Assembly (NCBI GenBank): GCA_000997475.1
Contig: LCEC01000001.1
Coordinates: 375 to 64,374, forward strand
Origin: Parcubacteria group bacterium GW2011_GWB1_42_6
GTDB lineage: Bacteria > Patescibacteriota > Minisyncoccia > Portnoybacterales > GWB1-42-6
Length of the DNA: 64,000 nucleotides
Direction: 5' to 3'
Part shown: in pieces, positions 1 to 64,000 of the stretch
How positions within the stretch are numbered: the stretch's first letter is position 1
How the letters are laid out: each line of letters starts with the position of its first letter
Program-made: the position numbers and the translations under genes
The notes under the pieces: model-generated
Database searches by the model: none
The model's input: only the letters and a program-made list of their open reading frames with translations
What the model was told of the DNA's origin: nothing

Positions 1-1
1 C

Positions 2-775
2 GTGATGCAGTCCGCTTTCGGGCAAACTTCCTCTTCGCTTTACTTCCAGCGCTTTGTCAAACACATTGAAGAAATTCTGACCGCGCCGCTTTCGTATTTG
101 GAGATGATTATCGGATATGTGGTGGCCGGAATTTTGCGGGGGCTTAAAGATGTTTTGCCCGAAATCGATGTTTTTGGAATCGAGCCGTCCATTGAAGAAT
201 CCGATTTTGCCAATCAAAAAGGCGTGAAAACCGAGACGACGCTTTTTGAAAATTTCAACGCCAAAAAATCGCGCCGGTTCGCGGCGATTTTTTGTATCCA
301 GAGCTTGAATCATTTGCTTGATCCCAAAAAGTTTTTCGATTGGTGCTTTGAAAATCTCGAGCCGGAGGGTTGTTTGGTTTTGGCGGTAAAAAATTTCCGC
401 GGCCAATGCCGCCGAGCCGGTTCCGTTTGGCGGGCCGCGCAAGTTGACCATCCTTTTATGTTTGTTCCCGAAACTCTCAAACTTTTTACGGAATCGGCCG
501 GATTCGAAATAATTTATTTTGACGTTGATGAATGGAAAAGCGCCAAAGAATTGCGGCTCCAGAAAGAAAAAGGAATTTCTTGCCACCACATAAGGCTTAT
601 CGCCAGAAAGAAAAAAGAAAAAGAATCCGTTTTGAACGTAACGGGCGGAAAAAACTGTCGGTCATCGCGTTTTTGGCTTTCTCCTTTGGCGCTCAAGATA
701 TTTTATTACCCGCTTTACGCCAATAAAACAAAATTTTTAAAAAAAATTTATGGCCGGATCAAAAATGGATTTTAA
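2..775 (+). CDS. Class I SAM-dependent methyltransferase, C-terminal part (5' end lies outside the window)
   Basis: ORF runs from the window edge. Methyltransferase-fold residues (LEPEGCLVLAV..) are present, and it sits directly upstream of the NeuB-like gene. Confidence 0.45.
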   Translation: MMQSAFGQTSSSLYFQRFVKHIEEILTAPLSYLEMIIGYVVAGILRGLKDVLPEIDVFGIEPSIEESDFANQKGVKTETTLFENFNAKKSRRFAAIFCIQSLNHLLDPKKFFDWCFENLEPEGCLVLAVKNFRGQCRRAGSVWRAAQVDHPFMFVPETLKLFTESAGFEIIYFDVDEWKSAKELRLQKEKGISCHHIRLIARKKKEKESVLNVTGGKNCRSSRFWLSPLALKIFYYPLYANKTKFLKKIYGRIKNGF

Positions 776-1832
776 TTTCAGCGGCAATCGCGTTTTTATC
801 ATCGCCGAAGCGGGCAAAAATTTCATCCAAACCCGGGAAGAAAAAACGTCCGAGGAATATTTGGCCAATGCCAAAGAATTGATCAGGCTGGCCTATGAAG
901 CCGGAGCCGACGCGGTGAAATTCCAAACCCACAATTTGGATGATGAGCAATTTGAAACGAATATAACTTCGCCCCATTTTTTAGGCAGCGATCGGTATAA
1001 TTGGATAAAACGCAATGATCGGGCGGCAACGATTGATTTTTGGAAAGAGTTAAAAGCTTTCGCGGATGAATTGGGCATAATATTTTTTTCCACTCCCATG
1101 AGCCGGGGAGCGGCCGTAAAATTGGAAGAAATCAATGTGCCGCTTTGGAAAGTCGGTTCGGGCGATATTCTTGATTTTGTGATGCTTGATTATTTGGCGC
1201 AAACGAAAAAACCGATAATTCTTTCTTCGGGGATGAGCACTTTGGAAGAAGTCGATCGGGCGGTGGAATTTTTGAAAAAAAGGGAATCCAAAATCGCGCT
1301 TTTGCATTGCGTTTCGCGTTATCCTTGTCCGCCCGACGAGCTCAATCTTAAGACTATAGAATTCTTTAAAAATCGCTACAAAGCGCCGATCGGTTTTTCG
1401 GATCACTCAATCGGCTTTGAAACGGTTTTGGCGGCCGTGGAGCTGGGAGCGGTTATAATAGAAAAGCATTTTTCATTGAGCCGCGATCTGTGGGGAGCGG
1501 ATCACAAAGTTTCCATGACTCCGGATGAATTTGAACAAATGGTCAAGGCCGCGCGCAAAACGCAGGCTTCCAAATTGACAAACTTGGGCTCAACGGATAA
1601 GCTTCTACAAGACGAAGAAGTCGTTTTCAGGCCGATTTTCCGCAAAATTTTGCGCGCCAGCCGCGATTTGAAAGAAGGGGAAATTTTGGAAAAAAACGAT
1701 ATCTACGCGATGAGGCCCCAAGAAGACGCCCAAGACGGGCTGCCTTCCGAAGATTACGAAAAAGTTTTGGGTAAAAAATTGAAAAGAGACATAAAAAAAT
1801 ACGATCCGATTTCTCGGGATGTTATTTTTTAA
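750..1832 (+). CDS. NeuB-family nonulosonic acid synthase (N-acetylneuraminate / legionaminic / pseudaminic acid synthase-like), copy 1
   Basis: N-terminal VFIIAEAGKNF..AVKFQTH motif typical of NeuB/PseI/LegI TIM barrel, with a C-terminal SAF-like segment; 360 aa. Confidence 0.8.
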   Translation: MAGSKMDFNFSGNRVFIIAEAGKNFIQTREEKTSEEYLANAKELIRLAYEAGADAVKFQTHNLDDEQFETNITSPHFLGSDRYNWIKRNDRAATIDFWKELKAFADELGIIFFSTPMSRGAAVKLEEINVPLWKVGSGDILDFVMLDYLAQTKKPIILSSGMSTLEEVDRAVEFLKKRESKIALLHCVSRYPCPPDELNLKTIEFFKNRYKAPIGFSDHSIGFETVLAAVELGAVIIEKHFSLSRDLWGADHKVSMTPDEFEQMVKAARKTQASKLTNLGSTDKLLQDEEVVFRPIFRKILRASRDLKEGEILEKNDIYAMRPQEDAQDGLPSEDYEKVLGKKLKRDIKKYDPISRDVIF

Positions 1833-3068
1833 TATTATGGAACAGCCAAAAAGAAAAAAAATATTGATTCCCATTTTAAACCGCGCCCACTACGGGCGTT
1901 TAAGGTCGGTTTTGAAAGCTGTCAACGACCATCCAAAACTCGAGCTGATGATTCTGGTCGCTTCTCCGCTGGCTTATAGCAGTTTTTTTTTAAATCTCAA
2001 ACACAGCCGGCCGGCTTTGAAAGGGCAGGCTTTGCGTTGGTATTTAAAAGCTCGTTTTCTCTCTTGGGCGGGAAAATTGAATCCCCGATTTTTAATCAAT
2101 AAAGATTTTTTGATAAAAAGCATTCTTGACGACGGGTTTCCCATTTACAGCCGCGTCCCTTTTTTCATAGACGGCGGATCATCCGTTTCCATGGCCAAAT
2201 CGGTCGGTTTCGGACTAATAAAACTGGCCGATGAATTTAACAGGCTGAAGCCCGATGCGGTTTTCGTGAATGCCGACAGATTTGAAATGATGGCGGTGGC
2301 GTTGGCGGAGCCGGTGACGTGAGCGGAACGATTGACGAAAGCGTCAGGCACGCCATTACGAAACTCGCTCAAATCCATTTCACTTCAACCCAAGCCAGCC
2401 GCAACCGCGTCATTCAAATGGGTGAAAACCCCCAAACCGTTTTCGCGGTCGGTTCGCCCTCAATCGATATAGTCAAAAATCTCGATTTGGACGCGCTTCC
2501 CAAAATTTTGCCGCCGGGTTTTCAAATCAAAGACCCCTATCTTTTGGTGGTTTTCCATCCGGTGGCTACGGAAAGTTCGCAAAAAAATATTGCTTTGACC
2601 GAAAATATTTTGAAAGCGGTTGAAAATATGGCGATGCCCGCTATTTTTTTGGGATCCAATATTGACGGCGGTTCCAAAGAAGTCGGTTTAATGGTGAAAA
2701 AATTTCTTTCCAAAAACTTGCCCTTCGTTCATTTTTACAAAACTTTGCCCCCGGATGATTTTTATCGTTTTTTGGCGGGCGCTTCCTGCGCCCTGGGCAA
2801 TTCGTCGAGCTTTATCAGGGAAGGCGCTTTTTTTGGCGCGCCGGCGGTTATTGTCGGATCGCGCCAGCAAAAAAGGGAGCGAGGAGAAAATATAAAAGAA
2901 GCCGGTTGCAAAGCCCAAGAAATAGAGAGAGCCGTGAAAGATCAGATCGCCCACGGACGCTTTGCTTCAAGTCTAATATTTGGTTCGGGGAAAGCCGGCG
3001 AACAAATCGCTCAAATTTTGGCCGAGACAAATCCTCCAATTCAGAAAACTTTTTTTGATCGGAGTTGA
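1819..3068 (+). pseudogene. UDP-N-acetylglucosamine 2-epimerase (hydrolysing) NeuC/LegG homolog, split by a frameshift plus a ~30-nt deletion near 2286-2322
   Basis: ORF 1819-2322 encodes the N-terminal half (..DAVFVNADRFEMMAVALA..). ORF frame +2, open from 2286, encodes the C-terminal half starting GGAGDVSGTIDESVRHAITKL, matching the conserved GGEVSGTIDE motif. About 11 residues of the active-site segment are missing between the two halves. Confidence 0.55.
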
Positions 3069-3117
3069 AATTCGCCTCATCCCCGGAGTTATTCGTAATT
3101 AACAGGAGAGAAGAAAC

Positions 3118-4572
3118 ATGAAAATTTTTTTAATCGGTTTTTCCAATGATATTTTCCGGGGCGTTGCCGAACAATTGGCCAAAGAACCGGATTTTGAAAT
3201 CGCTTATTGGACTTGCCGTTTTCCCGAAAAAGTTGACAGAACCAAGTTTCCCGAAGCGGTTATCCATTTTTCGGAAGACGCCATCAAGGGGATTCCGGCC
3301 CGCGATTTTAATGTTTTTGATTTTGAGCCTCTTGGCGAAGAATTGGCGGGCCAAATGTACGAATGCGAATCCCATGCCCTTACCATGATGAATCGAATGC
3401 ATTTTTCTTCTTCTTTGGGTGTTGATCAGCGAAAAAGAATATATTACGGCTATTTAAAATATTGGAACGGCATTTTGAAAAAATTTCAACCCGAAGCGAT
3501 TGTTTTTTCAACGATTCCCCATATGGGCTATGATTATGTTTTATACTGCTTGGCCAAAAATTTCGGCGTTAAAACTTTAATGTTTGATTTGACCAGAATT
3601 CCCGACAGGATTGTTCTGATGGATGATTTTAAAAAAGGGTTTCTTCCGTTAAAAAAATATTTGGCGGAAATGAAAAAAGACGTGAATTTGGCCGATCTGG
3701 ATGAAAAATTGCGAAATTATTATTCTCTTATGTCGGATAAAGAAAAAATTTATTATCCTCTTAATATCCCGACAGGATGGGAAAAGGCTTTAAAGAATAA
3801 AAGACGCGTAGTTCCTTCCGTTAAAATTAGATCTATTTTACGGGCCATAAAAAATAAAAATCTCGAAGAAAAATTGTTTGTCTTTCTTAATATTCTAAAA
3901 AGAAGAATATCGGTAAAAAAAATGGAAGAAGAATATTCGCGGCTGCAATTAAAACCCGATTTGAATAAAAAATTCATCTATTTTCCATTGCACGTCCAAC
4001 CTGAATGCACCACGTCTCCCTTGGGCGGAATTTTCGCCGATCAATTGCTCGTCGTTGAAATGTTGGCAAAAGCGCTGCCCGAGGATTGGCTGATTTATGT
4101 TAAGGAGCACAAATTTCAGCTGGTTAGAACGGCCGGGGGATACGCCAGATTCCCAAATTATTACAAATTTTTGACAAACCTCAAGAATGTCAATCTGGCG
4201 CCTATGAATTTTTCGAGCAATGAATTGATTTTAAAATCGCAGGCGGTAGCCACCATCACCGGCAGCGCCGGCTGGGAAGCTCTTTTTAGAGAGAAACCGG
4301 TTTTGGCGTTTGGTTATCCGGTTTATCAATTTTGCGACGGCGTTTTCCGCGTTTCAAACTTTAAAGAATGCCAAGAAGCGATTTTGGCCATTGTTAAAGG
4401 ATTCGCGCCTGACAAGCAAAAGGTGCTGAATTTTTTATCCGCTCTTAACGGAAGCGCGATAAAAGCCAATTTGAACTGCGGAGATTCCAAGGAAATTCGT
4501 CTTTCCGAAGACGCGAACATAAAAAATATTTCCGAAGCGATTCATAATCATTTATTTAAAAATCATGTTTAA
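3118..4572 (+). CDS. Capsule-polysaccharide biosynthesis family protein (KpsS/KpsC-like), putative nonulosonic-acid/Kdo-type transferase
   Basis: C-terminal motif TITGSAGWEALFREKPVLAFGYPVYQ resembles the Capsule_synth TVNSxxGxEAL..GKPV..G..Y signature; 484 aa, between NeuC-like and NeuB-like genes. Confidence 0.4.
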   Translation: MKIFLIGFSNDIFRGVAEQLAKEPDFEIAYWTCRFPEKVDRTKFPEAVIHFSEDAIKGIPARDFNVFDFEPLGEELAGQMYECESHALTMMNRMHFSSSLGVDQRKRIYYGYLKYWNGILKKFQPEAIVFSTIPHMGYDYVLYCLAKNFGVKTLMFDLTRIPDRIVLMDDFKKGFLPLKKYLAEMKKDVNLADLDEKLRNYYSLMSDKEKIYYPLNIPTGWEKALKNKRRVVPSVKIRSILRAIKNKNLEEKLFVFLNILKRRISVKKMEEEYSRLQLKPDLNKKFIYFPLHVQPECTTSPLGGIFADQLLVVEMLAKALPEDWLIYVKEHKFQLVRTAGGYARFPNYYKFLTNLKNVNLAPMNFSSNELILKSQAVATITGSAGWEALFREKPVLAFGYPVYQFCDGVFRVSNFKECQEAILAIVKGFAPDKQKVLNFLSALNGSAIKANLNCGDSKEIRLSEDANIKNISEAIHNHLFKNHV

Positions 4573-5578
4573 AAAAAATTCTGTTTTTATTATCGCCGAG
4601 GCGGGAATCAACCATAACGGTGATTTGGAAACCGCCGAGAAAATGGTTTTGGCCGCCAAAAAATGCGGCGCTGATGCCATAAAGTTTCAGTCATTGAAAG
4701 CCGAAGAGTTGATTATCGAAGAAGCGGGCAAGGCCGAACATATAAAAGGGAAGCAAAGCTTTTTCGAGATGATAAAAAGCTGGGAACTTTCCGAGAATGA
4801 TTATAAAAAGCTGGCTGATTTTGCCAAGAAAGAAGGAATAATTTTTTTCGCTTCGGTTTTCGGAAAGCAATCGCTTAATATTATGAAAAAAGCAGGAATG
4901 CCGCTTTATAAAATCGCTTCTTGCGATCTGAATAATCATTTTTTGCTTAAAGAAGTCGCTAAAACCAGAAAGCCGGTGATTATTTCCACGGGCATGGGCG
5001 ATATTAAAGAAATAAAAGAGGCGGTTAAAATTTTGGAAAAAGGGTCAAAAAAAATAGGCATTTTGCATTGCGTTTCTTTGTATCCGCCCGAGGCCCAAGA
5101 ATTGAATTTGCAGAGAATTCAATTGTTGGAAAAAATTTTTCCAAAATACGTTATTGGCTATTCGGATCACACCCTGGATATTTTGGCGCCCGCGGCGGCT
5201 GTCGCGCTGGGAGCGAATATAATCGAAAAGCATTTTACCTTGGATAAAAATATGCCCGGTCCCGATCAGCCAAGTTCCGCCGATCCCGCGGAATTTAAGA
5301 AAATGATTGAACAAATCAGATTTCTGGAAAAGGCGATTAACCGAGCCGAGAAAAACATTTTGCCCGGAAAACGCGAAAGCGAGATGAGGAAAATTTTTCG
5401 CCGAAGCTTGGTGGCCAACGAAGAGATTGCAGGGGGTTCTATAATTACGGCGGCCAAGCTTGGAATAAAAAGACCGGGAACAGGCATTCCTGCTTCACAA
5501 ATTGAGAAGGTAATCGGCAAAAAAGCCAAAAGAAATTTAGAAAAAAACACAATTTTGAAATTTGGCGATTTAATTTAG
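4565..5578 (+). CDS. NeuB-family nonulosonic acid synthase, copy 2
   Basis: VFIIAEAGINHNGDLETAEKMVLAAKKCGADAIKFQ motif and a C-terminal SAF-like domain; overlaps the upstream stop by 8 nt (translational coupling). Confidence 0.8.
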   Translation: MFKKNSVFIIAEAGINHNGDLETAEKMVLAAKKCGADAIKFQSLKAEELIIEEAGKAEHIKGKQSFFEMIKSWELSENDYKKLADFAKKEGIIFFASVFGKQSLNIMKKAGMPLYKIASCDLNNHFLLKEVAKTRKPVIISTGMGDIKEIKEAVKILEKGSKKIGILHCVSLYPPEAQELNLQRIQLLEKIFPKYVIGYSDHTLDILAPAAAVALGANIIEKHFTLDKNMPGPDQPSSADPAEFKKMIEQIRFLEKAINRAEKNILPGKRESEMRKIFRRSLVANEEIAGGSIITAAKLGIKRPGTGIPASQIEKVIGKKAKRNLEKNTILKFGDLI

Positions 5579-5579
5579 C

Positions 5580-6554
5580 ATGCAAATCGACGCGATTGGG
5601 AAAGTGAACAAAGATAATTATAAGCTGTTTCGGGACGGCAGTCTTTCGGGTTACGAAATTTATTTGGCCTCGGAAGACGATTTTGTTTTTTTGCCGGAGA
5701 TGTTGAAAGCTCTCAATATTGTTTCGGCGCATCAGCCCGGCCGGGGATTTAACTTGTGCCAAGAAGGAGAAATTGGTTGTTGGTCTTTTCAGACAATGGA
5801 AAAAATGCTGGCTGTTCTTAAGTCATGCGGCTACAAAGGGATCATAGTTATTCACGGCAATAATTTTGACGAATCGTCGCAAAATAGAGACGAATGCATG
5901 AAATTGCTGGCTGGGCGGCTGGATAAACTTAATAAAATTTCCGGCAAAATAAGAATCAGTCTGGAAACCGATGTTTTATTTTTTAATTTAATCGGGGCAA
6001 AAAGAGCTTTGCTCGCTTTGCCGGAAAATTTTAAGTTATTGACGAGTTTTATGAAATCTCCGCTTTTAATGACACTTGACTTCGAGCATATCTGGATAAC
6101 GTCGTTTTTTGCGGGATTTATCAAAGAACTGCCGGAATTTTATAAAGAATTCGATTTGATGGGCGATTCGGAAAAAGAGCTTGTCAAAAAGTCTTGGTTG
6201 AGCTATACCAAAGAGAAACTGAACGAGGCAGATCGGATAGTCGGGGAATCTCTAAAAAGATATTCAGAGACGAAAATTCCCATAATTAATTTTCATATCA
6301 ACGGCACGAATCCCGAAAAATATTGGTTCGATGAGAAAACTTTTTTGCCGCTTGAAGGCGAGCATCTTTGTTTGGGAGAGCCAGATGATAAATTGGATTA
6401 CGGTTTGATCGGCGAATATTTGCCAAGATTAACCCAGGAAGATTCGGCTAATCTTGTCATGGAAATCTGGCCTCGCGGAGCTTCCGATCGGGAATATTTT
6501 GAAAAATCTCTTGAATCGGCCGGATATCTTGAGAAAAAACTATGCCAAGCCTAA
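5580..6554 (+). CDS. Hypothetical protein, possibly a TIM-barrel sugar isomerase/epimerase-like
   Basis: 324-aa ORF within the cluster; weak resemblance only (IVVIHGNNF.., ISLETD). Confidence 0.3.
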   Translation: MQIDAIGKVNKDNYKLFRDGSLSGYEIYLASEDDFVFLPEMLKALNIVSAHQPGRGFNLCQEGEIGCWSFQTMEKMLAVLKSCGYKGIIVIHGNNFDESSQNRDECMKLLAGRLDKLNKISGKIRISLETDVLFFNLIGAKRALLALPENFKLLTSFMKSPLLMTLDFEHIWITSFFAGFIKELPEFYKEFDLMGDSEKELVKKSWLSYTKEKLNEADRIVGESLKRYSETKIPIINFHINGTNPEKYWFDEKTFLPLEGEHLCLGEPDDKLDYGLIGEYLPRLTQEDSANLVMEIWPRGASDREYFEKSLESAGYLEKKLCQA

Positions 6555-7168
6555 AACGTAAAAAAATAATAATAATTGGAGCAAGCGAACATGGAAAAAT
6601 CGCTCTTAACATTCTTCGTTATCAGAAAAACCTCGAGTTTGCCGGTTTTTTGGACGATAATAAAATGGCGGACAAAGAAGTAATCGGAAAGGTTTTTGAC
6701 TGGCCTAAATACGCCAAATATTTTTTTCATTTGGCTATTGGCGATAATTCGATTCGCGAAAAATTCTTTAAGATTTTAAATAAAGGCAATTGCCGTTTTA
6801 TTAATTTAATTCATCCCAAAGCTTTTATTGAAAAAGACGTTGTTTTGGGAGAAAGTGTTTTTGCGGGCGCGAACGCGTATATTAATATTGGCTCCAGAAT
6901 CGGCTCCGGAACAATCATAAATAATGGTTGCAATGTGGATCACCATAATATTATAGGTGATTTTTGCCATCTGGCCCCGGGAGTGATTACCGGCGGCGGA
7001 GTCAAAATCGCCGCCGGCGTTTTTGTCGGCCTTAACAGTGCGATTCGCGACCACATTAAAATAGGCGAAAACAGCTTTATCGGCATGGGGAGCGTAATAA
7101 CGAAAAATATTGAGAAAAATCTTTTAGTTTATAATAGACTGGAAATGAAAATCAAGAAACTTTCATGA
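6542..7168 (+). CDS. Hexapeptide-repeat sugar N-acetyltransferase (NeuD/PglD/LegH-like)
   Basis: N-terminal Rossmann-like IIIIGASEHGK, then left-handed beta-helix hexapeptide repeats (GANAYINIGSRIGSGTIINNGCNVDHH..). Confidence 0.75.
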   Translation: MPSLKRKKIIIIGASEHGKIALNILRYQKNLEFAGFLDDNKMADKEVIGKVFDWPKYAKYFFHLAIGDNSIREKFFKILNKGNCRFINLIHPKAFIEKDVVLGESVFAGANAYINIGSRIGSGTIINNGCNVDHHNIIGDFCHLAPGVITGGGVKIAAGVFVGLNSAIRDHIKIGENSFIGMGSVITKNIEKNLLVYNRLEMKIKKLS

Positions 7169-7186
7169 ACGATAAATAAAAAACCC

Positions 7187-7867
7187 ATGAAAAATATTTG
7201 CATTATTCCCGCCCGGGGCGGATCAAAAAGAATTCCCAAGAAGAATATTATTGATTTTCACGGCAAGCCGCTTATCGCCCACACCATTGAGGCGGCTGTC
7301 AATTCCAAGCTTTTCGGCAAGCATATTTATATCAGTTCGGATTTGGATGAAATTTTGGACGTGGCCGACAATTATTCTCAAGTTCAAAAACTCAAGCGCC
7401 CGGATGAAATTTCCGGGGATCGCGCGTCGCTCGAAGACGCCACTTTGCATCTGCTCGAATCGGTTGGAAAAGATTTTGATTATCTTTGCATGCTGATGCC
7501 CAGCTGTCCTTTGCGCAACGCGGAAGACGTCAAAAAGTCGTATAAAATTTTATTGGAGAAAAAAGGCGATTTTCTTATGAGTGTTATTGATTATTATTGG
7601 CTTTATCCTTTTTGGGCCATGCGGGAGAAAAAAGAAAACATTAAAATGTTTTTTGGCAAAAAATATTTGATTGATTCCAAAAAATTACCCAAGAATATTT
7701 ATTGCCCGTCGGGAGCAGTCCGCTGGGTCAGGGTGGAAAATTTTAAAAAAGAAAGAAAATACTATGGAAAAAATATCTTGAAATACGAGATACCTTTTGA
7801 GCGGGGAGCGGACATAGACAGTTTCGAAGATTTAGAACTGGCCAAAAAATTATACAAACTTTTATGA
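7187..7867 (+). CDS. CMP-nonulosonic acid synthetase (acylneuraminate cytidylyltransferase NeuA/LegF-like), copy 1
   Basis: ICIIPARGGSKRIPKKNI..GKPLIAHTIEAA motif of the CTP_transf_3 family. Confidence 0.8.
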   Translation: MKNICIIPARGGSKRIPKKNIIDFHGKPLIAHTIEAAVNSKLFGKHIYISSDLDEILDVADNYSQVQKLKRPDEISGDRASLEDATLHLLESVGKDFDYLCMLMPSCPLRNAEDVKKSYKILLEKKGDFLMSVIDYYWLYPFWAMREKKENIKMFFGKKYLIDSKKLPKNIYCPSGAVRWVRVENFKKERKYYGKNILKYEIPFERGADIDSFEDLELAKKLYKLL

Positions 7868-8985
7868 AAACGTATTCGATCGCCAAACCTCATATTGGCG
7901 AAAAAGAAATCAAAGCGGTTATCGAAGTTTTAAAAAGCGGCTCTTTGAGCCTGGGGCCGTATTATAAAAAATTTGAGGAAAGTTTCGCAAAAAAAATCGG
8001 CGTGAAATTCGCTTGCGCCGTTTCCAGCGGCACGGCGGGCTTGCATTTGGCAATGATCGCGGCGGGCGTCAGAGAGGGCGATGAGATAATTACTTCCCCC
8101 TTTTCTTTTATCGCTTCAGCTAATTGTATTTTATATGTTGGAGCCAGACCGGTTTTTGTTGATATTGATCCGGCCACTTGCAACATTGATCCCGAAAAGA
8201 TAGAAGAAAAAATCACCAAAAAAACCAAGGCGATTTTAGTCGCGCATATTTTCGGGCAAACCGCCGATATGGATCCGATCAGAGCTTTGGCGAAAAAATA
8301 CGATTTGAAAATAATTGAAGACGCTTGCGAATCTATTTTAGCCGAGTATAAAGGAAAGAAAGCCGGAACATTCGGGGAATCGGCCGTTTTCGCTTTTTAT
8401 CCCAACAAGCAGATGACGACGGGCGAAGGAGGAATGCTTGTGACGGATCAGGAAAAAATTTATAAAATGGCTTGCAGTTTGCGGAACCAGGGACGGTCGG
8501 AAAATATGCAATGGCTTGACCACCGACTTTTGGGATATAATTACCGGATGGATGAAATGAGCGCGGCATTGGGATTGATTCAGCTTCAAAAGATTGATTG
8601 GCTGATCGAGGAGCGCCGGAAAGTCGCCAAGCTCTATGAAAAACATCTTTTCGGACACAATGATCTGTTGCGGTTGCCGGTTGCCGTCGAAGGCAATACG
8701 CATACTTGGTTTGTTTACGCAGTCAAAATAAAAAACAAAAAGACGAACAGGAATGAAGTAATCGAAAAAATGAAAAATCGCGGCATAAGCGCAAAGCCTT
8801 ATCTTCCCTCAATTCATCTTTTTAAATTCTACCGGGAAAAATTTGGTTTTAAAAACGGCGATTTTCCGGTATCGGAAGAAATCAGCCGTTATTCCCTGGC
8901 TTTGCCTCTTTACATCGGGCTTAAAGAAAAGGACATAAAATACATTTCCGGTGAACTGGCCGGAATTTTAAAAAAAATCAAATGA
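7864..8985 (+). CDS. DegT/DnrJ/EryC1/StrS-family PLP-dependent sugar aminotransferase (LegC/PseC/PglE-like)
   Basis: 373 aa with a typical fold-type I aminotransferase pattern; start overlaps the upstream stop (ATGA). Confidence 0.85.
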   Translation: MKTYSIAKPHIGEKEIKAVIEVLKSGSLSLGPYYKKFEESFAKKIGVKFACAVSSGTAGLHLAMIAAGVREGDEIITSPFSFIASANCILYVGARPVFVDIDPATCNIDPEKIEEKITKKTKAILVAHIFGQTADMDPIRALAKKYDLKIIEDACESILAEYKGKKAGTFGESAVFAFYPNKQMTTGEGGMLVTDQEKIYKMACSLRNQGRSENMQWLDHRLLGYNYRMDEMSAALGLIQLQKIDWLIEERRKVAKLYEKHLFGHNDLLRLPVAVEGNTHTWFVYAVKIKNKKTNRNEVIEKMKNRGISAKPYLPSIHLFKFYREKFGFKNGDFPVSEEISRYSLALPLYIGLKEKDIKYISGELAGILKKIK

Positions 8986-9980
8986 CTCCGAATATATTCA
9001 AAAATAAAATAATTCTTGTGACGGGCGGAACCGGTTCAATCGGGTCTAAAATAGTGGAACGCCTCTTGGATCTTGAACCGCGCCAAATCCGGGTGCTTTC
9101 CAGGGATGAAAGCAAGCAATACGATCTGATTGAAAAATACGGCCACCCGAATAGTTTGAGAATGTTCATCGGCGACATCAGGGATCGGGAAAGATTGGAT
9201 TTGGCTTTTAAGGGTGTGGATATCGTTTTTCATGCCGCCGCTTTGAAGCATGTTCCTTTTTGCGAGTATAACCCCTTTGAGGCGGTAAAAACCAATATCG
9301 TCGGATCGCAGAATGTGATAGAAGCGGCTTTAAGGCATAATGTTTGGCGGGTGATCGGCATTTCAACGGACAAGGCGGCCAATCCCGTCAACATTTTAGG
9401 AACTTCAAAACTGATGATGGAAAAGCTTTTTATTAACGCGAACAATTATGTCGGGTCGGCTTCCACCAGATTTTCTTGCGTCAGATTCGGCAATGTCGCT
9501 TGGGCGAGGGGATCGGTTTTCCCTCTCTGGCAAAACCAGGTGAAAAAACATAAAAATATCGATGTAACCGACGGAGAAATGACCAGATTTTTAATGTCCA
9601 CCGTGGATGCGTGCGAACTTGTTTTGGATGCAACCAAATTGGCCAAGGGCGGAGAAATTTTTATTTTAAAAATGCCTTCCATAAAATTATTGGATTTGGC
9701 GGAATTGTTCATAAATAAGTATCATCCCCGGGAAAACATAAAAATCAAATTAATCGGTTTGAGACCCGGAGAAAAAAAACACGAAGATTTGCTTGATGCC
9801 AATCTGGAAAACGCCGAGATTCATGAGGGCAAAAAGATGTTTATAATCGTTCCGCAGATGGAAATTTACGGCTGGAAAGGAAAAAAAGCGGTTTATGCCG
9901 GTTTCAAGAAGATTTCAAAACAAGAAAAGTATTCTTCCGAGGATCGGATTAACAAAGAAAAAATAAAAGATATTATCTAA
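8982..9980 (+). CDS. UDP-N-acetylglucosamine 4,6-dehydratase (PseB/LegB/CapD-like short-chain dehydrogenase)
   Basis: IILVTGGTGSIGSKIV Rossmann motif and Polysacc_synt_2-like organisation. Confidence 0.8.
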   Translation: MTPNIFKNKIILVTGGTGSIGSKIVERLLDLEPRQIRVLSRDESKQYDLIEKYGHPNSLRMFIGDIRDRERLDLAFKGVDIVFHAAALKHVPFCEYNPFEAVKTNIVGSQNVIEAALRHNVWRVIGISTDKAANPVNILGTSKLMMEKLFINANNYVGSASTRFSCVRFGNVAWARGSVFPLWQNQVKKHKNIDVTDGEMTRFLMSTVDACELVLDATKLAKGGEIFILKMPSIKLLDLAELFINKYHPRENIKIKLIGLRPGEKKHEDLLDANLENAEIHEGKKMFIIVPQMEIYGWKGKKAVYAGFKKISKQEKYSSEDRINKEKIKDII

Positions 9981-9986
9981 AAAGCG

Positions 9987-11015
9987 ATGGAAATTTTTAT
10001 GACAAAAAAGTTTTTCAGCGAAAATGAAATCAGGCCCGAGAAATTCAAATCTCGAATGGAAAAGGTCAAGTCGCGGGACATAAAATATCTTTTCAGCAAA
10101 AAAAATCGGTTCGTCAAAGTCAATTGTCCGGCGTGCGGAAGGAATAATTTTAAAAAAGCTTTCAAGAAATACGGTTTCACTTTTGATTCATGCGGCGATT
10201 GCGGCACCGTCTTTATGAATCCGAGAGCCACGCCGGAAATATTGGACGATTTTTATTCCCAATCCGCGGTTTACGCGTATTGGAACAAAACAGTCTATCC
10301 GGCTTCGGAAGAATTGAGAAGAGAAAAAATCGTTAAGCCCAGGGTAAAAAGAATTCTCGAAATTTGCGATAAATTCAAGATTCCAAAAAAATGTTTGGTT
10401 GAAGCGGGGGCGGGGTTCGGAACTTTCTGCGACGAGGTTAAAAAGACTGGAGAATTCCAGAGAGTCGTAGCCATTGAGCCTTCGGCAACGGCGAAATCAT
10501 GCCGCCAGAAGGGGATAGAAACCATAGAAGATTTCATTGAAAATATAAAAACCTTGAAATTCGCTCCAAATGTCGTGGCTTCTTTTGAAGTTATAGAACA
10601 TCTTTTTTCTCCGGAAAATTTTTTAACGGGCTGCAAACGGCTAATGTCAAAAGAATCCATCATCGCGGTCAGTTGCCCCAATTACAATGGTTTTGACATT
10701 TTGACCTTGGGACTTGATTCGGAAAGCATAGATCACGAGCATATTAATCTTTTTAATCCGGATTCTCTGTCAAAGCTTTTCAGCCGCTGCGGTTTTGAAG
10801 TTTTGGAATGTTTTACTCCGGGCGAAATAGACGCCGATATCGTGAGAAATAAAATAATTTCCGGCGAATTTGAAATAAAGGACAAGCCGTTTTTAAAACT
10901 TTTATTGATTGACGAGTGGGACGAAATGGGGGCAAAATTTCAAAGTTTTCTCCAAAATAACAATCTTTCTTCCAATATGTGGCTGGTAGCCAAAAATAAG
11001 CAGTCAGCAATTTGA
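9987..11015 (+). CDS. SAM-dependent methyltransferase with N-terminal Cys4 zinc ribbon, paralog 1
   Basis: CPACG..(22)..CGDCG zinc ribbon, then class I MTase motif EAGAGFGTF; probable start at MTKKF (9999). Confidence 0.6.
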   Translation: MEIFMTKKFFSENEIRPEKFKSRMEKVKSRDIKYLFSKKNRFVKVNCPACGRNNFKKAFKKYGFTFDSCGDCGTVFMNPRATPEILDDFYSQSAVYAYWNKTVYPASEELRREKIVKPRVKRILEICDKFKIPKKCLVEAGAGFGTFCDEVKKTGEFQRVVAIEPSATAKSCRQKGIETIEDFIENIKTLKFAPNVVASFEVIEHLFSPENFLTGCKRLMSKESIIAVSCPNYNGFDILTLGLDSESIDHEHINLFNPDSLSKLFSRCGFEVLECFTPGEIDADIVRNKIISGEFEIKDKPFLKLLLIDEWDEMGAKFQSFLQNNNLSSNMWLVAKNKQSAI

Positions 11016-11016
11016 T

Positions 11017-11634
11017 ATGGGCGACAAGCTTTGCATTTTAGATTATGGTTCGGGGAACGTGGGGTCTGTTTTTAATATGTTCTCGACAATAATGGACAGA
11101 GTGGTTGTCTCTAATCGGCCGCCCGATTTGATTTCCTCAACTCATATAATATTGCCGGGCGTGGGCGCTTTTGGCTCTGCCATGGAGAAAATCAAAAAAA
11201 CTATTCCTTTGGACGTTTTGGAAGAAGAAGTTTTGCGAAAAGGCAAACCTTTTTTGGGAATATGCGTGGGTATGCAAGTATTGGCCGACAAAGGTTTTGA
11301 ATTTGGCGAATGCAAGGGATTGGGCTGGATTTCGGGAACGGTTGAAAAAATGGAAAGCGGAGATTTTTCCCTGCCGCACGTGGGCTGGAACAATATTGAA
11401 GTATCGAGGCAAACGAAATTATTTGAAGGCCTTTCCGATAATCAGGATTTTTATTTCGTCCATAGTTATGTTTTCAAGGAAAAAAATTCCAATGACGCGG
11501 CGGCCAAAACGGATTATGGCGAAAAGTTTACTTCCGTTGTCGCGAGAGACAATATTTTCGGTGTTCAATTTCATCCGGAAAAAAGCCAAAAAGCCGGCCG
11601 GATTATTTTAAAAAATTTTCTCGATATAAAATGA
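11017..11634 (+). CDS. HisH-like glutamine amidotransferase (WbuY-like)
   Basis: Class I GATase motifs ILDYGSGNVGSV, GVGAFG, HVGWN, QFHPEKS. Confidence 0.8.
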   Translation: MGDKLCILDYGSGNVGSVFNMFSTIMDRVVVSNRPPDLISSTHIILPGVGAFGSAMEKIKKTIPLDVLEEEVLRKGKPFLGICVGMQVLADKGFEFGECKGLGWISGTVEKMESGDFSLPHVGWNNIEVSRQTKLFEGLSDNQDFYFVHSYVFKEKNSNDAAAKTDYGEKFTSVVARDNIFGVQFHPEKSQKAGRIILKNFLDIK

Positions 11635-12437
11635 AAAAGAAACGCCTCATCCCCGTTCTTCTTTTAAAAAACGGCTGGCTCGTGCAAAGCAGGGAATTTA
11701 AATTTTACAGGAATTTGGGGAATCCGGTTGACGCGGTAAAAAGGCTAAACGAATGGGTTTCCGACGAACTGATTTATTTGAACATATCCAAGGAAGAAGT
11801 GTATGATATAAGAAGAGACGATCAAAATTATCCCAATCGTTGTTCGTTTGAAGAAATTATAGCGGATGTTTCTAAAGCGACTTTTATGCCAATGACGGTG
11901 GGCGGACGAATTGGAAACTTAAACAATATTGAAAAATTATTGTCCCTTGGAGCGGATAAAGTTTCCATTAATTCAAAAGCATTGGAAGACAAAAAATTTA
12001 TTGAGCAATCGGCCAGAGAATTCGGTTCCCAATGCGTGGTTGTTTCGATCGACGCCAAAATTATTAATGGAAAATATATTGTGATGTCGCAGGGAGGATC
12101 GAAAGAGACTCTTTACAATCCGGTTGAGTGGGCAAAAACCGTTGAATCGCTCGGAGCCGGAGAGATTCTTTTAAATTCGATTGATCGCGATGGCATGAAA
12201 AATGGCTACGATATTGATTTATTGGCTGCCGTTTCGGATGCTGTAAAAATTCCGGTAATTGCCTGCGGGGGCGTTGGCGAATGGGCGCATTTTGCCGAAG
12301 CGCTCCAAAAAACGAAGGTTGACGCGGTGGCCGCGGCGAATATTTTTCATTATATCGATCAGAGCGTTTATTTGGCCAAAAAATATCTTTATGAAGAGGG
12401 TTGCAATGTCAGACCTTGCGATCTGATGCCGGCCTGA
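11631..12437 (+). CDS. HisF-like cyclase subunit (WbuZ-like)
   Basis: IPVLLLKNG.. N-terminus and ..ACGGVG.. C-terminal phosphate-binding motif of HisF/HisA (beta/alpha)8 enzymes; overlaps the hisH-like stop. Confidence 0.8.
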   Translation: MKKKRLIPVLLLKNGWLVQSREFKFYRNLGNPVDAVKRLNEWVSDELIYLNISKEEVYDIRRDDQNYPNRCSFEEIIADVSKATFMPMTVGGRIGNLNNIEKLLSLGADKVSINSKALEDKKFIEQSAREFGSQCVVVSIDAKIINGKYIVMSQGGSKETLYNPVEWAKTVESLGAGEILLNSIDRDGMKNGYDIDLLAAVSDAVKIPVIACGGVGEWAHFAEALQKTKVDAVAAANIFHYIDQSVYLAKKYLYEEGCNVRPCDLMPA

Positions 12438-13471
12438 AAATTATTTTTGGCGGTCAATCCTATTTTCGGGATCCTCTTATGAAAGAAGAAGAAATCAGAC
12501 CCGGCAATCTAATGGCTGAAAATAGCAAACTGCACGCAAAAGATGTGGCCGAAATTTTGATTCGCCGAAAAGAATTTAAAAAAATAGCCTGTCCCGCTTG
12601 CGAATCAAAGAAGCAAAAATTCGCGTTTAAGAAAGATGGATTCAATTTCGCGGTTTGCTTGAAATGCGGCACTCTATTTATCAATCCAAGGCCTTCCCGC
12701 GAATTGTTGGCGGATTTTTATAAAAATTCGCGCAGCATCCGCCATTGGAGCGATAAAATTTTTCCGGCCAGCGAAAAACAAAGAAGATCGCAAATTTTTT
12801 ATCCGAGAGCGAAACGGATTATCGGTCTTTGCAAAAAATTTAAAATTAAAAACGGAGTTCTGGCGGATATCGGCGCCGGTTTCGGCACTTTCTGCCAAGA
12901 AGTCAAGAAATTAAATTTTTTTAAAGAAATTATTGCCATAGAGCCTTCAAAAAAATTAGCGCAGGTTTGCCGGCAAAAAGGTATTTTTGTGATTGAAGAA
13001 ATGGCCGAAAACGTAAATTTGGAAAAAATTGACGTGGTGACCAGTTTTGAATTGCTGGAACATCTTTTTTGGCCAAAAAACTTTCTTTGCGCTTTGTCCA
13101 AAAATATGTCCAAAAATTCCCTGTTTATTCTCACGACCCCAAACATAAGAGGATTTGATTTGCTTACTCTGGGAGAGCTTTCCAATAATATCAAGGGGCC
13201 GAACCATTTGAATTATTTTCATCCCGGTTCAATCAGCCTTCTATTGGAAGGTTGCGGATTTGAAGTGGTTGAGGTTCTGACGCCCGGAAAACTTGACGCG
13301 GAACTGGTAAGGAAAAAAATTTTACAGGACGATCCGGGCATCTTTTTAAATCGTCCTTTTATTCGGCACATCTTGGTGGACAAATGGAAATCCGTAGGAA
13401 ATTCTTTTCAGCATTTTTTGGCAGATAATAATTTATCTTCCCATTTATGGGTCGTGGCGAAGAAAAAATAA
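12401..13471 (+). CDS. SAM-dependent methyltransferase with N-terminal Cys4 zinc ribbon, paralog 2
   Basis: CPACE..CLKCG ribbon and DIGAGFGTF MTase motif; the same architecture as 9987-11015; probable start MKEEE at 12479. Confidence 0.6.
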   Translation: MQCQTLRSDAGLKIIFGGQSYFRDPLMKEEEIRPGNLMAENSKLHAKDVAEILIRRKEFKKIACPACESKKQKFAFKKDGFNFAVCLKCGTLFINPRPSRELLADFYKNSRSIRHWSDKIFPASEKQRRSQIFYPRAKRIIGLCKKFKIKNGVLADIGAGFGTFCQEVKKLNFFKEIIAIEPSKKLAQVCRQKGIFVIEEMAENVNLEKIDVVTSFELLEHLFWPKNFLCALSKNMSKNSLFILTTPNIRGFDLLTLGELSNNIKGPNHLNYFHPGSISLLLEGCGFEVVEVLTPGKLDAELVRKKILQDDPGIFLNRPFIRHILVDKWKSVGNSFQHFLADNNLSSHLWVVAKKK

Positions 13472-13475
13472 AAAT

Positions 13476-14690
13476 ATGAAATATTGCGAAAGGTGCGTTT
13501 ATCCAAAAGTCTCGGTAAATCTTGAATTGGACAGCGAGGGAGTTTGTTCAAGTTGCCGAACTTTTGAAAAATTCAAAGCAACCCCTTCCCAAATATGGGA
13601 AAAAAAGAAAAAAAAGTTTGAAGAAATTATCGCCAATTCCAAAAAAAGCGGCGTTTCCAATTATGACTGCGTTATTCCCGTTAGCGGCGGCAAAGACAGT
13701 TATTTTCAAGCGCATGTGATAGTTTCCGAATTTGGCTTGAAACCCTTGCTTGTAACTTATCATGGCAATAATTACCTGCCCGAAGGAGATTATAACCGCG
13801 ACAGGATGCGCCAAGTATTTGATGCCGATCATCTTGTTTTCGGTCCAAGCGTCGAGGTCTTGAAAAAACTCAACAGAATTGGTTTCAAGAAAATGGGAGA
13901 TATGAATTGGCACGCTCATTGCGGCATTGTCACTTATCCGATAATCGCCGCGGTTAAATTCAATATTCCGCTTATTATTTGGGGAGAGGTCGCGTGGGAT
14001 ATTTCGGGAATGTTTGATCCGGACGATTTTGTGGAGTTTAGCGCGCGGGTGCGTCACGAACATTATGTGAGAGGCTATGAATGGAGCGATATGGTAAATA
14101 ATGATCCCAAAGACAGATTAACCGAAAAAGATATGCTTTGGGCCAAATATCCTTCCGATGAAGAAATCTTGAAGGTTGGCGCGAGGGGATTATATATAGG
14201 AAATTTTTTCCGATGGGATCCCAATAATCATGTAAAATTGGTTCAGAAAAAATACGGGTGGAAGGCTAAAGAAGGACAGTTTGAAAGAACTTATCGCAAA
14301 TTTTCCAATTTGGATGACAGATACGAAAATGGCGCGCACGATCTGATGAAATTCATAAAATTCGGCTATGGCCGAGCTTCCGATCACGCCTCCAAAGATA
14401 TCCGCGACGGTTATATGACTCGCGAGCAAGGAGTAGCAATGGTAAAAAAATATGATCATGTGATTTCAAAAGATCTTTATTATTGGCTTGAGTATGTCGG
14501 TATGAGCGAGAAAGAATTTTGGCGCATAGCCGATACTTTCAGGGATCCTCGGGTTTGGCGGATTGAGAGCGGCCAATGGGTGAAAGATAATATCTGGGGC
14601 GGTTCATCAGCTTATGGGCCGGTTCATCTGAATGTTAAACAAATTAAAGCTTATAAAGAACGCCAGAAAAAGATAAATCGGATAATTTAA
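13476..14690 (+). CDS. N-acetyl-sugar amidotransferase (WbuX/PseA/WbpG family, PP-loop ATPase)
   Basis: N-terminal zinc-binding CERC..CSSC followed by the PP-loop SGGKDS; 404 aa. Confidence 0.75.
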   Translation: MKYCERCVYPKVSVNLELDSEGVCSSCRTFEKFKATPSQIWEKKKKKFEEIIANSKKSGVSNYDCVIPVSGGKDSYFQAHVIVSEFGLKPLLVTYHGNNYLPEGDYNRDRMRQVFDADHLVFGPSVEVLKKLNRIGFKKMGDMNWHAHCGIVTYPIIAAVKFNIPLIIWGEVAWDISGMFDPDDFVEFSARVRHEHYVRGYEWSDMVNNDPKDRLTEKDMLWAKYPSDEEILKVGARGLYIGNFFRWDPNNHVKLVQKKYGWKAKEGQFERTYRKFSNLDDRYENGAHDLMKFIKFGYGRASDHASKDIRDGYMTREQGVAMVKKYDHVISKDLYYWLEYVGMSEKEFWRIADTFRDPRVWRIESGQWVKDNIWGGSSAYGPVHLNVKQIKAYKERQKKINRII

Positions 14691-14700
14691 GATTAAAAAA

Positions 14701-16230
14701 ATGAAAATCTCTCTCATTGTGAGCGCCGATATCACCGACAGCTACGGCTTCAACGTTTTGGCGGCGCAGCTTAAAAAATTCAAAGACAGAAACGTCGAGG
14801 TTGGGCAGTTTTATATTTTTTACGATTTCAACAAATCCTATCCGCCCGAAGCGATTGAGGATTTGGTTTCTTTGTGCCGAGGGAGCGATCTTATCGGCAT
14901 TTCGCTGCTTTCCAGCGCTTTCAAAAATTCCGTCGCGATTACCAAAGCTCTGAAAGAGAAAATAAATTGTCCCGTAATCTGGGGCGGCAAACATCCCACG
15001 GCTGATCCGGAAGAATGCGTCAGGTATGCCGATATGATTTGTTTGAGCGAAGGAGAAGACGCGCTTTGCGAACTGGTGGAGAGAATGCTGGAAAACAAAT
15101 CTTACGATGATATCCAAAATCTTTGGGTGAGAAAAGGCGATTGGATAATCAAGAATCCGTTAAGGCCGGTGGAGGAAAATTTGGATCGTTTTCTGCCGCC
15201 CGATTATTCTCTGGAAAACAAATTTGTTTTGGACAAAAAAACTTTGCGCATTCGGCCGATCGAAGATCGCGATCTGGAGAATATGCGTTTGTGGTATCCC
15301 ACGATGATGACGCGGGGATGCCCCAATTGCTGCACTTTTTGCACCAACAGCACCGATCTGCGTTTGCGAAAAATGCGTTCGCGCGGGCTGGATAATGTTT
15401 TTGGCGAAATCAAAATTTTTTTGAAAAAATATCCGGACACAAAAAGGATTTTTTTCCGCGACGATTGCATCAGCGCGATGCCTCTTGATTTCATCAAAGA
15501 ATTCTGCCGGCGGTGGAAAGAGGAAATCAATTTGCCTTGCAGCTGTTCGGGAGTGATCGCGACCAGCCCGGATTTTGAGGAAAAAATAAAATTGCTCACT
15601 GATGCCGGATTCACCGGTCTGAAAATGGGAATACAATCGGGTTGCGAAAGAGTGCGCCGGTTTGTTTTTGCCAGAGTCGGCGAAACCGATGAAGTGATTA
15701 TGAAGGCGGCGAGAATTCTGCGAAAATGGGCCCACGGCAAGAATTGTTATTATATGATCACCGATAATCCTTATGAATCGGAAGAAGAATTGGTTCAATC
15801 AATAAGATTCACCAGCCGCGTGCCGCGCCCTTTTTCTTTATCCCTTTATTCTCTCAATTTCTATCCCGGCACCGCGATTTACAATCGGGCCATAAACGGC
15901 GGGATTATAAAAGACAAAGAGCAGGCGCTTCAGGAATCAACCATGGATTTTAAAGACACTTATTTGGGCCGGGTTTTCCTTTTGCTCCGTTTTTTCGAAC
16001 TTCCGCCTTTCTTTGTGAATTTTTTGACGAACAAGAAAATTTATTCCAATAAAATTTACCGAAAATCATTCAATCTGTTTTTTTGGTTTCTTTGCCGGAG
16101 TAAATTGCCCACCCGATGGATAAGGGCGCCCAGGCTCAAAGATCCCGACACTTGGGAAATTATCAGATGGATTGTCTGGCAGGGCATTGAACGCGCAAGC
16201 CGCTGCTATCACCGGCGCTTTGTGAAATAA
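14701..16230 (+). CDS. B12-binding domain radical SAM protein
   Basis: N-terminal cobalamin-binding-like Rossmann segment (LIGISLLSS..CPVIWGGKHPT), then the CxxxCxxC cluster in MMTRGCPNCCTFC. Confidence 0.75.
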   Translation: MKISLIVSADITDSYGFNVLAAQLKKFKDRNVEVGQFYIFYDFNKSYPPEAIEDLVSLCRGSDLIGISLLSSAFKNSVAITKALKEKINCPVIWGGKHPTADPEECVRYADMICLSEGEDALCELVERMLENKSYDDIQNLWVRKGDWIIKNPLRPVEENLDRFLPPDYSLENKFVLDKKTLRIRPIEDRDLENMRLWYPTMMTRGCPNCCTFCTNSTDLRLRKMRSRGLDNVFGEIKIFLKKYPDTKRIFFRDDCISAMPLDFIKEFCRRWKEEINLPCSCSGVIATSPDFEEKIKLLTDAGFTGLKMGIQSGCERVRRFVFARVGETDEVIMKAARILRKWAHGKNCYYMITDNPYESEEELVQSIRFTSRVPRPFSLSLYSLNFYPGTAIYNRAINGGIIKDKEQALQESTMDFKDTYLGRVFLLLRFFELPPFFVNFLTNKKIYSNKIYRKSFNLFFWFLCRSKLPTRWIRAPRLKDPDTWEIIRWIVWQGIERASRCYHRRFVK

Positions 16231-16287
16231 GCATATTTTTTACAAAAAAGAGATCGGGCGAAATTAATTCGTAATTGGCTAGCAAAT

Positions 16288-17247
16288 ATGAAAATTCTAA
16301 ACGCAATCGGCAAAGAATTCAGCCTTTCGGCCAAACCTATTCTTGAAAAAGCGGGAGAAGTCGATTATTTGAATTTGGCGCAGGATGAATTTGAGGAAAA
16401 AATTGTCTCTTACGACGCTGCTGTTTTGGGATTAGGCTTGAATTTGAACGAAGAAGTTTTGCGGAAAGCCAAGAATCTGAAAGTGATTGCCACAGCCACC
16501 ACGGGTTTGGATCATATTGATTTAAAAACAGCCCAAGAAAAAGGAATCGAAGTTTTGAGCTTGAAAGGCGAAGAAGAATTTTTAAAAACCATCGCGGGAA
16601 CGGCCGAACTGGCTTTTGGATTGCTTATCGATCTTTCCAGAATGGTTTCAGCCGGCTTTGAATCGGTAAAAAAAGGCGAGTGGGATCGCGAAAAATTCAG
16701 GGGACATAATCTGCGAGGCAAAACTTTGGGAATTTTGGGTTTGGGCCGGCTTGGGCAAATGATGGCCAAATACGGTTTGGCTTTCGGTATGCGCGCAATC
16801 GCTTGCGATCCTTATGTTAAAAAGGAATCTTTCAGCGATTCCGGCTGCCGGCGCGTTGATTTTGAAACTTTGCTCAAAGAGAGCGATGCCGTTTCAATCC
16901 ACGTCCATTTGAGCGAAAAAACGGAAGGTCTTTTTTCAAAAGAATCTTTTGAAAAAATGAAAGACGGGGCGCTTTTAATAAACACCTCAAGGGGGAAAAT
17001 AGTAAATGAGGAAGATTTAATCCAATTTTTAAAAAACGGCAAGATTGGGGGATACGCGGCTGATGTATTGACAAATGAGCTTAAATTTGGTAAAAAGTTT
17101 GAAAGCGATCCGTTGGTTGAATGCGCCAAAAACGGCCAAAATGTCATAATCACTCCGCATATCGGCGGAATGACCTATGAATCGAGGGAAGCCACGGATA
17201 TGTTTATTTCTCAAAAATTGCTTGATTATGTCCAAAATAACGAATAA
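16288..17247 (+). CDS. D-isomer-specific 2-hydroxyacid dehydrogenase (NAD-binding)
   Basis: GKTLGILGLGRLGQ dinucleotide-binding motif and the catalytic-domain pattern of the D-2-hydroxyacid dehydrogenase family. Confidence 0.75.
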   Translation: MKILNAIGKEFSLSAKPILEKAGEVDYLNLAQDEFEEKIVSYDAAVLGLGLNLNEEVLRKAKNLKVIATATTGLDHIDLKTAQEKGIEVLSLKGEEEFLKTIAGTAELAFGLLIDLSRMVSAGFESVKKGEWDREKFRGHNLRGKTLGILGLGRLGQMMAKYGLAFGMRAIACDPYVKKESFSDSGCRRVDFETLLKESDAVSIHVHLSEKTEGLFSKESFEKMKDGALLINTSRGKIVNEEDLIQFLKNGKIGGYAADVLTNELKFGKKFESDPLVECAKNGQNVIITPHIGGMTYESREATDMFISQKLLDYVQNNE

Positions 17248-17962
17248 AAAGAAAAAAGTTTTGGGAATTATTCCGGCCAGAGGCGGCTCCAAAGGAATTC
17301 CCGGCAAAAACATAAAAAATTTTTGCGGCAAGCCCCTGCTCGCCCATATTTTTGAGGCGGCCAAGAATTCCGGAGTGTTTGACCGGATAATCGTTTCCAC
17401 GGATGACGAAAAAATCGCTCAAGTTGCCAAAAAATGCGGCGCCGAAGTCCCGTTCATTCGTCCGGCCCGACTCGCTCAAGACAAAACTCCCACTTTGCCC
17501 GTGATTCAACACGCCGTAAATTATTTAAAAGAAAATGAAAATTATAACCCCGATTATGTGATGATTTTGCAGCCCACCGTTCCCTTGACGCAGTCCAGGC
17601 ATTTGAAAGAGGCGGTTGAACTTATTTTGAATAAAAAAGCGGATACGGTTTTGAGCGTTGCCGAAATTCCCGAGAGTTTTAATCCTTGCAACGCGATGGT
17701 TCTGGATGAGGGATTCTTAAAGCTTTATAACGGCTTGCCGGTCCGCCAAAGAATTCCCCGCCGCCAAGACAGGCCGCAAACTTTTTGGAGCATCGGTTGC
17801 ATTTATCTTTTTAGAACCGATCTGATTTTTGATCAGAAAGAACCTTCTTTTTACGGCAATAAAATTTTGCCATATATTTTGGAAAAAGAATGCATTTGCG
17901 ACATCAATACGCCGGAAGATTGGGATATCGCCGCAAAGTCTTATAAAAAATTGAGAAAATAG
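17228..17962 (+). CDS. CMP-nonulosonic acid synthetase (acylneuraminate cytidylyltransferase), copy 2
   Basis: VLGIIPARGGSKGIPGKNI..GKPLLAHIFEAA; the ORF-track entry begins at 17177 but the likely start is MSKIT at 17228. Confidence 0.75.
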   Translation: MSKITNKKKKVLGIIPARGGSKGIPGKNIKNFCGKPLLAHIFEAAKNSGVFDRIIVSTDDEKIAQVAKKCGAEVPFIRPARLAQDKTPTLPVIQHAVNYLKENENYNPDYVMILQPTVPLTQSRHLKEAVELILNKKADTVLSVAEIPESFNPCNAMVLDEGFLKLYNGLPVRQRIPRRQDRPQTFWSIGCIYLFRTDLIFDQKEPSFYGNKILPYILEKECICDINTPEDWDIAAKSYKKLRK

Positions 17963-18046
17963 AAAATTATTATTTTTTCTCCGGGAATAAACGGAGAATT
18001 AGGGGTTAATACTTTTATTGTTTCTCTTTCGATTATTCCCGGAGCT

Positions 18047-18640
18047 TTGTTCGACAGATTTATTTTTGGCCATTGTCTCAAATTGAGGCAATGGTTTGGA
18101 ATATTTGTTGCGATAATCGCTGGATATTCCATTCTGCAATGGCCGTCTTTAAAACAATTGCTGAAGATGCCATTATGGATTTGGCTCTCATCCGTTGTAT
18201 CTTTAAGTATGGCGATTGGCCAGTTGATCACTCAGAGAATAAAGGATATCGAAATCTTTCGCAATAATTTTTGGGCGGGAATAACTACATTTACGCTAAA
18301 CTTCTTTTTTCTTTATGCGATGGATTCTTTAGGCCTCCTTAAAAATTTTTCCGAGCCGATGAGATTTTTATGGCTGTTTTCATTACTTATTGGGGTTATA
18401 TTCATCGGAAGCTGGTCATTTAATCTGATGGCTTACAAAAATGAAGCTTATATCGCTCTGAAGAAATTAACGATGAATGGGATTTATTTGACGTTAACCA
18501 TGGCAGCTGGAGTAATTTTCTTCGGGGAGTCATTAAGCGTCGGAAAGATTTTGGGAGTTGTTCTTTTTTTTGTTGCTTTTGTTCTTGTTGATGAAAAAAC
18601 TTGGAATTTTTTCCGTCGGTGGTCAGATAATCAAAGTTGA
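18047..18640 (+). CDS. Small EamA/DMT-like membrane protein (possible lipid-linked sugar flippase subunit)
   Basis: Multi-TM protein with EamA-like C-terminus FFGESLSVGKILGVVLFFVAFVLV. Confidence 0.4.
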   Translation: MFDRFIFGHCLKLRQWFGIFVAIIAGYSILQWPSLKQLLKMPLWIWLSSVVSLSMAIGQLITQRIKDIEIFRNNFWAGITTFTLNFFFLYAMDSLGLLKNFSEPMRFLWLFSLLIGVIFIGSWSFNLMAYKNEAYIALKKLTMNGIYLTLTMAAGVIFFGESLSVGKILGVVLFFVAFVLVDEKTWNFFRRWSDNQS

Positions 18641-18643
18641 GAA

Positions 18644-18677
18644 AATAAAAAACCTCGCTTGCAAGCGAGGTTTTTAA
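18644..18677. terminator. Bidirectional rho-independent terminator between convergent genes
   Basis: A-run, hairpin cctcgcttg/caagcgagg, then T-run. Confidence 0.7.
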
Positions 18678-18698
18678 ATATTGAAATAAGATATAATC

Positions 18699-20048
18699 CT
18701 ATCTTCCCCCTCCGCTCAAAACCGTTTTTACCGTCTTGAGAATTATCGCCGCTTCCAAAAACAAGGAGCGGTTTTTTATATAATATAAATCGTATTGAAG
18801 TTTTTGAAGAGTATCCTTGATTGAAGAGCCATAAGGATATTTTATCTGCGCCCAGCCGGTGAGTCCCGGTTTGATGGTGTGGCGGATTTGATAAAACGGG
18901 ATTTCGGAAAGTATTTCATTGGAGAAAGCAAACTCCGGGCGTTCCGGCCGCGGACCCACGAAAGACATGTCGCCTTTTAAGATATTCCAAAGCTGGGGAA
19001 GTTCATCAAGGCGCGTTTTGCGCAAAAAATTTCCCACTCGGGTTATTCGGCCGTCGTTTTTTTTGGCCCATTGGGCGCCGTTTTCTTCCGCGTTTTTAAT
19101 CATTGAGCGAAATTTTACGACTTCAAAAATTTTATTGTCCTGGCCCACTCTTTTTTGAGAATAAAAAATGGGACCGGAGCTGTCCAGTTTTATGGCCAGC
19201 GCTATAAACGGATAAAGAATCAGTGCGATAATTCCGCCCAAGATTGAAGCAATCATGTCAAAGACTCTTTTAACCGCCTCAAAGACGATTTTTTTTCCGG
19301 TCATCAAATTTTCCAGAAACCAAACTTCTTCGATCGCGGAAACCGGAACTTTGCCCGTGATTTTTTCGTAGAAACTGGGAAGATCCGCCAGAGTGATTTT
19401 AAGCGGTATGCATTGATAAAGATTGCGCACGAGCTCGCTGTTTTTGTGCGGATTGACGCTTGTGATAATCACCTGTATTCTGTCTTGGGCAATCACGTGC
19501 GTAAGATCATAAAGGATTTCCACTTCATTGGGTTCGACTATTTTTTTGATTCGATAGCCAAGCTGCGGGCTGTCATTGATGTATCTGATCAGTTCTTTGG
19601 CTTCTTGGCTTTGGCCGATGACCAGAACATTATTAAGCAGGGCTCGGCTTCTGATAAAACGGTTGAAAAATTGCCGCCAAGCGACGAATAAAACGGCGAA
19701 AATCAAAAGGTTTATGAAAAGATTGGTTTTGGGAGTAACCTTGAAAAAAGGAAAAAAATAAAAGAAAATTATCGCCAGTCCCGCGTCTATGGCCAGAACC
19801 TTGGCCAGAGTGATGAAAAAATAAAGATTATTGCGCGCCATGCTGATTTCGTAAAGCCCGATGATATAAAAAGCCAGAATCCAGAAAGCGTAAATAATGG
19901 AAAAGGGAAAAAAATGTTCCTGCCATTGAAGAGAGCAGTTTTGGCCGTAACGCAAAACAAGCGTTGCCAGGAGCGCCAGATATAGGATCGCGATATCCCC
20001 CGCGACCAATATGAAAACTTTTATCCTGCCAAGCAATGTGCTCATCAT
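18699..20048 (-). CDS. Polyprenyl-phosphate glycosylphosphotransferase (bacterial sugar transferase, WbaP/PglC-like initiating enzyme)
   Basis: Multi-TM N-terminus and C-terminal domain ..[35 protein letters not shown] typical of Bac_transf. Confidence 0.8.
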
Positions 20049-20122
20049 TTAAATTCTAACTAATTTTTTGGTTTTTGGCAATATTTTAAAAGATTGTTTT
20101 ATCTGATAAAATATAAGCGGTT

Positions 20123-21907
20123 ATGAAAAGATTAAATCGGAAAAGAAGCAGACTTTGGGTTTTTGGCTTGGCAAGCCTTGTTTTGTGTTTTATTTTTTTA
20201 GGATCGGCTTTGGCTGGCTCGGCGCAGGCGTTTTTTCCCGGAGAAACAAAAGGTTTTAACATTAACTCGGAATATGATTATTTCGGAAGAAATTCAATCA
20301 GCGCGACTTTAAGGCAAGCGGGCGACAAAGCTCTTTTTTACGTGGATGATGAATTGTGGAACAGCGGAGGCAATGATCAAATAAATTCCGCCGTTTTGAA
20401 ATTATTGAGCGAATTTGACGAAATCATTTATCCCCGCGTGACCAAGGTTTTTGGCGCGGAATGGAATCCGGGCATAGACAACGAGGGAAGAATCACCATT
20501 CTTCTTTTTAAAATGAAAGACATCGCCGGCGGTTATTTTAACACAATCGATGAATTTCCAAAAAGCGTTTTTCCTTTGTCAAATGAAAGAGAGATGGTTT
20601 ATCTCAATTCCAATTTCTTGGGCACGGCCAGAATAAACAATTTTCTGGCCCATGAATTTCAGCACCTGATAAATTATTATCAAAAAGAAAAACTTCGCGG
20701 AGTCGTGGAGGATATTTGGCTCAATGAAGCAAGATCGGAATATGCGCCGACTCTTTGCGGCTACGACGAGGCGTTGGCGGGGAGCAATTTGGAAAAAAGA
20801 TCGCGCGAATTTATCCAGAATTCTTCCGATTCTTTAACCGAATGGCGGGAAAAAATCGGCGACTACGGATCGGTTAACCTTTTTATGCAATATCTGATGA
20901 GCCGCTACGGGGAGGTTTTTTTGAAGGAAACCATGAGGTCGGAAAAAACCGGCATTGCCAGCATCAATGACGCCCTGGAAAAGCTTGGGTTCAAAGAAAA
21001 ATTCGAAGATGTTTTTATGAACTGGCTTGTCGCCAATTACGCCAATGACTGCCTGCTGGGAGAACAAAAGATTTTTTGCTATCTTAATTCCAATCTGGCC
21101 GATTTTAAAATTATTCCCAACCTCACGACTTTTCTTCTTCCGGTCAAAAACAAAATTTTTTCTTTTTCCGACAATACCAAGGATTGGTCGGGGCGCTGGT
21201 ACAGGATTTCAGGCGGCGGCGAAAATTTGGATTTAAAGCTGGAATTTAAAAGTCAAACGGGCGAAAATTTCAAGGCGGCGGTTTTGGTTTTGAAATCGGA
21301 CGGAAAAAAAGAAATTCAGTTTTTTTCAACCGATCCGGAAGGAAAATTTTGGAAAATTTTTAAGGGTTTTGGCAGTGAAATTGATTCGATCGTTCTTATC
21401 CCTTTCAGCTACGGAAAAAAAGAAAATTTTACCGCCAATGAATCTTTGAAAAATTTTTCTTATTCCATGGAACTTGGAGAAACCGGTTCTTTGGCCGTTG
21501 CCCCCGTTTTAACGCCTTCTCCGGCCGTTTCTTCCGTTTCCCAAAAAATTCCTTCATATCCGGACGGCTCATTGATTCGGGCCGAGGAAGATTACAAGGT
21601 TTACGTGATCAAAGGAAACTTCAAAAGATGGATCCAGTCTCCCCAAATATTGCTTTCGTATTCGCATTGGGATTGGAACAAGATTATCAAAGTTTCAACG
21701 GCTGATCGTGATTGGTATAAAGACGCCGGCTTGATTCGGGCGGAAAATGATTATAAAGTCTATGAAGCGAACGGAGATATGAGCAAACACTGGCTCAATA
21801 TCAGCACCCGGCAATTCACGGATTCCGGAAGAGATTGGAATATGATATTTGCGGTGAATAAGGCGGAACTGGATCTTTATAAAACGGGAGCGGATGTGAT
21901 GAGATAA
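20123..21907 (+). CDS. Secreted protein with HExxH zinc-metallopeptidase-like motif and C-terminal tandem repeats
   Basis: Signal peptide MKRLNRKRSRLWVFGLASLVLCFIFLGSALA; LAHEFQHLINY; C-terminal duplicated ~45-aa segments (LIRAEEDYKVYVIKGNFKRW / LIRAENDYKVYEANGDMSKHW). Confidence 0.45.
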   Translation: MKRLNRKRSRLWVFGLASLVLCFIFLGSALAGSAQAFFPGETKGFNINSEYDYFGRNSISATLRQAGDKALFYVDDELWNSGGNDQINSAVLKLLSEFDEIIYPRVTKVFGAEWNPGIDNEGRITILLFKMKDIAGGYFNTIDEFPKSVFPLSNEREMVYLNSNFLGTARINNFLAHEFQHLINYYQKEKLRGVVEDIWLNEARSEYAPTLCGYDEALAGSNLEKRSREFIQNSSDSLTEWREKIGDYGSVNLFMQYLMSRYGEVFLKETMRSEKTGIASINDALEKLGFKEKFEDVFMNWLVANYANDCLLGEQKIFCYLNSNLADFKIIPNLTTFLLPVKNKIFSFSDNTKDWSGRWYRISGGGENLDLKLEFKSQTGENFKAAVLVLKSDGKKEIQFFSTDPEGKFWKIFKGFGSEIDSIVLIPFSYGKKENFTANESLKNFSYSMELGETGSLAVAPVLTPSPAVSSVSQKIPSYPDGSLIRAEEDYKVYVIKGNFKRWIQSPQILLSYSHWDWNKIIKVSTADRDWYKDAGLIRAENDYKVYEANGDMSKHWLNISTRQFTDSGRDWNMIFAVNKAELDLYKTGADVMR

Positions 21908-22039
21908 TTTTCAAATTGCAAATTCTCCTCCTTCGCTCCTTCGGAGCTTCGGAAGGACATGGCAATTTCCAATTAAGGATGAAACTATTTATATAACTCC
22001 CCCAACCCCCTCTTATCTAAGAGGGGGAATCCGCCAAGA

Positions 22040-22135
22040 GAGTTTTATTCAGAAATTAGGCATTAAGAATTTTATCGTTTTATTGGAAATTATAATTTGT
22101 AATTTGGAAATTAAGAAAAATTTATCAATAAAGCA
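22040..22135. repeat. GGAAATT/AATTAGGCATT repeat block upstream of murB (related block at 23090-23235)
   Basis: aattaggcatt and tttgtaatttggaaatt are shared with the downstream block. Confidence 0.5.
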
Positions 22136-22150
22136 AATTAATTCATACAG

Positions 22151-23089
22151 ATGTTTTCCGTTGATGATATTCAACAAAACGTTCCCCTCTCTTCCTTCGC
22201 CACCTTCCGCATCGGCGGAGCGGCTAAGTATTTTTTGGTTGTCAAAACAAGAGAAGAATTGATTAAAGCGGTAAAATGGGCGCGTGAAAACGATTTGTCG
22301 TATTTTGTTTTGGGAGGCGGCAGCAATATTTTAATTTCGGAAAAAGGTTTCAGTGGTCTTGTTATAAAAAACGAATCGAACGGTTTAAAAATTGGCGAAA
22401 TGGAAGACGGAAAACTAAAAGTGAAGTGCGATTCGGGAGTTATGACGGCCAAAATAGTTTTTGAGACAACAAAGCTTGGTTACTCCGGAGCCGAATGGGG
22501 ATTCGGAATTCCCGGCACGATCGGCGGGGCGATTTGCGGCAATGCCGGCCGTTTGGGCCGGGAAACATCGCAAATCGTGGAAAGCGTCACAATGCTCGGC
22601 GGCGACTTATCGGAGAAAGAAATCGCCAAAAGCGAATGCGGATTTGAATATCGCTCAAGCCGATTCAAAAAAAATCAAGAAATTGTTTTAGGGGCGGAGC
22701 TGGAGTTTGTCAAAAAATCGAAAGAAGAAATTAATTCGGTTCTCAATGAGGCCAAAGAAATCGTCCGGCAAGGCGCTCCTTTTCCTTCGGCCGGCTGCGC
22801 GTTTAAAAACTATGTTGTGAGGCAAAATGACCCGCTTTTGCTGAATCACCCGGATTTAAATGAAAAAGTCAGGGGCGGAAAAATCGGCGTGGGATTTTTG
22901 ATTGATCAGAGCGGGCTTAAAGGCCGTAAAATAGGCGGAGCGCGAATTTGGGAAGGGCACGCCAATTATATTGTGAACGCGGGCGGCGCAAAATCGGGCG
23001 ATGTTTTGGAACTGATAAAATTGGCCAAAGAAAAAGTTAAAGAAAAATTCGGAATTGAACTTGAAGAAGAAATCAGGGTAATAAAATAA
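22151..23089 (+). CDS. murB: UDP-N-acetylenolpyruvoylglucosamine reductase MurB
   Basis: FAD-binding N-terminus (FATFRIGGAAKYF..LGGGSNIL) and MurB C-terminal domain. Confidence 0.8.
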   Translation: MFSVDDIQQNVPLSSFATFRIGGAAKYFLVVKTREELIKAVKWARENDLSYFVLGGGSNILISEKGFSGLVIKNESNGLKIGEMEDGKLKVKCDSGVMTAKIVFETTKLGYSGAEWGFGIPGTIGGAICGNAGRLGRETSQIVESVTMLGGDLSEKEIAKSECGFEYRSSRFKKNQEIVLGAELEFVKKSKEEINSVLNEAKEIVRQGAPFPSAGCAFKNYVVRQNDPLLLNHPDLNEKVRGGKIGVGFLIDQSGLKGRKIGGARIWEGHANYIVNAGGAKSGDVLELIKLAKEKVKEKFGIELEEEIRVIK

Positions 23090-23284
23090 TTTCCAAATTA
23101 CAATTTCCAATTTCCAAACGATTCCGAATTTTGAGCTTAAGATCAGAATTCGGAAATATTGGAAATTTAAGAATTAGGCATTTCATTAGAAATTGGGATT
23201 TGTAATTTGGAAATTTTCTATTGCATTCTTTTCCAAAAAGCTTATTATGAAAATATAAGCTTTTTTAATTGTTAAAAAATTTTA

Positions 23285-23313
23285 TTTACATTTGAAAAAA
23301 TAAAATATATAAT
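23285..23313 (+). promoter_or_regulatory. Sigma70-like promoter upstream of hpf
   Basis: TTTACA, 17-nt spacer, TATAAT; lies 30 nt upstream of the hpf ATG. Confidence 0.5.
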
Positions 23314-23343
23314 TAAAAAAGATTTTTTAAACTATAAAAAATC

Positions 23344-23760
23344 ATGAAAATAAATTTCAAAGCGAAGGATTTGGAATTGAACGAAGAGATAAAAAATCTC
23401 GTTGAAAAAAAGCTGGAGACTTTGCGAAGATTTTTTCAAGCGAGCGATCCGGAAGCCGTGCTTGCCGAAGTTGAACTTTCGCGGACCACTCTTCATCATC
23501 AAAACGCTCAAGATCTTTTTCGGGCGGAAATAAATCTAACCATCGCCGGAAAAATGTTTCGGGCGGAATCGGAGCAATCCGATCTCCGCACGGCGCTTGA
23601 AGAAACCCGCGATGATTTGGAAAGAGAGATAAATAAATTTAAAACCAAAAGGGAGACTGTTTTTATTCGAGGCGCGCGCAGCATAAAAAAGGCTTTGAGC
23701 CTTTCGCCCTTAGCGCGTTTCAATAGAAAGTCGCAAAATAAAGAAGATGGTACCGAATAA
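23344..23760 (+). CDS. hpf: Ribosome hibernation promoting factor (HPF/RaiA/YfiA family)
   Basis: [31 protein letters not shown].. matches the HPF N-terminal domain. Confidence 0.75.
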
Positions 23761-24304
23761 AGTGTTTTTCACCAAAGGAGTCGGCGTTCATAAGGAATAC
23801 TTGATGTCTTTTGAGTTGGCGCTCCGCGACGCGGGAATCGCTCCGTTTAATTTGGTGACGGTTTCAAGCATTTACCCTCCGGGTTGCAAAAGAATCAGCC
23901 GCGAAGAAGGATTAAAAATCATAAAACCCGGGCAAATTCTTTTTGTCGTGATGAGCCGCAATGCCACCAATGAACCAAACAGACTTATGGCTTCATCCGT
24001 TGGTTGCGCCATTCCGGCGGATGCCGATCAATATGGTTATCTTTCCGAGCATCATTCTTTTGGAGAAAATGATCAGAAAGCCGGAGATTACGCCGAGGAT
24101 TTGGCGGCTTCAATGCTAGCTTCAATCCTTGGCATCGAATTTAATTCGGATTCAGCTTGGGACGAAAGGGAACAGCTTTACAAAATGGGCGGCAAAATCG
24201 TCAAAACCACCAATGTCACGCAGTCGGCTTTGGGCAATAAAGACGGATTTTGGACAACGGTTTTGGCGGCGGCGGTTTTAGTGATGCCCGAAGACGAAAA
24301 GTGA
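23747..24304 (+). CDS. pdaD: Pyruvoyl-dependent arginine decarboxylase (PdaD, archaeal type)
   Basis: [24 protein letters not shown] with the Ser-Ser self-cleavage site characteristic of PdaD; 185 aa. Confidence 0.75.
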
Positions 24305-24309
24305 GTGTC

Positions 24310-24392
24310 ACCCTACGGAATTACGGATTGGTACGGATATTACGGATTTGATTTATCTGTATAATCCGTATATATCTGTAATTCAGTAGGGT
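24310..24392. repeat. TACGGAT direct/inverted heptamer array (copy 1)
   Basis: ccctacggaattacggattggtacggatattacggatt..taatccgtatat..gtagggtt. Confidence 0.6.
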
Positions 24393-24452
24393 TATGAAAC
24401 CTCGCCATAATTAACAAGAGTTAATTAACTCAAGAAAACCCGGCGGAGGGCC

Positions 24453-25694
24453 GTGATTTTCTTTTGGTTTATGAAGCATTTAACTAAAAGATTGGTTGGG
24501 CCCCGCGTTCTCAACGAACCGATTACCGGCTCGGAAACAACGGCGGAGCTGTTTGAAAAGGCGTTTGGCGCTTATGTCGGGCGCGAAGTAAAAACCGCCT
24601 ACAATATAATCAAGCGTATGGTTGAAAAAGATCACACGGTTGTTTTGGCGATTTCAGGAGCGATGACGCCGGCTGATTTTGTCGTGCCCTGCGTGATTCC
24701 CTTGATTAAATCGGGAATCGTGGATGTCATAACCACTACCGGCGCCAATATCTATCATGATGTGCAGCGTCTTGAAAGCGACGATTGGTTTCAGGTCAAT
24801 CCTAATGAAGGCGATTTGAAATTGCGCAAAGCGGGTTGGACGAGAATTTATGACACCGCTTTTCCCGAAGACGATCTTTGGGCGACGGATAATCTGATTA
24901 TTGATCTTGTCCGCCGGTCGGATTTCGCCCATCAGATGACAACCACGCAATTTCATTATCTTTTAGGCGAGCATCTTTCCAAGCACGGACGGAGAAGATT
25001 CGCCACGGCCGATTTAAACCGCAGCTTGCTGGTTCAAGCTTATCGGCATAAAATTCCGATATTTTGCGGCGCGCCACAAGACGGTTCAATATTTTTGAAT
25101 TTGGCTTTTCTCAAAAGAAAGCTTGGCCCCAAATACAAATTCGGCATTGATATGGAACTTGATATCCATGAATTCGGCGCTTTCCACTATTTCGCCAAAA
25201 ATAAGAGATCAAAAAAATTATCGGTGATAATTTTGGGCGGCGGAGTGCCTAAAAATTATTCTTTGCAGCCCGAGCCGTATTTGACGCAAATTTGCGGAAT
25301 TGACGCGGGTGGCTACGATATGGATGTTCAAATCTCCGACGCTCACGTTCAAAACGGCGGGCTTTCTTCCTGCACGGCCTCCGAAGCTCACACTTGGGGA
25401 AAGACTTCGGAGGCGTGTTTAAAAAATTCCCAATATGTTTTTGCCGATGTCACTTCCACTTTTCCTTTTATCGTTCACGCTTTGATGCAGGAAGAATTGG
25501 AGAAGGAACCTCGCAGACTGATGGAGCATCGCGATGAAGCGATTGAACTTTTGGACAAGGTTCTCAAAAGAAAAACCTTAAGGGAATACTATCTCAAAGG
25601 AAAAGTTAAAAAAGGCGAACTGCATCCGGAAGCTCATTTTGGATCAAACCACGCCGGCCATGTTGAAAAAACGGCCGACAATCCGGAGGCGTAA
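24453..25694 (+). CDS. Deoxyhypusine synthase-like protein (DHS family; possible homospermidine synthase)
   Basis: ..VVLAISGAMTPADF..IVDVITTTGANIYHD.. resembles the DHS NAD-binding core; probable start MKHLTKRL at 24471. Confidence 0.65.
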   Translation: MIFFWFMKHLTKRLVGPRVLNEPITGSETTAELFEKAFGAYVGREVKTAYNIIKRMVEKDHTVVLAISGAMTPADFVVPCVIPLIKSGIVDVITTTGANIYHDVQRLESDDWFQVNPNEGDLKLRKAGWTRIYDTAFPEDDLWATDNLIIDLVRRSDFAHQMTTTQFHYLLGEHLSKHGRRRFATADLNRSLLVQAYRHKIPIFCGAPQDGSIFLNLAFLKRKLGPKYKFGIDMELDIHEFGAFHYFAKNKRSKKLSVIILGGGVPKNYSLQPEPYLTQICGIDAGGYDMDVQISDAHVQNGGLSSCTASEAHTWGKTSEACLKNSQYVFADVTSTFPFIVHALMQEELEKEPRRLMEHRDEAIELLDKVLKRKTLREYYLKGKVKKGELHPEAHFGSNHAGHVEKTADNPEA

Positions 25695-25695
25695 A

Positions 25696-25818
25696 TTATC
25701 GCGGATCTGACGCGGATCTTTGGACTGTGCCGCGGATAAACGCGGATTTTCAACCGCTCGGCGCCGTTGACGGATTTCTATTCGTAATTGGTTTTAAATT
25801 CGTAATTAGTGAGGATTC
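25696..25818. promoter_or_regulatory. CGCGGAT x4 array followed by a tandem ATTCGTAATTRG module upstream of the agmatinase gene
   Basis: cgcggatctgacgcggatc..ccgcggataaacgcggatttt .. attcgtaattggttttaaattcgtaattagtGAGGAttcATG. Confidence 0.5.
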
Positions 25819-26763
25819 ATGAATTTTCTCGACATCAATCAATCTTACAAAAACGCGAAATTCGTTGTCGCGCCTTTTGGCTTTGAAGCCACCACGAGTT
25901 ATGGCGGAGGAACGAATAAAGGCCCGGCGGCAATAATCAAAGCCAGCGCCCAGGTTGAGCTTTTCGACGAAGAACTCTGGCGGGAAATCTACAAAAAGAC
26001 AGGCATTTTCACTTTGCCCGCAATAAAACCCGCCAAAAATATTCCCGGCGCCAAGAAACAGATTTCAAAAATAATCTCAAAAATTCTTGCGGATAAAAAA
26101 ATCCCGATTGTTTTGGGCGGCGAACATAGCATCACGCCTATGATAGTTGAAACATTTTCGGATTTCCTCCTCCCCTCGTCGAGGGGAGGCCATGGAGGGG
26201 TAATTAATCCTAAAATTACCTCCCCCGAACCCCTCCCTAAAAAGGAGGGAAGGAATTCCGCCGCTTCTTTCTCCATCCTCCAATTTGACGCCCACGCCGA
26301 TTTGCGCGATGGCTACTTGGGGCAAAAATATTCCCACGCGGCCGCCATGCGCCGATGTTTGGATAATGAGGGTGTTAATTTAGTCCAAGTCGGGATCAGG
26401 AACATCAGCAACGAAAATGATGAGTTGGTTTTTTGGGAAGCAAACAAAGATCGCATTAAAACTTTCTGGGCCAAAGATAAAAAAAATTGGAAGCTTTCCG
26501 AAATTATGGGTTCTCTTAGGGAAAATGTTTATTTAACCTTTGATGTTGACGCTTTTGATTCTTCGATTATGCCTTCAACCGGCACGCCCGAACCCGGAGG
26601 ATTGGATTGGTACGAAGTGATGGATATTTTGCGCGAAGTCGCCAAAACCAAAAACATCATCGGCATGGATTTTGTGGAGCTCGCTCCCATTAAAACCCTT
26701 CCCGCGCCGGATTTTTTGGTCGCCAAGATGATTTATAAGACGATAGGGTATATTTTAAAATAA
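25819..26763 (+). CDS. Agmatinase/arginase-family ureohydrolase
   Basis: Metal-binding motifs GGEHSIT, FDAHADL, SFDVDAFD; carries an in-frame palindromic insertion at 26166-26252. Confidence 0.75.
   Translation: MNFLDINQSYKNAKFVVAPFGFEATTSYGGGTNKGPAAIIKASAQVELFDEELWREIYKKTGIFTLPAIKPAKNIPGAKKQISKIISKILADKKIPIVLGGEHSITPMIVETFSDFLLPSSRGGHGGVINPKITSPEPLPKKEGRNSAASFSILQFDAHADLRDGYLGQKYSHAAAMRRCLDNEGVNLVQVGIRNISNENDELVFWEANKDRIKTFWAKDKKNWKLSEIMGSLRENVYLTFDVDAFDSSIMPSTGTPEPGGLDWYEVMDILREVAKTKNIIGMDFVELAPIKTLPAPDFLVAKMIYKTIGYILK
26166..26252. repeat. In-frame composite of three GC-rich hairpins inside the agmatinase gene
   Basis: cctcccctc-gtc-gaggggagg, ggaggggtaatt..aattacctcccc, ccctccc-taaaaa-ggaggg; the region encodes SSRGGHGGVINPKITSPEPLPKKEGRN. 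Confidence 0.6.
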
Positions 26764-26777
26764 TTCATCGGATAGTA

Positions 26778-26806
26778 AAGAGACCTTAAAACGGTCTTTT
26801 TTTATT
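26778..26806 (+). terminator. Putative rho-independent terminator after agmatinase
   Basis: Short hairpin agacc/ggtct followed by a T7 run. Confidence 0.45.
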
Positions 26807-26925
26807 TCAGATCCTTAATATTGACAAAACATGTATAATATGATAAAATGTAATAATAAGGGATATCAAACCAAAGGCAAAAGGATAGTTCTTATTCATA
26901 TCAAAAACCAGTAAGGGAGGTTATT

Positions 26926-27708
26926 ATGAAGCCGTTTTGGTTCAATTTGACGCGCAAGGTGTTGAAGTGGGCAATGGGAACGGATCGGATTGAAGTCTCT
27001 CTCAGGCCGGCTGAAAAATTCCAAGGTTCTGTAAAAATTCTCGGCATATCGGGAAGTCCGCGCGGCAGAAAGAGCCGGAGCTATAAAATGATGGCGAAGG
27101 TTCTGGAACATGCCCGGGTATTCGGCGCCCAAACGCAGGAGATCATTCTCTGTGAAAAGACGATGAAACCTTGTGAGGGGTGTCTCTCTGATCCGGACAA
27201 GGAATGCACATTTCCGTGTATTCATTGCGAGGACGATACGAACGAAATTCTCCAAATGATGATCGATGCGGACGCATTTGTTTTTGCCACACCGATTCAC
27301 TGGGCGGCGCCTTCGGCCATCATGAAAATCCTCATTGATAAGATGATCTCCCTCGAGGAGAATCATTATGAGATCGCAATGAGTGATGGTCGCGAGCCAC
27401 TGCTTGGCAAACCATGCGCCTTGATCGCTTCGCAAGAAGGAGACGGCGCAACCGGCGCGCTCGGTTGGATGGCGGCGGAACTACGGGAAATGGGAGTTTG
27501 GACTATTCCCTGGGGCCAGACTTTCAAACCCGCCCTTCTGGAAAAGAAAATCGTGAAGCTCGGAATGTTTGCCCTGGGGGAACGCAAGTTCGAGTGGATC
27601 GAAAATAACCTGGCGGCGGCGGGAAGAAACCTTGCTTTGGTCACCAGACTCCTTAAAGAAAGCGGTTATAAGTGGGACGATTACGATGTAATCGAACCCA
27701 ATTGTTAA
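26926..27708 (+). CDS. Flavodoxin-like NADPH-dependent FMN reductase / iron-sulfur flavoprotein-like
   Basis: KILGISGSPRG..(FMN_red-like) with a CEGC..C..C cysteine cluster; strong SD AAGGGAGG upstream; GC-richer than its surroundings. Confidence 0.55.
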   Translation: MKPFWFNLTRKVLKWAMGTDRIEVSLRPAEKFQGSVKILGISGSPRGRKSRSYKMMAKVLEHARVFGAQTQEIILCEKTMKPCEGCLSDPDKECTFPCIHCEDDTNEILQMMIDADAFVFATPIHWAAPSAIMKILIDKMISLEENHYEIAMSDGREPLLGKPCALIASQEGDGATGALGWMAAELREMGVWTIPWGQTFKPALLEKKIVKLGMFALGERKFEWIENNLAAAGRNLALVTRLLKESGYKWDDYDVIEPNC

Positions 27709-27711
27709 AGA

Positions 27712-27745
27712 ATAAAAGGCTGTGAAATTCACAGCCTTTTTAAAT
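27712..27745 (+). terminator. Rho-independent terminator
   Basis: Hairpin aaggctgtg/cacagcctt followed by a T-run. Confidence 0.6.
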
Positions 27746-27824
27746 TGCGCAAAAATGGATTGTTGATGTATAATATAAATGTCGCTCTATTTATAAAGCG
27801 AAAATAAACTTTAAATAAAAAAAT

Positions 27825-28760
27825 ATGATGAATCCAGAATCAAATTTAGGCATTCCCGAGAATGTCCAAGCCGGGCAGAATTTAGAAAAACGCGAGGAAG
27901 AAAATGAATACAATCCCCTGGAGATATTAAGAGAAAGAGAATTTTATCCCGGAGTAATCGAGGTTGAGGAAGGCAAGGAAATCATTACAGACGAGGATTA
28001 TAAAGCTTGCTTTGAATTTTTGAGGGAAAATATCAAAGACGGCAGTCTTTTGAACTTGAATTTTGGATCCGGCATCACTCATTGCCATTATATGCTTCCG
28101 CTGATTGACAGACTTTCTCATGTCACGGCTTTGGATATCAGCGCCAAAAACAATCAACTTATCGGAGAACTGCTCAATTCTATCCAAGACAAAGGAAATC
28201 CTGAAATAATCGAAGAGGAAGACAAGAAGATGTTGAGGGATCTGGCTCAAGCCGTTTCCAAAGATGAAGATTTTGGAATAAAAGAGAGTGGCGAAGAACT
28301 GCTGGCCATGCTTCACGAAAAAAGCCAGCACGAAGGAAAATCCGACATTATTACCGCCGATATGATTGAAGATATGGAGAAACTGGGTTCAGGAGAGCTG
28401 GTTGGCGATAGAAAATTTGATAATATATATCTTTCGTTTTCTATTTACGCTCGAACCAGAGAAGAACTGGTTGGATTCTTGAAGAACGCGAAAGAAAGAT
28501 TAAACGAAGGCGGAAATCTTTTGATAATAGATTGCGAAAATTATACTAATGAGAGCGGGGAAGAGAAAGAGCTCTTCTCGGAGGATAAGGTCATAGAAGA
28601 AAAATATGGCGAAGTTTTTGATTGGACTTTGGATGAAATGAAAGAGATTCTAAATGAAGTTGGATTCAGCAGCGTTAATTCGCAAATTCGCGAGATAGAA
28701 GCCAAAGAAGATGAAGCGGAAGAATTTGGAACCTATCTTTTCATCAAAGCGCAAAAATAA
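27825..28760 (+). CDS. Hypothetical acidic protein (possible methyltransferase-like fold)
   Basis: 311-aa ORF, very Glu/Asp-rich, with an LNLNFGSGITH segment. Confidence 0.35.
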   Translation: MMNPESNLGIPENVQAGQNLEKREEENEYNPLEILREREFYPGVIEVEEGKEIITDEDYKACFEFLRENIKDGSLLNLNFGSGITHCHYMLPLIDRLSHVTALDISAKNNQLIGELLNSIQDKGNPEIIEEEDKKMLRDLAQAVSKDEDFGIKESGEELLAMLHEKSQHEGKSDIITADMIEDMEKLGSGELVGDRKFDNIYLSFSIYARTREELVGFLKNAKERLNEGGNLLIIDCENYTNESGEEKELFSEDKVIEEKYGEVFDWTLDEMKEILNEVGFSSVNSQIREIEAKEDEAEEFGTYLFIKAQK

Positions 28761-28780
28761 ATTATATTTTAAATAAATAA

Positions 28781-28812
28781 AAAAGAACCGCAATTTTTTG
28801 CGGTTCTTTGGG
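28781..28812. terminator. Bidirectional terminator
   Basis: Hairpin agaaccgca/tgcggttct with flanking A-run and T-run. Confidence 0.6.
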
Positions 28813-28831
28813 GTTTGTATCGCTGCGGGTT

Positions 28832-29251
28832 TTATTCTTCCGGCTGGAAGAACTTATCCCAGAGGAGGTTATCGGAGAAGTGAGTCATGAATTCCGTCAT
28901 GGCCGTTTTGTTTTCGGCGAACGAATCGGGGATAAGGGAGATGACTTCTTCGATTGTCGGCTCTCCCTCAAATTTGATGACCGTATTTTTCTCCTGGCCG
29001 TCGTCTTTGAACATAACTTCCATTGAGACATAACGACCTTTCCAGGTGGAGATGTTGGTGTAGATCCCGAAAGCTTTTTTGCCATCATCCATGAGGATAT
29101 ACCGGAAGTAATTCCTGGAACGATGGCTTCGGCTGTGGCTGGCGAATCCTTCGGGCTTCCTTGCCATCATCCTGTCGATGATGGCCATTTCCAAGCCTTC
29201 CCTTAGCTTTTTCATTGAATGCTCCCTTGGATGAGTTTTATTTAGATGCAA
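28832..29251 (-). CDS. Hypothetical small protein (PEGFA-motif family, paralog of 29353-29808)
   Basis: ORF in a GC-richer island; shares a PEGFA..YF..G segment with the neighbouring gene. Confidence 0.3.
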   Translation of the reverse strand: MHLNKTHPREHSMKKLREGLEMAIIDRMMARKPEGFASHSRSHRSRNYFRYILMDDGKKAFGIYTNISTWKGRYVSMEVMFKDDGQEKNTVIKFEGEPTIEEVISLIPDSFAENKTAMTEFMTHFSDNLLWDKFFQPEE

Positions 29252-29311
29252 AAGGTACTATCTGATTGATATTGGAATATATCATATCTGGTCTATCTTG
29301 TCAAGATGTAA

Positions 29312-29342
29312 TAAAAAAGCCGCGTTTTTTTGCGCGGCTTTG
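29312..29342 (-). terminator. Rho-independent terminator (minus strand)
   Basis: Hairpin aagccgcg/cgcggctt; T-run on the minus strand. Confidence 0.5.
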
Positions 29343-29352
29343 GCGGACGGTT

Positions 29353-29808
29353 TTAATAACCGGAGCAGGCTGTTTTTGCTGAAGGTTTGGAAATGAAATC
29401 CTTCGCTATTCTCATTCCCGCTTCGGAAAGGAAATCCTCCGGAATCGTTTTGAGAATATCATCGCAAGAAGGGCTGTTTTCTCCCGCGGCTGATATTTTG
29501 GCTCCGAACTTTTTTTCTCCTTGCCGGATAAAAAAAATCACGGAGACTTTTCTTCTTCTCGAATTGGAAATTCGCGAAAAAACGGCCAGAACCGTTTCTC
29601 CTCTTTTTTCGAAAAATCTTTCCATCAGAAAATAGCTTTTTTCCGGCCTATTCTTCAAAAAGTTGGCGAATCCCTCGGGATAGTTATAGATCATCGCCTC
29701 TATCTCGGCGATTTCTCCGGAAGAAGCTTTTTCCGTTTTGATTGCGCCCGGGCCCTGCTCTGTTTCGGGAGGTTTGGAAAGAACTTTTTTTAGCGTTCCA
29801 ATCATCAT
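29353..29808 (-). CDS. Hypothetical small protein (PEGFA-motif family)
   Basis: 151-aa ORF followed by its own terminator. Confidence 0.3.
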   Translation of the reverse strand: MMIGTLKKVLSKPPETEQGPGAIKTEKASSGEIAEIEAMIYNYPEGFANFLKNRPEKSYFLMERFFEKRGETVLAVFSRISNSRRRKVSVIFFIRQGEKKFGAKISAAGENSPSCDDILKTIPEDFLSEAGMRIAKDFISKPSAKTACSGY

Positions 29809-29874
29809 TTGCTCCTTTTTGGATTGGTTTATTAAATTATATGTGATTTTCTTTTTTGGATCAATCGGGGAAAT

Positions 29875-29906
29875 TAAAAAAGCCCGCGGTATTTCTGCGG
29901 GCTTTG
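29875..29906 (-). terminator. Rho-independent terminator (minus strand)
   Basis: Hairpin agcccgc/gcgggct; T-run on the minus strand. Confidence 0.5.
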
Positions 29907-29919
29907 GGATTAATAGGGA

Positions 29920-30321
29920 CTACGCCGGCCATTTGGTGACGGACCAATGTTTTCCCTCGAAAAGCTGGTGGCTGAATTCTTCGAAAACAGTGGCCCGGAA
30001 AAAGAGAAGATCTTCAGGTAGGAAGCCGATGATCCGAGCGAACATCCCGAAGGCGATGATGTTCTTGAGGCGCTGGTTGAACTTATGTTCTTCCAGCAGA
30101 CTCTTCGGTATAAAGGAGAAGAGCCAATCGATATCCGCTTGGCTGGAAATACCAATGGGGTATCCTTGTGCTTTCTTGTTGTCAAGACGATATAGAATCT
30201 GGCCGTTTCTGTCTTTGAGCTTTTTATAAACTTCCAGTTCCTCGGCCGGAATGCCGACATATGGAGCGAGCTTGTCGAGCTCGACCAGATTTCTTATCCG
30301 AGCGGCGATGGTCGTATTCAT
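29920..30321 (-). CDS. Hypothetical protein
   Basis: 133-aa ORF in the GC-richer island. Confidence 0.3.
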   Translation of the reverse strand: MNTTIAARIRNLVELDKLAPYVGIPAEELEVYKKLKDRNGQILYRLDNKKAQGYPIGISSQADIDWLFSFIPKSLLEEHKFNQRLKNIIAFGMFARIIGFLPEDLLFFRATVFEEFSHQLFEGKHWSVTKWPA

Positions 30322-30584
30322 TCGCTTGGCCTTGCCCCGGGCGCATTCTTTGAGTTTCTCCTTCGGATTTCAACAAATCTTTCAGCTGTCATATTATCCA
30401 TGGCTTGCTCCTTGAAAACGGGTTTATTTGGTTGGGAACGAACTTCTTTCTTTGATACATAAGTATATCATATATAATCAACTGTGTCAAGGTTTGGAGC
30501 ACAGAACTCAAATGGTTGATTTTTGACGGGATTTTTTGTATAATTCGGGGAGAAACATTTAATTTTAAAGGTAAAAATCCCTCT

Positions 30585-30680
30585 CTTCGAGCCTGTCATT
30601 CGACCCCGAGGGTCTTAGACCCGAACGGGAGGGCCTCAGAGCCTCGAAGGCCCAACCTCCCTTTAGAAGGGAGGAGAAAA
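30585..30680 (+). promoter_or_regulatory. secA 5' leader made of four consecutive GC-rich hairpins
   Basis: gggtct-t-agaccc, cccgaacggg, gggcct..aggccc, and cctccctt-TAGA-aagggagg overlapping the SD. Confidence 0.5.
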
Positions 30681-30683
30681 ACG

Positions 30684-33368
30684 ATGTCCATATTCACCAA
30701 AATTTTCGGCGGGACGAATGAAAAGTCTGTTGCCAAATATAAAACGGTCATTGAAGAGATTAATAAGCTTGAACCGAAATTCGAGTCTTTTTCGGATGAG
30801 GAATTGAAATTGAAGACCGCCCAATTTAAAGAAAGATTGGGCAAAGGAGAAACTCTGGATGATATTTTGCCCGAAGCCTTCGCGGCTTGCCGCGAGGCGG
30901 CCAAGCGCGCGATCGGCCAACGGCATTTTGACGTTCAGTTGATCGGCGGAATGGTTTTGCACGAAGGAAAAATCGCCGAAATGAAAACCGGCGAAGGAAA
31001 AACTTTGGCGGCGACTTTGGCGGTATATCTCAACGCGCTTTCAGGCAAAGGCGCGCACGTTGTAACGGTGAACGATTATCTTTCCAAACGCGACGCCAAC
31101 TGGATGGGATCAATTTATCATTTTTTGGGTTTGAGCACCGGCTGCATCCAGCACGAAAAATCTTATGTTTACGAACCCAAAAAAATCGATCTCAACGAGG
31201 TAACGGTGGAAATGGAAAATCTCAAACAGGTTTCGCGGCGTGAGGCCTATGCCGCCGATATCACTTACGGCACGAACAACGAATTCGGCTTTGATTATTT
31301 GCGCGACAATATGGTGCCGGATTTCAGCGAGATGGCGCAAAGACCTGTCCTCCGAAGCCTTGGCGAAGGGGGAAAACACAACTTCGCCATTGTGGACGAA
31401 GTTGATAGCATTTTGATCGACGAAGCGCGCACGCCTTTGATTATTTCCGCTCCCGACGAAGATTCGGGCAAACTCTACGAAACTTTCGCGCGGATTGTTC
31501 CCCGCCTCAAAGAAAACGAGGATTTTAACATTGATGAAAAATTGCGCTCGGCCACTCTCACGGAAGAAGGCATTGAAAAAGTGGAAAAAATTTTGGGTTT
31601 GGGGAATATTTACACCGAAGGCGGAATAAAATACGTTCATCACTTGGAGCAAGCTTTGCGGGCGCAGGCGCTTTTTAAAAAAGATCGCCATTATGTCGTC
31701 AAAAACGGCGAGATCATTATCGTTGATGAATTTACCGGCCGCCTTATGCCCGGCAGAAGATATTCGGAAGGCCTTCATCAGGCTTTGGAAGCCAAAGAAA
31801 ACGTTACGGTGCAAAAAGAATCGCGGACTTTGGCCTCAATCACTTTTCAAAACTATTTCAGAATGTATGAAAAACTTTCGGGCATGACCGGAACCGCCAT
31901 GAGTTCGGCCGAGGAATTCGGCAAAGTCTATAATCTTGAAGTGGTGGAAGTTCCCACCCATAAGCCTCTTTCCAGGGGTGATAAATCCGATTTGATTTTT
32001 CGCACCGAGATGGGAAAATTCAAAGCGGTGATCCGTGAAGTGGAAGAACGGTACAAAAAAAATCAACCGGTTTTGATCGGCACGGCCTCGATTGATAAAA
32101 ACGAACTTTTGGACCAACTTTTAACCAAAGCCGGAATCAAGCATGAAGTTTTAAACGCCAAAAATCACGAACGCGAAGCTTTGATTATCGCCAAAGCCGG
32201 GGAGCCGGGCGCGGTGACGGTGGCGACAAATATGGCGGGGCGCGGAGTGGATATAATTTTGGGGGGAAGAATTGAATCTCACAACTCTCCCCAACCCCTT
32301 CTTAACTTAAGAGGGGGAGAGGGGGAGTTATCAAAGGATAGCTCTCAAGAAAAAAGTGAATGGCAAAAAAAACACGACTTGGTTGTTTCTTTGGGGGGAC
32401 TGGCGATCATCGGCACCGAGCGCCATGAAGCGCGCCGGATTGACGACCAGTTGCGCGGGCGCGCCGGCCGCCAGGGCGATCCGGGTTCTTCGCGGTTTTT
32501 CGTTTCGCTTGAGGACGATTTGATGAGGATTTTCGCGGCCGATCGCATCAAGGGAATGATGGAATTTTTAAAGATGCCCGAAGACGAGCCGATTGAAAAC
32601 AAAATGATCTCCAAGGCGATCGAATCGGCGCAGGAAAAAATCGAAGGATTCAATTTTGACACTCGCAAACATGTTTTGGAATATGACGATGTGATGAACA
32701 AACAGCGCGAAACGATTTATCGCAAGCGCCGGGAAATTTTGGAATCAAAAGATCTTAAAGAAAAAACTTTGGAAGCGATTTTGGGGGAAGTCAAAAAAAT
32801 CGCCCAATTCCATGCCGCGGGATACAAAGAAGAATGGAACACGAAAGAGCTCAAAGAATCATTGGGCGCGATTATGCCTCTTCCGGCTGATTTTGACGAA
32901 GCGGTTGGGAAAATTGAAACTTCCGAAAATCTGGTTGGCTTTTTGGAAAAACTCGCCGCCGATATTTACGAGATGAAAGAAAAACAAATCGGTTTTGAGC
33001 AGATGCGAGAAATCGAAAAAGTTCTCTTTTTGCGCACCACCGATATGATGTGGATGGATCATCTGGACGAGATGGAGCATTTGCGCGATTCCGTTCGCTT
33101 GCGCGCCTATGGCCAAAAAGATCCCTTGGTTGAATACAAAAACGAAGGCCACAAACTTTTTCAGGATTTGCTGGCTGCCATTCAGGCGCAATTTACGAGC
33201 ATGATTTACAAAGTGACTCTAACGCCGCCGGAGAATCGCCAATCGCGCGTCGCCAATCGCCCTTCGACAAACTCACCACAGGCAAGCTCGGGAAATAATT
33301 CGGTCGGCAGAAACGATCCGTGCCCGTGCGGGAGCGGGAAAAAGTATAAGAAGTGTTGTGGAAAATAA
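30684..33368 (+). CDS. secA: Preprotein translocase ATPase SecA
   Basis: MSIFTKIFGG.. start, DEAD-like motor motifs, and C-terminal zinc-binding CPCGSGKKYKKCCG; the ORF-track N-terminal extension from 30516 is not credible. Confidence 0.9.
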   Translation: MSIFTKIFGGTNEKSVAKYKTVIEEINKLEPKFESFSDEELKLKTAQFKERLGKGETLDDILPEAFAACREAAKRAIGQRHFDVQLIGGMVLHEGKIAEMKTGEGKTLAATLAVYLNALSGKGAHVVTVNDYLSKRDANWMGSIYHFLGLSTGCIQHEKSYVYEPKKIDLNEVTVEMENLKQVSRREAYAADITYGTNNEFGFDYLRDNMVPDFSEMAQRPVLRSLGEGGKHNFAIVDEVDSILIDEARTPLIISAPDEDSGKLYETFARIVPRLKENEDFNIDEKLRSATLTEEGIEKVEKILGLGNIYTEGGIKYVHHLEQALRAQALFKKDRHYVVKNGEIIIVDEFTGRLMPGRRYSEGLHQALEAKENVTVQKESRTLASITFQNYFRMYEKLSGMTGTAMSSAEEFGKVYNLEVVEVPTHKPLSRGDKSDLIFRTEMGKFKAVIREVEERYKKNQPVLIGTASIDKNELLDQLLTKAGIKHEVLNAKNHEREALIIAKAGEPGAVTVATNMAGRGVDIILGGRIESHNSPQPLLNLRGGEGELSKDSSQEKSEWQKKHDLVVSLGGLAIIGTERHEARRIDDQLRGRAGRQGDPGSSRFFVSLEDDLMRIFAADRIKGMMEFLKMPEDEPIENKMISKAIESAQEKIEGFNFDTRKHVLEYDDVMNKQRETIYRKRREILESKDLKEKTLEAILGEVKKIAQFHAAGYKEEWNTKELKESLGAIMPLPADFDEAVGKIETSENLVGFLEKLAADIYEMKEKQIGFEQMREIEKVLFLRTTDMMWMDHLDEMEHLRDSVRLRAYGQKDPLVEYKNEGHKLFQDLLAAIQAQFTSMIYKVTLTPPENRQSRVANRPSTNSPQASSGNNSVGRNDPCPCGSGKKYKKCCGK
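32284..32328. repeat. In-frame GC-rich palindromic insertion within secA
   Basis: ctccccaacccc ttcttaacttaaga gggggagaggggg encodes SPQPLLNLRGGEGE. Confidence 0.6.
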
Positions 33369-33430
33369 GGAGAAAGAAATCCTCCGCCATTCGGTACCTT
33401 CTTTAGAAAAGGAGGAATAAATCAAATCAT

Positions 33431-33697
33431 ATGGCAATAATCAGAAAAAAAATTTGGCCAGGATATTTGGAACTGATTGAATCGGGAAGAAAAAAATATG
33501 ATTTCCGCCTTGATGATTTTGAAATCAAAGAAGGCGACACGATTATTTTTGAGGAATGGGATCCGAAAACAAAAAAATACACGGGAAGGAAAGTCCAAAA
33601 GAAAGCGGGCTATATTGGAAAACTGAAAATAGGTGATTCTTTTTGGTCCGAAGAAGAAATAAAGGAAAAAGGGATTAAAATCATTTCATTGGAATAA
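33431..33697 (+). CDS. ASCH/PUA-like small domain protein (DUF3850-like)
   Basis: IWPGYLELIESGRKKYDFRL.. pattern of ASCH-like beta-barrel proteins. Confidence 0.4.
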   Translation: MAIIRKKIWPGYLELIESGRKKYDFRLDDFEIKEGDTIIFEEWDPKTKKYTGRKVQKKAGYIGKLKIGDSFWSEEEIKEKGIKIISLE

Positions 33698-33728
33698 CTT
33701 TTCTGTAAAAATAAAAACAGGGTTGGTT

Positions 33729-33770
33729 TATAAGTGAGTTATTTACGCTATAGCGTAAATAACTCACTTA
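33729..33770. repeat. Perfect 18-bp-stem palindrome
   Basis: taagtgagttatttacgc tatagc gtaaataactcactta. Confidence 0.8.
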
Positions 33771-33849
33771 TGGAAATTTGAAGGGGACATTCAGAAATAA
33801 TTAAAATAATTAAAAAGGACGGAATTTTTCCGTCCTTTTGCGTTTTTAA

Positions 33850-34435
33850 CCAGATAAACCACCAGCGTAAGCTGGTGAGTGCGTTTAAAAGCGTAGCTAT
33901 TGTACAATAAAATCACCTCGGGAAAGGAGGTGATTTTAAACATGAGCAGAAGCTATCTGCTGTATCAACTCGACCACTGCACTTACCATTGCAGTTATCA
34001 TATCGTGTGGACACCACGATTCCGCGGTAAGGTTTTGGCCGACAACTATATTAAAGCAGAATTAAAAAGAATGTTCAAACAGATTGCCAACTGGAAAGGA
34101 CTAAGGATTTATGCTTGGCACATCGGAGATGAGCACATCCATCTGCACATCTGCATTCCTCCCAAATATTCTATTGCCTACATCATTCAAATTCTCAAGG
34201 GAAAAACTTCTGGCTGGATCAAAAAGAAAACCAAGAAGTTTCCCAAAGGAGTCCTCTGGGCCAGGGGATACTTTGTTTCGACCGTTGGCATCACGGAAAT
34301 CGCCGTGAAAAAATATATTGAAAACCAGCAACACCATCAAATTGAACTTTCTCAATTAAAACTTTGTTAGCCGGCTGGCGTCAGCCAGCAAAAAGATACC
34401 CCCAGCGTTTAAGCTGGGGGTAGTTCATTTTGGCC
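33850..34435 (+). mobile_element. IS200/IS605-family insertion sequence (tnpA only) with left-end and right-end hairpins
   Basis: Y1 HUH transposase ORF flanked by similar hairpins: accagc-gtaa-gctggt at 33861 and cccccagc-gtttaa-gctggggg at 34401. Confidence 0.55.
33942..34370 (+). CDS. tnpA: IS200/IS605 family Y1 (HUH) transposase TnpA
   Basis: YHCSYHIVWTPRFR and HIHLHICIPP (HuH) motifs. Confidence 0.8.
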   Translation: MSRSYLLYQLDHCTYHCSYHIVWTPRFRGKVLADNYIKAELKRMFKQIANWKGLRIYAWHIGDEHIHLHICIPPKYSIAYIIQILKGKTSGWIKKKTKKFPKGVLWARGYFVSTVGITEIAVKKYIENQQHHQIELSQLKLC

Positions 34436-34439
34436 TCTA

Positions 34440-34751
34440 TTATATGAGGCCGAGGATTTCCAACAGCCTCACGACTAACCATTCCCGCAGGAGGAACCGC
34501 CAGCGCGCGCGGGTCCACCATTGGTCCCCATCATGGTCGTAAGGAATTTCTTTCATCGTCGGCATCGGTTTGGCGTTGATGCCGAGCTTTTTGAGCGTCC
34601 GCAGAACCCGTGGCATATGGTCCTGGTGGGCCGCGGCATAAACTTGCGTGTCGGCGCCAAACATTTTTTTCGTTTTTGCGAAAAGATGCATTTGGGCCGT
34701 AACCTCTCTCGTGTCAAGATATTTTTTCGCGACACGATGAAAACGGACCAC
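34440..34751 (-). CDS. Hypothetical GC-rich orphan ORF adjacent to the IS right end (possibly a gene fragment)
   Basis: About 55% GC over 300 bp, in contrast to the ~40% genomic background. Confidence 0.25.
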   Translation of the reverse strand: MVRFHRVAKKYLDTREVTAQMHLFAKTKKMFGADTQVYAAAHQDHMPRVLRTLKKLGINAKPMPTMKEIPYDHDGDQWWTRARWRFLLREWLVVRLLEILGLI

Positions 34752-35085
34752 GAAAGCTGATCCAACTCCAATTCTTTCCAGCGCTTTATTTACTTCCCAC
34801 TGGGAGAGAATGCGAATCGGCTCAGAATAATCAGACCAAAAATCTTAGCTTATAAATCTTTTTGTTTCCCGGGCGATCGCTTCATTGCTTAGCCCGGGTT
34901 CCTCACCCCGCAGATTAAATGAAAATGCCAAAATGATTATCATTGGCAACCTCCAATATTAAGTGTGAAAAGGACTATTCGTATTCGTGATTTTTAATTA
35001 TACTATGCTTTTTCTCATTGTGTCAATAGTTGAGTTTCGCATGTTGAGTTTCGCAATTCAATTATTCAAAAAATCACTGATGAGT

Positions 35086-35118
35086 TAAAATTAAAAGGAG
35101 CGGGGTTTTTCCGCTCCA
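35086..35118 (-). terminator. Rho-independent terminator (minus strand)
   Basis: Hairpin ggagcgg/ccgctcc; T-rich tract on the minus strand. Confidence 0.5.
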
Positions 35119-35138
35119 CATATCGAAGGTTATTTTTA

Positions 35139-35513
35139 TTAAGGAGAACAAAAAAGAGGGAAATGTTCAACCGCCGAATTTCTCACTTCTTTTGGCATTG
35201 AAGCGAGAGAATTCTCGAAATGCTTTTCGAGGAGTTCAAAGATGGAATCTTTTAAGCTCCTGAAGAGTTTGTTTTTGGGATAATTCTCGAACAAATTGCA
35301 AGCAATTTCGAGTAGAGTCTCATATTCTTTTTGCTCCCGATACGATTTCCAGCGAGGCTTTGAATATCCTCTGCTTGAACTAGGAGCAAGAAACTGCATA
35401 CGGACAGATATCATGGACGCCGCCCGCTCTTCCCATCCTTCTTCCGCTCTTTCAATTCTTTCAATAATTTTTTGAATGGCTTCAAGGACGGGGTTTATTG
35501 CTGTTGCTTCCAT
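35139..35513 (-). CDS. Hypothetical protein
   Basis: 124-aa ORF. Confidence 0.3.
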   Translation of the reverse strand: MEATAINPVLEAIQKIIERIERAEEGWEERAASMISVRMQFLAPSSSRGYSKPRWKSYREQKEYETLLEIACNLFENYPKNKLFRSLKDSIFELLEKHFENSLASMPKEVRNSAVEHFPLFCSP

Positions 35514-35604
35514 CCGGCTTCTCCTTCTGATAGAGATTTTTTGCCTTGATATGGAAAGAACTGATTATTGGACAAAGTATCCAATAATTGATTATTATAC
35601 ATGA

Positions 35605-36204
35605 GTGGCGTTAAAGCGTCAAACAAAAATGGAAGAATTGAAAATAATCGTTTTTTTGATGGTTGAATTGCTGGCTTTGAGTATGGCTATTTTTTTGGCG
35701 GCAAATTTTTATTTTTGCGTTCGGGCCGGGGGATGCCCTTATGTGCCCACCGGCAAAAAGAGGATTGGCAGGATTATAGAAGAAGCTGATTTGAAAGAGG
35801 GTTCTTTTGTTTTGGAACTGGGTTGCGGCGATGGATACTTTTTGAGGCGGGCGGCGCAAGAACGCAAAATAAAGGGTTTGGGCGTGGATATTCACGGAAT
35901 CGCGCTTTTGAAAGGCGTAATTTTGGCGCGGTTGGCGAAAATAAAAAACATAAAATTTCAAAGAGGTGATCTTTTCGGTTGCGATATTTCGCGGGCGCAG
36001 GTGATTTATCTTTTTTTAATCAGCGGCGTTTTGGAAAAATTGGCGCCCAAATTAAAAAAAGAATGTTCTTCGGGAACGTTAATAATTTCCCACGGTTTCA
36101 AATTGCCGCGATTTGATAAGTATCTTTTCAAAGAATTGGATCATGGCAGTTGGAATATGAGTTATCAGAGAAAAACGTATTTTTACAGATATTATGCCGA
36201 TTAG
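35605..36204 (+). CDS. Membrane-anchored class I SAM-dependent methyltransferase
   Basis: N-terminal TM helix, then VLELGCGDGYFLRRA motif I. Confidence 0.55.
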   Translation: MALKRQTKMEELKIIVFLMVELLALSMAIFLAANFYFCVRAGGCPYVPTGKKRIGRIIEEADLKEGSFVLELGCGDGYFLRRAAQERKIKGLGVDIHGIALLKGVILARLAKIKNIKFQRGDLFGCDISRAQVIYLFLISGVLEKLAPKLKKECSSGTLIISHGFKLPRFDKYLFKELDHGSWNMSYQRKTYFYRYYAD

Positions 36205-36251
36205 TCTCGGTGGTTGACCAAAATGGATTTTCCCGCTAAGCTTACAATAAT

Positions 36252-37700
36252 ATGAAACCCCTCCAAAACTTTTTCTCGGCAATATTTACTCAAAAAAAGA
36301 TGTCGCAGACCACCTGGATAGTTTTTGTCATCTCTTTAGCGGCCGCTTTGGCGGTTTTTTTAATTTATCCGAAAGTTTGGAATAATTCCGTTGATTTTAT
36401 AAATGCCTTGAAGAATGAAGTCCCTGGCCTGAAAAGCATTTCCAATATTCCCCAATTTTGGGAAAGGCCATTCCGATTGGGTCTTGATCTGCAGGGCGGA
36501 ATCCATTTGACTTATGAAGCCGACCTTTCCAATATTGAAGAAGAAAATTATTCTCAAGCCATGGCGGGAGTGCGCGACGTGATTGAACGGCGGGTGAATC
36601 TTTTCGGCGTGACAGAGCCCTTGGTGCAGGTTGAAAGCGCCGGCGGACGCCATCGCTTGATTGTGGAGTTGGCCGGCATCGGCAATGTCCATGACGCGAT
36701 TCAAACGATCGGCGAAACTCCGTCTTTGGATTTCAGGGAGGAAAGAGCGCAGGAAGAAACCAAAGAAATTGCGGATCGTTATAATGCTTTATCCGATGAA
36801 GAAAAAGCCGATTTCAAAGAAGATCCTTATTTCAAGCCCACGGCTCTCACCGGAAAATTCTTGAAACAGTCAAATCTGCAATTTGATCCCACGACCAATA
36901 ATCCCCAAATCGGCTTGGAATTCGATGACGAGGGAGCCAAGCTTTTTGAAGAAATAACTTCGCGCAATGTTGGAAAAAGGGTGGCGATTTATTTGGATAA
37001 TTTCGCGATCAGCATTCCCACCGTTCAGGAAGCGATTACGGGAGGCAAAGCCCAAATTTCCGGAGATTTTACTTTAAAAGAAGCAAGGGAACTTGTTGCT
37101 CGGTTGAACGCGGGCGCTTTGCCTGTTCCGATAAATTTGGTCAATCAGCAAAGCATTGGCGCTTCTTTGGGAGAAAAATCTTTAGATCAAAGTTTGTTCG
37201 CGGGGCTGATCGGGATTCTCGCGGTTATGATTTTTATGATCGCTTGGTATCGCTTGCCGGGCGTTATGGCAGTGATCGCTTTGCTTGGCTACACGGCTTT
37301 CGTGCTGGCGATTTTCAAGCTCATTCCCGTAACTCTCACTTTGGCGGGAATCGCCGGATTCGTGCTTTCGGTGGGCATGGCGGTGGACGCCAATATTTTG
37401 ATATTTGAAAGAATGAAAGAAGAATTGCGTTGGGGCAAATCTTTGGGCGGAGCCATTGACGAAGGATTCAAGCGCGCATGGAGCTCGATTCGCGATTCGA
37501 ACGTTTCTTCTCTCATCACTTGCGCCGTGCTTTTTTGGCTGGGAACGAGCATTATCAAAGGATTCGCTTTGACTCTGGCGATCGGAATTCTCGTGAGCAT
37601 GTTTTCGGCGATATTCGTTACGCGAAACCTTTTGAAACTTTTTGTGGGCGAGGGAATGAAAAAACATATGTGGCTGTTTGGAGGAAAAAACAAAGAGTAG
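36252..37700 (+). CDS. secD: Protein translocase subunit SecD
   Basis: GLDLQGG motif and C-terminal 6-TM SecD/SecF domain; probable start MSQTT at 36300. Confidence 0.85.
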   Translation: MKPLQNFFSAIFTQKKMSQTTWIVFVISLAAALAVFLIYPKVWNNSVDFINALKNEVPGLKSISNIPQFWERPFRLGLDLQGGIHLTYEADLSNIEEENYSQAMAGVRDVIERRVNLFGVTEPLVQVESAGGRHRLIVELAGIGNVHDAIQTIGETPSLDFREERAQEETKEIADRYNALSDEEKADFKEDPYFKPTALTGKFLKQSNLQFDPTTNNPQIGLEFDDEGAKLFEEITSRNVGKRVAIYLDNFAISIPTVQEAITGGKAQISGDFTLKEARELVARLNAGALPVPINLVNQQSIGASLGEKSLDQSLFAGLIGILAVMIFMIAWYRLPGVMAVIALLGYTAFVLAIFKLIPVTLTLAGIAGFVLSVGMAVDANILIFERMKEELRWGKSLGGAIDEGFKRAWSSIRDSNVSSLITCAVLFWLGTSIIKGFALTLAIGILVSMFSAIFVTRNLLKLFVGEGMKKHMWLFGGKNKE

Positions 37701-37724
37701 CCGCTAAAACCTAATCGCTAATTT

Positions 37725-38633
37725 ATGATCAATATTGTCGGCAAAAGAAAAATTTATTATTCATTCTCAATTTCATTGGCTGTTTTAAGCTTGATCGCCA
37801 TTTTGGCTTGGGGGCTTAATTTCGGAATCGATTTTACTGGCGGCTCTCTGATGGAAATCGAATTTGCGGGTGAAACGCCGCAAGCGGACGCCATAAAAGA
37901 AAAACTTGCTTCAGTCGGAATTACCGAATCAACGGCGCAGCCGGCGGGAGAAAAAGGTTTTTTGATTCGCTTTAAGGATATTGATGAAGACACCCATCAG
38001 AAAATTTTGGCTTCATTGAATTCGCTTTCGCCGGTTGAAGAAAAAAGTTTTGAATCGGTGGGTCCGGTAATCGGCCAAGAGCTTAAAGACAGAGCTTATT
38101 CGGCGGTTGGCTTGGTTTTGGTTTTGATTTTGGTTTATATCGCTTTTGCTTTCCGCAAGGTTTCGCGGCTTATTACTTCCTGGAAATACGGAGTTGCCGC
38201 TCTTTTGGCTCTTTTTCACGATATTCTTATCCCAACCGGCATATTTGCCGTCTTGGGCCATTTTGCCGGAGCGCAGGCCGATCTTTTGTTTGTTACGGGG
38301 CTTTTAACGATTCTTGGTTTTTCGGTTCACGACACAATCGTGGTTTTTGATCGGATCAGAGAAAATTTGCGAAAAGGCGCGGGAAGTAATTTTGAAGATA
38401 CGGTGAATATTAGCGTCAATCAAACTTTGGCGCGTTCGATCAATACTTCTTTTACCACTTTATTGGCATTGTTCGCAATCTATATCTGGGGAGGGGAAAG
38501 CATCAAGTCTTTTATCCTGCTTTTGATAATGGGAATATTCTTTGGAACCTACTCTTCCATCTTCGTGGCGAGCTCGATTCTTGTCACTTGGGAAAATTGG
38601 CGCCGGAAAAAGCTGGCCAATAAATTTTCTTAA
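37725..38633 (+). CDS. secF: Protein translocase subunit SecF
   Basis: GIDFTGGS motif and SecDF membrane domain. Confidence 0.85.
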   Translation: MINIVGKRKIYYSFSISLAVLSLIAILAWGLNFGIDFTGGSLMEIEFAGETPQADAIKEKLASVGITESTAQPAGEKGFLIRFKDIDEDTHQKILASLNSLSPVEEKSFESVGPVIGQELKDRAYSAVGLVLVLILVYIAFAFRKVSRLITSWKYGVAALLALFHDILIPTGIFAVLGHFAGAQADLLFVTGLLTILGFSVHDTIVVFDRIRENLRKGAGSNFEDTVNISVNQTLARSINTSFTTLLALFAIYIWGGESIKSFILLLIMGIFFGTYSSIFVASSILVTWENWRRKKLANKFS

Positions 38634-38733
38634 ATACCATTTTTACTTGACGTCAATATTGACATATCTTTTTTGATATGATATATTAGGATTATCAATA
38701 ATAATTTGACGGCCGAGAGGGGCCGTTTGAAAT

Positions 38734-39801
38734 ATGATAAATCCAGTCAATTTAATCAGCGAAATGCTGCAAAATATACCTAATCCGCGCACCAAAGAAG
38801 TGATTGCGCGGCGTTTTGGCTTGAAAGACGGCCAAAGGCACACTTTGGAGGCTATCGGGCAGGACTATAAAATCACCCGCGAAAGGGTGCGCCAGATAGA
38901 AGAAAGCGGTTTGGCTGTTTTAAGGCAGGAAAAAATCGCCGCCAAATTCCAACCGGTATTAGATTTATTGGCCGAACATTTGTCCGAATACGGGGATTTC
39001 AAGCGCGAGGATTCTCTTTTTAATGATTTGAACTTTGTTTGCTTTCCTTCAAAGGAGATTGAACGTTTGCGCGAAGAGGATCCGATTGAGCTGAATCGCT
39101 GCCACGCGGCTTTCTATTTGATTATGACTTTGGGACGCAGATTCGAAAGAGTTCCCGAATCCGATCATTTCCATACCGCTTGGGCCGGCAACAAGGAATC
39201 GGTCAAAAAAGCCAAAAAAACCCTTGATTCGGTAGTTAAATATCTGGACGGCAAAAAAACCGTTCTTAAGGATTTTGAATTGGTCGGGGCCGTAAAAAAT
39301 CTTCATCCGGAATTGTCCGACAAAGCCATTTCTTCTTATATTGACGCTTCAAAAAACATTGAAAGAAATCATCTCGGCCAATACGGAATGGCCAAATGGC
39401 CGGAAATCAGCCCCAAGGGCGTCAAGGATAAGGCTTATATAATTCTCAAAAGCGCCGGGCATCCTTTGCATTTCAGCGAAGTGACCAGTCTCATCAACAA
39501 AAGCATTCCTTCCGCCCGTCCGGCCTACATTCAAACCGTGCACAACGAATTGATCAAAGATCCCAGATTCATTCTGGTCGGCCGCGGACTCTACGCTTTG
39601 TCCGAATGGGGCTATCAGCCCGGAACGGTTCTGGAAACCATCAGCGGGATTCTTAAAAAAGAAGGGCCTCTCTCCAAACAGGAAATTCTCAAAAAAGTTT
39701 TGGAAAAAAGAATCGTCAAAGAAAACACGGTTCTCATCAATCTCCAGAATAAAAAGTTTTTTGAGAGAAATCAGGAAGGAAAATACACCATCAAATCTTA
39801 A
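38734..39801 (+). CDS. Protein with N-terminal sigma-70 region-4-like HTH and C-terminal HARE-HTH (RpoE-delta-like) domain
   Basis: RTKEVIARRFGL..TLEAIGQDYKITRERVRQIE (sigma region 4-like); C-terminal ..PLHFSEVTSLI..FILVGRGLYALSEWGY (HARE-HTH signature). Confidence 0.5.
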   Translation: MINPVNLISEMLQNIPNPRTKEVIARRFGLKDGQRHTLEAIGQDYKITRERVRQIEESGLAVLRQEKIAAKFQPVLDLLAEHLSEYGDFKREDSLFNDLNFVCFPSKEIERLREEDPIELNRCHAAFYLIMTLGRRFERVPESDHFHTAWAGNKESVKKAKKTLDSVVKYLDGKKTVLKDFELVGAVKNLHPELSDKAISSYIDASKNIERNHLGQYGMAKWPEISPKGVKDKAYIILKSAGHPLHFSEVTSLINKSIPSARPAYIQTVHNELIKDPRFILVGRGLYALSEWGYQPGTVLETISGILKKEGPLSKQEILKKVLEKRIVKENTVLINLQNKKFFERNQEGKYTIKS

Positions 39802-39919
39802 GAGTTATACCCAACGCCGATATTCAAAATATTGGCGTTGTGTTATTATAAGAGGAGAAGACAACATTTTCTCTTTTTAAAAAAGAAGAATCCGTTGCTT
39901 TTTAATAATATTCAATTTA

Positions 39920-41089
39920 ATGTTGGGGACTTTATTTAGCCTTTACATAAAAGCGATTGTTTTGGTGCTGGATTTGGGCTGGATTTGGATGCCTTTTTTT
40001 CTGGCCGTCGCTTTTTTTGAAAGCTGGATGTATTATATCCGGCGCCGCTATTGGCGAAATCTCAAATGGATAATTTTGGAAGTAAAGCCTCCCAAAGAAG
40101 TTGACCACACCCCCAAAAATATGGAGTTGATTTTCGCCGGACTTTGGGGGTCTTTTGGCACCGTGGGAAACAAACTGGAAAAATACATCAAAGGATTTAT
40201 GCAAGATTATTTCAGTTTTGAAATAGTGGGTTTTAACGGAGAAGTTCATTTTTATTTGAGAGTTTTGGAAAAATTCCGCGATTTGGTCGAGGCGCAGTTT
40301 TATTCGCAATTTCCCCGGGCCGAGATTCGGGAAGTTCCCGATTATGTTTATTCAGTGCCGGCCACCATTCCCGACAAAAACTGGAATCTTTGGGGTTGCC
40401 TTTTGAGCTTGGCCAAAAGCGATGTTTATCCCATCAGGATGCATGGAGATTTTATGGATGAAGGAGAAAGGCCGTATCTTGACCCTTTGTCTTCGGTGGT
40501 TGAAATAATGGGAAAACTGAAGCCAAGCGAACAAGTTTGGATCCAAATGCTTTTTCGGCCGATAAAAGACGATTGGACGAAAAGGAGCGATAAGGAAATT
40601 GATAAGCTGATGGAAAGAAAAGTGGATCCGAAAACAAAAGACACGATCAGTTCCCGATCTTTGCTTTCTCTCTCTCCTTCAACCAAAGAAGCGGTGGAAG
40701 GCATTTCCAAAAAAGGGGACAAAAAAGGATTTCAAACGAAAATCCAATGGGCGTATATCGGCCGCAAGGAAATATTCACTATGGCCAATGTTTCGGCCGT
40801 TATGGGCGCTTTTAACCAATACAGCAATCTTAACGCCAACAGCCTTGTTCCGGACAAAAAGACGATGACTCGCGCCAATTATCTTTTCGCCAAAGTCCGC
40901 AAGGCCTACAAACAGAGAATTTTGATGAGGCTTTTGAGGCAAAGATCGTTTTGGGAAAAAGGTTATGTTTTTAATATCGAGGAATTGGCCACTTTCTACC
41001 ATATGCCCACCGCCATGGTTTCGGCTCCTTCGGTTTCGTTTGTGGAAGCCATCAAAGGCGGCCCGCCGGGAGAACTGCCGCTGGAATAA
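39920..41089 (+). CDS. Hypothetical membrane protein (two N-terminal TM helices plus a soluble domain), putative partner of the downstream ATPase
   Basis: 389-aa ORF upstream of the T4CP-like ATPase. Confidence 0.4.
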   Translation: MLGTLFSLYIKAIVLVLDLGWIWMPFFLAVAFFESWMYYIRRRYWRNLKWIILEVKPPKEVDHTPKNMELIFAGLWGSFGTVGNKLEKYIKGFMQDYFSFEIVGFNGEVHFYLRVLEKFRDLVEAQFYSQFPRAEIREVPDYVYSVPATIPDKNWNLWGCLLSLAKSDVYPIRMHGDFMDEGERPYLDPLSSVVEIMGKLKPSEQVWIQMLFRPIKDDWTKRSDKEIDKLMERKVDPKTKDTISSRSLLSLSPSTKEAVEGISKKGDKKGFQTKIQWAYIGRKEIFTMANVSAVMGAFNQYSNLNANSLVPDKKTMTRANYLFAKVRKAYKQRILMRLLRQRSFWEKGYVFNIEELATFYHMPTAMVSAPSVSFVEAIKGGPPGELPLE

Positions 41090-41107
41090 CTATATAATGC
41101 GAACCTA

Positions 41108-41186
41108 CGAACTTAATGCTAACTATGCGAACTGCGAAATCTGTTAAACCGGATTTATTTTCGCAGTTCGTAGGTTGGCATTAGAT
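41108..41186. repeat. GCGAA-motif palindrome
   Basis: gcgaacctacgaact ... agttcgtaggttggc inverted repeat with internal gcgaa repeats. Confidence 0.6.
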
Positions 41187-41210
41187 TCGCATATTTCGCA
41201 TCATAATTTT

Positions 41211-43043
41211 ATGGAAAACAGTAATATCACTCTCTTTGGCGAAACCGATTTCCGCAATCAAAAGCGGCGTTTTGGCATAAAAGAAGACGATCGCCGCCGC
41301 CATATGTATATCATCGGAAAAACCGGCACCGGCAAAACCACGCTTTTGGAAAATATGGCGATCCAGGACATTCAAAACGGCCATGGCATCGCCATTGTGG
41401 ACCCGCACGGCGAATTTGCGGAGAAGATGCTGGATTTTGTGCCTTCAAGCCGCATTAACGACGTGATCTATTTTAATCCCGCCGATTTGGATTTTCCGAT
41501 CGCTTTTAACGCCATCGAAACGGTGGATGCCGAACACAGGCACTTGGTGGCTTCGGGATTGGTGGGTGTCTTTAAAAAAATCTGGGCCGAAACTTGGGGG
41601 CCCCGCTTAGAGTATTTGCTGCGCAACGCCATTTTGGCTCTTTTGGAATATCCGGGAGCGACTCTCTTGGGAGTTATGCGGCTTTTGGTGGATAAGACAT
41701 ATCGCCAAAAAGTGATGGATAAAGTCACGGATCCCGTGGTTAAGAGTTTCTGGGTGGATGAATTTTCCAAATACAAAGGCAATTTTGAAGTTGAGGCAAT
41801 TGCTCCAATCCAAAACAAAGTCGGGCAATTTTTAACCAATCCTTTGATTCGTAATATTGTGGGTCAAACGAAGTCGTCAATCAATATCCGAGAGATTATG
41901 GATTCGGAGAAAATTTTTATTATGAATCTTTCCAAAGGGAAGATAGGTGAAGATACTTCCAATCTTTTGGGCGCGATGCTGATCACTCGTTTGCAATTGG
42001 CGGCTATGAGCCGCGTGGATATTCCCGAAGACGAAAGAAAGGATTTCTATCTTTATGTCGACGAATTCCAAAACTTCGCCACCGAATCTTTCGCCAATAT
42101 TCTTTCGGAGGCCAGAAAATATCATCTGAGCCTAGTCTTGGCGCATCAATATATCGCCCAAGTCCGCGAAGAAGTGCGCGACGCGGTTTTTGGCAACGTG
42201 GGGACGATGGTTTCTTTCCGCGTGGGAGCGGCCGATGCGGATTTCCTGGAAAAAGAATTCGAGCCCGAATTTACCGTTAACGACATGGTGGGTTTGGGAT
42301 TTGCCCAAATTTATTTAAAATTGATGATCGACGGTTTCTCTTCCCGGCCTTTTTCCGCCAGGACACTTGCGCCGATTCGATCAACCGAATCGAGCAGCAA
42401 AGAAAAAATTGTCAGAGTTTCGAGAGAACGCTATGGCCGTTCCCGCCAGGAAATTGAAGATAAGATTATGCGCTGGAGCGGACTTCTTGGCGGTGAGAAC
42501 GAAGGAGGATCAGCTCATGATTCAATCGGCGGATCGGAAAGAAGCAGCCATGGCGATCCAAATGTTCCGATGTTTAAGGATAAATGTTCCGAATGCGGCA
42601 AGGAAGTGGAAGTGCCTTTTAAGCCGGACGGGGTGCGGCCGGTTTATTGCAAGGATTGTTTGATTAAAACCAGGGAAAAAGGCGCTTCGCCGGGGACTCA
42701 AAAACCGGCTGAAAATTTCGCGCCGCAAAAACACAATAACTTTCCGCAGGATTTTAAAAACGGATCGGAGCCCGTGCTCAAAAGGGTGGGTGAGACGGTT
42801 TCATTAAGAGACGCGTTTAAAACCGGACCGGTTTTCTGTCCGCCCGCGCCAAAAAGACAACACAAGGAAGTTGACTTGCGGGATTTGAGGGAAACGCTCA
42901 AGGAAATAACCGAGGGGCAAAATAGACCTCCGCAAGAACCCGAAATAAAAGAAAAGCCGCATTCTTTCCATGAAGAAAAAAAGCAAGATTCTCCCGTTTT
43001 GCCGAAGAACGAATTGAATCCCGGCGAATCGGTGGATCTCTGA
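41211..43043 (+). CDS. FtsK/HerA-superfamily ATPase resembling type IV secretion coupling proteins (TraD/VirD4/TrwB-like), with C-terminal zinc ribbon
   Basis: Walker A GKTGTGKTT, VDEFQNFAT Walker B region, RKYHLSLVLAHQYIAQV (TraD/TraG C-terminal-like), CSECGKEVEVPF..RPVYCKDC ribbon; no TM segment. Confidence 0.55.
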   Translation: MENSNITLFGETDFRNQKRRFGIKEDDRRRHMYIIGKTGTGKTTLLENMAIQDIQNGHGIAIVDPHGEFAEKMLDFVPSSRINDVIYFNPADLDFPIAFNAIETVDAEHRHLVASGLVGVFKKIWAETWGPRLEYLLRNAILALLEYPGATLLGVMRLLVDKTYRQKVMDKVTDPVVKSFWVDEFSKYKGNFEVEAIAPIQNKVGQFLTNPLIRNIVGQTKSSINIREIMDSEKIFIMNLSKGKIGEDTSNLLGAMLITRLQLAAMSRVDIPEDERKDFYLYVDEFQNFATESFANILSEARKYHLSLVLAHQYIAQVREEVRDAVFGNVGTMVSFRVGAADADFLEKEFEPEFTVNDMVGLGFAQIYLKLMIDGFSSRPFSARTLAPIRSTESSSKEKIVRVSRERYGRSRQEIEDKIMRWSGLLGGENEGGSAHDSIGGSERSSHGDPNVPMFKDKCSECGKEVEVPFKPDGVRPVYCKDCLIKTREKGASPGTQKPAENFAPQKHNNFPQDFKNGSEPVLKRVGETVSLRDAFKTGPVFCPPAPKRQHKEVDLRDLRETLKEITEGQNRPPQEPEIKEKPHSFHEEKKQDSPVLPKNELNPGESVDL

Positions 43044-43044
43044 C

Positions 43045-43078
43045 AAAAAAACCTCCGTTTTTAGCGGAGGTTTTTTTG
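43045..43078. terminator. Bidirectional rho-independent terminator
   Basis: A7, hairpin acctccg/cggaggt, then T7. Confidence 0.7.
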
Positions 43079-43085
43079 TTTTTGA

Positions 43086-43652
43086 TTATTTATTAGCTCT
43101 TTCCGTGTATTCTCCGGTTTGCGTGTTGATCCGGATAACATCTCCTTCTTCAATAAACAGCGGAGCGTTAATCATGGCGCCGGTTTCGATTTTCACGGCT
43201 TTGTTGCCGCCTTGGGCGGTGTTGCCTTTGATAGAAGGAGGAGCTTCGATCACTTTAAATTCCATTTTGATCGGCAAATCGATATTGATAATCTTGCTTT
43301 CAAACATCACGACTTCCACGGAGGAATCGGGTTTGAGGAATCTTTTTTGTTCGCCGATGCTTTCTTCGGGCAATTCAAATCGGACGGACGGATTTTCCAT
43401 TTCGCAAAAAACGAATTTGTCGCGATGGTTGTATAGAAATTTGACTTTTTTGTAATCGATTTCGGCTTCCTTAAAATTGTCGGAATTTTGGAAATTGCGG
43501 TTGAGTACTTTGCCGGTGATGAGATTTTTTATTTTGGTCTGGGCGACCGGCTTGCGCTGCTGCATTCTTAAAAAATCAAATTCCAGCACCTCATAGGGCT
43601 GGCCGTCCAAAATAAAAAGAGTTCCGGGTTTGAGTTCGTTGTAGCTGATCAT
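43086..43652 (-). CDS. efp: Elongation factor P
   Basis: MISYNELKPGTLFILDGQPYEVLEFDF.. three-domain EF-P; the ORF-track N-terminal extension is not credible. Confidence 0.85.
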   Translation of the reverse strand: MISYNELKPGTLFILDGQPYEVLEFDFLRMQQRKPVAQTKIKNLITGKVLNRNFQNSDNFKEAEIDYKKVKFLYNHRDKFVFCEMENPSVRFELPEESIGEQKRFLKPDSSVEVVMFESKIINIDLPIKMEFKVIEAPPSIKGNTAQGGNKAVKIETGAMINAPLFIEEGDVIRINTQTGEYTERANK

Positions 43653-43728
43653 GAGTTTGCGCTCCCCCTCTTCCTTGCGCGCTTCATATTTATAGCATAG
43701 AATGAGGTAAATTACAAACCCCCGCACC

Positions 43729-43868
43729 TAATCGGCATAATTGAATTCTCTTTCTTCTCTGTCATCCCCGCGCAGGCGGGGATCCAGATTAATTCAGAAC
43801 CTGGATTCCCCCCGTAGCTGCGGGGCGGGAATGACAAATATAAAGCCAATGCCGATTAGGTGCGGGGG
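43729..43868. mobile_element. MITE-like element A with 19-bp perfect terminal inverted repeats
   Basis: TIR CCCCCGCACCTAATCGGCA / TGCCGATTAGGTGCGGGGG; internal multi-hairpin core. Confidence 0.6.
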
Positions 43869-43876
43869 CAAATCTC

Positions 43877-44959
43877 ATGAATAAGCCCGTCAAAAAAGTC
43901 ATTATCGCGATGTCGGGAGGAGTGGATTCCTCCGTTTCGGCCGCCTTGCTCAAAAAGCAAGGTTTTGAGGTTGAAGGGGTTTTTATGAAATTTTGGTCGG
44001 AACCGGAATCGAAAGACCCCGAATCGGTTTGCCGGCAAAATTTATGCTGTTCCAAAGAGGCTGAAGAAGCGGCGCGGCAAGTGGCCGAGAAACTGGGCAT
44101 CCCGTTTAAGGTTTTGGATTTCAGCCGCGAATTCAAAAAAGAAGTGGTTGATTATTTTTTGGCCGAACAGAAAAAAGGCCGCACGCCCAATCCTTGCGTC
44201 GTTTGCAATAAGAAAATAAAGTTCGGCCTGCTCTTTGATTACGCGCAAAAAATGAAAGCCGACTTTTTGGCTTCGGGCCATTATGTGGATAAGATTAAAT
44301 CAAAAGGCGTTTTTAAAATTAAAAAAGCCAAAGACCAATCCAAAGATCAGACCTATTTCCTTTACCGCTTGAATCAAAAACAATTAAGCAAATTGATTTT
44401 TCCGGCCGGAGATATCTTGAAAGAAGATATTTATAAAATTGCCAAGAAACTAAAACTGCCTTATTGGCGCGCCGAAAGCTTTGATTTGTGTTTTGCCCGC
44501 TCCGGCGCCGAAAGCTTCGTCAAAAAATATTTAAAGCTGGTTCCGGGAGAAATCAGGAATCTTGATGGCGAAATTTTGGGCCGCCACGAAGGTTTGGCGA
44601 TTTATACGATCGGCCAGCGCAAAAGAATTCCCGTTGCCCAAGGGCCTTGGCGGGTGGTTAAAAAAGATGAGAGAAAAAATATTCTTTTTGTGAGCAACGA
44701 TGAAAAAGATTTGTATTCAAGCGAGCTTAAAATGGCGCGGGTGAATTGGACAAGCGGCCAAGCTCCGGAATTTCCTTTGCGGGCGGACGTAAAGATTCGT
44801 TATAAAAGCAAGCCGGCGCGGGCAATGATTGAACCGATTGATAAATCGGCCAAAAAATTAAAGGTAAAATTTTCAAAACCGCAGTTTGCCGCGACTCCCG
44901 GGCAATCGGCAGTTTTTTATAAAGGCAAGGAATTGTTGGGCGGGGGAGTCATCGAATAG
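43877..44959 (+). CDS. mnmA: tRNA-specific 2-thiouridylase MnmA
   Basis: PP-loop IIAMSGGVDSSVSA and conserved catalytic Cys regions. Confidence 0.85.
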   Translation: MNKPVKKVIIAMSGGVDSSVSAALLKKQGFEVEGVFMKFWSEPESKDPESVCRQNLCCSKEAEEAARQVAEKLGIPFKVLDFSREFKKEVVDYFLAEQKKGRTPNPCVVCNKKIKFGLLFDYAQKMKADFLASGHYVDKIKSKGVFKIKKAKDQSKDQTYFLYRLNQKQLSKLIFPAGDILKEDIYKIAKKLKLPYWRAESFDLCFARSGAESFVKKYLKLVPGEIRNLDGEILGRHEGLAIYTIGQRKRIPVAQGPWRVVKKDERKNILFVSNDEKDLYSSELKMARVNWTSGQAPEFPLRADVKIRYKSKPARAMIEPIDKSAKKLKVKFSKPQFAATPGQSAVFYKGKELLGGGVIE

Positions 44960-45032
44960 CGAATCGCTAATAGCTGATCGCGAATCGGAAAGAAAAAATC
45001 AAAATCGCGAATTTAAAATAATCCAGGCAAAG

Positions 45033-45066
45033 AAAAAAGCCTCCAAATTTTTGGGGCTTTTTAAAA
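45033..45066 (+). terminator. Putative terminator after mnmA
   Basis: Imperfect hairpin aagcc(t)cc/ggggctt followed by a T-run. Confidence 0.4.
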
Positions 45067-45653
45067 TAATCGCGGGAAGGCCGGGGCCCAAAGCGTAATT
45101 TCGGAAATACCCGATTTTGACAGCTAAGCCGCTGTCTTGTCAGCCAATCCGTAACGGAAAGGCAAGCTTTGGGGATTGGGTTTGTGCCGTCCACGGTTTA
45201 TGTTTTTACTCGCTCTATTTTTGGATAGAGTCTCCGGTTGCTTCCCGCGACAGGAAGAACTTTCTTGCATCATGCCTCTGGCAAGGAATGATTTTTTGAT
45301 ATTAGCAAAATAATTTTTATTTGTCAATAAAAAAAACAAGGCTCTCGTTTTGTGAGAGCCTTGGTGCAGAAAGAAGTTTGTCTGGAAAAATTGCTTGCTC
45401 TGACGCATATAATGGGAGGGATAAGGAAAAAGAGAAATAATGAAGATAAGCGCTGATGAATCAGACAAACTCCTTTTTATAAAGAACTGATTGAAAGGGA
45501 AATCGGTATGGAACCGGGAAATTAAGGCTGCGCTCTTTCCCTTTCAATTATATTTTATGCTTTTTTAAAATTTTGTAAATAGAATTATCCACAGGCAATA
45601 TTCTTTTGCGAATTTTTTTTAAAATATAATTATTATAAATATTTTGCCATCTC

Positions 45654-45682
45654 TTGACAAGGTGATCAATAGGGAGTATACT
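45654..45682 (+). promoter_or_regulatory. Near-consensus sigma70 promoter
   Basis: TTGACA, 17-nt spacer, TATACT. Confidence 0.55.
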
Positions 45683-45688
45683 GGAACC

Positions 45689-46270
45689 ATAGGCTAAGGA
45701 TGGAGTCTGAATTTAACCGAAAAGGGCTTGTTTGAGCCAACGGCAGACCCCCTAGCTCGCACATTTATATAAAAATATCAATTAGATCTTCGCCCCGCCT
45801 GCCGGCCGAACCCATCAATTTTATTTAGATGGCTGCGCGACCAGGCATGTGTGGCGAATTCGGGTTTCTTTTTTCGGACAGGTTGCGGGACAGGCATCCC
45901 TTTTAATGACAGCATTGCGATCGTCATTATTACTGACCGAAAATGAACCCGGAAAAATTGGAAGAGGAGAGGAATCCCGCCCGCAGACCTCGCCCCGATG
46001 AAAATATCATCGACGATCCGTCATTGGACGCCCCTCTCCCTTCCGCCTAAAAAGTCCCCGTCATTTTCGTAAGTAAGGGTTGCCGTACCCGATAAGAGTT
46101 TTATTGAAAGAAGCAAAAACCCTCTTATCGGTAAAATAGCAACACCGTTTCAAAATCAGCGACGACGGGGCAAAAAAGAGGAGCCAGTGGATTAAATACC
46201 CATTGGCTCCTCGGAATTATTGTTTCTTAAGACACCGAAGCCCCCCAAAAACACGAGGGGCTTCTTTTTT
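45689..46270 (+). ncRNA. Candidate structured non-coding RNA (~580 nt, class unknown)
   Basis: Bounded by a consensus promoter and a strong terminator (gaagcccc/ggggcttc plus T6 at 46237-46270). Multiple stable hairpins, including a 10-bp stem at ccgataagag..ctcttatcgg. No ORF of 60 aa or more on either strand. Confidence 0.35.
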
Positions 46271-46767
46271 ATCTTTTATGATTTTAAAAACGACGCAATC
46301 CATCACACTCAAGAGTAAAACAGGTTGTGCTCTGATTATTTATTATTGCGGAACAAAATAAAAAGAGCGCTTCGTTTGAAAGCGCCCTCATTTTGATGCA
46401 GGCGAGAAAAAATTTTATCTAAGAATTCTCGAGTTCTCTCAGATATTTTTTCCTCGTCGGGAATTATCGTGTTAGACGACCGCCTTGTTTTCGCATTAGC
46501 GAATGTTTCGAGTTCTTAAGCTCGATCTTTTTAGGCGTTGATAACACTAACTCCCTTTATAACTTTTGGAAAATTTGGATTACCCGTCCTTCCCTTTTGG
46601 ACTTGGGAAGAGTTGGGGTGATGCTCGACTCATACTGCCTCCGTGGAATGGAGTTTTCTTGAGTGAGCGGAAGGTACTGACCGATCGAAAGCCGATAAAA
46701 ACAGCCTTCGATCATATATAGAGATTATAAAATAACGATGAGCTTGTCAAGTCTTTTCAATTTTACA

Positions 46768-46883
46768 CACACCTAGTCAGGATATTTGAATTTAATTTGG
46801 ATAATAAACAAGTTTACTCCCAATGGCTTGTTTGTCTTCGAAGGATTCTTTGAATAAAAAACAATCCTGATTAGGCGCGGGGG
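46768..46883. mobile_element. MITE-like element B, copy 1
   Basis: (c)cacctagtcagga ... tcctgattaggcgcggggg imperfect TIRs; interior is the reverse complement of copy 2. Confidence 0.55.
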
Positions 46884-46937
46884 CAAGGGAAAAGAAATCC
46901 GATTGAACTTTTGAATTTGCCGTGCTAAGATTTTTAT

Positions 46938-48809
46938 ATGACGGCCAAGGAATTACGCGGTAAATATCTTGAATTTTTCAAAGCTCGGGGGCACGCGGTT
47001 ATCCCTTCGGCTTCTTTGGTTCCGCAAAACGATCCCACAGTGCTTTTTACCACCGCCGGAATGCAACCTTTAGTGCCGTATCTTTTGGGCGAAAAGCATC
47101 CCCAAGGAAAGCGGCTTGTCAATGTTCAAAAATGCCTCCGCACCAACGATATTGATGAAGTGGGTGATGCCACTCACGGAACTTTTTTTGAAATGCTTGG
47201 CAATTGGTCTTTGGGCGATTATTTTAAAAAAGAATCGTTGAGTTGGAGCTATGAATTTTTAACTTCGCCTGAATGGTTGGGATTGGATAAAAACCGTTTG
47301 GCTGTTTCGGTTTTTGCAGGGGATGACGACGCGCCATTTGATGAAGAAGCTTTTGAAATTTGGAGATCTTTGGGTATTTCTGAAAAAAGAATCACCCGGC
47401 TTCCCAAAGAAAACAATTGGTGGGGGCCGGCCGGAGAAACCGGGCCATGCGGACCGGATTCGGAAATATTTTATTGGACCGGCGCTCCGGATCAGGTTCC
47501 GGAAAGTTTCAACGATGATAACGATCTTTGGGTGGAAATCTGGAATAACGTTTTTATGCAATATAATAAAAACATAAAAGGCTCCTTTGAACCGCTTGCG
47601 CAAAAAAATGTTGACACGGGTTTGGGGCTGGAAAGGGCGCTGGTTACTCTCAATGGCTACGACGAGATTTATAAGATTGACGTTATCCGGCCGATTATTG
47701 AAAAGATAGAAGAAATTTCAGGGAAGAAATACGATGAAACTATCTCTGAAATCCCCCTTAATCCCCCTTTTACAAAGGGGGGAAATCAGAAGGCTATGAG
47801 AATCGTGGCGGATCATTTGAAAGCGAGCGCTTTTTTAATCGCCGATGGAGTTGAGCCTTCCAATACGGAGCGAGGCTATGTTTTGCGCCGGCTGATTCGG
47901 CGCGCGGTGAGATATGGCCGGCAATTGGGAATTGAAGGAATTTTTTGTTTTAAAATCGCGCGGGTCGCGATTGAAATATACAAAGATATTTATCCGGAAC
48001 TTTCGCGGGAAGAAAATTCAATCGAAGAGCAATTAACGAAAGAAGAAGAAAAATTTGCCAAGACTCTTGAATCCGGATTGAAACAATTTGAAAATGTAAA
48101 AATCAAAATTAAAAATGACAGCGCAAAATCTGGAATTATTTCCGGGGAGATCGCTTTTAATTTGTATCAGACTTACGGTTTTCCCGTCGAGCTGACAAAA
48201 GAATTGGCCAAAGAAGCCGGATTGGAAGTTGACGAGGAAAAATTTAAGGATGAAATGAAGCGCCATCAAGAACTTTCCCGCGCCGGAGCCGAACAAAAAT
48301 TCAAAGGCGGTTTAGCCGATCATTCGGAACAAACCGTCAAATACCACACGGCGGCGCATTTGCTTTTGGCGGCTTTGCGTCAAACTTTGGGCGGAGACGT
48401 AAATCAGCGTGGCGCCAATATAACAAGCGAACGATTGAGATTTGATTTTTCGCATCCGCAAAAAATGACTCCGGAACAAATTAAAGAAGTTGAGGATTTG
48501 GTGAATGAAAAAATCAAAGAAGACTTGCCGGTTGCTTGCGAAGAGATGGCCTTGGATGAAGCGAAAGCAAAGGGAGCGACTGGAATTTTCGATTCAAAAT
48601 ACGGGGAGAGGGTGAAAGTTTATACAATTGGAAGCCCTTCGACAGGTCCTTCGACAGGCTCAGGGCAATGCTCGGGGTCCGCGGCTTTCAGCCGCGAGAT
48701 TTGCGGCGGGCCGCATGTTGAAAGAACGGGAGTTTTGGGAAATTTTAAGATCGTTAAAGAAGAATCGTGTTCGGCCGGAGTGAGAAGAATCAAAGCGGTG
48801 CTGAAATAA
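46938..48809 (+). CDS. alaS: Alanine--tRNA ligase, short form (catalytic, tRNA-recognition and editing domains; no C-Ala domain)
   Basis: N-terminal class II core, editing-domain HTAAHLL motif; 623 aa; contains two in-frame insertions. Confidence 0.85.
   Translation: MTAKELRGKYLEFFKARGHAVIPSASLVPQNDPTVLFTTAGMQPLVPYLLGEKHPQGKRLVNVQKCLRTNDIDEVGDATHGTFFEMLGNWSLGDYFKKESLSWSYEFLTSPEWLGLDKNRLAVSVFAGDDDAPFDEEAFEIWRSLGISEKRITRLPKENNWWGPAGETGPCGPDSEIFYWTGAPDQVPESFNDDNDLWVEIWNNVFMQYNKNIKGSFEPLAQKNVDTGLGLERALVTLNGYDEIYKIDVIRPIIEKIEEISGKKYDETISEIPLNPPFTKGGNQKAMRIVADHLKASAFLIADGVEPSNTERGYVLRRLIRRAVRYGRQLGIEGIFCFKIARVAIEIYKDIYPELSREENSIEEQLTKEEEKFAKTLESGLKQFENVKIKIKNDSAKSGIISGEIAFNLYQTYGFPVELTKELAKEAGLEVDEEKFKDEMKRHQELSRAGAEQKFKGGLADHSEQTVKYHTAAHLLLAALRQTLGGDVNQRGANITSERLRFDFSHPQKMTPEQIKEVEDLVNEKIKEDLPVACEEMALDEAKAKGATGIFDSKYGERVKVYTIGSPSTGPSTGSGQCSGSAAFSREICGGPHVERTGVLGNFKIVKEESCSAGVRRIKAVLK
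47752..47786. repeat. In-frame GC-rich palindromic insertion within alaS
   Basis: tccccctta atccccctttt acaaa ggggggaaat encodes PLNPPFTKGGN. Confidence 0.6.
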
Positions 48810-48856
48810 CAGTTAATGCAAAATGCAAATTTCAAAACGCAGATTACTCTCTTTTT

Positions 48857-48935
48857 GTCATTCCCGCGCAGGCGGGAATCTAGATTAATTCAGAATTAGA
48901 CTTGGGTCTGGATCCCCGTTTTCACGGGGATGACA
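48857..48935. repeat. TIR-less copy of the MITE-A core (GTCAT..ATGAC multi-hairpin unit)
   Basis: gtcattcccgcgcaggcgggaatctagattaattcagaa.. is about 80% identical to 43761-43837. Confidence 0.55.
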
Positions 48936-48973
48936 TCTATGGTTGGGTTTATTTTAATTTTAAAATTTATTTT

Positions 48974-49417
48974 ATGTCTGACATCAAAAAACCCGGCGTG
49001 GGCTTTGGGGTGATGATTGAAAAGAAAGGTAAAATCCTTTTGGGCCGGCGCCATAGCGATCCCAAGAAAGCTTCCAGCGAACTTCACGGCGAAGGCGCTT
49101 GGACGATGCCCGGAGGCAAATTGCATTTTGGCGAAACTCCCGAGGAAGGGGCTTGCCGGGAAGTTTTGGAAGAAATCGGCGTGAAAATAAATTCAAGAAG
49201 GCTCAAGCTCATAAGCGTTTCCAATGATATGGTGAGCGACGCGCATTTTATCACTTTGGGATTCAGATATCCGAGTTTTAAGGGCAGTCCCAAAGTGATG
49301 GAGCCGGATGAAATCGTTGAATGGCGCTGGTTTAATCCCAAGGCATTGCCCAGCCCTATGTATTTTCCCAGCGAACGGGTGTTCAAGCATTTTAAGAGAG
49401 GCAAAATATACGGATAG
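48974..49417 (+). CDS. NUDIX hydrolase
   Basis: Nudix box GGKLHFGETPEEGACREVLEEIGV. Confidence 0.75.
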   Translation: MSDIKKPGVGFGVMIEKKGKILLGRRHSDPKKASSELHGEGAWTMPGGKLHFGETPEEGACREVLEEIGVKINSRRLKLISVSNDMVSDAHFITLGFRYPSFKGSPKVMEPDEIVEWRWFNPKALPSPMYFPSERVFKHFKRGKIYG

Positions 49418-49530
49418 GTGGATATCTTTATTGCGGAGAAGCGTTTTTTTGGATATAATTATTTAAGAAAATATCGGGCGCGAAAGAATCCTTCGTTTTG
49501 CCGCGCGCGCTTTTGAGTTGTAAATAAACT

Positions 49531-49647
49531 CCCGCACCTAGTCAGGATTGTTTTTTATTCAAAGAATCCTTCAAAGACAAACAAGCCATTGGGAGTAAAC
49601 TTGTTTATTATCCAAATTAAATTCAAATATCCTGACTAGGCGCGGGG
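49531..49647. mobile_element. MITE-like element B, copy 2 (inverted relative to copy 1)
   Basis: cccgcacctagtcagga ... tcctgactaggcgcgggg. Confidence 0.55.
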
Positions 49648-49659
49648 ATAAAATAAACT

Positions 49660-51537
49660 ATGGCGAAATTGATTTATTTAAAACCGAATCAAGACATAAC
49701 TTCGATAATCGGCTATCTTTGGCAAACCAAAGAACCTGAAATCGCGCTCGTTGCTCCAAAAAATTCGGTTTTATTGGAGAATCGCATTGCGCTTAAAATT
49801 CTCAAAAGAGAAGCGGACAACTGCGAAAAAGAGATAATTTTTGTCATCAAGGATTCGGAAAGCCGCGAAGCGGTGGAAGATCTGGGCTTTAAAACCAAAG
49901 TTTCCTGGCCGAAAAGCGAAATAAGCGAAGAAGAATCCGAAGAGGAAGAAAAAGTTATCAAAGAAATGCCGGCTGAAGATTACCAATTGATGATTGGCAA
50001 TCAGCTGAAGATAAAGCACGGAGCGGCTTCCAAGATCCGCTTTAGCGACATCAAAAAACCCGGGAATAAGAAAAAAGATTCGGATGAAAAAATTAAGAAA
50101 ATAAAATCAGCCGAAGAAAGCGAAGATGATTTTATTTTGGGACATTTGGCGGAACCGGAAAAAGAATTTTCTTTGCCCATTCCCCAAGAAACCGATGATT
50201 TTAAGGAGAAAGCGGAGACTTTCCTTAAAATAAAAAATTTCGCTCCGCGCGAAGAAATTAAAGAAGAAACGGTTCAAGAAGAATCTGTTCCTTTTGAAAA
50301 AATATTTGGCCGGGAAGAAAAGGAGATATTCATTAAGCCGCAAATTCATAACTTTTCCAAGAAGAAATTTTCCGGTTTCAAATTTCCTGATTTTTCTTCA
50401 AAGATCGTCATGCTTTTTGTCGGTTCGGCCGTGATTGTGGCGGGATTGGTTTTTTATTTTGTTTTGCCCAAAGCCGAAATCGAGGTTGTTCCAAAGGTGG
50501 AGGCGACCGAACAAGATTTAAACGTTGTGGCCGACAAGGGATCGGCGTTTATTGATTTGGGGAAAGGCGTAATTCCGGCGCAAGTGATTCGTTTTGATAA
50601 AAAATCATCTCGGGAATTCAACACTACGGGTGAAAGCCAAGCCAACGAGAAAGCTCGAGGCGTTATGACGGTTTATAATGAATACAGCTCTTCGCCGCAG
50701 GGCTTGGTTGAAAAAACGCGTTTTGTTTCGGCGGATGGAAAAGTTTTTCGGACCGTCAAATCCATCACTGTTCCGGGAGCTAAAATCAGCGAAGGGAAAG
50801 TGATCGCGAGTTCAATAGATGTTGAGGTGGCGGCCGACGAAGCGGGCGAATCGTATAATATTTCTCCGGGAAAATTTTTAATCCCCGGTTTTCAGGGATC
50901 GCCAAAATACGAAGGTTTCTACGGCATAACCAAAGACGCCATGTACGGCGGCACGACGGGAATTTCTAAAATTGTTTCGGCGGATGATGTCGAAATGGCC
51001 AAAAATGAAATCTGGGCGGATCTTCAAAAAGATTTGGAGAGCGACATAAAAACGCAAACGCCCGAAGGGTTGAAACTTTTGCCGGAAGCCAAAAAATTGG
51101 AAATCAGCTCATTCGATCCATCCGTTAAGGCGGGCGGCCGGGCTGATAAATTCACGATGACGGTCAAAGGAACCGGAATTCTCATTTTTTTTGACGAGCG
51201 CGACATTATTGAATTAGCCAGAGAAAATTCGGAAATTGAATCTTTGGAAAGCAAAGATTATTCCGATAAATTGTCGGAAGTTGTTTATTCCGAAGTTAGC
51301 GCTGATTTTGAAAAAAGCAAAATAAGTTTTAAAGCAAAGGTGGGGGAAAAATTGGTTTGGAAAATCAATGATTCCATTCTTAAGAGATTGATCGCCGGCC
51401 GGAATGAAACTGAAATCAGAACGATTTTGAATGACCGCGAAGAAGTGTTGAGCGCCAGGATTCTTTTCTGGCCTTTCTGGGTGGATGCCGTGCCTGATAA
51501 CCCGGACAGAGTGAATGTGAGCGTTAAAACGGATTGA
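49660..51537 (+). CDS. Hypothetical single-pass membrane protein with acidic linker
   Basis: 625 aa; central TM IVMLFVGSAVIVAGLVFYFVL; no recognisable motifs. Confidence 0.4.
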   Translation: MAKLIYLKPNQDITSIIGYLWQTKEPEIALVAPKNSVLLENRIALKILKREADNCEKEIIFVIKDSESREAVEDLGFKTKVSWPKSEISEEESEEEEKVIKEMPAEDYQLMIGNQLKIKHGAASKIRFSDIKKPGNKKKDSDEKIKKIKSAEESEDDFILGHLAEPEKEFSLPIPQETDDFKEKAETFLKIKNFAPREEIKEETVQEESVPFEKIFGREEKEIFIKPQIHNFSKKKFSGFKFPDFSSKIVMLFVGSAVIVAGLVFYFVLPKAEIEVVPKVEATEQDLNVVADKGSAFIDLGKGVIPAQVIRFDKKSSREFNTTGESQANEKARGVMTVYNEYSSSPQGLVEKTRFVSADGKVFRTVKSITVPGAKISEGKVIASSIDVEVAADEAGESYNISPGKFLIPGFQGSPKYEGFYGITKDAMYGGTTGISKIVSADDVEMAKNEIWADLQKDLESDIKTQTPEGLKLLPEAKKLEISSFDPSVKAGGRADKFTMTVKGTGILIFFDERDIIELARENSEIESLESKDYSDKLSEVVYSEVSADFEKSKISFKAKVGEKLVWKINDSILKRLIAGRNETEIRTILNDREEVLSARILFWPFWVDAVPDNPDRVNVSVKTD

Positions 51538-51632
51538 TTCTGCGGTGGGGGTTGACGAAAGCGGCTTTTGGGTATAACATTGTAATAAGCTGAAAATCAG
51601 ACAAAAAGCTTTAATTTTAAGACCAGTTCCGA

Positions 51633-51851
51633 GTGGGAAAAGAAAATTTTATAAAAAAGAACGGACGTGTTGTTGAAGCGTTGCCTAATGCCACTTTCAG
51701 AGTGAAATTGGAAGACGATTCGGAAATTCTAGCTCATCTTTCAGGAAAGATGAGGATGAATTTTATCCGGGTGATGATGGGCGATAAAGTGGCGGTGGAA
51801 ATGAGCCCGTATGATAATACGAAAGGCAGAATTGTTTTTCGGGAGAAATGA
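51633..51851 (+). CDS. infA: Translation initiation factor IF-1
   Basis: ..[60 protein letters not shown]; GTG start. Confidence 0.85.
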
Positions 51852-51960
51852 TTTTCAACCAACCGTGCTAAGCAATCCTTCTTCTTCGATGAAGAGGTTC
51901 CGCGGAAGCAAAGCGGAGCTGACGGTGCGTTTAGCGCGTTTTGTATTGGTTTTTTTCCTC

Positions 51961-52065
51961 ACTAATTACGAATAAATTTACTCCAATTACGAATAATTAT
52001 AGATTAATTGCGAGATGATGCGCTTCATTCGTAATTAGTTCTTAATTCGTAATTGGCGAGGATTC
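51961..52065. promoter_or_regulatory. TTCGTAATT palindromic module upstream of rpmJ
   Basis: Two copies of YYAATTACGAAT, a spacer, two copies of ATTCGTAATTRG, then GAGGATTC ATG. Confidence 0.5.
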
Positions 52066-52179
52066 ATGAAAGTTCGCGCTTCGGTTAAAAAAATATGCCA
52101 GAAATGCAAACTCGTGCGCCGAAAAGGCAAATTGCGGGTTATTTGCGCGATCAAAAAACATAATCAAAGACAAGGATGA
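52066..52179 (+). CDS. rpmJ: 50S ribosomal protein L36
   Basis: [37 protein letters not shown]; TGA stop. Confidence 0.8.
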
Positions 52180-52189
52180 AATCATTTTA

Positions 52190-52262
52190 ACATTTTAGCA
52201 TTTTAGCATTTTAGCATTTGAATTATTGAATTTTGTTAATATGCTAACATGTTGATATGTTA
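52190..52262. repeat. ATTTTAGC x3 array plus inverted TGCTAACATG motifs upstream of rpsM
   Basis: cattttagcattttagcattttagcatttgaatt..tatgctaacatgttgatatg. Confidence 0.5.
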
Positions 52263-52274
52263 AAATGACTAGCC

Positions 52275-52664
52275 ATGCCCAGAATCGCGGGAGTAAATAT
52301 TCCGGATAATAAAGTGATCGTCATCGCCCTCACGTATATTTACGGAATCGGGCGGACTTTGAGCAATAAAATTTTAGCCCAAGCAAAAATCGATCCGGGG
52401 GCGCGGGCCAATAAACTTTCGGCTGATGAAATTAACCGATTGAGAGAAATTATCGAAAAAGGATTGAGAGTCGAGGGGGAATTAAGGCGCGAAAGGATGA
52501 TGAACGTGAAAAGGTTGAAAGATATCGGTTCATACCGCGGGATAAGACATATCAAAGGTTTGCCGGTTCGAGGCCAAAGAACGAAAACAAACACCAGAAC
52601 CGTTCGCGGAAATATCCGCAAGACTATGGGTTCGGGCAGGAAGGCTTCGGCGGAAAAGACATAA
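52275..52664 (+). CDS. rpsM: 30S ribosomal protein S13
   Basis: [26 protein letters not shown]. Confidence 0.9.
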
Positions 52665-52667
52665 ATC

Positions 52668-52845
52668 TCGCTTCGCCCGCTTCTTTTCAAAAAACGCCAA
52701 AGCCGCATAACAAACAAATCATTTGGCTTTGGCTAAGCGCTCAACGCGCCGCATAAGACTATTTCAATATAAACAGCTTATGCCTTGGGCGCGTCTCGCG
52801 ATTTTTTTGAAAAGAACGGGCTTGCTCGTCGATAATAAAATCTAA
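52668..52845. repeat. Structured intergenic element between rpsM and rpsK
   Basis: Outer ~25-bp inverted repeat (cgcttcgcccgcttcttttcaaaaaa / tttttttgaaaagaacgggcttgctcg) enclosing two hairpins (gccaaagcc..ggctttggc; cgcgccgcataag..cttatgcc..ggcgcg). Confidence 0.55.
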
Positions 52846-52849
52846 ATTC

Positions 52850-53311
52850 ATGGGAAAGAAAAAAATTCAAACACAAAGCGAACAGGAAGCGTTGAAAGAA
52901 AAAGAAGTTCAGGAATCAGCTCAAAAGAAAGCCGTTGCGGCTCAACAGACTTCCGTTAAAAAAGGCGTTGAAAAAGGCAAGGTTTTCATCCAATCGACCT
53001 ATAACAACACTTTGATTTCTTTTTGCGACTTCAAGGGAAATATTATAGCCTGGTCAAGCGCCGGTTCTTTGGGATTCAAGGGACCGAAAAAAGCGACTCC
53101 GTATGCCGCTTCCAAAGTTATTGAAACATTGGTTGAAAAAATCAAGAAAGTCGGTATGAAGGAAGTTGACGTGTTTGTCAAAGGAATCGGCAGCGGCCGG
53201 GAAGCGGCCGTGAGAGCGATTGCCGCGCAGGGGATGTTAATAAATTCAATTAAAGACGTGACTCCGGTGCCTCATAATGGCTGCCGGCCCAGGAAAGTGA
53301 GAAGAGTCTAG
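52850..53311 (+). CDS. rpsK: 30S ribosomal protein S11 (with Lys-rich N-terminal extension)
   Basis: ..VFIQSTYNNTLISFCDFKGNIIAWSSAGSLGFKG. Confidence 0.9.
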   Translation: MGKKKIQTQSEQEALKEKEVQESAQKKAVAAQQTSVKKGVEKGKVFIQSTYNNTLISFCDFKGNIIAWSSAGSLGFKGPKKATPYAASKVIETLVEKIKKVGMKEVDVFVKGIGSGREAAVRAIAAQGMLINSIKDVTPVPHNGCRPRKVRRV

Positions 53312-53312
53312 A

Positions 53313-53392
53313 ACCCTACGGAATTACGGATTAGTACGGATATTACGGATTCAAATTGGATTTATCCGTATATTCGTAAAAATCCGTAAATC
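53313..53392. repeat. TACGGAT direct/inverted heptamer array (copy 2)
   Basis: ccctacggaattacggattagtacggatattacggatt.. first 38 nt almost identical to 24310-24347. Confidence 0.6.
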
Positions 53393-53406
53393 TATAGAAA
53401 ACCACA

Positions 53407-54039
53407 ATGGCAAGATTAACTGAAGCAAAATGCAGAAAATGCCGCCGAATGGGTGAAAAACTCTTTTTAAGAGGTGATCGCTGTTTTTCGGCCAAGTGCG
53501 CCGTGACAAGACGAGCCGTTGCTTCCGGAAGAAGACAAGGCAGAGGCCGCCGAGGCGGAATTTCTGAATTTGGGCGCCAACTTTCAGAAAAGCAAAAAGT
53601 CAAAAGAATCTACGGCGTTTTGGAAAGGCAGTTTAAAAATTATTTTGAAAAAGCGCAAGGAAGCAAAGGCGACACTCGTCAAAATTTGATTCAACTTTTG
53701 GAAAGCCGCTTGGATAATGTCGTTTTTCGCTTGGGTTGGGCCAAATCAAGAGCGGCCGCGAGGCAAATCGTGAATCACGGCCACATTTTGGTTAACGGGA
53801 AAAAATTGGATATTCCTTCTTACGAGGTGAAGGTTAACGATAAAATTTCTCCGAAAGAAAAAATAAGAAAATCGAAGTTGATGGAAGAAATTATTCCGTC
53901 ATTGAAAAAACATGAATTGCCGGGATGGCTTGGAATGGATCCGGAAACTTTAGAAGCGAAAGCCTTAAGCCGTCCTTCGGTTGAAGATTTGGGAGATTTG
54001 AGCTCAATCGGCTTGATAGTTGAATTTTATTCAAGGTAA
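53407..54039 (+). CDS. rpsD: 30S ribosomal protein S4
   Basis: MARLTEAKCRKCRRMGEKLFLRGDRC. Confidence 0.9.
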   Translation: MARLTEAKCRKCRRMGEKLFLRGDRCFSAKCAVTRRAVASGRRQGRGRRGGISEFGRQLSEKQKVKRIYGVLERQFKNYFEKAQGSKGDTRQNLIQLLESRLDNVVFRLGWAKSRAAARQIVNHGHILVNGKKLDIPSYEVKVNDKISPKEKIRKSKLMEEIIPSLKKHELPGWLGMDPETLEAKALSRPSVEDLGDLSSIGLIVEFYSR

Positions 54040-54049
54040 TTCGCTCCTC

Positions 54050-54148
54050 ACCAATTACGAATAAATCCAATCCAATTACGAATTAAAGCCGGCTACGAAT
54101 AGTTTTATATTCGTAATTGGTTCCAATTCGTAATTAGCGAGGAAAAAT
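54050..54148. promoter_or_regulatory. TTCGTAATT palindromic module upstream of rpoA
   Basis: ccaattacgaat x2 ... attcgtaattgg ttccaattcgtaattagcGAGGAaaaatATG. Confidence 0.5.
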
Positions 54149-55078
54149 ATGCAAATTAATCTTCCGCAAAGCACGAAGCAAATAAAATCCGAGCATAACC
54201 GGGCAATTTTTGAAGTTGAAGGGCTTTATCCCGGATACGGAGTTACTTTGGGAAACGCTTTAAGAAGAGCGCTTCTTTCTTCTTTGAAAGGAGCTGCTAT
54301 CACCGGAGTTAAAATCAAAGGAGCGCAGCATGAATTTTCCGCGATTCCGGGCATTTCTGAAGATGTGATTGAAATTATTTTAAATTTGAGGCAAATTCGT
54401 TTTAAACTTCATTCCGACGAGCCGGTCAAATTAAATTTATCCGTTAAGGGAGAAAAAGAAGTCAAGGCTTCGGACATTCAAACAACTTCCGAAGTTGAGA
54501 TAATCAATCCTGAAGCGCGCATTGCCACTCTGAATGACAAGAAAGCGGAATTGGAAATGGAAATTGAAGTGGAAAGCGGCTTTGGTTTTGTTCCGGTGGA
54601 AATCAGGAGAAAAGAAAAACTCGAGATCGGTTTGATTGCCGTTGATGCCGTTTTCGCGCCGATTAAAAAAGTTAATTTTGAAGTTGAAAATATGCGCGTG
54701 GGAGACAGGACTGATTTTAATCGCTTGAGACTTGACATCGAAACTGATGGCAGCATTACTCCGCAGGACGCTTTTCACAAATCATGCGAGATTCTGGTCG
54801 CTCAATTCAATTCTTTGATCGGCGAAAAAAAGGAAGAAGAGGAAAGCGGCCAAAAGGAAGAAGAAGCGCAAGATTCGGGAAAAATAAAGATTGAAGATTT
54901 AAAGCTTTCCACCCGGACCGCCAACGCTTTGGCGGAAGCGGGAATAAAAACAGCGGGAGGCTTGGCCAAAAAGACCGAAGATTCTTTGAGGGAAATGGAA
55001 GGAATGGGAGAAAAAGGAATTACCGAAGTGAAGAAAGCTTTAAAGAAATTGGGATTGGGCTTAAAAGAAGAGGTGTAA
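54149..55078 (+). CDS. rpoA: DNA-directed RNA polymerase subunit alpha
   Basis: ..GYGVTLGNALRRALLSS.. and an alpha-CTD after the acidic linker. Confidence 0.9.
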   Translation: MQINLPQSTKQIKSEHNRAIFEVEGLYPGYGVTLGNALRRALLSSLKGAAITGVKIKGAQHEFSAIPGISEDVIEIILNLRQIRFKLHSDEPVKLNLSVKGEKEVKASDIQTTSEVEIINPEARIATLNDKKAELEMEIEVESGFGFVPVEIRRKEKLEIGLIAVDAVFAPIKKVNFEVENMRVGDRTDFNRLRLDIETDGSITPQDAFHKSCEILVAQFNSLIGEKKEEEESGQKEEEAQDSGKIKIEDLKLSTRTANALAEAGIKTAGGLAKKTEDSLREMEGMGEKGITEVKKALKKLGLGLKEEV

Positions 55079-55149
55079 TGCCAATCTGCGAATGACACGC
55101 AAATGCCGCAAATTTATTCGTATGCACGCAATTTGCATGCTATTCGCAG

Positions 55150-55184
55150 AATTTGAATAAAATTTGTAAATTGGAATTATATTT
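55150..55184 (+). promoter_or_regulatory. Conserved 34-nt module abutting the rplQ start codon
   Basis: atttgaataaaatttgtaaattggaattatattt immediately 5' of ATG; near-identical copy at 61467-61501. Confidence 0.5.
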
Positions 55185-55517
55185 ATGAGAAAATTCGGAA
55201 GAGAAACGGATCAGCGCCGGGCATTTATCAGAAGCTTGGCTTCCAATCTCGTTTTAAACGAAAAAATAAAGACCACCGAAGCTCGCGCAAAAGAATTGCG
55301 CTCTTTCGTGGAAAGAATTATAACCCAAACCAAAAGCGGAAATTTGGCCGGATTAAGATTGGCCAAAAAAGAACTTTCCGCGCCGGCTTTAAAAAAACTT
55401 TCAAAAGAAATAGCTCCTCGTTTTAAAGAAAAAAGGAGCGGCTATACCCGCATTACCAAACTTGGACGCAGAATGAGCGACAGCGCCAGCATGGCTTTTA
55501 TCGAGTTGATCAAATAA
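55185..55517 (+). CDS. rplQ: 50S ribosomal protein L17
   Basis: MRKFGRETDQRRAFIRSLASNLVLNEKIKTT. Confidence 0.9.
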   Translation: MRKFGRETDQRRAFIRSLASNLVLNEKIKTTEARAKELRSFVERIITQTKSGNLAGLRLAKKELSAPALKKLSKEIAPRFKEKRSGYTRITKLGRRMSDSASMAFIELIK

Positions 55518-55518
55518 T

Positions 55519-55887
55519 ATGAAAAAAGAAACATTGACTCACACAATTGACGCTTCGGGTAAAATTTTGGGAAGATTAGCGGTTGATATCGCCGTGTTTT
55601 TGCGAGGCAAACAAAAGGTTGCTTTTTTGCCCTATATTGAGCCAACTGATCAGGTTATTGTTTTTAATGCTGAAAAGATCAAGGTGACCGGCAAAAAAAT
55701 GGCCCAGAAGCTTTATCGAACTCACTCTCTTTATCCGGGCGGGCTAAAGGAAAAAAAACTCGAAGTGGCGTTTAAAAATAATCCTTCTTGGGTTTTGAAA
55801 GAAGCGGTTTACGGCATGTTGCCCAAAAACAGAACCCGCAATAAGATTATCAAAAATCTGAAAATTTATAACGGAGAAATCAAATAA
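55519..55887 (+). CDS. rplM: 50S ribosomal protein L13
   Basis: ..DASGKILGRLAVDIAVFLRGK.. Confidence 0.9.
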   Translation: MKKETLTHTIDASGKILGRLAVDIAVFLRGKQKVAFLPYIEPTDQVIVFNAEKIKVTGKKMAQKLYRTHSLYPGGLKEKKLEVAFKNNPSWVLKEAVYGMLPKNRTRNKIIKNLKIYNGEIK

Positions 55888-55907
55888 ATCAAAGAATAGA
55901 ATTTTTT

Positions 55908-56492
55908 ATGGAAAAGAAAACTACCAAAAAAACGGCCAAGCCGGCTGCCAAAAAGATTGCCAAGCCTCATCGCAAAGAAGAAAAAAAAGAGGAGATTATT
56001 GTCGCCCAGGCCGCGCCGGAAATAAACAAAGAGATAATCGCCGAATCGGCTGAAATTTCAGCGAGTGAAATCAAGGAAAAAAAAGCCAAGAAATATTATG
56101 AAGCGGTTGGCCGAAGAAAAAACGCCATTGCCCGCGTCAGACTTTCCACCATTAAACCTTTTGAAGGAGATGAAGGAAAAATAACGGTGAATGGAAAAGA
56201 TTACCGGGAATATTTTCCGGGGCTTAATCTCAAGCAAAATGTTGAATCTCCTTTGAGAAGATTAAAATCTCTTAATCGTTTTGAAGTGATCGCCAAAACC
56301 AACGGAGGCGGAATCAACGGCCAAGCCGAAGCGGTCCGCCACGGCATTTCAAGGACTTTGGTTGAATTCAACGCCGATTTTCGCAAGAAACTCAAGAAAG
56401 CCGGATTCTTGAAGCGCGATCCGAGAGTCAAAGAACGCCGCAAATTCGGCCTCAAGAAAGCCCGCCGAGCTCCGCAGTGGGCGAAAAGATAA
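55908..56492 (+). CDS. rpsI: 30S ribosomal protein S9 (Lys/Glu-rich N-terminal extension)
   Basis: ..YYEAVGRRKNAIARVRL...GGGINGQAEAVRHGISRTL...ARRAPQWAKR. Confidence 0.9.
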   Translation: MEKKTTKKTAKPAAKKIAKPHRKEEKKEEIIVAQAAPEINKEIIAESAEISASEIKEKKAKKYYEAVGRRKNAIARVRLSTIKPFEGDEGKITVNGKDYREYFPGLNLKQNVESPLRRLKSLNRFEVIAKTNGGGINGQAEAVRHGISRTLVEFNADFRKKLKKAGFLKRDPRVKERRKFGLKKARRAPQWAKR

Positions 56493-56541
56493 AATATATC
56501 TCGATCAAAAAAACTCTCTCGTTTGTCGAGGGAGTTTTTGA

Positions 56542-56922
56542 TTGACTTATAATCATTGGTATATTAATATAATTAACATTCAAATAATGGGCTGTTCTTG
56601 CAATTTTAACAAGGAGGAAAAGGTGGAAAGGAATGCAGAAAAACTGATTTGTCAGGTTGAGGCGAATGCGAGAAATGCCGCTTATGCGCTTTGTCTTCGC
56701 GTATTTGCCCTTATCACGGTCCTTATTGCTTTAGAGACTCGGATAAGAACATTGTATCGGCCATCAGATTTGTGGGTTTTATTATTTCTTTCGTTTTTAT
56801 ACATTGTTCTTTCTTTCAAACTCTCTTTTGATATAAAAAGGGAGAAAGAAGAAATAAACTCAAGGGAACTTGTAAAACACGCTTTGACTTACGATAGAGC
56901 AGGTTCGGATAATGAGATATAA
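56542..56922 (+). CDS. Hypothetical small membrane protein
   Basis: 126-aa ORF with TM segments; probable start MGCSC at 56587. Confidence 0.3.
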   Translation: MTYNHWYINIINIQIMGCSCNFNKEEKVERNAEKLICQVEANARNAAYALCLRVFALITVLIALETRIRTLYRPSDLWVLLFLSFLYIVLSFKLSFDIKREKEEINSRELVKHALTYDRAGSDNEI

Positions 56923-56956
56923 AAAAAATCCCCGAGAAAAACTCGGGGATTTTTAA
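56921..56956 (+). terminator. Rho-independent terminator
   Basis: A8, hairpin atccccgag/ctcggggat, then T5. Confidence 0.7.
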
Positions 56957-57050
56957 ATTCTTGACTTATTTACATAAGAGGATCAATAATTAGTTTAAGC
57001 GCGAGGTTTCGATCTCGCTTGCCCTCTCACAATCACACAAGGAGGAGACC

Positions 57051-57809
57051 ATGGCTTCGGTCGGGTCTAAAGAGAAGAAAAGCAGAGCAAGGGTGCTTCT
57101 CGATTTTGCTCTTGGGGAAAAGCGTGTTTCTCTGGGCGGATTGTCTTTTTCGGAATTTGATGTTTTTTTGGAAGAAGTTCTGAAAATTGTTGACTTGCGG
57201 GAGATACGCGGTTTCGTGCCGCTAAGAGATCTCCTGACGATTAAACCCGAGGCGGTTATTGGAAGGACAAGAATCCACACTCTCGACATTGAGCAACTTG
57301 GTGCGGCTTCGGAGTTGCGCTTTTCGGCATATGAGTTTGAAAAAAATCCGCCGGATTTGGATTCTCATGTGTTAAGAATTTCGCGCGGTTGGAATTTCCA
57401 CGATATTGTTTATAAAAGATACGAATCCGAAGAGGAAACTCAAGACCGGGAGACCGCTCAATCGTGGGGAAATTCGTCTTACCATGCTTCGGGAAAGGGG
57501 ACATTTTTGGTTGTTTGCCGGCCGCCCAATCACACCGGCGCGGAACAAAATTTGGCAATAATAGATTTTTTTTACAGAAAAGTTCCGCATAAGCCCAAGC
57601 ATGTTGTGCATAAAGTTCACGCGACTTTTCTTCCGATTGGGAAATTCAGGCATTATTTCGGCCAGTCTTATCCCAAGATGGCTTGGGAAATAATAAGTGA
57701 ATTAAGAACCGCTTGCTCTCGGACGGCCGCCGATCTGAGATCTCAAGCGACCGCCATGGAGAGGGACGAAACAAATCTGAAAAGAATCACAGAATCAACA
57801 ACCTCGTGA
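57051..57809 (+). CDS. Hypothetical protein (GC-richer, strong SD)
   Basis: 252-aa ORF preceded by AAGGAGGAG; no recognisable motifs. Confidence 0.35.
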   Translation: MASVGSKEKKSRARVLLDFALGEKRVSLGGLSFSEFDVFLEEVLKIVDLREIRGFVPLRDLLTIKPEAVIGRTRIHTLDIEQLGAASELRFSAYEFEKNPPDLDSHVLRISRGWNFHDIVYKRYESEEETQDRETAQSWGNSSYHASGKGTFLVVCRPPNHTGAEQNLAIIDFFYRKVPHKPKHVVHKVHATFLPIGKFRHYFGQSYPKMAWEIISELRTACSRTAADLRSQATAMERDETNLKRITESTTS

Positions 57810-57827
57810 TTTTTTGCAGAATAACAA

Positions 57828-57862
57828 TAAAGCCGGTTCAAAAAGAGCCGGCTTATTTTTAT
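57828..57862. terminator. Putative bidirectional terminator
   Basis: Hairpin agccgg/ccggct plus T-run. Confidence 0.5.
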
Positions 57863-57873
57863 TCTTTAAAAAA

Positions 57874-58899
57874 TCAAAAATTTTCCGAAAGATAATAGAA
57901 ATTTTCATTGCCAAAATCGTAATAAATTTGAGGGGATTTGGCGGTGATAAAATCGGCGATATTGCGGCGGTCGCGGCCGTCAAGCTCGATAATTTTTATT
58001 TTATTTTCAATCACAAAGCAAATATGATCGTTGTCCGGATAAAAAATCGCTTGTTCGATTTTTTGGGCAAAACGGGTGATCATTTCTTTCTCGCCCGGCT
58101 TCTTGTAGGGCTGGAGCATTATTTCTTCCGCGTATAGAACCCAAATTTCGCTTTCCGAAAAAAACAGCAATCTTTTGTTATCATTGGAAAATTCCGCGCC
58201 GATGATTCCCGAAGCGATTGATTCAAGAATTTTCATTTCATCGTTTAACAAAAACAGTTCCTTTTGGGGAGTAATGACAGCGAATTTGTTTCGGTCGTTG
58301 GACGCGATAATTTCATAAGAAGAATGTTCCGGCAGGGGATTTTTTGAAATTTGTTCTTTGAGGGAGCCGTTTAAATTTGATCTGTAGAGATTGCGGTTTT
58401 CTTCGGAAATATAAAAAATTTCGTTATCTTTCAAAATCCAGCCCGGGGTGCTGGACGCGGCATTTAAAGCTTGTCCTTGCTTTTTTTTATTGCCGGAATT
58501 TTCCAAAAAATCTTTTATTGTGGTGGTGGCATTTTGGCTTAAAAGTTCGGCTTGCGGATTGGTCGGTATAAGCAAAACGCTTCTTGCTTCAGTGACGAGC
58601 TTGGGAGAAATATTAAGATTTTTTTCCCAGGAATGATAACCTTCCATTTCTATTTTTACGTTATAGGCGCGCGGAGCCAGATGTGAAAAAAGAGAAGGAG
58701 TTCTTCTTTCTTTTTCTCCATCAATAAAGATTTGCGCCTGGTTGGGCGTTGATTTGATATAAAGCCCTCCGGTTTTGGCCAGCCGCCAATTTTTCCAGTC
58801 AAACGAATAACCCGCCGTGTAGAGAATCGTGGGCGGGACGCTTATGAGAAATATAAGCACAAACAGGTAAAAAATCAGCCGTCGTTTGTTTCTGGTCAT
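57874..58899 (-). CDS. Membrane-anchored PEGA-domain protein
   Basis: N-terminal TM, then a PEGA-like segment (TPNQAQIFIDGEKERRTPSLFSHLAPRAYNVKIEMEGYHSWEKNLNI); the ORF-track entry extends to 58935. Confidence 0.45.
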   Translation of the reverse strand: MTRNKRRLIFYLFVLIFLISVPPTILYTAGYSFDWKNWRLAKTGGLYIKSTPNQAQIFIDGEKERRTPSLFSHLAPRAYNVKIEMEGYHSWEKNLNISPKLVTEARSVLLIPTNPQAELLSQNATTTIKDFLENSGNKKKQGQALNAASSTPGWILKDNEIFYISEENRNLYRSNLNGSLKEQISKNPLPEHSSYEIIASNDRNKFAVITPQKELFLLNDEMKILESIASGIIGAEFSNDNKRLLFFSESEIWVLYAEEIMLQPYKKPGEKEMITRFAQKIEQAIFYPDNDHICFVIENKIKIIELDGRDRRNIADFITAKSPQIYYDFGNENFYYLSENF

Positions 58900-59002
58900 A
58901 GGTGAATTATAGCCATGAAACGGCTTAAAAATCAATGTTATATTTTCCTTGCCAGATGTGTTTCTTTAAACTAAGATAAAAGAAAGAGAGGTTGAAATTT
59001 TT

Positions 59003-60271
59003 ATGGATAAATTCATTATAAACGGCGGGCGTCCTCTTGCGGGCGAAATTGAGGTGCGAGGCTCCAAAAACGCGGCTACGCCGATTTTGGCCGCCTGTCT
59101 TTTAACCGAAGAGCCCTGCGAAATAGACAATTTGCCTTTGATCGAGGATGTGTTTAGAATTATAGAAATTCTTAAAAGCATGGGTGTCGAGATTGAATGG
59201 ACCGGCCAAAGAAAAATAAAAGTTCAAGCAAAAAACATTAATCCCGGGCAAATTGATCAGCATAAAGTTTGCCAATTGAGATCGTCGATTTTAATAATCG
59301 GCGGACTTTTGGGCAGATTCGATGATTTCAAAATCGGCCATCCCGGCGGCTGCATTATCGGGAGCCGGCCGGTGGAAACCCATTTTGAAGCTTTGATAAA
59401 ATTAGGCATTAATGTTTCGGAGGAAAACAATTTTTATCAAATAAAAAAGAACGATTCCCAAGATTCCGTTTCCAGAAAAATTGTTTTAAAAGAATTTTCC
59501 GTAACCGCGACGGAGAATGTTTTAATGGCCTCGGTTCTTAGACCCGGGAAAACTATTTTGCGTATCGCGGCGGCCGAACCGCATGTAAAAGAATTGGCCG
59601 TTTTTTTGAATAAAATGGGAGCAAGAATCAGCGGGGTCGGCGCTCATGAAATTGAAATTGAAGGAGTAAAAAAATTAAAAGGCGCCGATCATTTTATTAT
59701 GCCTGATCCGATTGAGGCGGGAACTTTTATTATCGCGGCGGCTGCCACGCGGGGAAAAGTAAGGATAATTAACGCGATTCCCGATCACCTCGATTCGGTT
59801 TTGGAGAAGTTGAGGGAAATGGGAGTTAATCTCTCGGTTGAAAATGGCAGCGTTTCAGTGGGCAGTTCTTCGCGTTTTAAGGCGGCTAAAATCCAGGCCT
59901 TGCCTTTTCCGGGAATTCCAACCGATTTGCAAGCGCCGATAGCTGTTCTTTGCACGCAAGCCGAGGGGACAAGTTTAATCCACGATCCTTTATATGAAGG
60001 TCGGTTTAAATACATAAATGAACTGGTAAAAATGGGAGCCAGCGCCACAATTCTTGATCCTCATCGGGCGGTAATCACCGGACCGTCTTTTTTGTCGGGA
60101 AAAGAAATTACCAGTTTTGATTTGCGAGCTGGCGCCACTTTGATCATCGCGGCGCTGGTAGCCAAAGGCGAATCGCGAATTTCCGAAATTTACCAAGTTG
60201 ACAGAGGGTATGAAAAAATAGAAGAAAGGCTTTCGGCTTTGGGAGCGGATATAAGAAGAGTAAAAGAATAA
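59003..60271 (+). CDS. murA: UDP-N-acetylglucosamine 1-carboxyvinyltransferase MurA
   Basis: MDKFIINGGRPLAGEIEVRGSKNAATPILAACLL.. two-domain EPT fold. Confidence 0.9.
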   Translation: MDKFIINGGRPLAGEIEVRGSKNAATPILAACLLTEEPCEIDNLPLIEDVFRIIEILKSMGVEIEWTGQRKIKVQAKNINPGQIDQHKVCQLRSSILIIGGLLGRFDDFKIGHPGGCIIGSRPVETHFEALIKLGINVSEENNFYQIKKNDSQDSVSRKIVLKEFSVTATENVLMASVLRPGKTILRIAAAEPHVKELAVFLNKMGARISGVGAHEIEIEGVKKLKGADHFIMPDPIEAGTFIIAAAATRGKVRIINAIPDHLDSVLEKLREMGVNLSVENGSVSVGSSSRFKAAKIQALPFPGIPTDLQAPIAVLCTQAEGTSLIHDPLYEGRFKYINELVKMGASATILDPHRAVITGPSFLSGKEITSFDLRAGATLIIAALVAKGESRISEIYQVDRGYEKIEERLSALGADIRRVKE

Positions 60272-60379
60272 AATTTCCAATTATCAATTTTCAATCAATA
60301 TCAAATATTTAATATTGAAAATTGCTTTGCCCTTTGAAACTCAAATTCCGATTTGAGCGAAGAAGGGGATTATTGAAAA

Positions 60380-61402
60380 TTGAAAATTAATAGCTTGTTT
60401 ATAAAAAAAATAGGAATTGACCTGGGAACGGCCAATACCCTGGTTTATGTGCCGGGAAAAGGCATTATCATCAACGAACCTACGGTAGTGGCTGTTTCCA
60501 TCAGCGACAATAAAATTCTGGCGGTAGGCAACGAAGCCAGAGAAATGCTCGGCCGCACACCCGATGCGATTATGGCTTTGCGTCCGATGAAAGACGGAGT
60601 GATTGCCGATTATCGGGTGACGGAAGCGATGCTTCGCTATTTTATAAATAAAACCGCCGGATCCCTGCGTTTTTTCAGGCCGGAAGTCATGGTGGCGGTT
60701 CCCGCGGGAATAACTTCAACTGAAAAGCGCGCGGTGGTGGATGCCACTCTTAATGCCGGCGCCAAAGCGGCTTATGTGGTTAAGGAGCCGGTTTTGGCCG
60801 CTATCGGGGCGGGGATTCCAATTAACGAACCGGCCGGGCATATGATTATTGATATCGGCGGGGGGACTTCGGAAGTGGCCGTGATTTCTTTGGGAGGAAT
60901 CGTGGCTTGCGCTTCGGCAAGAGTCGGCGGCAATAAAATCGATCAATCGATTGCCGAATATATCCGCAAAAAACATAATTTGGCCATTGGCGAAAGAATG
61001 GCCGAAGAAATAAAATTTACCATCGGCTCGGCTCTTCCGCAAAAAGACGAACAGAAAATGGACGTAAGAGGCAGGGATTTAATAGCCGGCTTGCCAAAAA
61101 CGATTGAAATAAAAAGCAACGAAGTCACAGAAGCGATTTCCGAAAATCTGCGCGAGGTGATCGTGGCGATAAAAAGCGTTTTGCAAAATACTCCTCCCGA
61201 ACTTTCGGCGGATATTATCGATCGGGGAATGATTATTTCCGGAGGCGGGGCATTGTTGCGGAATATGCCGGAGCTTATTGAAAAAGCTACCGGTGTTGCT
61301 TGTTACGCGGCCGAAAATCCGCTTTTTTGCGTGGCCAAGGGCGCGGGAATAGCCCTGGAGCATTTGGAAATTTATAAGAGAAGCGTGATGTCGAAGAAAT
61401 AG
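60380..61402 (+). CDS. mreB: Rod shape-determining protein MreB
   Basis: GIDLGTANTLVYV.. actin-like ATPase motifs; TTG or alternative start. Confidence 0.85.
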   Translation: MKINSLFIKKIGIDLGTANTLVYVPGKGIIINEPTVVAVSISDNKILAVGNEAREMLGRTPDAIMALRPMKDGVIADYRVTEAMLRYFINKTAGSLRFFRPEVMVAVPAGITSTEKRAVVDATLNAGAKAAYVVKEPVLAAIGAGIPINEPAGHMIIDIGGGTSEVAVISLGGIVACASARVGGNKIDQSIAEYIRKKHNLAIGERMAEEIKFTIGSALPQKDEQKMDVRGRDLIAGLPKTIEIKSNEVTEAISENLREVIVAIKSVLQNTPPELSADIIDRGMIISGGGALLRNMPELIEKATGVACYAAENPLFCVAKGAGIALEHLEIYKRSVMSKK

Positions 61403-61466
61403 TATGCGAATCGCGCAAATTCATGCGAATTGCGCACATGCGAATAAAATGCGAATCCCATTCGAG

Positions 61467-61501
61467 GCATTTGAATAAAATTCGTAGATTGGAATTATAT
61501 T
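61467..61501 (+). promoter_or_regulatory. Conserved 34-nt module abutting the GT4 start codon (copy of 55150-55184)
   Basis: atttgaataaaattcgtagattggaattatatt immediately 5' of ATG. Confidence 0.5.
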
Positions 61502-62605
61502 ATGACTATTGGCATTAACGCCTCGGCGGCTGTCAAAAAGAATAGAACCGGAGTGGAAGAATACGCTTATCAGCTCATAAAGCATTTGGCGATGATTCCC
61601 GAGTCCCAAAAGCATCGTTTTTTTCTATATTTGCCATCCGCAGTTTTAGCAAAGGAAGGTTTGCCCGACAATGTTTTTGATTTTTCTTTCCCTGAAAATT
61701 TTATAATAAAAAAACTTTGGTGGCCGCTGCCTTTCTTCTGGACGCAAATAAGATTGTCTCTGGAAATGATTTTTTTTGCGCCGGACGTTCTTTTCATCCC
61801 CGTTCATATTTTGCCTTTCATTCATCCAAAAAAATCCATTGTTTGTGTTCACGGCCTTGAATATGAATATCTGCGCGGATTCTATTCTTTTTCCCATCGT
61901 TTGTTTTTGCGTTGGAGCACCAAATTTTCCGCCGCGAAATCTTTCCGGATAATCGCGGTTTCTCAAAATACCAAGAACGATTTGGCAAAAATATATAAGA
62001 CAGATACTGATAAAATAAAAGTGGTAAAACACGGGATTTCCTTTCCCCCTTTAGAAAGGGGGATTAAGGGGGATTTTTTAAGGAAGAAAGAAAAATATAT
62101 TTTATATCTAGGCCGCATCGAAACCAAGAAGAATATCCAAGGAATTATTGAAGCGTATGAAATTCTGAATAACAAATATAGCATTCACCACAAGCTTGTT
62201 TTAGCCGGTTCAAAAGGATACGGCCATAAGAATTTAAAAATACCGAGCGATGTGATTCAGACCGGATTCGTGAGCCAAGAAAAAAAAGAAGTCTTGATGA
62301 ACAACGCCGCAATATTTCTATTTCCCTGTTTTTACGAGGGTTTTGGTTTGCCGATTCTTGAAGCTCAAGCGGCGGGAATTCCCGTCGTGACTTCTTATAA
62401 TTCTTCAATGCCGGAAGTGGCCGGGGAAGGGGCTTTATTTGTTGATCCGCGCAATCCGGCTCAAATCGCCCGGGCCGTTAAAAAAATAATTGACGACAAT
62501 CTCTTGCGTGATAAACTGATACAATCGGGATTTGAGAACATAAAAAAATTTTCTTGGGAAAAATGCGCTCGGGAAACGCTGGATTTTTTAAGCAGCTTGG
62601 AATAG
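61502..62605 (+). CDS. Glycosyltransferase family 4 (GT-B)
   Basis: C-terminal EGFGLPILEAQAAGIPVVT sugar-donor-binding motif. Confidence 0.75.
   Translation: MTIGINASAAVKKNRTGVEEYAYQLIKHLAMIPESQKHRFFLYLPSAVLAKEGLPDNVFDFSFPENFIIKKLWWPLPFFWTQIRLSLEMIFFAPDVLFIPVHILPFIHPKKSIVCVHGLEYEYLRGFYSFSHRLFLRWSTKFSAAKSFRIIAVSQNTKNDLAKIYKTDTDKIKVVKHGISFPPLERGIKGDFLRKKEKYILYLGRIETKKNIQGIIEAYEILNNKYSIHHKLVLAGSKGYGHKNLKIPSDVIQTGFVSQEKKEVLMNNAAIFLFPCFYEGFGLPILEAQAAGIPVVTSYNSSMPEVAGEGALFVDPRNPAQIARAVKKIIDDNLLRDKLIQSGFENIKKFSWEKCARETLDFLSSLE
62041..62075. repeat. In-frame GC-rich palindromic insertion within the GT4 gene
   Basis: ctttccccctttagaaagggggattaagggggat encodes SFPPLERGIKGD. Confidence 0.55.
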
Positions 62606-62616
62606 GAGGATGAGCT

Positions 62617-62799
62617 ATGGAAGAGAAGCAAATAATATCTCCCCATGACGCCGCGGGAAGATGCGAAAAATGTTCCAAAGTAATTTTTGGATGTTGCTCC
62701 GAAGGATTTGCTCTGTGTCCGGATTGCGGCGAACCGGTCAAGCTTGATCCGATAAAGCATCGCGGACCGTGCGGAGGTTCTTTGGAGAAAATCCACTGA
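62617..62799 (+). CDS. Small Cys-rich zinc-ribbon protein
   Basis: 60 aa with CEKC..CC..CPDCG..C pattern. Confidence 0.35.
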   Translation: MEEKQIISPHDAAGRCEKCSKVIFGCCSEGFALCPDCGEPVKLDPIKHRGPCGGSLEKIH

Positions 62800-62804
62800 C
62801 AAGT

Positions 62805-62838
62805 CAAAAAAGGAGCGGAGAATCCGCTCCTTTATTAT
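62805..62838 (+). terminator. Rho-independent terminator
   Basis: Hairpin aggagcgga/tccgctcct plus T-rich tail. Confidence 0.6.
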
Positions 62839-62871
62839 TATAATCGATTAATTTTAAAAAATAATTTGCCC

Positions 62872-64000
62872 GTGAAAATAGCTTTAATCCATGATTTTTT
62901 GATCAGATTCGGAGGAGCGGAGAGGGTGCTTTTGGAATTGGCGCGAATGTTTCCGGAAGCGCCCATTTATACCCTGCTTTATGATAAAGAAAAAATGTCC
63001 CAATGGTTTGAACCGGAAAGGGTAAAAGTTTCTTTTTTGCAAAAATTCCCCCGCTTTTTGCGCCGAAATCATAAATTGCTTTTGCCTTTGATGATAGTGG
63101 CGCCGGAAACCTTTGATTTGCGGGATTTTGATTTGGTTATTTCTTCTTCATCCGCTTATGCCAAAGGAGTAATCACGAGGCCTAAAACCATCCATATAAA
63201 TTATTGCCATAATCCGGCGAGGTTTATTTGGGATTATTCTTTTGAATATTTAAAAGAACAAGAGTTGGGTTTAATAAGCGGAGCTATTTCCAGAATATTT
63301 TTCAGCTATTTTCGCCTTTGGGACCGTTCGGCGAGCAAACGGGTGGATTATTTTATCGCCAATTCCCAATCTACGGCGCGGCGCATCCGGAAATATTACC
63401 GCCGTGATTCAAGAATAATATTTCCGCCTTGCCGGATTCCCCAAAACGGATTTAATGTCTGCGAAAAAAATTTGCAAGACATGGGCGCTGTTTTGCCAAA
63501 TGATTTCTTTTTGATAATTTCCCAGCTCGCTCCTTATAAAAAAATAGACGCGGCGGTTGAGGCTTTTAATAAGCTCGGCTTGCCTTTGATTGTTATTGGC
63601 GATGGTCCGCAAAAAAAATATTTGCAAAAAATTGCCAAATCCAACGTAAAAATCATGGGCTGGCTGGATGACAAAGAAACTTTTCAGTATCTTCGGGGCT
63701 GCCAAGCCTTAATTTTTTCGGGCGAGGATGATTTTGGCATTGCGCCGGTTGAGGCGATGGGTTTTGGCAAGCCTGTTTTGGCGCTAAATCGCGGCGGAGC
63801 ATTGGAAACGGTGATTCCCGGAAAAACCGGAGAATTTTTTGATTCGCCCACGCCCGAAGTCATAGCTGAAGGAGTGCGGCGCTTGCGCGAAAATATGCCC
63901 GAATACGATCCTATGGAAATTCATAACCATGTCAAACAATTTTCGGCGGAGAGGTTTAGAGAAGAGATAAAACAATTTATCGGTGAAAAATATCGATTGG
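62872..64000 (+). CDS. Glycosyltransferase family 4, second copy (3' end lies outside the window)
   Basis: GTG start; IALIHDFLIRFGGAERVLLELARMF N-terminus and ..EDDFGIAPVEAMGFGKPVLA; open to the window end; absent from the ORF track, presumably because it has no stop in the window. Confidence 0.7.
   Translation, partial: MKIALIHDFLIRFGGAERVLLELARMFPEAPIYTLLYDKEKMSQWFEPERVKVSFLQKFPRFLRRNHKLLLPLMIVAPETFDLRDFDLVISSSSAYAKGVITRPKTIHINYCHNPARFIWDYSFEYLKEQELGLISGAISRIFFSYFRLWDRSASKRVDYFIANSQSTARRIRKYYRRDSRIIFPPCRIPQNGFNVCEKNLQDMGAVLPNDFFLIISQLAPYKKIDAAVEAFNKLGLPLIVIGDGPQKKYLQKIAKSNVKIMGWLDDKETFQYLRGCQALIFSGEDDFGIAPVEAMGFGKPVLALNRGGALETVIPGKTGEFFDSPTPEVIAEGVRRLRENMPEYDPMEIHNHVKQFSAERFREEIKQFIGEKYRL

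Follow-up and report, generated by a model that had tools for sequence, protein, structure and literature searches.

A Parcubacteria nonulosonic-acid locus with two putative synthesis modules, one carrying a rare TIM-barrel protein beside NeuB

The 64,000-nucleotide stretch of DNA analysed here (the window) carries, between positions 2 and 17962, 19 tightly packed genes, all on the + strand, that form a nonulosonic-acid (NulO) system. This cluster of ~19 kb is real and is predicted to make and attach sialic-acid-like nine-carbon sugars. From sequence comparison, we infer that the locus combines two modules that evolved separately and have a candidate transferase each: a Parcubacteria-wide module 1 (NeuB1–NeuC–CMP–dehydrogenase) and a rare module 2 (KpsS-like–NeuB2–TIM–PglD–CMP–aminotransferase–dehydratase). 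One synthesis branch would possess a rare uncharacterised enzyme at the place of the usual sugar-releasing enzyme. Positions 2-20048 likely represent most of a glycan locus on the chromosome of a Parcubacteria bacterium (Patescibacteria/CPR), and we have good confidence in the overall reading in which two branches deliver CMP-NulOs onto a lipid-linked surface glycan, a TIM-barrel protein replacing NeuC or PseG in one of them. The host is a groundwater Parcubacteria with a tiny genome. HMMs, as well as exact protein matches in two MAGs, Parcubacteria group bacterium GW2011_GWB1_42_6 and GWC1_43_12, bear out the core of the first-pass annotation, which had recognized, in a CPR/Patescibacteria genome, a cluster for NulO biosynthesis and transfer. 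The operon structure it proposed is likewise supported, with 9 of 17 gene junctions overlapping, a widest gap of 57 nt and the same gene order kept in five independent assemblies. The locus extends ~4 kb further, upstream of the window. At its other end, the + strand cluster is closed by a hairpin terminator (18648..18675; 12-bp stem, T/A runs on both sides, from a terminator scan) and a phosphoglycosyltransferase gene in convergent orientation, the hairpin being a putative bidirectional terminator-like site ending both the cluster and the convergent gene.

One argument for two modules comes from the paired synthases and synthetases. NeuB1 (750..1832; PF03102 244 bits, E 2.5e-72) and NeuB2 (4565..5578; PF03102 276 bits, E 4.3e-82), both with a SAF domain, share 34.8% identity and fall in separate clades of the NeuB tree (100% bootstrap each), and the CMP-nonulosonate synthetases CMP1 (7187..7867; CTP_transf_3, NeuA/LegF/PseF family) and CMP2 (17228..17962; CTP_transf_3 106 bits) share 34%. 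These NeuB/NeuA pairs are not simple duplicates and would come from two separate modules. The families named in the first-pass annotation hold for all four genes: DAHP-synthase models give ~20-27 bits on the NeuBs, NeuA structures outscore KdsB for CMP1 (80 versus 34 bits) and CMP2 (127 versus 51 bits), and neither the NeuB-like nor the cytidylyltransferase genes were assigned to KdsA or KdsB.

Regarding module 1, NeuB1-NeuC-CMP is present in five of the six relatives examined, with a 2-hydroxyacid dehydrogenase gene following it in three of those. NeuB1 has >100 homologues (58-86% identity), from Patescibacteria for the most part, its clade joins Neisseria meningitidis NeuB at 68%, and a fusion of NeuB1 with Epimerase_2 exists (P0015). 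The D-2-hydroxyacid (PGDH-like) dehydrogenase of the window (16288..17247; 2-Hacid_dh_C 183 bits; PGDH model 236 bits, below its cut-off) has counterparts following the CMP gene in loci L088 and L093 and in JGI contig htyeaYRZ, and is a conserved partner of NeuB1-NeuC-CMP modules. Directly upstream of NeuB1 lies MT0 (2..775; Methyltransf_23, E 9.7e-11), a class-I SAM methyltransferase whose 5' end is lost at the window edge; it has 337 aa in siblings, is full-length in L001 and L003, and is 90% identical to its siblings, adjacent genes being 99-100% identical.

The NeuC/LegG-like hydrolysing UDP-HexNAc 2-epimerase (1819..3068) was correctly placed by family in the first-pass annotation, Epimerase_2/TIGR03568 matching both halves, but it is not an intact gene. 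Alignment with L001, L002 and L005 shows that 34 bp are deleted after position 2308; the deletion shifts the frame, removes the IPIAHNE motif and leaves two ORFs (1819-2322 and 2319-3068). In three otherwise identical assemblies NeuC is whole (427 aa, 321 bits versus a cut-off of 236), and the truncated 167-aa product recurs in the independent run SRR29904083. Judged from these sequences, the NeuC copy of the window is a pseudogene, and the pathway, formerly described as full, is therefore not intact in this copy. Branch 1 would consist of NeuC, NeuB1 and CMP2, with the 2-hydroxyacid dehydrogenase and MT0. It would be knocked out in the window strain by the deletion, branch 2 alone being expected to function. 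Candidate transferases for branch 1 would be encoded by TagB/BFO_1060-like genes that lie immediately before the start of the window; the three upstream genes in L003 give weak TagB-like matches, and the TagB-like BFO_1060/Tanf_01245 are Pse/Leg transferases (PMC5420450).

Module 2 is delineated by loci L006 and L007, which have in common the KpsS-like protein, NeuB2, TIM, PglD, CMP1, the aminotransferase and the dehydratase, and in which NeuC was not found. NeuB2 clades with the TIM-linked NeuBs of L006, L007, L086 and L087 (100% bootstrap), and the loci closest to that of NeuB2 come from Patescibacteria MAGs. TIM (5580..6554, 324 aa) is assigned by fold and context to a NeuB-coupled family of xylose-isomerase/Endo-IV-like TIM-barrels that is very rare, with 61 representatives among 1.84 billion proteins. 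It adjoins NeuB in L006, L007, L086, L087 and L096 and is fused to NeuB in P0135 and P0136, and neither NeuC nor PseG occurs within +/-10 kb of TIM-NeuB in the related loci examined. Since TIM always stands beside or fused to NeuB in loci without NeuC or PseG, it is probably the source of the NeuB sugar substrate, a function deduced from context alone. TIM has an invariant His/Glu/Asp set on a TIM fold; when compared by sequence profile, TIM and E. coli Endo IV show no significant similarity, and among structural matches sugar epimerases are equally good. We propose that a metal-dependent TIM would replace NeuC or PseG and hand a free aldose to NeuB2, its activity possibly being that of a nucleotide-sugar or sugar-phosphate phosphoesterase, or of an aldose 2-epimerase.

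Branch 2 would comprise TIM, NeuB2, CMP1 and the KpsS/KpsC-like (PF05159) glycosyltransferase (3118..4572). The latter, already noticed in the first-pass annotation, is a weak match to Capsule_synth (34 bits, cut-off 20) and matches the KpsC structure 6mgd at E 8.7e-4. Homologues border NeuB2-type modules in L006, L007 and L086, and in Acinetobacter PF05159 glycosyltransferases adjoining NulO modules are predicted NulO transferases (PMC4487303). The KpsS-like protein is hence a candidate CMP-NulO transferase for the NeuB2 module.

HMM and homology also outline the predicted chemistry, for which the earlier assignments of dehydratase, aminotransferase and acetyltransferase hold. UDP-GlcNAc would be processed by a short, soluble Polysacc_synt_2 4,6-dehydratase (8982..9980; PF02719 337 bits, E 1.5e-100), a DegT-family PLP aminotransferase acting at C4 of the 4-keto-6-deoxy sugar (7864..8985; PF01041 416 bits, E 1.6e-124) and a PglD/NeuD-family hexapeptide N-acetyltransferase acting at N4 of the UDP-4-amino sugar (6542..7168; PglD_N and Hexapep; TIGR03570 196 bits, cut-off 161), giving a UDP-2,4-diacetamido-2,4,6-trideoxyhexose. 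The released hexose would be condensed with PEP by a NeuB-type synthase and activated with CTP by a NeuA-type enzyme. Only NeuD/PglD, WbuX, HisH and the phosphoglycosyltransferase reach the curated cut-offs of pathway-specific NCBIfam equivalogs; all other scores being below, substrate and stereochemistry are therefore deduced from gene content only.

The product was initially described as legionaminic/sialic-type, but these sequences do not discriminate between Leg, Pse, Neu and a so far undescribed isomer. NeuB1 and NeuB2 lie in neither the PseI clade nor that of classical Leg-context NeuBs. NeuB1 scores 276 bits with TIGR03569 (cut-off 400) and 235 with the PseI model (cut-off 340), and NeuB2 373 and 278 bits, respectively. 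Pse-pathway models score best for the dehydratase (PseB, 342 bits, cut-off 408), the aminotransferase (PseC, 331 bits, cut-off 424; LegC, 288 bits, cut-off 420), CMP1 (PseF, 164 bits, cut-off 206) and CMP2 (PseF, 201.7 bits, cut-off 205.7), yet all are below cut-offs. Among structures, the dehydratase is nearer to Pen (273 bits), PseB (267 bits) and CapE (258 bits) than to PglF, a retaining enzyme (162 bits), which agrees with a Pse-like or L-sugar route as well as with a Leg route; it keeps the STDK motif, with a Leu at the site of PseB Tyr141. PDB comparison of the aminotransferase (PglE 177, PseC 164 bits) does not discriminate. Alternatively to a shared route, branch 1 may use UDP-GlcNAc directly and yield a Neu5Ac-type sugar, in keeping with the single dehydratase/aminotransferase/acetyltransferase set of the locus.

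Between the two CMP genes lie putative tailoring enzymes: a HisH/WbuY-like glutamine amidotransferase subunit (11017..11634; GATase; TIGR01855 232 bits, cut-off 105), a HisF/WbuZ-like cyclase-fold subunit, the ammonia channel partner in sugar amidation (11631..12437; His_biosynth 187 bits; WbuZ model 267 bits, cut-off 300; AglZ/HisF2 224 bits), and a WbuX/PseA/PtmG-family amidotransferase for acetamido to acetamidino conversion (13476..14690; TIGR03573 326 bits, cut-off 203), labelled 'N-acetyl sugar amidotransferase' in GenBank. By family precedents, this trio would convert an N-acetyl into an acetamidino group, which MT1 and MT2 would N-methylate. MT1 (9987..11015; Methyltransf_23 60 bits, weak Zn ribbon) and MT2 (12479..13471; Methyltransf_23 53.5 bits), both Zn-ribbon class-I SAM methyltransferases, are paralogous (46.5% identity over full length); the MT2 ORF opens at 12401, siblings start at ATG 12479, and a 330-aa gene is found in L001, L002 and L004. 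Such a group is present in Leg5AmNMe7Ac of Legionella and Campylobacter, with L. pneumophila ORF8, which adjoins neuB, and C. jejuni PtmH as precedents for N-methylation (PMC3766260). A further modification would be added by a B12-binding radical-SAM enzyme (14701..16230; B12-binding and Radical_SAM), a probable methyltransferase whose top NCBIfam match is HpnJ (83 bits, far below cut-off); several such genes stand alongside the TIM/NeuB2 modules of L006, L007, L086 and L087.

Finally, the convergent polyprenyl-phosphate hexose-1-phosphate transferase (18699..20048, - strand; Bac_transf 233 bits; TIGR03025 383 bits, cut-off 296; five TM segments) is of the large WbaP/WcaJ type, as formerly proposed, and is predicted to initiate a lipid-linked glycan, its tie to the locus being proximity alone; in L088 and L095, too, the NeuB1 module has a Bac_transf gene in its neighbourhood. 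Together with the KpsS-like and TagB-like transferases, it implies a putative lipid-linked route, in which CMP-activated NulOs would be added onto a surface glycan, and decoration of a surface glycoconjugate is a reasonable view. The previously suggested EamA-like flippase has no support from HMMs: the sole membrane ORF (18047..18640, + strand; first ATG 18167), a small polytopic protein with 3 to 6 hydrophobic segments, has neither a Pfam match at E<=0.01 nor an NCBIfam match. It shares the reading frame of CMP2, from which a single TAG stop separates it, and is annotated in GenBank as a 157-aa hypothetical protein. Eight or nine genes of the region were absent from the first-pass annotation, namely the WbuX/HisH/HisF trio, three or four methyltransferases, the B12-radical-SAM enzyme, the 2-hydroxyacid dehydrogenase and the TIM barrel.

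We infer that the nonulosonic acid (NulO) cluster is a composite of two modules and, as a working hypothesis for its function, that a NeuB-coupled TIM-barrel protein family occupies the place of NeuC or PseG in one of them. The two NeuB synthases that the first-pass annotation had recognized were confirmed by Pfam and NCBIfam scans as NeuB+SAF proteins at 750-1832 (NeuB1) and 4565-5578 (NeuB2), and the same scans bore out its two CMP-sugar synthetases, both CTP_transf_3 cytidylyltransferases (CMP1, 7187-7867; CMP2, 17228-17962), its DegT aminotransferase (7864-8985) and its 4,6-dehydratase, a Polysacc_synt_2 protein (8982-9980). The synthases share 35% identity and the CMP enzymes 34%. Relatives of NeuB1 form more than 100 database clusters at 58-86% identity, the named ones coming nearly all from Patescibacteria (CPR), Parcubacteria, Paceibacterota or Sungbacteria, and one family member is a NeuB+Epimerase_2 fusion. 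Six NeuB1 contexts were looked up singly, and a scan of metagenome contigs with NeuB1 gave two loci; NeuB, NeuC and CMP genes stand together in five of the six contexts, a 2-hydroxyacid dehydrogenase gene lies downstream of the CMP gene in half of them (3/6; with one methyltransferase gene between on the JGI contig htyeaYRZ) and three of the six (L088, L093 and L095) have a TagB-like gene ahead of the module. The window splits this module: the SAM methyltransferase gene MT0 (2-775), NeuB1 and NeuC lie at the 5' end of the cluster, the dehydrogenase and CMP2 genes at its 3' end, and the genes in between include a second module composed of a KpsS-like gene, NeuB2, the TIM-barrel gene (TIM), an acetyltransferase gene of the PglD type, CMP1, the aminotransferase and the dehydratase. 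At 43-74% identity this second module is matched only in a few Patescibacteria MAGs (L006 and L007), both without NeuC, and the nearest non-CPR relatives of NeuB2 are at most 46% identical and scattered over many phyla, including DPANN archaea. Our analysis shows that NeuB-NeuC-NeuA modules are widespread in Parcubacteria, that the lineage of the window adds a second, rare module onto the common one, and that the locus varies among co-existing strains.

TIM (324 aa; 5580-6554, plus strand) gave a sub-threshold AP_endonuc_2 match only. Ten relatives were retrieved in a word-indexed search of 5.8 billion proteins, and a profile search of 1.84 billion cluster representatives returned 61 at E<=1e-3, including two TIM-NeuB-SAF fusions (P0135 and P0136) and one fusion to PIG-L, a de-N-acetylase. 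In every case with usable context the TIM gene abuts a NeuB gene, with the order NeuB-TIM-(PglD)-CMP in L006, L007, L086 and L087 and TIM followed by NeuB in L096, and no Epimerase_2 (NeuC) or PseG-type gene was found within +/-10 kb of these loci. As TIM and NeuC are distributed in a complementary manner, TIM is fused to NeuB in some proteins and L086 has NeuB-TIM-CMP as a minimal core, a role before NeuB is the most economical; TIM would perform the step directly before the synthase, a general assignment to which we give slightly less than even credence. TIM has the TIM-barrel fold of PF01261-type proteins, with candidate metal ligands at the C-terminal strand ends. Four histidines, two of them on early strands, are invariant in the family and, together with a D-x-x-H motif, they appear to follow the ligand order of Endonuclease IV (Endo IV), whose trinuclear-site ligands in E. 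coli we take to be H69, H109, E145, D179, H182, H216, D229, H231 and E261. TIM sits in the Endonuclease IV/xylose-isomerase-like superfamily (PF01261) without significant sequence similarity to E. coli Nfo: hhalign of the family against Nfo gave a non-significant probability of 0.15-4.5% (10-sequence alignment; 49-sequence alignment in global mode, 4.5%), so that the Endo-IV-like ligand pattern is only suggested. Moreover, Endonuclease IV acts in DNA repair, whereas TIM is found in a context of sugar biosynthesis and its family is fused to NeuB or PIG-L. Sugar epimerases of TIM-barrel fold use a single His. TIM could either free the hexose from its nucleotide or phosphate by phosphoesterase chemistry, or 2-epimerize a free N-acetylhexosamine by enolization chemistry. 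To our knowledge, all enzymes known as yet for the hexose-supplying step of NulO synthesis are of the NeuC/LegG, PseG or AGE type; the NeuB-coupled TIM family would be, if confirmed, a new enzyme solution to it, useful for the chemo-enzymatic synthesis of NulO analogues.

Regarding the sugar itself, a legionaminic/sialic type had been proposed at first, of which the nonulosonic part holds and the type is one of several possibilities. Among the ORFs in 1-24000 there was no glycosyltransferase-28-type (PseG) or GNAT-type (PseH) match, and the acetyltransferase is of the hexapeptide type; with a NeuC-type epimerase, a PglD-type acetyltransferase and no PseG or PseH, the gene content is predicted to follow Leg/Neu logic. 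The best models, in contrast, are those of the Pse pathway, all below their cut-offs: PseB for the dehydratase (342 bits, cut-off 408), PseC for the aminotransferase (331, cut-off 424) and PseF for both CMP enzymes (164 and 201.7, cut-off 205.7). As gene content and model scores thus disagree, we assign the locus to none of the Leg, Pse and Neu pathways. From its genes it would operate as a pathway to 5,7-diamino NulOs, perhaps with a side branch of the Neu5Ac type.

How far this side branch extends is the main alternative. Both synthases were placed on a neighbour-joining NeuB tree (100 bootstraps; it took in no biochemically characterized LegI), which resolved four clades, each at 100% bootstrap: the NeuB1 family; the TIM-linked NeuB2 group; C. 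jejuni PseI with the NeuBs of dehydratase/aminotransferase loci devoid of NeuC; and the NeuBs of classical NeuC+PglD+aminotransferase+dehydratase loci. By this placement neither synthase of the window is predicted to be a PseI or to belong among the classical Leg-context enzymes, and the NeuB1 clade joins N. meningitidis NeuB (~32% identity) at 68%. This grouping is what one would expect if branch 1 (NeuC-NeuB1-CMP2) were a Neu5Ac-type pathway starting from UDP-GlcNAc and branch 2 (NeuB2-TIM-CMP1) alone made a 5,7-diamino NulO; NeuC, NeuB and NeuA suffice for CMP-Neu5Ac, three of the six NeuB1 relatives (L089, L095 and htyeaYRZ) have no Polysacc_synt_2 and DegT pair within ~9-10 kb of the module, and the counterparts of the window's dehydratase, aminotransferase and PglD genes accompany the NeuB2 module in L006. 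However, this node is weakly supported and joins two long branches, NeuB1 scores 276 bits against a cut-off of 400 for the NeuB model (TIGR03569), and the NeuB1 module does follow Leg-type logic in L088 and L093, where it comes with a dehydratase and an aminotransferase and, in L088, also with a WbuXYZ-like trio and an acetyltransferase of the hexapeptide type. We regard such a division as possible, though rather unlikely; if true, two chemically different NulO classes would be displayed by this strain family.

A second alternative gives the diamino branch a Pse-type (L-glycero-L-manno) product, with an inverting, PseB-like dehydratase and TIM as a non-epimerizing analogue of PseG. Besides the best models quoted, it draws on the dehydratase, whose closest solved relatives are Pen and PseB (PseB, Pen and CapE at 258-273 bits, PglF at 162), and on the two Polysacc_synt_2 genes of L006, the arrangement of the B. 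thuringiensis Pen/Pal route. For the aminotransferase, PglE-, PseC- and LegC-type enzymes were inseparable in a PDB search in which perosamine synthases scored highest. Yet every Pse model stays below its curated cut-off, PseG and a GNAT-type PseH are absent and the acetyltransferase is of the PglD/NeuD type. Moreover, the dehydratase, while retaining the T-D-K triad, has Leu at the position of PseB Tyr141 (Met in PglF and CapE), and NeuB2 falls outside the C. jejuni PseI clade (100% bootstrap) and scores higher with the NeuB model (373 bits) than with the PseI model (278; cut-off 340), which gives 235 bits for NeuB1. A Pse-type product is accordingly unlikely in our judgement.

The strain-level lesions bear on whether both branches are in use. 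The NeuC/LegG-like epimerase had been annotated as one gene at 1819-3068; its family is right, and the gene of the window is not intact but split in two (1819-2322 and 2319-3068). Alignment with three otherwise identical sibling assemblies (L001, L002 and L005) revealed a 34-bp deletion at 2308/2309 that takes out ...AAYLNIPIAHNE..., with loss of the IPIAHNE motif and a frameshift, while the intact allele encodes 427 aa and scores 321 bits with TIGR03568 (cut-off 236). The exact 167-aa truncated product was also found in an independent run, SRR29904083, in which one contig ends 36 nt past the truncation and another begins within the 3' half of NeuC, as would be expected if the deletion site is truly polymorphic in the population. 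Conversely, NeuC is intact in L002 (LCFJ01000006.1, GW2011_GWC1_43_12) and its TIM gene carries a frameshifting 73-bp deletion (L002:6067-6068, corresponding to 5814-5886 of the window) that removes the invariant H92, a lesion seen in one assembly only and possibly an assembly artefact. Both genes are intact in other assemblies. Neither the 34-bp nor the 73-bp deletion has flanking direct repeats, which gives no indication of slipped-strand phase variation. We propose that each lesion strikes the enzyme feeding one of the two NeuBs. Taken jointly, TIM would be an undescribed metal-dependent, Endo-IV-like family that replaces NeuC/LegG or PseG and passes a free N-acetylated hexose directly to NeuB, and co-existing Parcubacteria strains would switch between two surface NulOs by reciprocal loss-of-function deletions (NeuC in the window and GW2011_GWB1_42_6, TIM in GW2011_GWC1_43_12), a combined proposal that we advance tentatively and that, as a whole, is more probably wrong than right.

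The same deletions also fit a locus in which the NeuB/CMP pairs are redundant or one of them is decaying, a single NulO is made, and TIM tailors the finished sugar as an epimerase or isomerase; indeed, only one dehydratase/aminotransferase/acetyltransferase set is present. This explanation is nevertheless improbable, as both NeuB and both CMP genes are intact in modules that are conserved independently of one another and have a candidate transferase each, NeuC and PseG are consistently absent from TIM-carrying loci, the N-terminal fusion of TIM to NeuB in P0135 and P0136 points to consecutive steps, and L086 contains the minimal core NeuB-TIM-CMP.

Least credible by far, and rejected on scores and on the gene order common to five assemblies, are mis-assigned Kdo/DAHP-type genes (KdsA/KdsB), chance juxtaposition or a chimeric assembly: this would rest on marginal secondary matches to DAHP-synthase and KdsB models only, against NeuB model scores of 244-373 bits (DAHP models 18-27) for two proteins that each have a SAF domain, scores of 80 versus 34 and 127 versus 51 bits for the two cytidylyltransferases against solved NeuA structures and KdsB, respectively, and a GC content that is uniform over the cluster (0.39-0.44, the remainder of the window being similar). 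KdsA models gave no match, DAHP/Kdo-type models stay near 20 bits for the synthases, and KdsB models reach 35-64 bits where PseF/NeuA-type models reach 164-202; both CTP_transf_3 proteins are thus predicted CMP-NulO synthetases. Nor is operon structure missing. Plus-strand genes run unbroken from 2 to 17962 in the ORF listing, followed by a small membrane ORF ending at 18640, on which a minus-strand gene at 18699-20048 converges; 9 of 17 junctions overlap by 4-26 nt and the largest intergenic gap before 17962 is <=57 nt. A terminator scan placed a hairpin with a 12-bp stem and flanking T/A runs between the convergent gene ends (18648-18675), apart from which sigma-70 promoter and terminator scans stayed at background level, and an Rfam scan of the window found no RNA family. 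The five independent assemblies (NCBI, ENA and Logan) have identical gene order, and exact copies of the proteins are deposited under Parcubacteria group bacterium GW2011_GWB1_42_6 and GW2011_GWC1_43_12 (the latter on contig LCFJ01000006, L002) as well as in many ENA, JGI and Logan groundwater assemblies. With housekeeping genes elsewhere in the window (SecA, SecDF, AlaRS, MnmA, MurA and MurB), these copies and the shared order support the assignment to CPR and a chromosomal, non-chimeric cluster. MT0 (window 2-775; L001:145-1158) is only 90% identical to its siblings, the adjoining genes being 99-100% identical, and this divergence suggests that a boundary of recombination or of variation lies at the cluster's 5' end.

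Beyond the core pathway, the cluster contains several genes that the first-pass annotation had left unreported, namely TIM, MT0 and two further SAM methyltransferases (MT1, 9987-11015; MT2, 12479-13471), a WbuX-family N-acetyl-sugar amidotransferase (13476-14690, plus strand; 326 bits, cut-off 203), HisH and HisF/WbuZ-like partners (11017-12437, plus strand; HisH 232 bits, cut-off 105), and, from Pfam/NCBIfam and on the plus strand, a B12-binding radical-SAM enzyme (B12-rSAM; 14701-16230) and a PGDH-like 2-hydroxyacid dehydrogenase (16288-17247). The WbuX, HisH-like and HisF-like genes lie together within 11017-14690, the best model of the HisF-like protein being WbuZ, slightly below its cut-off (267 versus 300 bits). 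This is the three-protein set of the WbuX/WbuY/WbuZ (NCBIfam TIGR03573, TIGR03572 and a HisH-type subunit) and archaeal AglZ/HisF2 systems in one block; WbuX/WbuY/WbuZ acts on FucNAc, whereas the substrate here is presumed to be a nonulosonate, and the genes of two paralogous Zn-ribbon methyltransferases, MT1 and MT2, are interspersed in the block; the two proteins are 46.5% identical and their genes flank HisH/HisF. The 5-acetimidoyl group is N-methylated by the ORF8 methyltransferase of L. pneumophila, encoded beside neuB, and by PtmH of C. jejuni (PMC3766260). Based on the MT1/MT2 paralogues and this precedent, mono- or di-N-methyl-acetamidino NulOs are a reasonable prediction for the product. 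We only suggest that the 2-hydroxyacid dehydrogenase might supply an acyl group of the glyceroyl or lactyl type, comparable to that in Pse5Am7Gra of Tannerella forsythia. B12-rSAM genes occur at every TIM/NeuB2 locus (L006, L007, L086 and L087), one to three at each; L007 and L086 have further radical-SAM genes, and B12-rSAM genes are striking in small genomes not expected to make cobalamin. In two other Parcubacteria, a sulfotransferase gene and a fused ATP-sulfurylase/APS-kinase gene follow a NeuB1-NeuC-CMP-2-hydroxyacid-dehydrogenase module (L093:13847-17864; JGI htyeaYRZ:13654-17351), which hints at possible sulfated NulO glycans in these bacteria.

The core logic of the locus is that of the legionaminic acid loci for the L. 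pneumophila serogroup 1 O-antigen and C. jejuni flagellin (ptm/leg), with a dehydratase, an aminotransferase, a PglD-type acetyltransferase, a NeuC-type epimerase, a NeuB-type synthase and a CMP-transferase. The acetyltransferase expected at 6542-7168 proved to be PglD/NeuD (PglD_N and Hexapep domains; TIGR03570, 196 bits, above the cut-off of 161). The likeness extends to an amidotransferase of the WbuX/PseA/PtmG family and to SAM methyltransferases beside NeuB and beside the amidotransferase: in L. pneumophila the ORF8 methyltransferase adjoins neuB (ORF9), and C. jejuni has the amidotransferase PtmG/LegA and the methyltransferase PtmH (PMC3766260; PMC5378307). In contrast to these loci, that of the window has two NeuB/CMP pairs from different clades and a short dehydratase that is PseB/Pen-like, not of the PglF or LegB type; it is devoid of the GDP-sugar genes of the ptm locus (PtmE/PtmF/PtmA), of Maf proteins and of an O-antigen polymerase, it has HisH/HisF, the B12-radical-SAM enzyme, the 2-hydroxyacid dehydrogenase and the TIM-barrel protein in addition, and it belongs to a CPR bacterium, which has no outer membrane.

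Concerning transfer, the predicted KpsS-like transferase could be verified as a Capsule_synth (PF05159) domain in 3118-4572 (34.4 bits, cut-off 20); its gene overlaps the start of NeuB2, an arrangement repeated in L006, L007 and L086, and the protein is a candidate NulO transferase. For the PF05159 family (KpsS/KpsC-type, GT107-like), transfer of Pse, Aci and 8eLeg has been predicted in Acinetobacter and other bacteria, and in the A. baumannii capsule K-loci (psa/lga/aci; KpsS1, KpsS2, Gtr59) a PF05159 gene likewise adjoins the NulO module and a polyprenyl-phosphate initiating transferase is present at the locus (PMC4487303). The protein of the window is, however, weakly similar to those (34 bits; KpsC structure E ~1e-3), and Wzx, Wzy and Wza-c export genes are absent here, whereas relatives of the locus carry MsbA/PglK-like ABC exporter genes. 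A second kind of candidate transferase may lie upstream of the window, where the locus extends in the sibling assembly L003: three Glyphos_transf/TagB-like genes are arranged in tandem (L003:1082-5164, ~4 kb beyond the 5' edge of the window) between a gene of the transketolase/DXP-synthase family (PF00456/PF13292) and MT0, scoring 51-89 bits with the BFO_1060 model (cut-off 200). Knock-out and reconstitution showed that the BFO_1060 family is needed for Pse/Leg addition to the T. forsythia O-glycan, an S-layer glycan with Pse5Am7Gra or a Leg derivative as NulO and TagB-domain transferases (Tanf_01245, TFUB4_00887 and BFO_1060; PMC5420450). As in T. forsythia, TagB/Glyphos_transf-type genes are present, upstream of the window (L003) and of the NeuB1 modules in L088, L093 and L095; the T. 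forsythia NulO bears acetimidoyl and glyceroyl groups, and the PGDH-like dehydrogenase here could supply an acyl group of the latter type. T. forsythia has no pseA or ptmG homologue (PMC5378307), while WbuX is present in the window, where in turn no S-layer or O-oligosaccharyltransferase gene was identified.

The convergent gene at 18699-20048, annotated as a WbaP-like phosphoglycosyltransferase, is indeed a Bac_transf protein above the curated cut-off, which implies a probable assembly of the glycan on polyprenyl phosphate. No support was obtained for an EamA-like flippase: the sole membrane ORF (18047-18640, plus strand; 197 aa, ~3-6 hydrophobic segments, a hypothetical protein of 157 aa in the database) gave no Pfam or NCBIfam match even at E<=0.01, and EamA (PF00892) transporters usually have two domain copies and ten TM segments. 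The ORF (17963-18640) is in frame with CMP2 past a single TAG, without an ATG or RBS before 18167, and could be an N-terminally truncated remnant or use an unusual start. UGA or other stop-codon recoding at this junction was considered and rejected, as the stop is a TAG and the other genes read normally with table 11. On the far side of the locus, and divergent from the phosphoglycosyltransferase gene, 20123-21907 (plus strand) encodes a 594-aa secreted protein with a signal peptide, an HEFQH (HExxH) motif, a marginal match to MXAN_6640 metalloprotease and, at the C terminus, two repeats of 'LIRAExDYKVY'.

NulO clusters occur widely among bacteria and archaea, and most genes of this one have been named in GenBank, automatically, since 2015. 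NulOs are well known to mediate adhesion, recognition between cells and evasion of immunity or phages, and CPR/Patescibacteria are for the most part uncultured episymbionts of ultra-small size, with cell surfaces about which very little is known. In the literature searched, we found no paper linking NulOs (nonulosonic, legionaminic, pseudaminic or sialic) with CPR, Patescibacteria or Parcubacteria, and no description of NulO synthesis with a TIM-barrel, B12-rSAM or 2-hydroxyacid-dehydrogenase component. The common and rare modules and their strain variation are testable candidates for molecules that Parcubacteria present to hosts or phages; if neither the surface-molecule nor the TIM proposals hold, what is left is the annotation of a sugar-biosynthesis operon, correct but unremarkable. 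Elsewhere in the window, a polyamine module at 23747-26763 comprises pyruvoyl-dependent arginine decarboxylase, deoxyhypusine-synthase-family and arginase/agmatinase-family genes, with a ribosome hibernation factor gene just upstream, and 41175-43043 encodes a type IV coupling ATPase resembling TrwB/VirD4, with a treble-clef zinc finger, that may relate to DNA uptake or transfer. Finally, on another Patescibacteria contig (L094), a lone NeuB1-family gene lies beside greA, without NeuC or NeuA, and positions 19049-21125 encode a Cas12a (Cpf1)-like protein.

What the first reader, a model, noticed from the sequence alone, without database searches (positions are those of the whole stretch)
1819..3068. 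NeuC/LegG-like UDP-sugar 2-epimerase is split by a frameshift and small deletion at its catalytic motif
The N-terminal half ends at 2322 (..FEMMAVALAEPVT*). The C-terminal half continues in the +2 frame from 2286 as GGAGDVSGTIDES... Relative to the conserved AAxxA(S/T)YMNIP(V/I)AHI(H/Q)GGEVSGTIDE block, about 11 residues are missing. The only epimerase/hydrolase of the pathway therefore appears inactivated. Alternatively it could be expressed as two polypeptides, recoded, or be an assembly error. Any of these would alter what the cluster can make.
Basis: seen in the sequence. Interest (0 to 1): 0.5.

Follow-up and report, generated by a model that had tools for sequence, protein, structure and literature searches.

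The report
34-bp deletion breaks a sialic-acid-pathway epimerase gene
In this groundwater Parcubacteria genome bin, the single NeuC/LegG-type sugar epimerase gene of a sialic-acid-like sugar cluster has lost 34 bases, including essential catalytic codons; every sibling assembly from the same aquifer has the gene intact, so this is an ordinary strain-private pseudogene or, less likely, a local assembly error.

Summary
ORF 1819-2322 and the other-frame ORF ending at 3068 are the two parts of one NeuC/LegG/GNE-type hydrolysing 2-epimerase gene.

The lesion is a single clean 34-bp deletion between window bases 2308 and 2309. It is not a frameshift plus a separate deletion. It removes codons A164-E175 (AAYLNIPIAHNE). 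These include the family-invariant N168, H173 and E175, which correspond to human GNE His132 and Glu134; E134A is inactive.

The window comes from MAG GW2011_GWB1_42_6, where the halves are annotated as KKS66070.1 and KKS66071.1. Fifteen sibling contigs from the same aquifer carry an intact 427-aa gene. Apart from the 34 bp, both halves are 100% identical in DNA to that allele.

Recoding and a functional split enzyme are rejected. There is no slippery site, and the essential residues are physically absent.

Real or artefact is unresolved. A Logan contig from SRR29904083 encodes the identical truncated 167-aa product, which argues that the junction exists in reads. However, other assemblies break or carry Ns at exactly this spot, just after a GGC-rich Illumina error hotspot. 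IDBA-UD bins are also known for local errors.

My estimate is about 60% a real, very recent strain-private knockout and about 33% an assembly artefact. Interest is low.

The parts
1819..2322 (+). 5' fragment of the NeuC/LegG/GNE-type hydrolysing 2-epimerase gene. Codons 1-163 are native (up to ...FEMMAVALA, including D153-R154, which correspond to GNE D112-R113). They are followed by the out-of-frame tail EPVT and a TGA stop at 2320-2322. Annotated at NCBI as KKS66070.1.
   Evidence: The stretch is 100% nt-identical to the intact allele up to 2308.
2308..2309 (+). Deletion junction. In every intact sibling contig, 34 nt (CGGCATATTTAAACATTCCCATTGCTCACAATGA, codons A164-E175) lie between these two bases. 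There is no microhomology at the breakpoints.
2310..3068 (+). 3' fragment of the same gene in the other frame. Native codons run from A176 (GCC, 2310-2312) to the stop at 3066-3068 and include D184 (= GNE D143) and the GNSSS motif. The mechanical ORF starts at GTG 2319, which overlaps the TGA of the 5' fragment. Annotated at NCBI as KKS66071.1.
   Evidence: The stretch is 100% nt-identical to the intact allele.
2291..2308 (+). GGC-rich run (TGGCGGTGGCGTTGGCGG; the intact allele continues CGGC) directly upstream of the junction. This is a known trigger type for Illumina sequence-specific errors. Contigs from several other assemblies end or start within about 50 bp of it.
   Evidence: contig L048 ends with three lag-type miscalls right after it; PMC3141275.
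750..1832 (+). NeuB-type nonulosonic acid synthase 1 (context). It would use the hexose released by the epimerase.
   Evidence: TIGR03569 5e-82, below the family cut-off; Pfam NeuB + SAF.
3118..9980 (+). Remainder of the core cluster (context): a Capsule_synth (PF05159) protein, NeuB-type synthase 2, an AP_endonuc_2-like protein, a NeuD/PglD-type acetyltransferase, a PseF-like cytidylyltransferase, a PseC/LegC-type aminotransferase and a PseB-like 4,6-dehydratase.

Best explanation
The region is a pseudogene of a hydrolysing nucleotide-sugar 2-epimerase of the NeuC/SiaA/LegG/GNE family. It was made by one very recent 34-bp out-of-frame deletion in one strain variant of a Rifle-aquifer Parcubacteria population (MAG GW2011_GWB1_42_6).

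Shown:
- The deletion removes codons A164-E175. These cover the last turn of a helix, a loop and a core beta-strand of the N-terminal Rossmann domain.
- The lost residues include the equivalents of GNE His132 and Glu134.
- Translation is shifted into a stop after 4 codons.

Inferred:
- The variant cannot convert the UDP/NDP-sugar (UDP-GlcNAc or NDP-diacetylbacillosamine) into the free 2-epimerised hexose that the two neighbouring NeuB-type synthases condense with PEP.
- This strain therefore makes no sialic-acid-like (nonulosonic) sugar from this cluster, while co-occurring siblings with the intact gene do.
- It would then be a loss-of-function polymorphism in a surface-glycan locus, not a regulated or recoded gene.
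For: Anatomy and lost residues:
- Exact anatomy of the deletion.
- Both halves have zero substitutions relative to the common intact allele over 1,250 bp, so the event is recent.
- The lost residues N168, H173 and E175 are invariant in 50 homologues of 52-87% identity.
- They map onto GNE His132/Glu134, and E134A is dead.
- In an AlphaFold2 model (pLDDT 90), residues 164-175 cover the end of helix 157-166 and strand 171-174.

Evidence that the junction exists in reads:
- A k=31 Logan contig from run SRR29904083 (2,674 bp) encodes exactly the same 167-aa product, including the frameshifted EPVT* tail.
- The same contig carries a 324-aa methyltransferase rather than the 337-aa version of other assemblies. 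The window's own odd methyltransferase 5' end (1-126) suggests the same haplotype, but this link could not be confirmed.
- The break between the two Logan contigs about 30-50 bp after the GGC-rich run looks like real Illumina data.

Isolation of the lesion:
- Over the about 27 kb of window compared with contigs or scaffolds of sample SAMN03202996 (run SRR1658462), which is otherwise identical, this is the only indel.

Pathway context:
- The cluster holds two NeuB-type synthases, a PseB-like dehydratase, a PseC/LegC-like aminotransferase, a NeuD/PglD acetyltransferase and two cytidylyltransferases. There is no other epimerase or hydrolase.
- For the role of LegG in the pathway see PMC6137143.
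Against: - No reads could be inspected, and the DNA of the SRR29904083 contigs was not retrievable. What that run is could not be established.
- The deleted allele is seen only in the NCBI MAG and that one Logan contig. Fifteen other contigs are intact.
- The left breakpoint (2308) coincides exactly with two things in sample SAMN03202996 / run SRR1658462, which is otherwise identical to the window: the end of a contig followed by 10 Ns, and the first miscalled base of contig L048. That is what an assembly artefact at a sequencing-error hotspot would look like.
- The breakpoints have no microhomology, which is unusual for spontaneous bacterial deletions.
- Sister MAG GWC1_43_12 has a similar private 73-bp deletion exactly where another assembly's contig ends.
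- The window also has two other private anomalies. One (43653-43688) lies about where scaffold_1027 of sample SAMN03202996 is inferred to end; at the other (1-126) that scaffold carries the canonical sequence instead.
- IDBA-UD assemblies are reported to be prone to local errors (PMC7111523).
Confidence: 0.6

Rival explanations
1. Local assembly or gap-closure error in the IDBA-UD-based MAG. In this reading the organism's gene is intact. Correct k-mers were lost just downstream of the GGC-rich run (an Illumina sequence-specific error hotspot at modest coverage), and the two flanking contigs were abutted without the missing 34 bp.
For: - A scaffold of sample SAMN03202996, with 0 mismatches to the window, has NNNNNNNNNN starting exactly at 2308 and keeps 16 bp (CCATTGCTCACAATGA) that the window lacks.
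- MEGAHIT contigs from SRR1658462 end 23 bp into the segment with three lag-type miscalls, and start 16 bp before its end.
- A JGI contig starts 29 bp before the segment's end.
- GGC runs trigger such errors (PMC3141275).
- The window has no SNPs but several private structural oddities, which is a typical local-error pattern. One (43653-43688) sits about where scaffold_1027 is inferred to end.
- The sister MAG shows the same kind of private 73-bp deletion at another assembly's contig end.
- Local errors are reported as prominent in IDBA-UD assemblies (PMC7111523).
- There is no microhomology at the junction, and no further decay of the gene.
Against: - A de Bruijn (k=31) Logan contig from SRR29904083 encodes the identical frameshifted 167-aa product. 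That requires junction-spanning k-mers in reads.
- The same contig carries a 324-aa methyltransferase instead of the canonical 337-aa one, as the window's odd 5' end would predict.
- Simply removing the Ns from the other scaffold would not give the window's sequence, because 16 bp more are missing.
Confidence: 0.33
2. The gene is still functional, either through programmed ribosomal frameshifting or as a split enzyme. In the split version the C-terminal ORF is translated from GTG 2319, coupled to the overlapping TGA, with the GGAG created by the junction 8 nt upstream.
For: The GTG start at 2319 overlaps the TGA stop at 2320-2322 (GTGA), and GGAG sits at 2307-2310. Both fragments are undecayed.
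Against: - The 34 missing bases encode the invariant N168, H173 and E175 and a core beta-strand, and no translation trick restores them.
- GNE E134A is inactive.
- There is no X XXY YYZ slippery heptamer in the overlap.
- Only 7 of 33 genes in the window have a Shine-Dalgarno-like motif, so the GGAG carries little weight.
- All 120 best homologues shown (of 5,589 hits), including those 99.7-100% identical in DNA, are single ORFs of 363-437 aa.
Confidence: 0.02
3. The deleted and intact alleles are a reversible on/off (phase-variation) switch for the surface sugar.
For: Both alleles may occur in the same aquifer population. Glycan loci are common targets of on/off switching; in Neisseria meningitidis, siaA is reversibly inactivated by IS1301 (PMC2413038).
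Against: The junction has no simple-sequence repeat, homopolymer, invertible element or IS. A 34-bp loss without repeats cannot revert except by recombination with an intact copy.
Confidence: 0.03

Closest known systems
Hydrolysing UDP-GlcNAc 2-epimerases: NeuC/SiaA and the human GNE epimerase domain (PDB 4ZHT)
   Same: - Best solved-structure match is 4ZHT (E = 2e-54); the NCBIfam match is TIGR03568 NeuC_NnaA.
- The intact sibling protein has the DRF motif (D153-R154), H173, E175, D184 and the GNSSS motif.
- These correspond to GNE D112-R113, H132, E134, D143 and S301-S302.
   Different: - In the window the gene is broken, and the H132/E134 equivalents are deleted.
- The Parcubacteria proteins carry an extra helical insert of about 45 aa (roughly residues 56-104) that is absent from GNE and LegG.
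- The motif reads HNEAGD instead of HIEGGE.
LegG, the hydrolysing NDP-N,N'-diacetylbacillosamine 2-epimerase of legionaminic acid synthesis (PDB 5XVS/5ZLR)
   Same: - Second-best structural relative (E = 3e-47).
- The gene neighbourhood follows the Leg pathway logic of LegB, LegC, LegH, LegG, LegI and LegF: a 4,6-dehydratase, an aminotransferase, a NeuD/PglD-type acetyltransferase, NeuB-type synthases and cytidylyltransferases (PMC6137143).
   Different: - Substrate specificity was not determined. The dehydratase and aminotransferase score below the PseB, PseC and LegC cut-offs.
- The cluster has two synthases and two cytidylyltransferases.
- It also has WbuX/Y/Z-like amidotransferase genes and a B12-radical SAM gene.
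Natural inactivation of siaA (the NeuC homologue) in Neisseria meningitidis by IS1301
   Same: The same enzyme step is knocked out in a subpopulation, which switches off sialic-acid-containing surface structures (PMC2413038).
   Different: That case is a reversible IS insertion. Here it is an irreversible 34-bp deletion with no mobile element, and any phenotype is only inferred.
Local assembly errors in IDBA-UD metagenome scaffolds (Chen et al. 2020, Genome Res; PMC7111523)
   Same: A small private discrepancy inside a gene of an IDBA-UD-era MAG, sitting at a site where other assemblies break or carry Ns.
   Different: Such errors by definition lack support from any read. Here an independent k-mer assembly reproduces the junction.

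Membership tests
Hydrolysing nucleotide-sugar 2-epimerase (NeuC/SiaA/LegG/GNE; Pfam PF02350, TIGR03568) | Sequence match to the Epimerase_2 / NeuC_NnaA profile across both Rossmann domains | tested here: met
   The N-half matches TIGR03568 positions 48-112 (72 bits). The C-half matches 125-365 (213 bits). Each is below the 235.9-bit cut-off on its own, and only positions 113-124 are missing. The intact sibling P0001 matches 4ZHT at 2e-54.
Hydrolysing nucleotide-sugar 2-epimerase (NeuC/SiaA/LegG/GNE; Pfam PF02350, TIGR03568) | Complete set of essential acidic residues and His (GNE D112, H132, E134, D143) | tested here: not met
   D153 and D184 are present. The codons for H173 and E175 lie inside the deleted 34 bp. 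E134A is inactive and His132 is strictly conserved (PMC4793188).
Hydrolysing nucleotide-sugar 2-epimerase (NeuC/SiaA/LegG/GNE; Pfam PF02350, TIGR03568) | Markers of the hydrolysing subclass (GNE Arg113 and Ser302) | tested here: met
   R154 follows D153 (DRF), and the N339-S340-S341-S342 motif aligns to GNE GNSS(C). All are invariant in 50 homologues.
Hydrolysing nucleotide-sugar 2-epimerase (NeuC/SiaA/LegG/GNE; Pfam PF02350, TIGR03568) | One continuous reading frame of about 365-430 codons | tested here: not met
   A stop falls at 2320-2322 after 167 codons, and the remainder is in another frame. Siblings have 427 codons.
Hydrolysing nucleotide-sugar 2-epimerase (NeuC/SiaA/LegG/GNE; Pfam PF02350, TIGR03568) | Catalytic activity (release of ManNAc or 2,4-diacetamido-2,4,6-trideoxymannose plus NDP) | not testable with these tools
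   Needs an enzyme assay of the intact sibling protein and of the two fragments.
Programmed ribosomal frameshift / recoded gene | A slippery site in the frame overlap, and conservation of the frameshift in relatives | tested here: not met
   There is no X XXY YYZ heptamer near 2286-2322. All relatives have an uninterrupted ORF.
Phase-variable contingency locus | A simple-sequence repeat, invertible segment or IS at the lesion that allows reversion | tested here: not met
   The junction GGCGG|AGCCGG has no repeat tract and no microhomology, and the deleted 34 bp is unique sequence.
Local assembly error (IDBA-UD type) | Consensus at the site lacks perfect support by any read | tested here: inconclusive
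   Reads were not available. Indirect evidence for an error: Ns or contig ends at the same site in other assemblies. Indirect evidence against: the Logan k=31 contig from SRR29904083 encodes the identical frameshifted product.

The most novel reading that the evidence does not exclude
The deletion is real and is one of several independent, very recent knockouts scattered over this one surface-sugar cluster in an otherwise almost clonal Parcubacteria population.

The candidate knockouts are:
- 34 bp lost in the epimerase (this MAG).
- 73 bp lost in the AP_endonuc_2-like gene (sister MAG).
- 2 bp lost in the methyltransferase (JGI 3300025030).
- A replaced methyltransferase 5' end (this MAG).

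This would point to recurrent selection, for example by phages or in host attachment, for loss or variation of a sialic-acid-like glycan in an ultra-small episymbiotic bacterium.
Probability: 0.15. Interest if true: 0.4.

Novelty: new member of a known kind. Interest (0 to 1): 0.12.

Why it matters
Practical value is modest.

- The two GenBank entries KKS66070.1 and KKS66071.1 are fragments of one broken gene and should not be used as family members or for metabolic inference.
- The nonulosonic-acid capacity of bin GW2011_GWB1_42_6 should be scored as absent or uncertain. The species population clearly has the intact pathway.
- The case shows how a GGC-rich Illumina error hotspot can produce contig breaks, Ns and possibly false pseudogenes in MAGs.
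- If the deletion is real, it is a small example of strain-level loss-of-function variation in a surface-glycan locus of a candidate-phyla-radiation bacterium. That phenomenon is well known in other bacteria.

Tried and rejected
- Exact-pattern scans of genome contigs and metagenome contigs with the 25-nt left flank gave 0 hits. A JGI contig fetched later contains that 25-mer, so these collections do not cover the relevant records and the zeros carry no information.
- I could not retrieve the NCBI source contig itself or the DNA of the two SRR29904083 Logan contigs ('sample's file is too large').
- I tried to recover the 324-aa methyltransferase variant, to prove that the Logan contig shares the window's 5' haplotype. 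The homologue search and the cluster listing returned only the canonical 337/330-aa forms, so the link rests on gene length alone.
- A literature search for SRR29904083, and for nonulosonic acids in the candidate phyla radiation, found nothing.
- I considered an IS insertion with a 5-bp CCATT target duplication to explain contigs L048 and L026 overlapping by 5 bp. I rejected it because neither contig end carries any foreign sequence, and L048's tail shows lag-type miscalls instead.
- I considered hairpin- or microhomology-mediated deletion. Only a 4-bp CGGC/GCCG complement is present, and there is no microhomology.
- I considered the junction-created GGAG as a ribosome-binding site. It carries little weight because only 7 of 33 genes here have such a motif.
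- No fold search was run. The sequence match to solved structures was already unambiguous.
Full report
**What is in the sequence**

ORF 1819-2322 (167 aa) ends ...DRFEMMAVALAEPVT*. A second frame reads NDGGGVGGAGDVSGTIDES... from 2286 and runs to a stop at 3068. Its first mechanical start is GTG 2319, which overlaps the TGA of the first ORF.

The first piece matches Pfam Epimerase_2 positions 27-86 and TIGR03568 (NeuC_NnaA) positions 48-112. The second matches Epimerase_2 99-346 and TIGR03568 125-365 (E = 6e-63). About twelve profile positions fall between them. A tblastn of both halves against all six frames of the window finds no second copy.

**What exactly happened**

A search with the two halves joined found 5,589 homologues. 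The best, P0001, is a 427-aa protein with 96% identity over 100% of the query, twelve residues longer than the joined query. Its motif reads ...FEMMAVALAAAYLNIPIAHNEAGDVSGTIDES....

DNA alignment with its contig and many others shows a single clean difference. Between window bases 2308 and 2309, 34 nt are missing: CGGCATATTTAAACATTCCCATTGCTCACAATGA. This is 11 1/3 codons, so one event explains both the lost residues (A164-E175) and the frame shift. The breakpoints share no microhomology.

Apart from the 34 nt, both halves of the window gene are 100% identical at the nucleotide level to the common intact allele over 1,250 bp.

**Where the window comes from**

An exact-sequence look-up identifies the two halves as KKS66070.1 and KKS66071.1. 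They belong to 'Parcubacteria group bacterium GW2011_GWB1_42_6', on a contig of 64,708 bp. The intact 427-aa form is KKS92287.1 of the sister bin GW2011_GWC1_43_12.

I retrieved 15 distinct contigs with the 34 bp present:
- ENA MEGAHIT k141 and k127 assemblies;
- 'ANAN16-1' scaffolds;
- JGI 3300025012 and 3300025121;
- Logan SRR3309152;
- NCBI LCFJ01000006.1.

All are from the same groundwater project and are 99.7-100% identical in the flanks. Some of these assemblies probably reuse the same libraries, so the number of independent samples is lower than 15.

**What the lost segment does**

In an alignment of 50 homologues (52-87% identity), N168, H173 and E175 are invariant, and A164, Y166, P170 and A172 are nearly so.

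Against solved structures the best match is the human GNE epimerase domain 4ZHT (2e-54), followed by the legionaminic-acid enzyme LegG, 5XVS (3e-47). In the 4ZHT alignment:
- D153-R154 correspond to GNE D112-R113;
- H173 corresponds to H132;
- E175 corresponds to E134;
- D184 corresponds to D143.

The GNE structure paper reports that E134A and D143A are completely inactive. It also reports that His132 is one of the few residues strictly conserved in both hydrolysing and non-hydrolysing enzymes (PMC4793188).

An AlphaFold2 model of the intact sibling (mean pLDDT 90) places residues 164-175 at the end of helix 157-166, the following loop and the core strand 171-174.

The sequence as given therefore cannot encode an active enzyme, in one piece or in two. 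Recoding is excluded:
- the missing bases cannot be recovered by ribosome slippage;
- the frame overlap has no X XXY YYZ heptamer;
- every relative has one ORF.

The junction happens to create GGAG 8 nt before GTG 2319. However, only 7 of 33 genes in the window have a Shine-Dalgarno-like motif.

**Context**

The gene sits in a nonulosonic-acid cluster. In order, the genes are:
- a methyltransferase;
- NeuB-type synthase 1;
- the epimerase;
- a Capsule_synth (PF05159) protein;
- NeuB-type synthase 2;
- an AP_endonuc_2-like protein;
- a NeuD/PglD-type acetyltransferase;
- a PseF-like cytidylyltransferase;
- a PseC/LegC-like aminotransferase;
- a PseB-like 4,6-dehydratase;
- a further methyltransferase;
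- WbuY/WbuZ/WbuX-like amidotransferase genes;
- a B12-radical SAM protein;
- a 2-hydroxyacid dehydrogenase;
- a second cytidylyltransferase.

This follows the logic of the legionaminic-acid pathway, in which LegG, a NeuC homologue, releases the 2-epimerised hexose for the synthase (PMC6137143). Most of the equivalog scores are below cut-off, so the exact sugar is not assigned. No PseG-type hydrolase or second epimerase is in the window.

**Real deletion or artefact?**

This is the crux and it is not settled.

Evidence for a real allele:
- A Logan contig from run SRR29904083 (2,674 bp, k=31 de Bruijn assembly) encodes exactly the same 167-aa product, including the frameshifted EPVT* tail. That requires junction-spanning k-mers in reads.
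- The same contig carries a 324-aa methyltransferase instead of the canonical 337-aa one. This fits the window's own unusual methyltransferase 5' end (window 1-126 matches none of the sibling contigs).
- A second Logan contig of that run starts about 32 bp after the junction, and the first ends about 50 bp after it. This is the same kind of break seen in real Illumina assemblies at this spot.

Evidence for an artefact:
- A scaffold from sample SAMN03202996 has 0 mismatches to the window across window 127-7072 and 1 mismatch with no gaps over a further 20,960 bp. It has ten Ns starting exactly at 2308 and keeps 16 bp of the segment that the window lacks.
- MEGAHIT contigs of SRR1658462 behave similarly. 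One ends 23 bp into the segment with three miscalls of the 'repeat the previous base' kind (GGGCATATTTAAAACTTCCCATT for CGGCATATTTAAACATTCCCATT). The other starts 16 bp before the segment's end.
- A JGI contig starts 29 bp before the segment's end.
- The segment lies directly downstream of TGGCGGTGGCGTTGGCGGCGGC. GGC sequences are one of the two main triggers of Illumina sequence-specific lagging errors (PMC3141275).
- The left breakpoint of the deletion thus coincides with the onset of a sequencing-error hotspot.
- The sister bin has a private 73-bp deletion (window 5815-5887) exactly where a JGI contig ends.
- The window has another private replacement at 43653-43688, about where the SAMN03202996 scaffold is inferred to end.
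- Local assembly errors are described as prominent in IDBA-UD assemblies (PMC7111523).

I weigh the Logan contig most heavily, because a k-mer assembly cannot invent a junction. My estimates are about 0.60 for a real, very recent, strain-private deletion, about 0.33 for an assembly error, and the rest for other readings.

**Comparison with what is known, and verdict**

The protein family, the pathway step and the idea of knocking out this step in a subpopulation are all known. An example is the reversible IS1301 inactivation of siaA in Neisseria meningitidis (PMC2413038).

The window's gene is a remnant of a family member and fails the tests for a functional member: two essential residues are gone and there is no continuous ORF.

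Whether it is real or not, this is an ordinary finding. It is either a private pseudogene in one genome bin or a local error in that bin. Its main use is as an annotation caveat. Interest is 0.12.

The most novel reading still open is recurrent recent knockouts across this glycan cluster in a near-clonal CPR population. The candidates are the 34 bp here, the 73 bp in the sister bin, a 2-bp deletion in the methyltransferase of JGI 3300025030, and the replaced methyltransferase 5' end. I give that reading about 0.15.

Noticed in passing
window 1-126 (5' part of ORF 2-775): The first 126 bases do not match any of more than 20 sibling contigs. Those all carry a canonical 337-aa methyltransferase with the VLDVGSSTGG SAM-binding motif. 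The window's version (…LEMIIGYVVAG…) lacks that motif. From base 127 onward identity is 100%. This could be a recombinant allele, a gene fusion or a chimeric contig end. The Logan SRR29904083 contig has a 324-aa methyltransferase, which suggests the same variant.
   Followed up: partly
window 43653-43688 (upstream of efp, ORF 43086-43727, minus strand): In the window, 36 bp (GAGTTTGCGCTCCCCCTCTTCCTTGCGCGCTTCATA) replace 99 bp that three other assemblies share (L037, L038, L039). By its length, scaffold_1027 of sample SAMN03202996 is inferred to end about here. This is either a strain-specific replacement or a local assembly error.
   Followed up: partly
window 5815-5887, inside ORF 5580-6554; L007/L022 = NCBI LCFJ01000006.1: Sister MAG GW2011_GWC1_43_12 lacks 73 bp here, which splits its AP_endonuc_2-like gene into 82-aa and 218-aa pieces. 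JGI contig Ga0209727_1006683 ends exactly at window 5814. This is the same pattern as the epimerase deletion, in the neighbouring gene of the other bin.
   Followed up: partly
L049 (JGI 3300025030 Ga0209518_1005999), positions about 1150: A 2-bp (CG) deletion in the cluster's methyltransferase gene splits it into 227-aa and 105-aa ORFs, with no Ns involved. This is a third small disruptive indel in the same cluster, in a third assembly.
   Followed up: no
window 36188-36228, intergenic, upstream of secD (36252-37700): Contigs L037 and L040 carry about 211 bp where the window and L038 have 41 bp. The motif AGAGAAAAACGTATTTTTACA recurs at the boundary. Independent assemblies support each form, so this looks like a genuine insertion/deletion polymorphism, possibly a small mobile element.
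   Followed up: no
L048 (ERZ909588, SRR1658462 k127_40707), last 23 bases; window 2291-2308: The contig tail shows three 'previous-base' miscalls right after the GGC-rich run TGGCGGTGGCGTTGGCGGCGGC. This is a textbook Illumina sequence-specific error site, and it breaks several assemblies inside this gene.
   Followed up: yes
residues about 56-104 of the intact protein (window about 1984-2130): The Parcubacteria/Patescibacteria NeuC-like proteins (about 415-430 aa) carry an insert of about 45 residues, predicted as four helices, in the N-terminal domain. The insert is absent from GNE and LegG, and it is conserved across the 50 homologues aligned.
   Followed up: partly
L010, L011, L042, L049, upstream of the methyltransferase gene: Some sibling strains have an IS200/IS605-type Y1 transposase directly upstream of the cluster. 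Others (L004/L014, L002) have three CDP-glycerol glycerophosphotransferase genes there. The cluster's left border therefore varies among strains.
   Followed up: no
window 750-17962: The cluster is unusually elaborate. It has two NeuB-type synthases, two cytidylyltransferases, WbuX/Y/Z-like acetamidino-forming genes, three methyltransferases and a B12-binding radical SAM enzyme. This suggests a heavily modified nonulosonic acid, or two of them, in a candidate-phyla-radiation bacterium. I found no paper on such sugars in this group.
   Followed up: partly

What the first reader, a model, noticed from the sequence alone, without database searches (positions are those of the whole stretch)
9987..14690. 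Acetamidino-forming WbuX/WbuY/WbuZ-like trio flanked by two paralogous zinc-ribbon methyltransferases
The trio comprises a HisH-like glutamine amidotransferase (11017), a HisF-like cyclase (11631) and a PP-loop N-acetyl-sugar amidotransferase (13476). In O-antigen and legionaminic-acid loci, this known trio converts an N-acetyl group into an N-acetimidoyl group. Here it is bracketed by two paralogous SAM methyltransferases that each carry an N-terminal Cys4 ribbon (9987, 12401). That arrangement points to an N-methylacetimidoyl modification, as in some Legionella and Campylobacter sugars. An alternative is a distinct methylation of the sugar.
Basis: partly seen in the sequence, partly recalled or inferred. 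Interest (0 to 1): 0.65.

Follow-up and report, generated by a model that had tools for sequence, protein, structure and literature searches.

The report
Acetamidino sugar module with two methyltransferases
A groundwater Parcubacteria genome carries, inside a large nine-carbon-sugar gene cluster, the known three-enzyme set that converts an N-acetyl group into an acetamidino group, plus two zinc-ribbon methyltransferases, one from an uncharacterised family that sits next to such amidotransferases in many phyla and is the best candidate for methylating the new amidine.

Summary
The genes are real and match the description. The order is MT1 (9987-11015), HisH-like glutaminase, HisF-like barrel, MT2 (true start 12479), then a WbuX-type PP-loop amidotransferase. 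They sit in one tightly packed nonulosonic-acid operon of a Parcubacteria (CPR) genome.

The trio is not histidine biosynthesis. WbuX passes its curated model and has both signature motifs. The HisF-like protein has lost cyclase Asp11. No his genes are nearby.

MT1 belongs to a widespread, unnamed Cys4-ribbon methyltransferase family. In 71 of 80 genomes from many bacterial phyla and DPANN archaea, that family lies within 1.5 kb of a WbuX-type gene. The reverse does not hold: only 3 of 33 loci sampled by WbuX carry it. This asymmetry fits an enzyme that acts on the trio's product, so an N-methylacetimidoyl group is plausible for MT1. It is not shown.

MT2 is not a simple duplicate. It belongs to a subclass with a different active-site signature (D249K, E251N). 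Relatives of that subclass mostly lie in nonulosonic-acid clusters without the trio, so a separate methylation is more likely.

The closest solved structures are TDP-sugar C3-methyltransferases (TcaB9). I could not obtain PtmH or Legionella ORF8 sequences for comparison. I class it as a new variant of a known kind, of moderate interest.

The parts
9987..11015 (+). MT1: Cys4 zinc-ribbon class I SAM methyltransferase of the Y-H-C-D-E-H signature type. This type is linked to WbuX-type genes across phyla.
   Evidence: Pfam Methyltransf_23. C47/C50/C69/C72. 100% identical to a Parcubacteria GW2011_GWB1_42_6 protein. Orthologs lie beside WbuX in 71 of 80 loci. AF2 model pLDDT 95, closest to TcaB9, KijD1 and MtmC.
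11017..11634 (+). HisH/WbuY-like glutaminase subunit, the ammonia donor.
   Evidence: TIGR01855 232 bits, GATase 3.7e-20. Catalytic C83, H186 and E188 are present. Always paired with the HisF-like gene in related loci.
11631..12437 (+). HisF/WbuZ-like (beta/alpha)8 barrel, presumed to channel ammonia. Not an IGP cyclase.
   Evidence: The best NCBIfam match is WbuZ TIGR03572 at 266.6 bits, below its 299.7 cut-off. The hisF model scores 246, below its 294.55 cut-off. Cyclase Asp11 is replaced by Leu while Asp130 is kept. The same loss is seen in all but one of 71 HisF-like genes in related loci.
12479..13471 (+). MT2: paralogous Cys4 zinc-ribbon methyltransferase of a different subclass (signature I-H-T-K-N-H), inserted between HisF and WbuX.
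   Evidence: 47% identity to MT1. C38/C41/C60/C63. It deviates at 14 of 99 highly conserved columns, including Y96I, C230T, D249K and E251N. It groups with the x-H-T-x-N-H class; the best match is P0350 at 54%. That class mostly occurs without the trio.
13476..14690 (+). WbuX-type N-acetyl sugar amidotransferase (PP-loop ATP pyrophosphatase).
   Evidence: TIGR03573 325.9 bits against a 203.2 cut-off. SGGKDS at residues 70-75 and the C4-x2-C7...G-x-C24-x2-C27 tetracysteine motif (motifs defined in PMC10607449). E 1e-37 to the solved Legionella enzyme 8WEX.
7864..9980 (+). Context: PseC/LegC-like aminotransferase (7864-8985) and PseB-like UDP-GlcNAc 4,6-dehydratase (8982-9980), directly upstream of MT1.
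   Evidence: DegT 1.6e-124 and Polysacc_synt_2 1.5e-100. PseC scores 330.7 bits and PseB 342.2 bits, both below the equivalog cut-offs.
14701..17962 (+). Context: B12-binding radical SAM enzyme (14701-16230), D-2-hydroxyacid dehydrogenase (16288-17247) and a second CMP-sugar cytidylyltransferase (gene calls start near 17228; ends 17962), directly downstream of WbuX.
   Evidence: Pfam and NCBIfam. The same genes are called in sister contigs. These genes are rare in the 160 related loci.
2..7867 (+). Context: the upstream half of the same operon. It holds the remnant of a third zinc-ribbon methyltransferase (MT3), NeuB-like synthase 1, NeuC (split), a Capsule_synth-like protein, NeuB-like synthase 2, an unknown protein, a NeuD/PglD acetyltransferase and cytidylyltransferase 1.

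Best explanation
This is the tailoring block of a nonulosonic-acid (pseudaminic/legionaminic-type) pathway in a Parcubacteria genome.

**The trio.** HisH-like glutaminase releases ammonia from glutamine. The HisF-like barrel has lost its cyclase aspartate and passes the ammonia on. The WbuX-type PP-loop enzyme activates the carbonyl of an N-acetyl group with ATP, so that ammonia replaces the oxygen and gives an acetamidino group. This mechanism is inferred from the families and is not shown here.

**MT1.** It is the local ortholog of a widespread zinc-ribbon methyltransferase family that depends on the presence of a WbuX-type enzyme. It most likely uses SAM to methylate the newly made acetamidino group, giving an N-methylacetimidoyl sugar, on the nucleotide-activated sugar. 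Its two conserved carboxylates (D249, E251) next to the catalytic histidine could hold the cationic amidinium.

**MT2.** It is a member of a different subclass that lacks those carboxylates. It most likely adds a second, separate methyl group elsewhere on the sugar or on a precursor.
For: **Trio.**
- WbuX passes its curated cut-off and has both family motifs.
- It matches the solved Legionella amidotransferase 8WEX at E 1e-37.
- The HisH triad is intact.
- HisF Asp11 is replaced by Leu, as in all but one of 71 HisF-like genes in the related loci, nearly all of them beside a WbuX-type gene.
- The window holds only housekeeping genes downstream and no his genes.
- The surrounding operon encodes NeuB, NeuC, NeuD, a dehydratase, an aminotransferase and cytidylyltransferases.

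**MT1 and its link to the trio.**
- Sampling by the methyltransferase: 71 of 80 loci, from CPR, Cyanobacteria, Bacteroidota, Myxococcota, Acidobacteriota, Leptospira, DPANN archaea and others, have a WbuX-type gene within 1.5 kb. In 66 of 80, all three trio genes lie within 5 kb.
- The link holds across different gene orders and across divergent WbuX subtypes, including stand-alone PtmG-like arrangements such as L060.
- Sampling by WbuX: only 3 of 33 evaluable loci have the family next to the trio, 2 have a distant relative in the same slot, and 28 have none.
- So the methyltransferase needs the trio, but the trio does not need the methyltransferase.
- A more distant subfamily in the same slot also keeps D-E-H.
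- N-methylation of a 5-acetimidoyl group on legionaminic acid is a known modification in Legionella and Campylobacter (PMC3766260, PMC13306086).

**MT2 as a separate type.**
- Signature I-H-T-K-N-H, against Y-H-C-D-E-H in 249 of 370 superfamily members and in E251 of all 80 locus methyltransferases, D249 of 79.
- Its nearest relatives belong to the N-H class.
- That class lies next to NeuB, PseB/PseC, GNAT, cytidylyltransferase or deacetylase/formyltransferase genes. It has no trio in 6 of 7 independent contexts.
Against: - No biochemical data exist for any member of either methyltransferase type.
- The closest solved structures are C-methyltransferases (TcaB9, KijD1, MtmC). Three of the TcaB9 residues that its depositors mutated (H181, E224, H225) are conserved in MT1. 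Carbon methylation therefore cannot be excluded.
- A few family members lie in polysaccharide clusters with no trio in the available flanks (L003, L038, L053).
- One N-H class member (L180) does sit beside a stand-alone WbuX-like gene, so the split between the two types is not absolute.
- Three of the six trio-free N-H contexts are contigs under 3 kb, which could not show a trio even if one were present.
- Kinship with the genetically proven N-methyltransferases PtmH and Legionella ORF8 could not be tested. No Campylobacter or Legionella proteins appeared among 240 listed homologs.
- Which N-acetyl group is converted (N5 or N7), and whether the sugar is Pse-like or Leg-like, are not resolved.
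Confidence: 0.55

Rival explanations
1. Both methyltransferases act on the acetamidino group, giving a doubly methylated group (N,N-dimethylacetimidoyl, or one methyl on each nitrogen) as in Legionella pneumophila serogroup 1.
For: - Both genes are embedded in the trio with gaps of 1 to 41 bases.
- Legionella makes both N,N-dimethylacetimidoyl and acetimidoyl(N-methyl)amino forms (reference list of PMC3766260).
- Other CPR loci also combine a family methyltransferase with a second, distant zinc-ribbon methyltransferase around the trio (L017, L087).
- Fusions of this domain to a second methyltransferase domain exist (P0353, P0447).
- One N-H class member is adjacent to a WbuX-like gene.
Against: - MT2 lacks the two carboxylates that are 79-80 of 80 conserved in the trio-linked type.
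- Its subclass is found without the trio in 6 of 7 contexts.
- None of the 80 loci sampled by the methyltransferase carries two copies of the family.
Confidence: 0.2
2. MT1-type enzymes methylate the sugar skeleton itself. This would be O-methylation of a hydroxyl on the CMP-sugar, or TcaB9-like C-methylation next to the 4-keto group of the UDP-sugar intermediate. The adjacency to WbuX would then only reflect a shared tailoring cassette.
For: - The H181, E224 and H225 equivalents are conserved.
- In the window MT1 directly follows the 4,6-dehydratase gene.
- Superfamily members sit between PseB and PseC in other loci (L182, L180).
- Methylated NulOAcAm species read as O-methyl have been reported in Magnetospirillum (bioRxiv 10.64898/2026.04.20.719630).
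Against: - In 63 of 80 loci the gene follows WbuX directly and lies 5-8 kb from PseB/PseC.
- The link persists across different WbuX subtypes and gene orders. A cassette explanation does not predict the strong one-way dependence.
- The TcaB9 C-terminal and zinc-domain Pfam models do not match.
Confidence: 0.18
3. MT2 is a decaying or non-catalytic duplicate of MT1.
For: It carries more substitutions at conserved columns than any of the 80 orthologs: 14 against a maximum of 11, including positions invariant in 80 of 80.
Against: - It is an intact 330-aa ORF, identical in at least 24 contigs.
- It keeps the zinc cysteines, the SAM-binding glycines and both histidines.
- Its substitutions match a recurrent subclass rather than random decay.
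- It is not a recent copy of MT1: it is 47% identical, while MT1 is 63% identical to its orthologs in other genera.
Confidence: 0.04
4. The HisH/HisF pair are genuine histidine-biosynthesis enzymes that merely sit near sugar genes.
For: The HisH model TIGR01855 is passed. HisF-like scores against solved HisF proteins are high, E 1e-49 to 1e-61.
Against: - Cyclase Asp11 is replaced by Leu.
- The hisF model is not passed, and WbuZ is the best-scoring model.
- There are no other his genes in 64 kb.
- The pair travels with WbuX in about 140 loci.
Confidence: 0.01

Closest known systems
WbuX/WbuY/WbuZ (E. coli O145), WbpG-HisH-HisF (P. aeruginosa O5), AglX/Y/Z (Methanococcus maripaludis) and the solved Legionella N-acetyl sugar amidotransferase 8WEX
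   Same: The same three-protein set. The PP-loop amidotransferase has SGGxDS and the tetracysteine zinc motif. It is joined by a HisH-like glutaminase and a HisF-like barrel, inside a surface-glycan cluster.
   Different: - The set sits in a nonulosonic-acid operon of a CPR bacterium.
- The gene order is interrupted by a methyltransferase between the HisF-like gene and WbuX.
- The HisF-like protein scores below the curated WbuZ and AglZ cut-offs.
- 8WEX is longer (468 aa) and has an insertion that other members lack (PMC10607449).
PtmG-PtmH of Campylobacter (CMP-Leg5Am7Ac to CMP-Leg5AmNMe7Ac) and ORF8 (lpg0769) of Legionella pneumophila
   Same: An amidotransferase followed by a SAM methyltransferase in a nonulosonic-acid locus. 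The known product is an N-methylated acetimidoyl group (PMC3766260, PMC13306086, PMC13317340). In loci such as L060 the MT1-type gene follows a stand-alone PtmG-like gene at the end of a Leg-type cluster.
   Different: - Sequence relationship is unknown, because PtmH and ORF8 sequences could not be retrieved.
- No Campylobacter or Legionella proteins appear among the listed homologs.
- From my own memory, unverified: PtmH is a much shorter protein without a zinc ribbon.
- PtmH orthologs are also proposed to methylate a glutamyl substituent that has no amidine (PMC13317340).
TcaB9 / KijD1 / MtmC TDP-sugar C3-methyltransferases
   Same: - An N-terminal Cys4 zinc module followed by a class I SAM domain.
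- Equivalents of TcaB9 H181, E224 and H225 are conserved in MT1.
   Different: - Only 16-20% identity, with TM-score about 0.5.
- About 75 residues shorter.
- The Pfam models of the TcaB9 zinc and C-terminal domains do not match.
- TcaB9 Y222 corresponds to Asp in the MT1 type.
- The genomic partner is an amidotransferase, not a deoxysugar pathway.

Membership tests
N-acetyl sugar amidotransferase (WbuX, TIGR03573 / NASAT) | Score above the curated cut-off of the family model | tested here: met
   325.9 bits against a 203.2 cut-off, covering profile positions 1-343 of 344.
N-acetyl sugar amidotransferase (WbuX, TIGR03573 / NASAT) | PP-loop SGGxDS | tested here: met
   SGGKDS at residues 70-75. 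Motif as defined in PMC10607449.
N-acetyl sugar amidotransferase (WbuX, TIGR03573 / NASAT) | Tetracysteine motif CxxC...[GN]xCxxC | tested here: met
   C4, C7, then G22-V-C24-S-S-C27.
N-acetyl sugar amidotransferase (WbuX, TIGR03573 / NASAT) | ATP-dependent conversion of N-acetyl to acetamidino | not testable with these tools
   Needs an enzyme assay or glycan analysis.
WbuZ / AglZ (acetamidino-associated HisF paralog) | Score above the curated cut-off of TIGR03572 or NF038364 | tested here: not met
   TIGR03572 scores 266.6 against 299.7, and NF038364 scores 224.2 against 310. WbuZ is nevertheless the best-scoring model.
WbuZ / AglZ (acetamidino-associated HisF paralog) | Encoded with a HisH-like and a WbuX-like gene | tested here: met
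   Overlaps HisH by 4 bases, with WbuX 1 kb downstream. The same association is seen in related loci.
Genuine imidazole glycerol phosphate synthase HisF | Both cyclase aspartates (Asp11 and Asp130 of Thermotoga HisF; their catalytic role is from established knowledge) | tested here: not met
   Leu at the Asp11 position; Asp130 is kept. The hisF model scores 246 against a 294.55 cut-off.
HisH-type class I glutaminase (WbuY) | Cys-His-Glu catalytic triad and the family model | tested here: met
   C83, H186 and E188. TIGR01855 scores 232.1 against 105.4. That model does not separate HisH from WbuY.
PtmH / Legionella ORF8 acetimidoyl N-methyltransferases | Sequence homology to Cj1325/6 or lpg0769 | not testable with these tools
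Three homolog searches returned no named Campylobacter or Legionella protein.
PtmH / Legionella ORF8 acetimidoyl N-methyltransferases | Methyl group placed on the acetimidoyl nitrogen | not testable with these tools
   Needs MS/NMR of the product.
TcaB9-type NDP-sugar C3-methyltransferases | N-terminal Cys4 zinc module plus a class I SAM domain | tested here: met
   [not shown]
TcaB9-type NDP-sugar C3-methyltransferases | Residues H181, Y222, E224 and H225 | tested here: inconclusive
   MT1 has H205, D249, E251 and H252, so three of four are kept. MT2 keeps only the two histidines.
TcaB9-type NDP-sugar C3-methyltransferases | Pfam zinc-binding and C-terminal domains of the family (Methyltransf_13 / Methyltransf_14; names recalled from memory) | tested here: not met
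   No such Pfam hits at E <= 0.001 for MT1 or MT2. The proteins are about 75 residues shorter than TcaB9.

The most novel reading that the evidence does not exclude
The trio-linked (D-E-H) zinc-ribbon enzymes would not be N-methyltransferases. They would be TcaB9-style carbon methyltransferases that use the acidified alpha-carbon of the acetamidinium, turning acetamidino into propionamidino-type groups. Together with MT2 and the adjacent B12-radical-SAM enzyme, the cluster would then build a C-methylated ulosonic acid with more than nine carbons. Sugars of that kind were recently detected by mass spectrometry in Magnetospirillum, and their genes are unknown.
Probability: 0.1. Interest if true: 0.8.

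Novelty: new variant of a known kind. Interest (0 to 1): 0.45.

Why it matters
Acetamidino groups and their N-methylated forms change the charge and the antigenicity of surface nonulosonic acids. Only two methyltransferases for this step are known genetically, in Campylobacter and Legionella, and the chemistry has been seen in very few organisms.

This work identifies an unnamed methyltransferase family. It has 320 cluster representatives at E <= 1e-30 and is present from CPR bacteria and DPANN archaea to cyanobacteria and Leptospira. It is tied to the amidotransferase by a strong one-way gene association. That gives a concrete, testable candidate for the step in most of microbial diversity.

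It also shows that two related subclasses with different active-site signatures probably do different jobs. In addition, it documents an elaborate sialic-acid-like pathway in a small-genome Parcubacteria, whose surface glycans are unknown.

Tried and rejected
1. **Genuine histidine biosynthesis.** Rejected: Asp11 is lost, there are no his genes, and the pair is linked to WbuX.

2. **Retrieving PtmH or Legionella ORF8 for direct comparison.**
   - Literature searches gave gene names only.
   - A homolog search with the gammaproteobacterial family member L060 returned no Legionella protein.
   - A search with the third methyltransferase, MT3, chosen because MT3-NeuB-NeuC resembles ptmH-neuB-neuC, returned only 137 proteins, mostly unnamed; the named ones are Parcubacteria/Patescibacteria.

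3. **E. coli O-antigen clusters with known structures.** No DNA match using an Enterobacteriaceae copy of the module.

4. **Plasmid collection.** Only distant methyltransferases at 23-30% identity.

5. **AlphaFold-database fold search.** The library was not available.

6. **MT2 as a recent tandem duplicate.** Rejected by the tree and by identities.

7. **Assembly artefact.** Rejected: at least 24 contigs carry the same order.

8. **Rfam and tRNA scans of the window.** Nothing found.

9. **A conserved fifth gene after the methyltransferase.** Only a PhyH-type dioxygenase in 11 of 80 loci, and it is absent from the window.

Full report
**What is in the sequence**

Five closely packed + strand ORFs occupy 9987-14690.
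- 9987-11015 is a class I SAM methyltransferase, MT1 (Methyltransf_23, E 3e-16).
- 11017-11634 is a class I glutamine amidotransferase that passes the HisH model (232 bits against a 105 cut-off).
- 11631-12437 is a HisF-type barrel.
- 12401-13471 contains a second methyltransferase, MT2.
- 13476-14690 passes the curated N-acetyl sugar amidotransferase model: TIGR03573, 325.9 bits against 203.2.

MT1 and MT2 are 47% identical over 330 residues, E 2e-107. Each has a CxxC...CxxC pair near the N-terminus.

The MT2 reading frame opens at a TTG at 12401, but homology starts at the ATG at 12479. Independent gene calls use that start.

The order is MT1-HisH-HisF-MT2-WbuX, with gaps of -4 to +41 bases. 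The same order is found in at least 24 contigs from separate assemblies.

MT1 is 100% identical to a protein of Parcubacteria group bacterium GW2011_GWB1_42_6. The window is therefore from a CPR bacterium.

**Context**

The block lies in the middle of an 18-kb co-directional operon for a nonulosonic acid.
- Upstream: two NeuB-type synthases, NeuC, a NeuD/PglD-type acetyltransferase, a cytidylyltransferase, a PseC/LegC-like aminotransferase and a PseB-like 4,6-dehydratase.
- Downstream: a B12-binding radical SAM enzyme, a D-2-hydroxyacid dehydrogenase and a second cytidylyltransferase.

Further downstream come murB, polyamine genes, secA, secDF, efp, mnmA and alaS. There are no histidine-biosynthesis genes.

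**The trio**

The WbuX-type protein has the PP-loop SGGKDS (residues 70-75) and the tetracysteine motif C4-x2-C7...G-x-C24-x2-C27. Both define the family in the structural paper on the Legionella enzyme. It matches that solved structure, 8WEX, at E 1e-37.

The glutaminase keeps Cys83, His186 and Glu188.

The HisF-like protein has Leu in place of the cyclase Asp11 and keeps Asp130. All but one of 71 HisF-like genes in the related loci show the same loss. It scores best against WbuZ but below the curated cut-offs of WbuZ, AglZ and hisF.

The acetamidino-forming assignment stands on family membership. The chemistry itself is inferred.

**The MT1 family**

More than 1,900 proteins match MT1 at E <= 1e-10. 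Sources name them only as class I SAM-dependent methyltransferases. An exhaustive search of 50%-identity representatives gives 320 at E <= 1e-30. The family is highly conserved: mean column identity is 57-61%, and the four cysteines are invariant.

A scan of one genome per species found 366 relatives, and I examined the best 80 loci. They come from CPR, Cyanobacteria, Bacteroidota, Myxococcota, Desulfobacterota, Acidobacteriota, Verrucomicrobiota, Planctomycetota, Omnitrophota, Actinomycetota, Firmicutes, Proteobacteria, Leptospira and DPANN archaea.
- In 71 of 80 a WbuX-type gene lies within 1.5 kb. In 63 it is immediately upstream on the same strand, giving HisH-HisF-WbuX-MT.
- In 66 of 80 all three trio genes lie within 5 kb.
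- Most exceptions are at contig ends.

The closest relatives (Giovannonibacteria, 63% identity) have MT-HisH-HisF-WbuX. That is the window's order without MT2. None of the 80 loci has two copies of the family.

The reverse sample was drawn with a WbuX alignment from metagenomes (WbuX 63-77% identical). It gave 33 loci with enough flank on both sides. Three have the family next to the trio, two have a distant zinc-ribbon methyltransferase in the same slot, and 28 have neither.

So the methyltransferase almost never occurs without the amidotransferase, while the amidotransferase usually occurs without the methyltransferase. This is the pattern expected of an optional enzyme that works on the trio's product. 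It is the main support for the N-methylacetimidoyl reading, and it is indirect.

**What the methyltransferases resemble**

An AlphaFold model of MT1 is confident (pLDDT 95, pTM 0.91).
- Foldseek's best PDB matches are the TDP-sugar C3-methyltransferases KijD1, TcaB9 and MtmC (E about 2e-14, TM about 0.5).
- Sequence and profile searches of the PDB agree.

In the profile alignment, TcaB9 H181, Y222, E224 and H225 correspond to MT1 H205, D249, E251 and H252. These are the residues its depositors mutated, and the chain index is offset by 2.

The family therefore looks like a shortened relative of nucleotide-sugar methyltransferases that have a zinc module. This suggests a nucleotide-activated sugar as substrate. 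It leaves open whether nitrogen, oxygen or carbon is methylated.

The two carboxylates next to the histidine could bind a cationic amidinium. That is my inference, not a result.

**MT2 is a different type**

MT2 deviates from the consensus at 14 of 99 highly conserved columns, more than any of the 80 orthologs. The changes include Y96I, C230T, D249K and E251N, at positions conserved in 79-80 of 80.

Across 370 collected superfamily members, the six-position signature is Y-H-C-D-E-H in 249. MT2's I-H-T-K-N-H belongs to a recurrent x-H-T-x-N-H class, and its best match is P0350 at 54%.

I looked up seven independent genomic contexts for that class.
- NeuB then MT.
- MT then GNAT.
- NeuB, then a GNAT-MT fusion, then a Capsule_synth-like gene.
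- Cytidylyltransferase, MT, then a Capsule_synth-like gene.
- MT followed by formyltransferase and deacetylase genes and NeuB.
- PseB, MT, PseC.
- PseB, PseC, MT, a stand-alone WbuX-like gene, then PseF, PseG, PseH and PseI.

Only the last has any WbuX-type gene, and none has HisH or HisF. Three of the seven contigs are under 3 kb, so they say little about absence.

MT2 is also not a recent copy of MT1. In a neighbour-joining tree it sits on a long branch near DPANN sequences. It keeps the zinc cysteines, the SAM motif and both histidines.

The most economical reading is that MT2 performs a second, separate methylation and was inserted into the trio in this lineage. A second methylation of the amidine remains possible.

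**Comparison with known systems**

The trio is a member of the WbuX/Y/Z, WbpG-HisH-HisF and AglX/Y/Z kind.

The pairing of an amidotransferase with a methyltransferase parallels PtmG-PtmH in Campylobacter, and the ORF8-dependent N-methylation of the 5-acetimidoyl group in Legionella (PMC3766260, PMC13306086, PMC13317340).

I could not obtain PtmH or ORF8 sequences. No Campylobacter or Legionella protein appeared among the listed homologs, even with a gammaproteobacterial query. Membership in that family is therefore untested and, on present evidence, unlikely to be close.

A recent preprint states that methyl-acetimidoyl has so far been found only on legionaminic acid. It also reports methylated NulOAcAm species and ten-carbon ulosonic acids in Magnetospirillum, with unknown genes (bioRxiv 10.64898/2026.04.20.719630). 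This keeps a carbon-methylation reading alive as the most novel option.

**Verdict**

- For MT1, the link to the amidine is real at the level of comparative genomics, but the atom methylated is unproven.
- MT2 probably does something else.

The finding is a new variant of a known kind. The trio is known. It is joined here to an uncharacterised, very widespread zinc-ribbon methyltransferase family and to a member of a sister subclass, in a CPR genome.

Interest is moderate.

Noticed in passing
window 2308-2309 (within 1819-3068): NeuC is split into two ORFs in this window. Sister contigs are otherwise base-for-base identical from window position 127 onward, but carry 34 extra bases here and encode an intact 427-aa NeuC. 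One other assembly shares the split. This is either population variation or a pseudogene.
   Followed up: partly
window 1-775; L081:2013-3026: A third Cys4-ribbon methyltransferase (MT3, 24% identical to MT1) lies directly upstream of NeuB1. It is intact (337 aa) in sister contigs. In the window its first 126 bases are replaced by unrelated sequence whose translation resembles an ABC-transporter permease, giving a chimeric 5' end. In one sister contig, IS200-type transposase fragments lie upstream. The MT3 family is small (137 proteins); most hits are unnamed and the few named ones are Parcubacteria/Patescibacteria.
   Followed up: partly
window 14701-16230: A B12-binding radical SAM enzyme, far below the cut-off of every named subfamily, sits 10 bases after WbuX. 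Such enzymes often methylate unactivated carbons. A homolog appears in only 2 of 160 related loci (L053, L099).
   Followed up: partly
window 16288-17962: A phosphoglycerate-dehydrogenase-like D-2-hydroxyacid dehydrogenase and a second PseF-like cytidylyltransferase follow the radical SAM gene. Together with the two NeuB genes, this suggests that two activated sugars or an N-glyceroyl-type substituent are made. The mechanical ORF start at 17177 overlaps the upstream gene by 71 bases. Gene calls in sister contigs start about 51 bases later.
   Followed up: no
L003, L012, L029, L031, L034, L036, L037, L039, L042, L046, L065; protein P0355: A PhyH-type Fe/2-oxoglutarate dioxygenase gene lies next to the MT1-type gene in 11 of 80 loci. 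In Nostocales it sits between WbuX and the methyltransferase. It also occurs fused to the methyltransferase in one protein. It is absent from the window.
   Followed up: partly
proteins P0379, P0353, P0447: Fusions of the zinc-ribbon methyltransferase domain occur with a PseH-like GNAT acetyltransferase, with a second class I methyltransferase domain, and with an FkbM-type methyltransferase.
   Followed up: partly
window 3118-4572: A 484-aa protein has only a weak Capsule_synth match. Relatives of it follow MT2-class methyltransferases in other loci (L174-L177). It may be the transferase or polymerase for the modified sugar.
   Followed up: no
window 23747-26763: Pyruvoyl-dependent arginine decarboxylase, a deoxyhypusine-synthase-like protein and an agmatinase-family protein lie side by side. 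This is a polyamine or homospermidine-type cluster in a small CPR genome.
   Followed up: no
window 33900-34370 and 41175-43043: An IS200-like Y1 transposase and a TraG/VirD4-like coupling protein with a treble-clef zinc finger lie among housekeeping genes.
   Followed up: no
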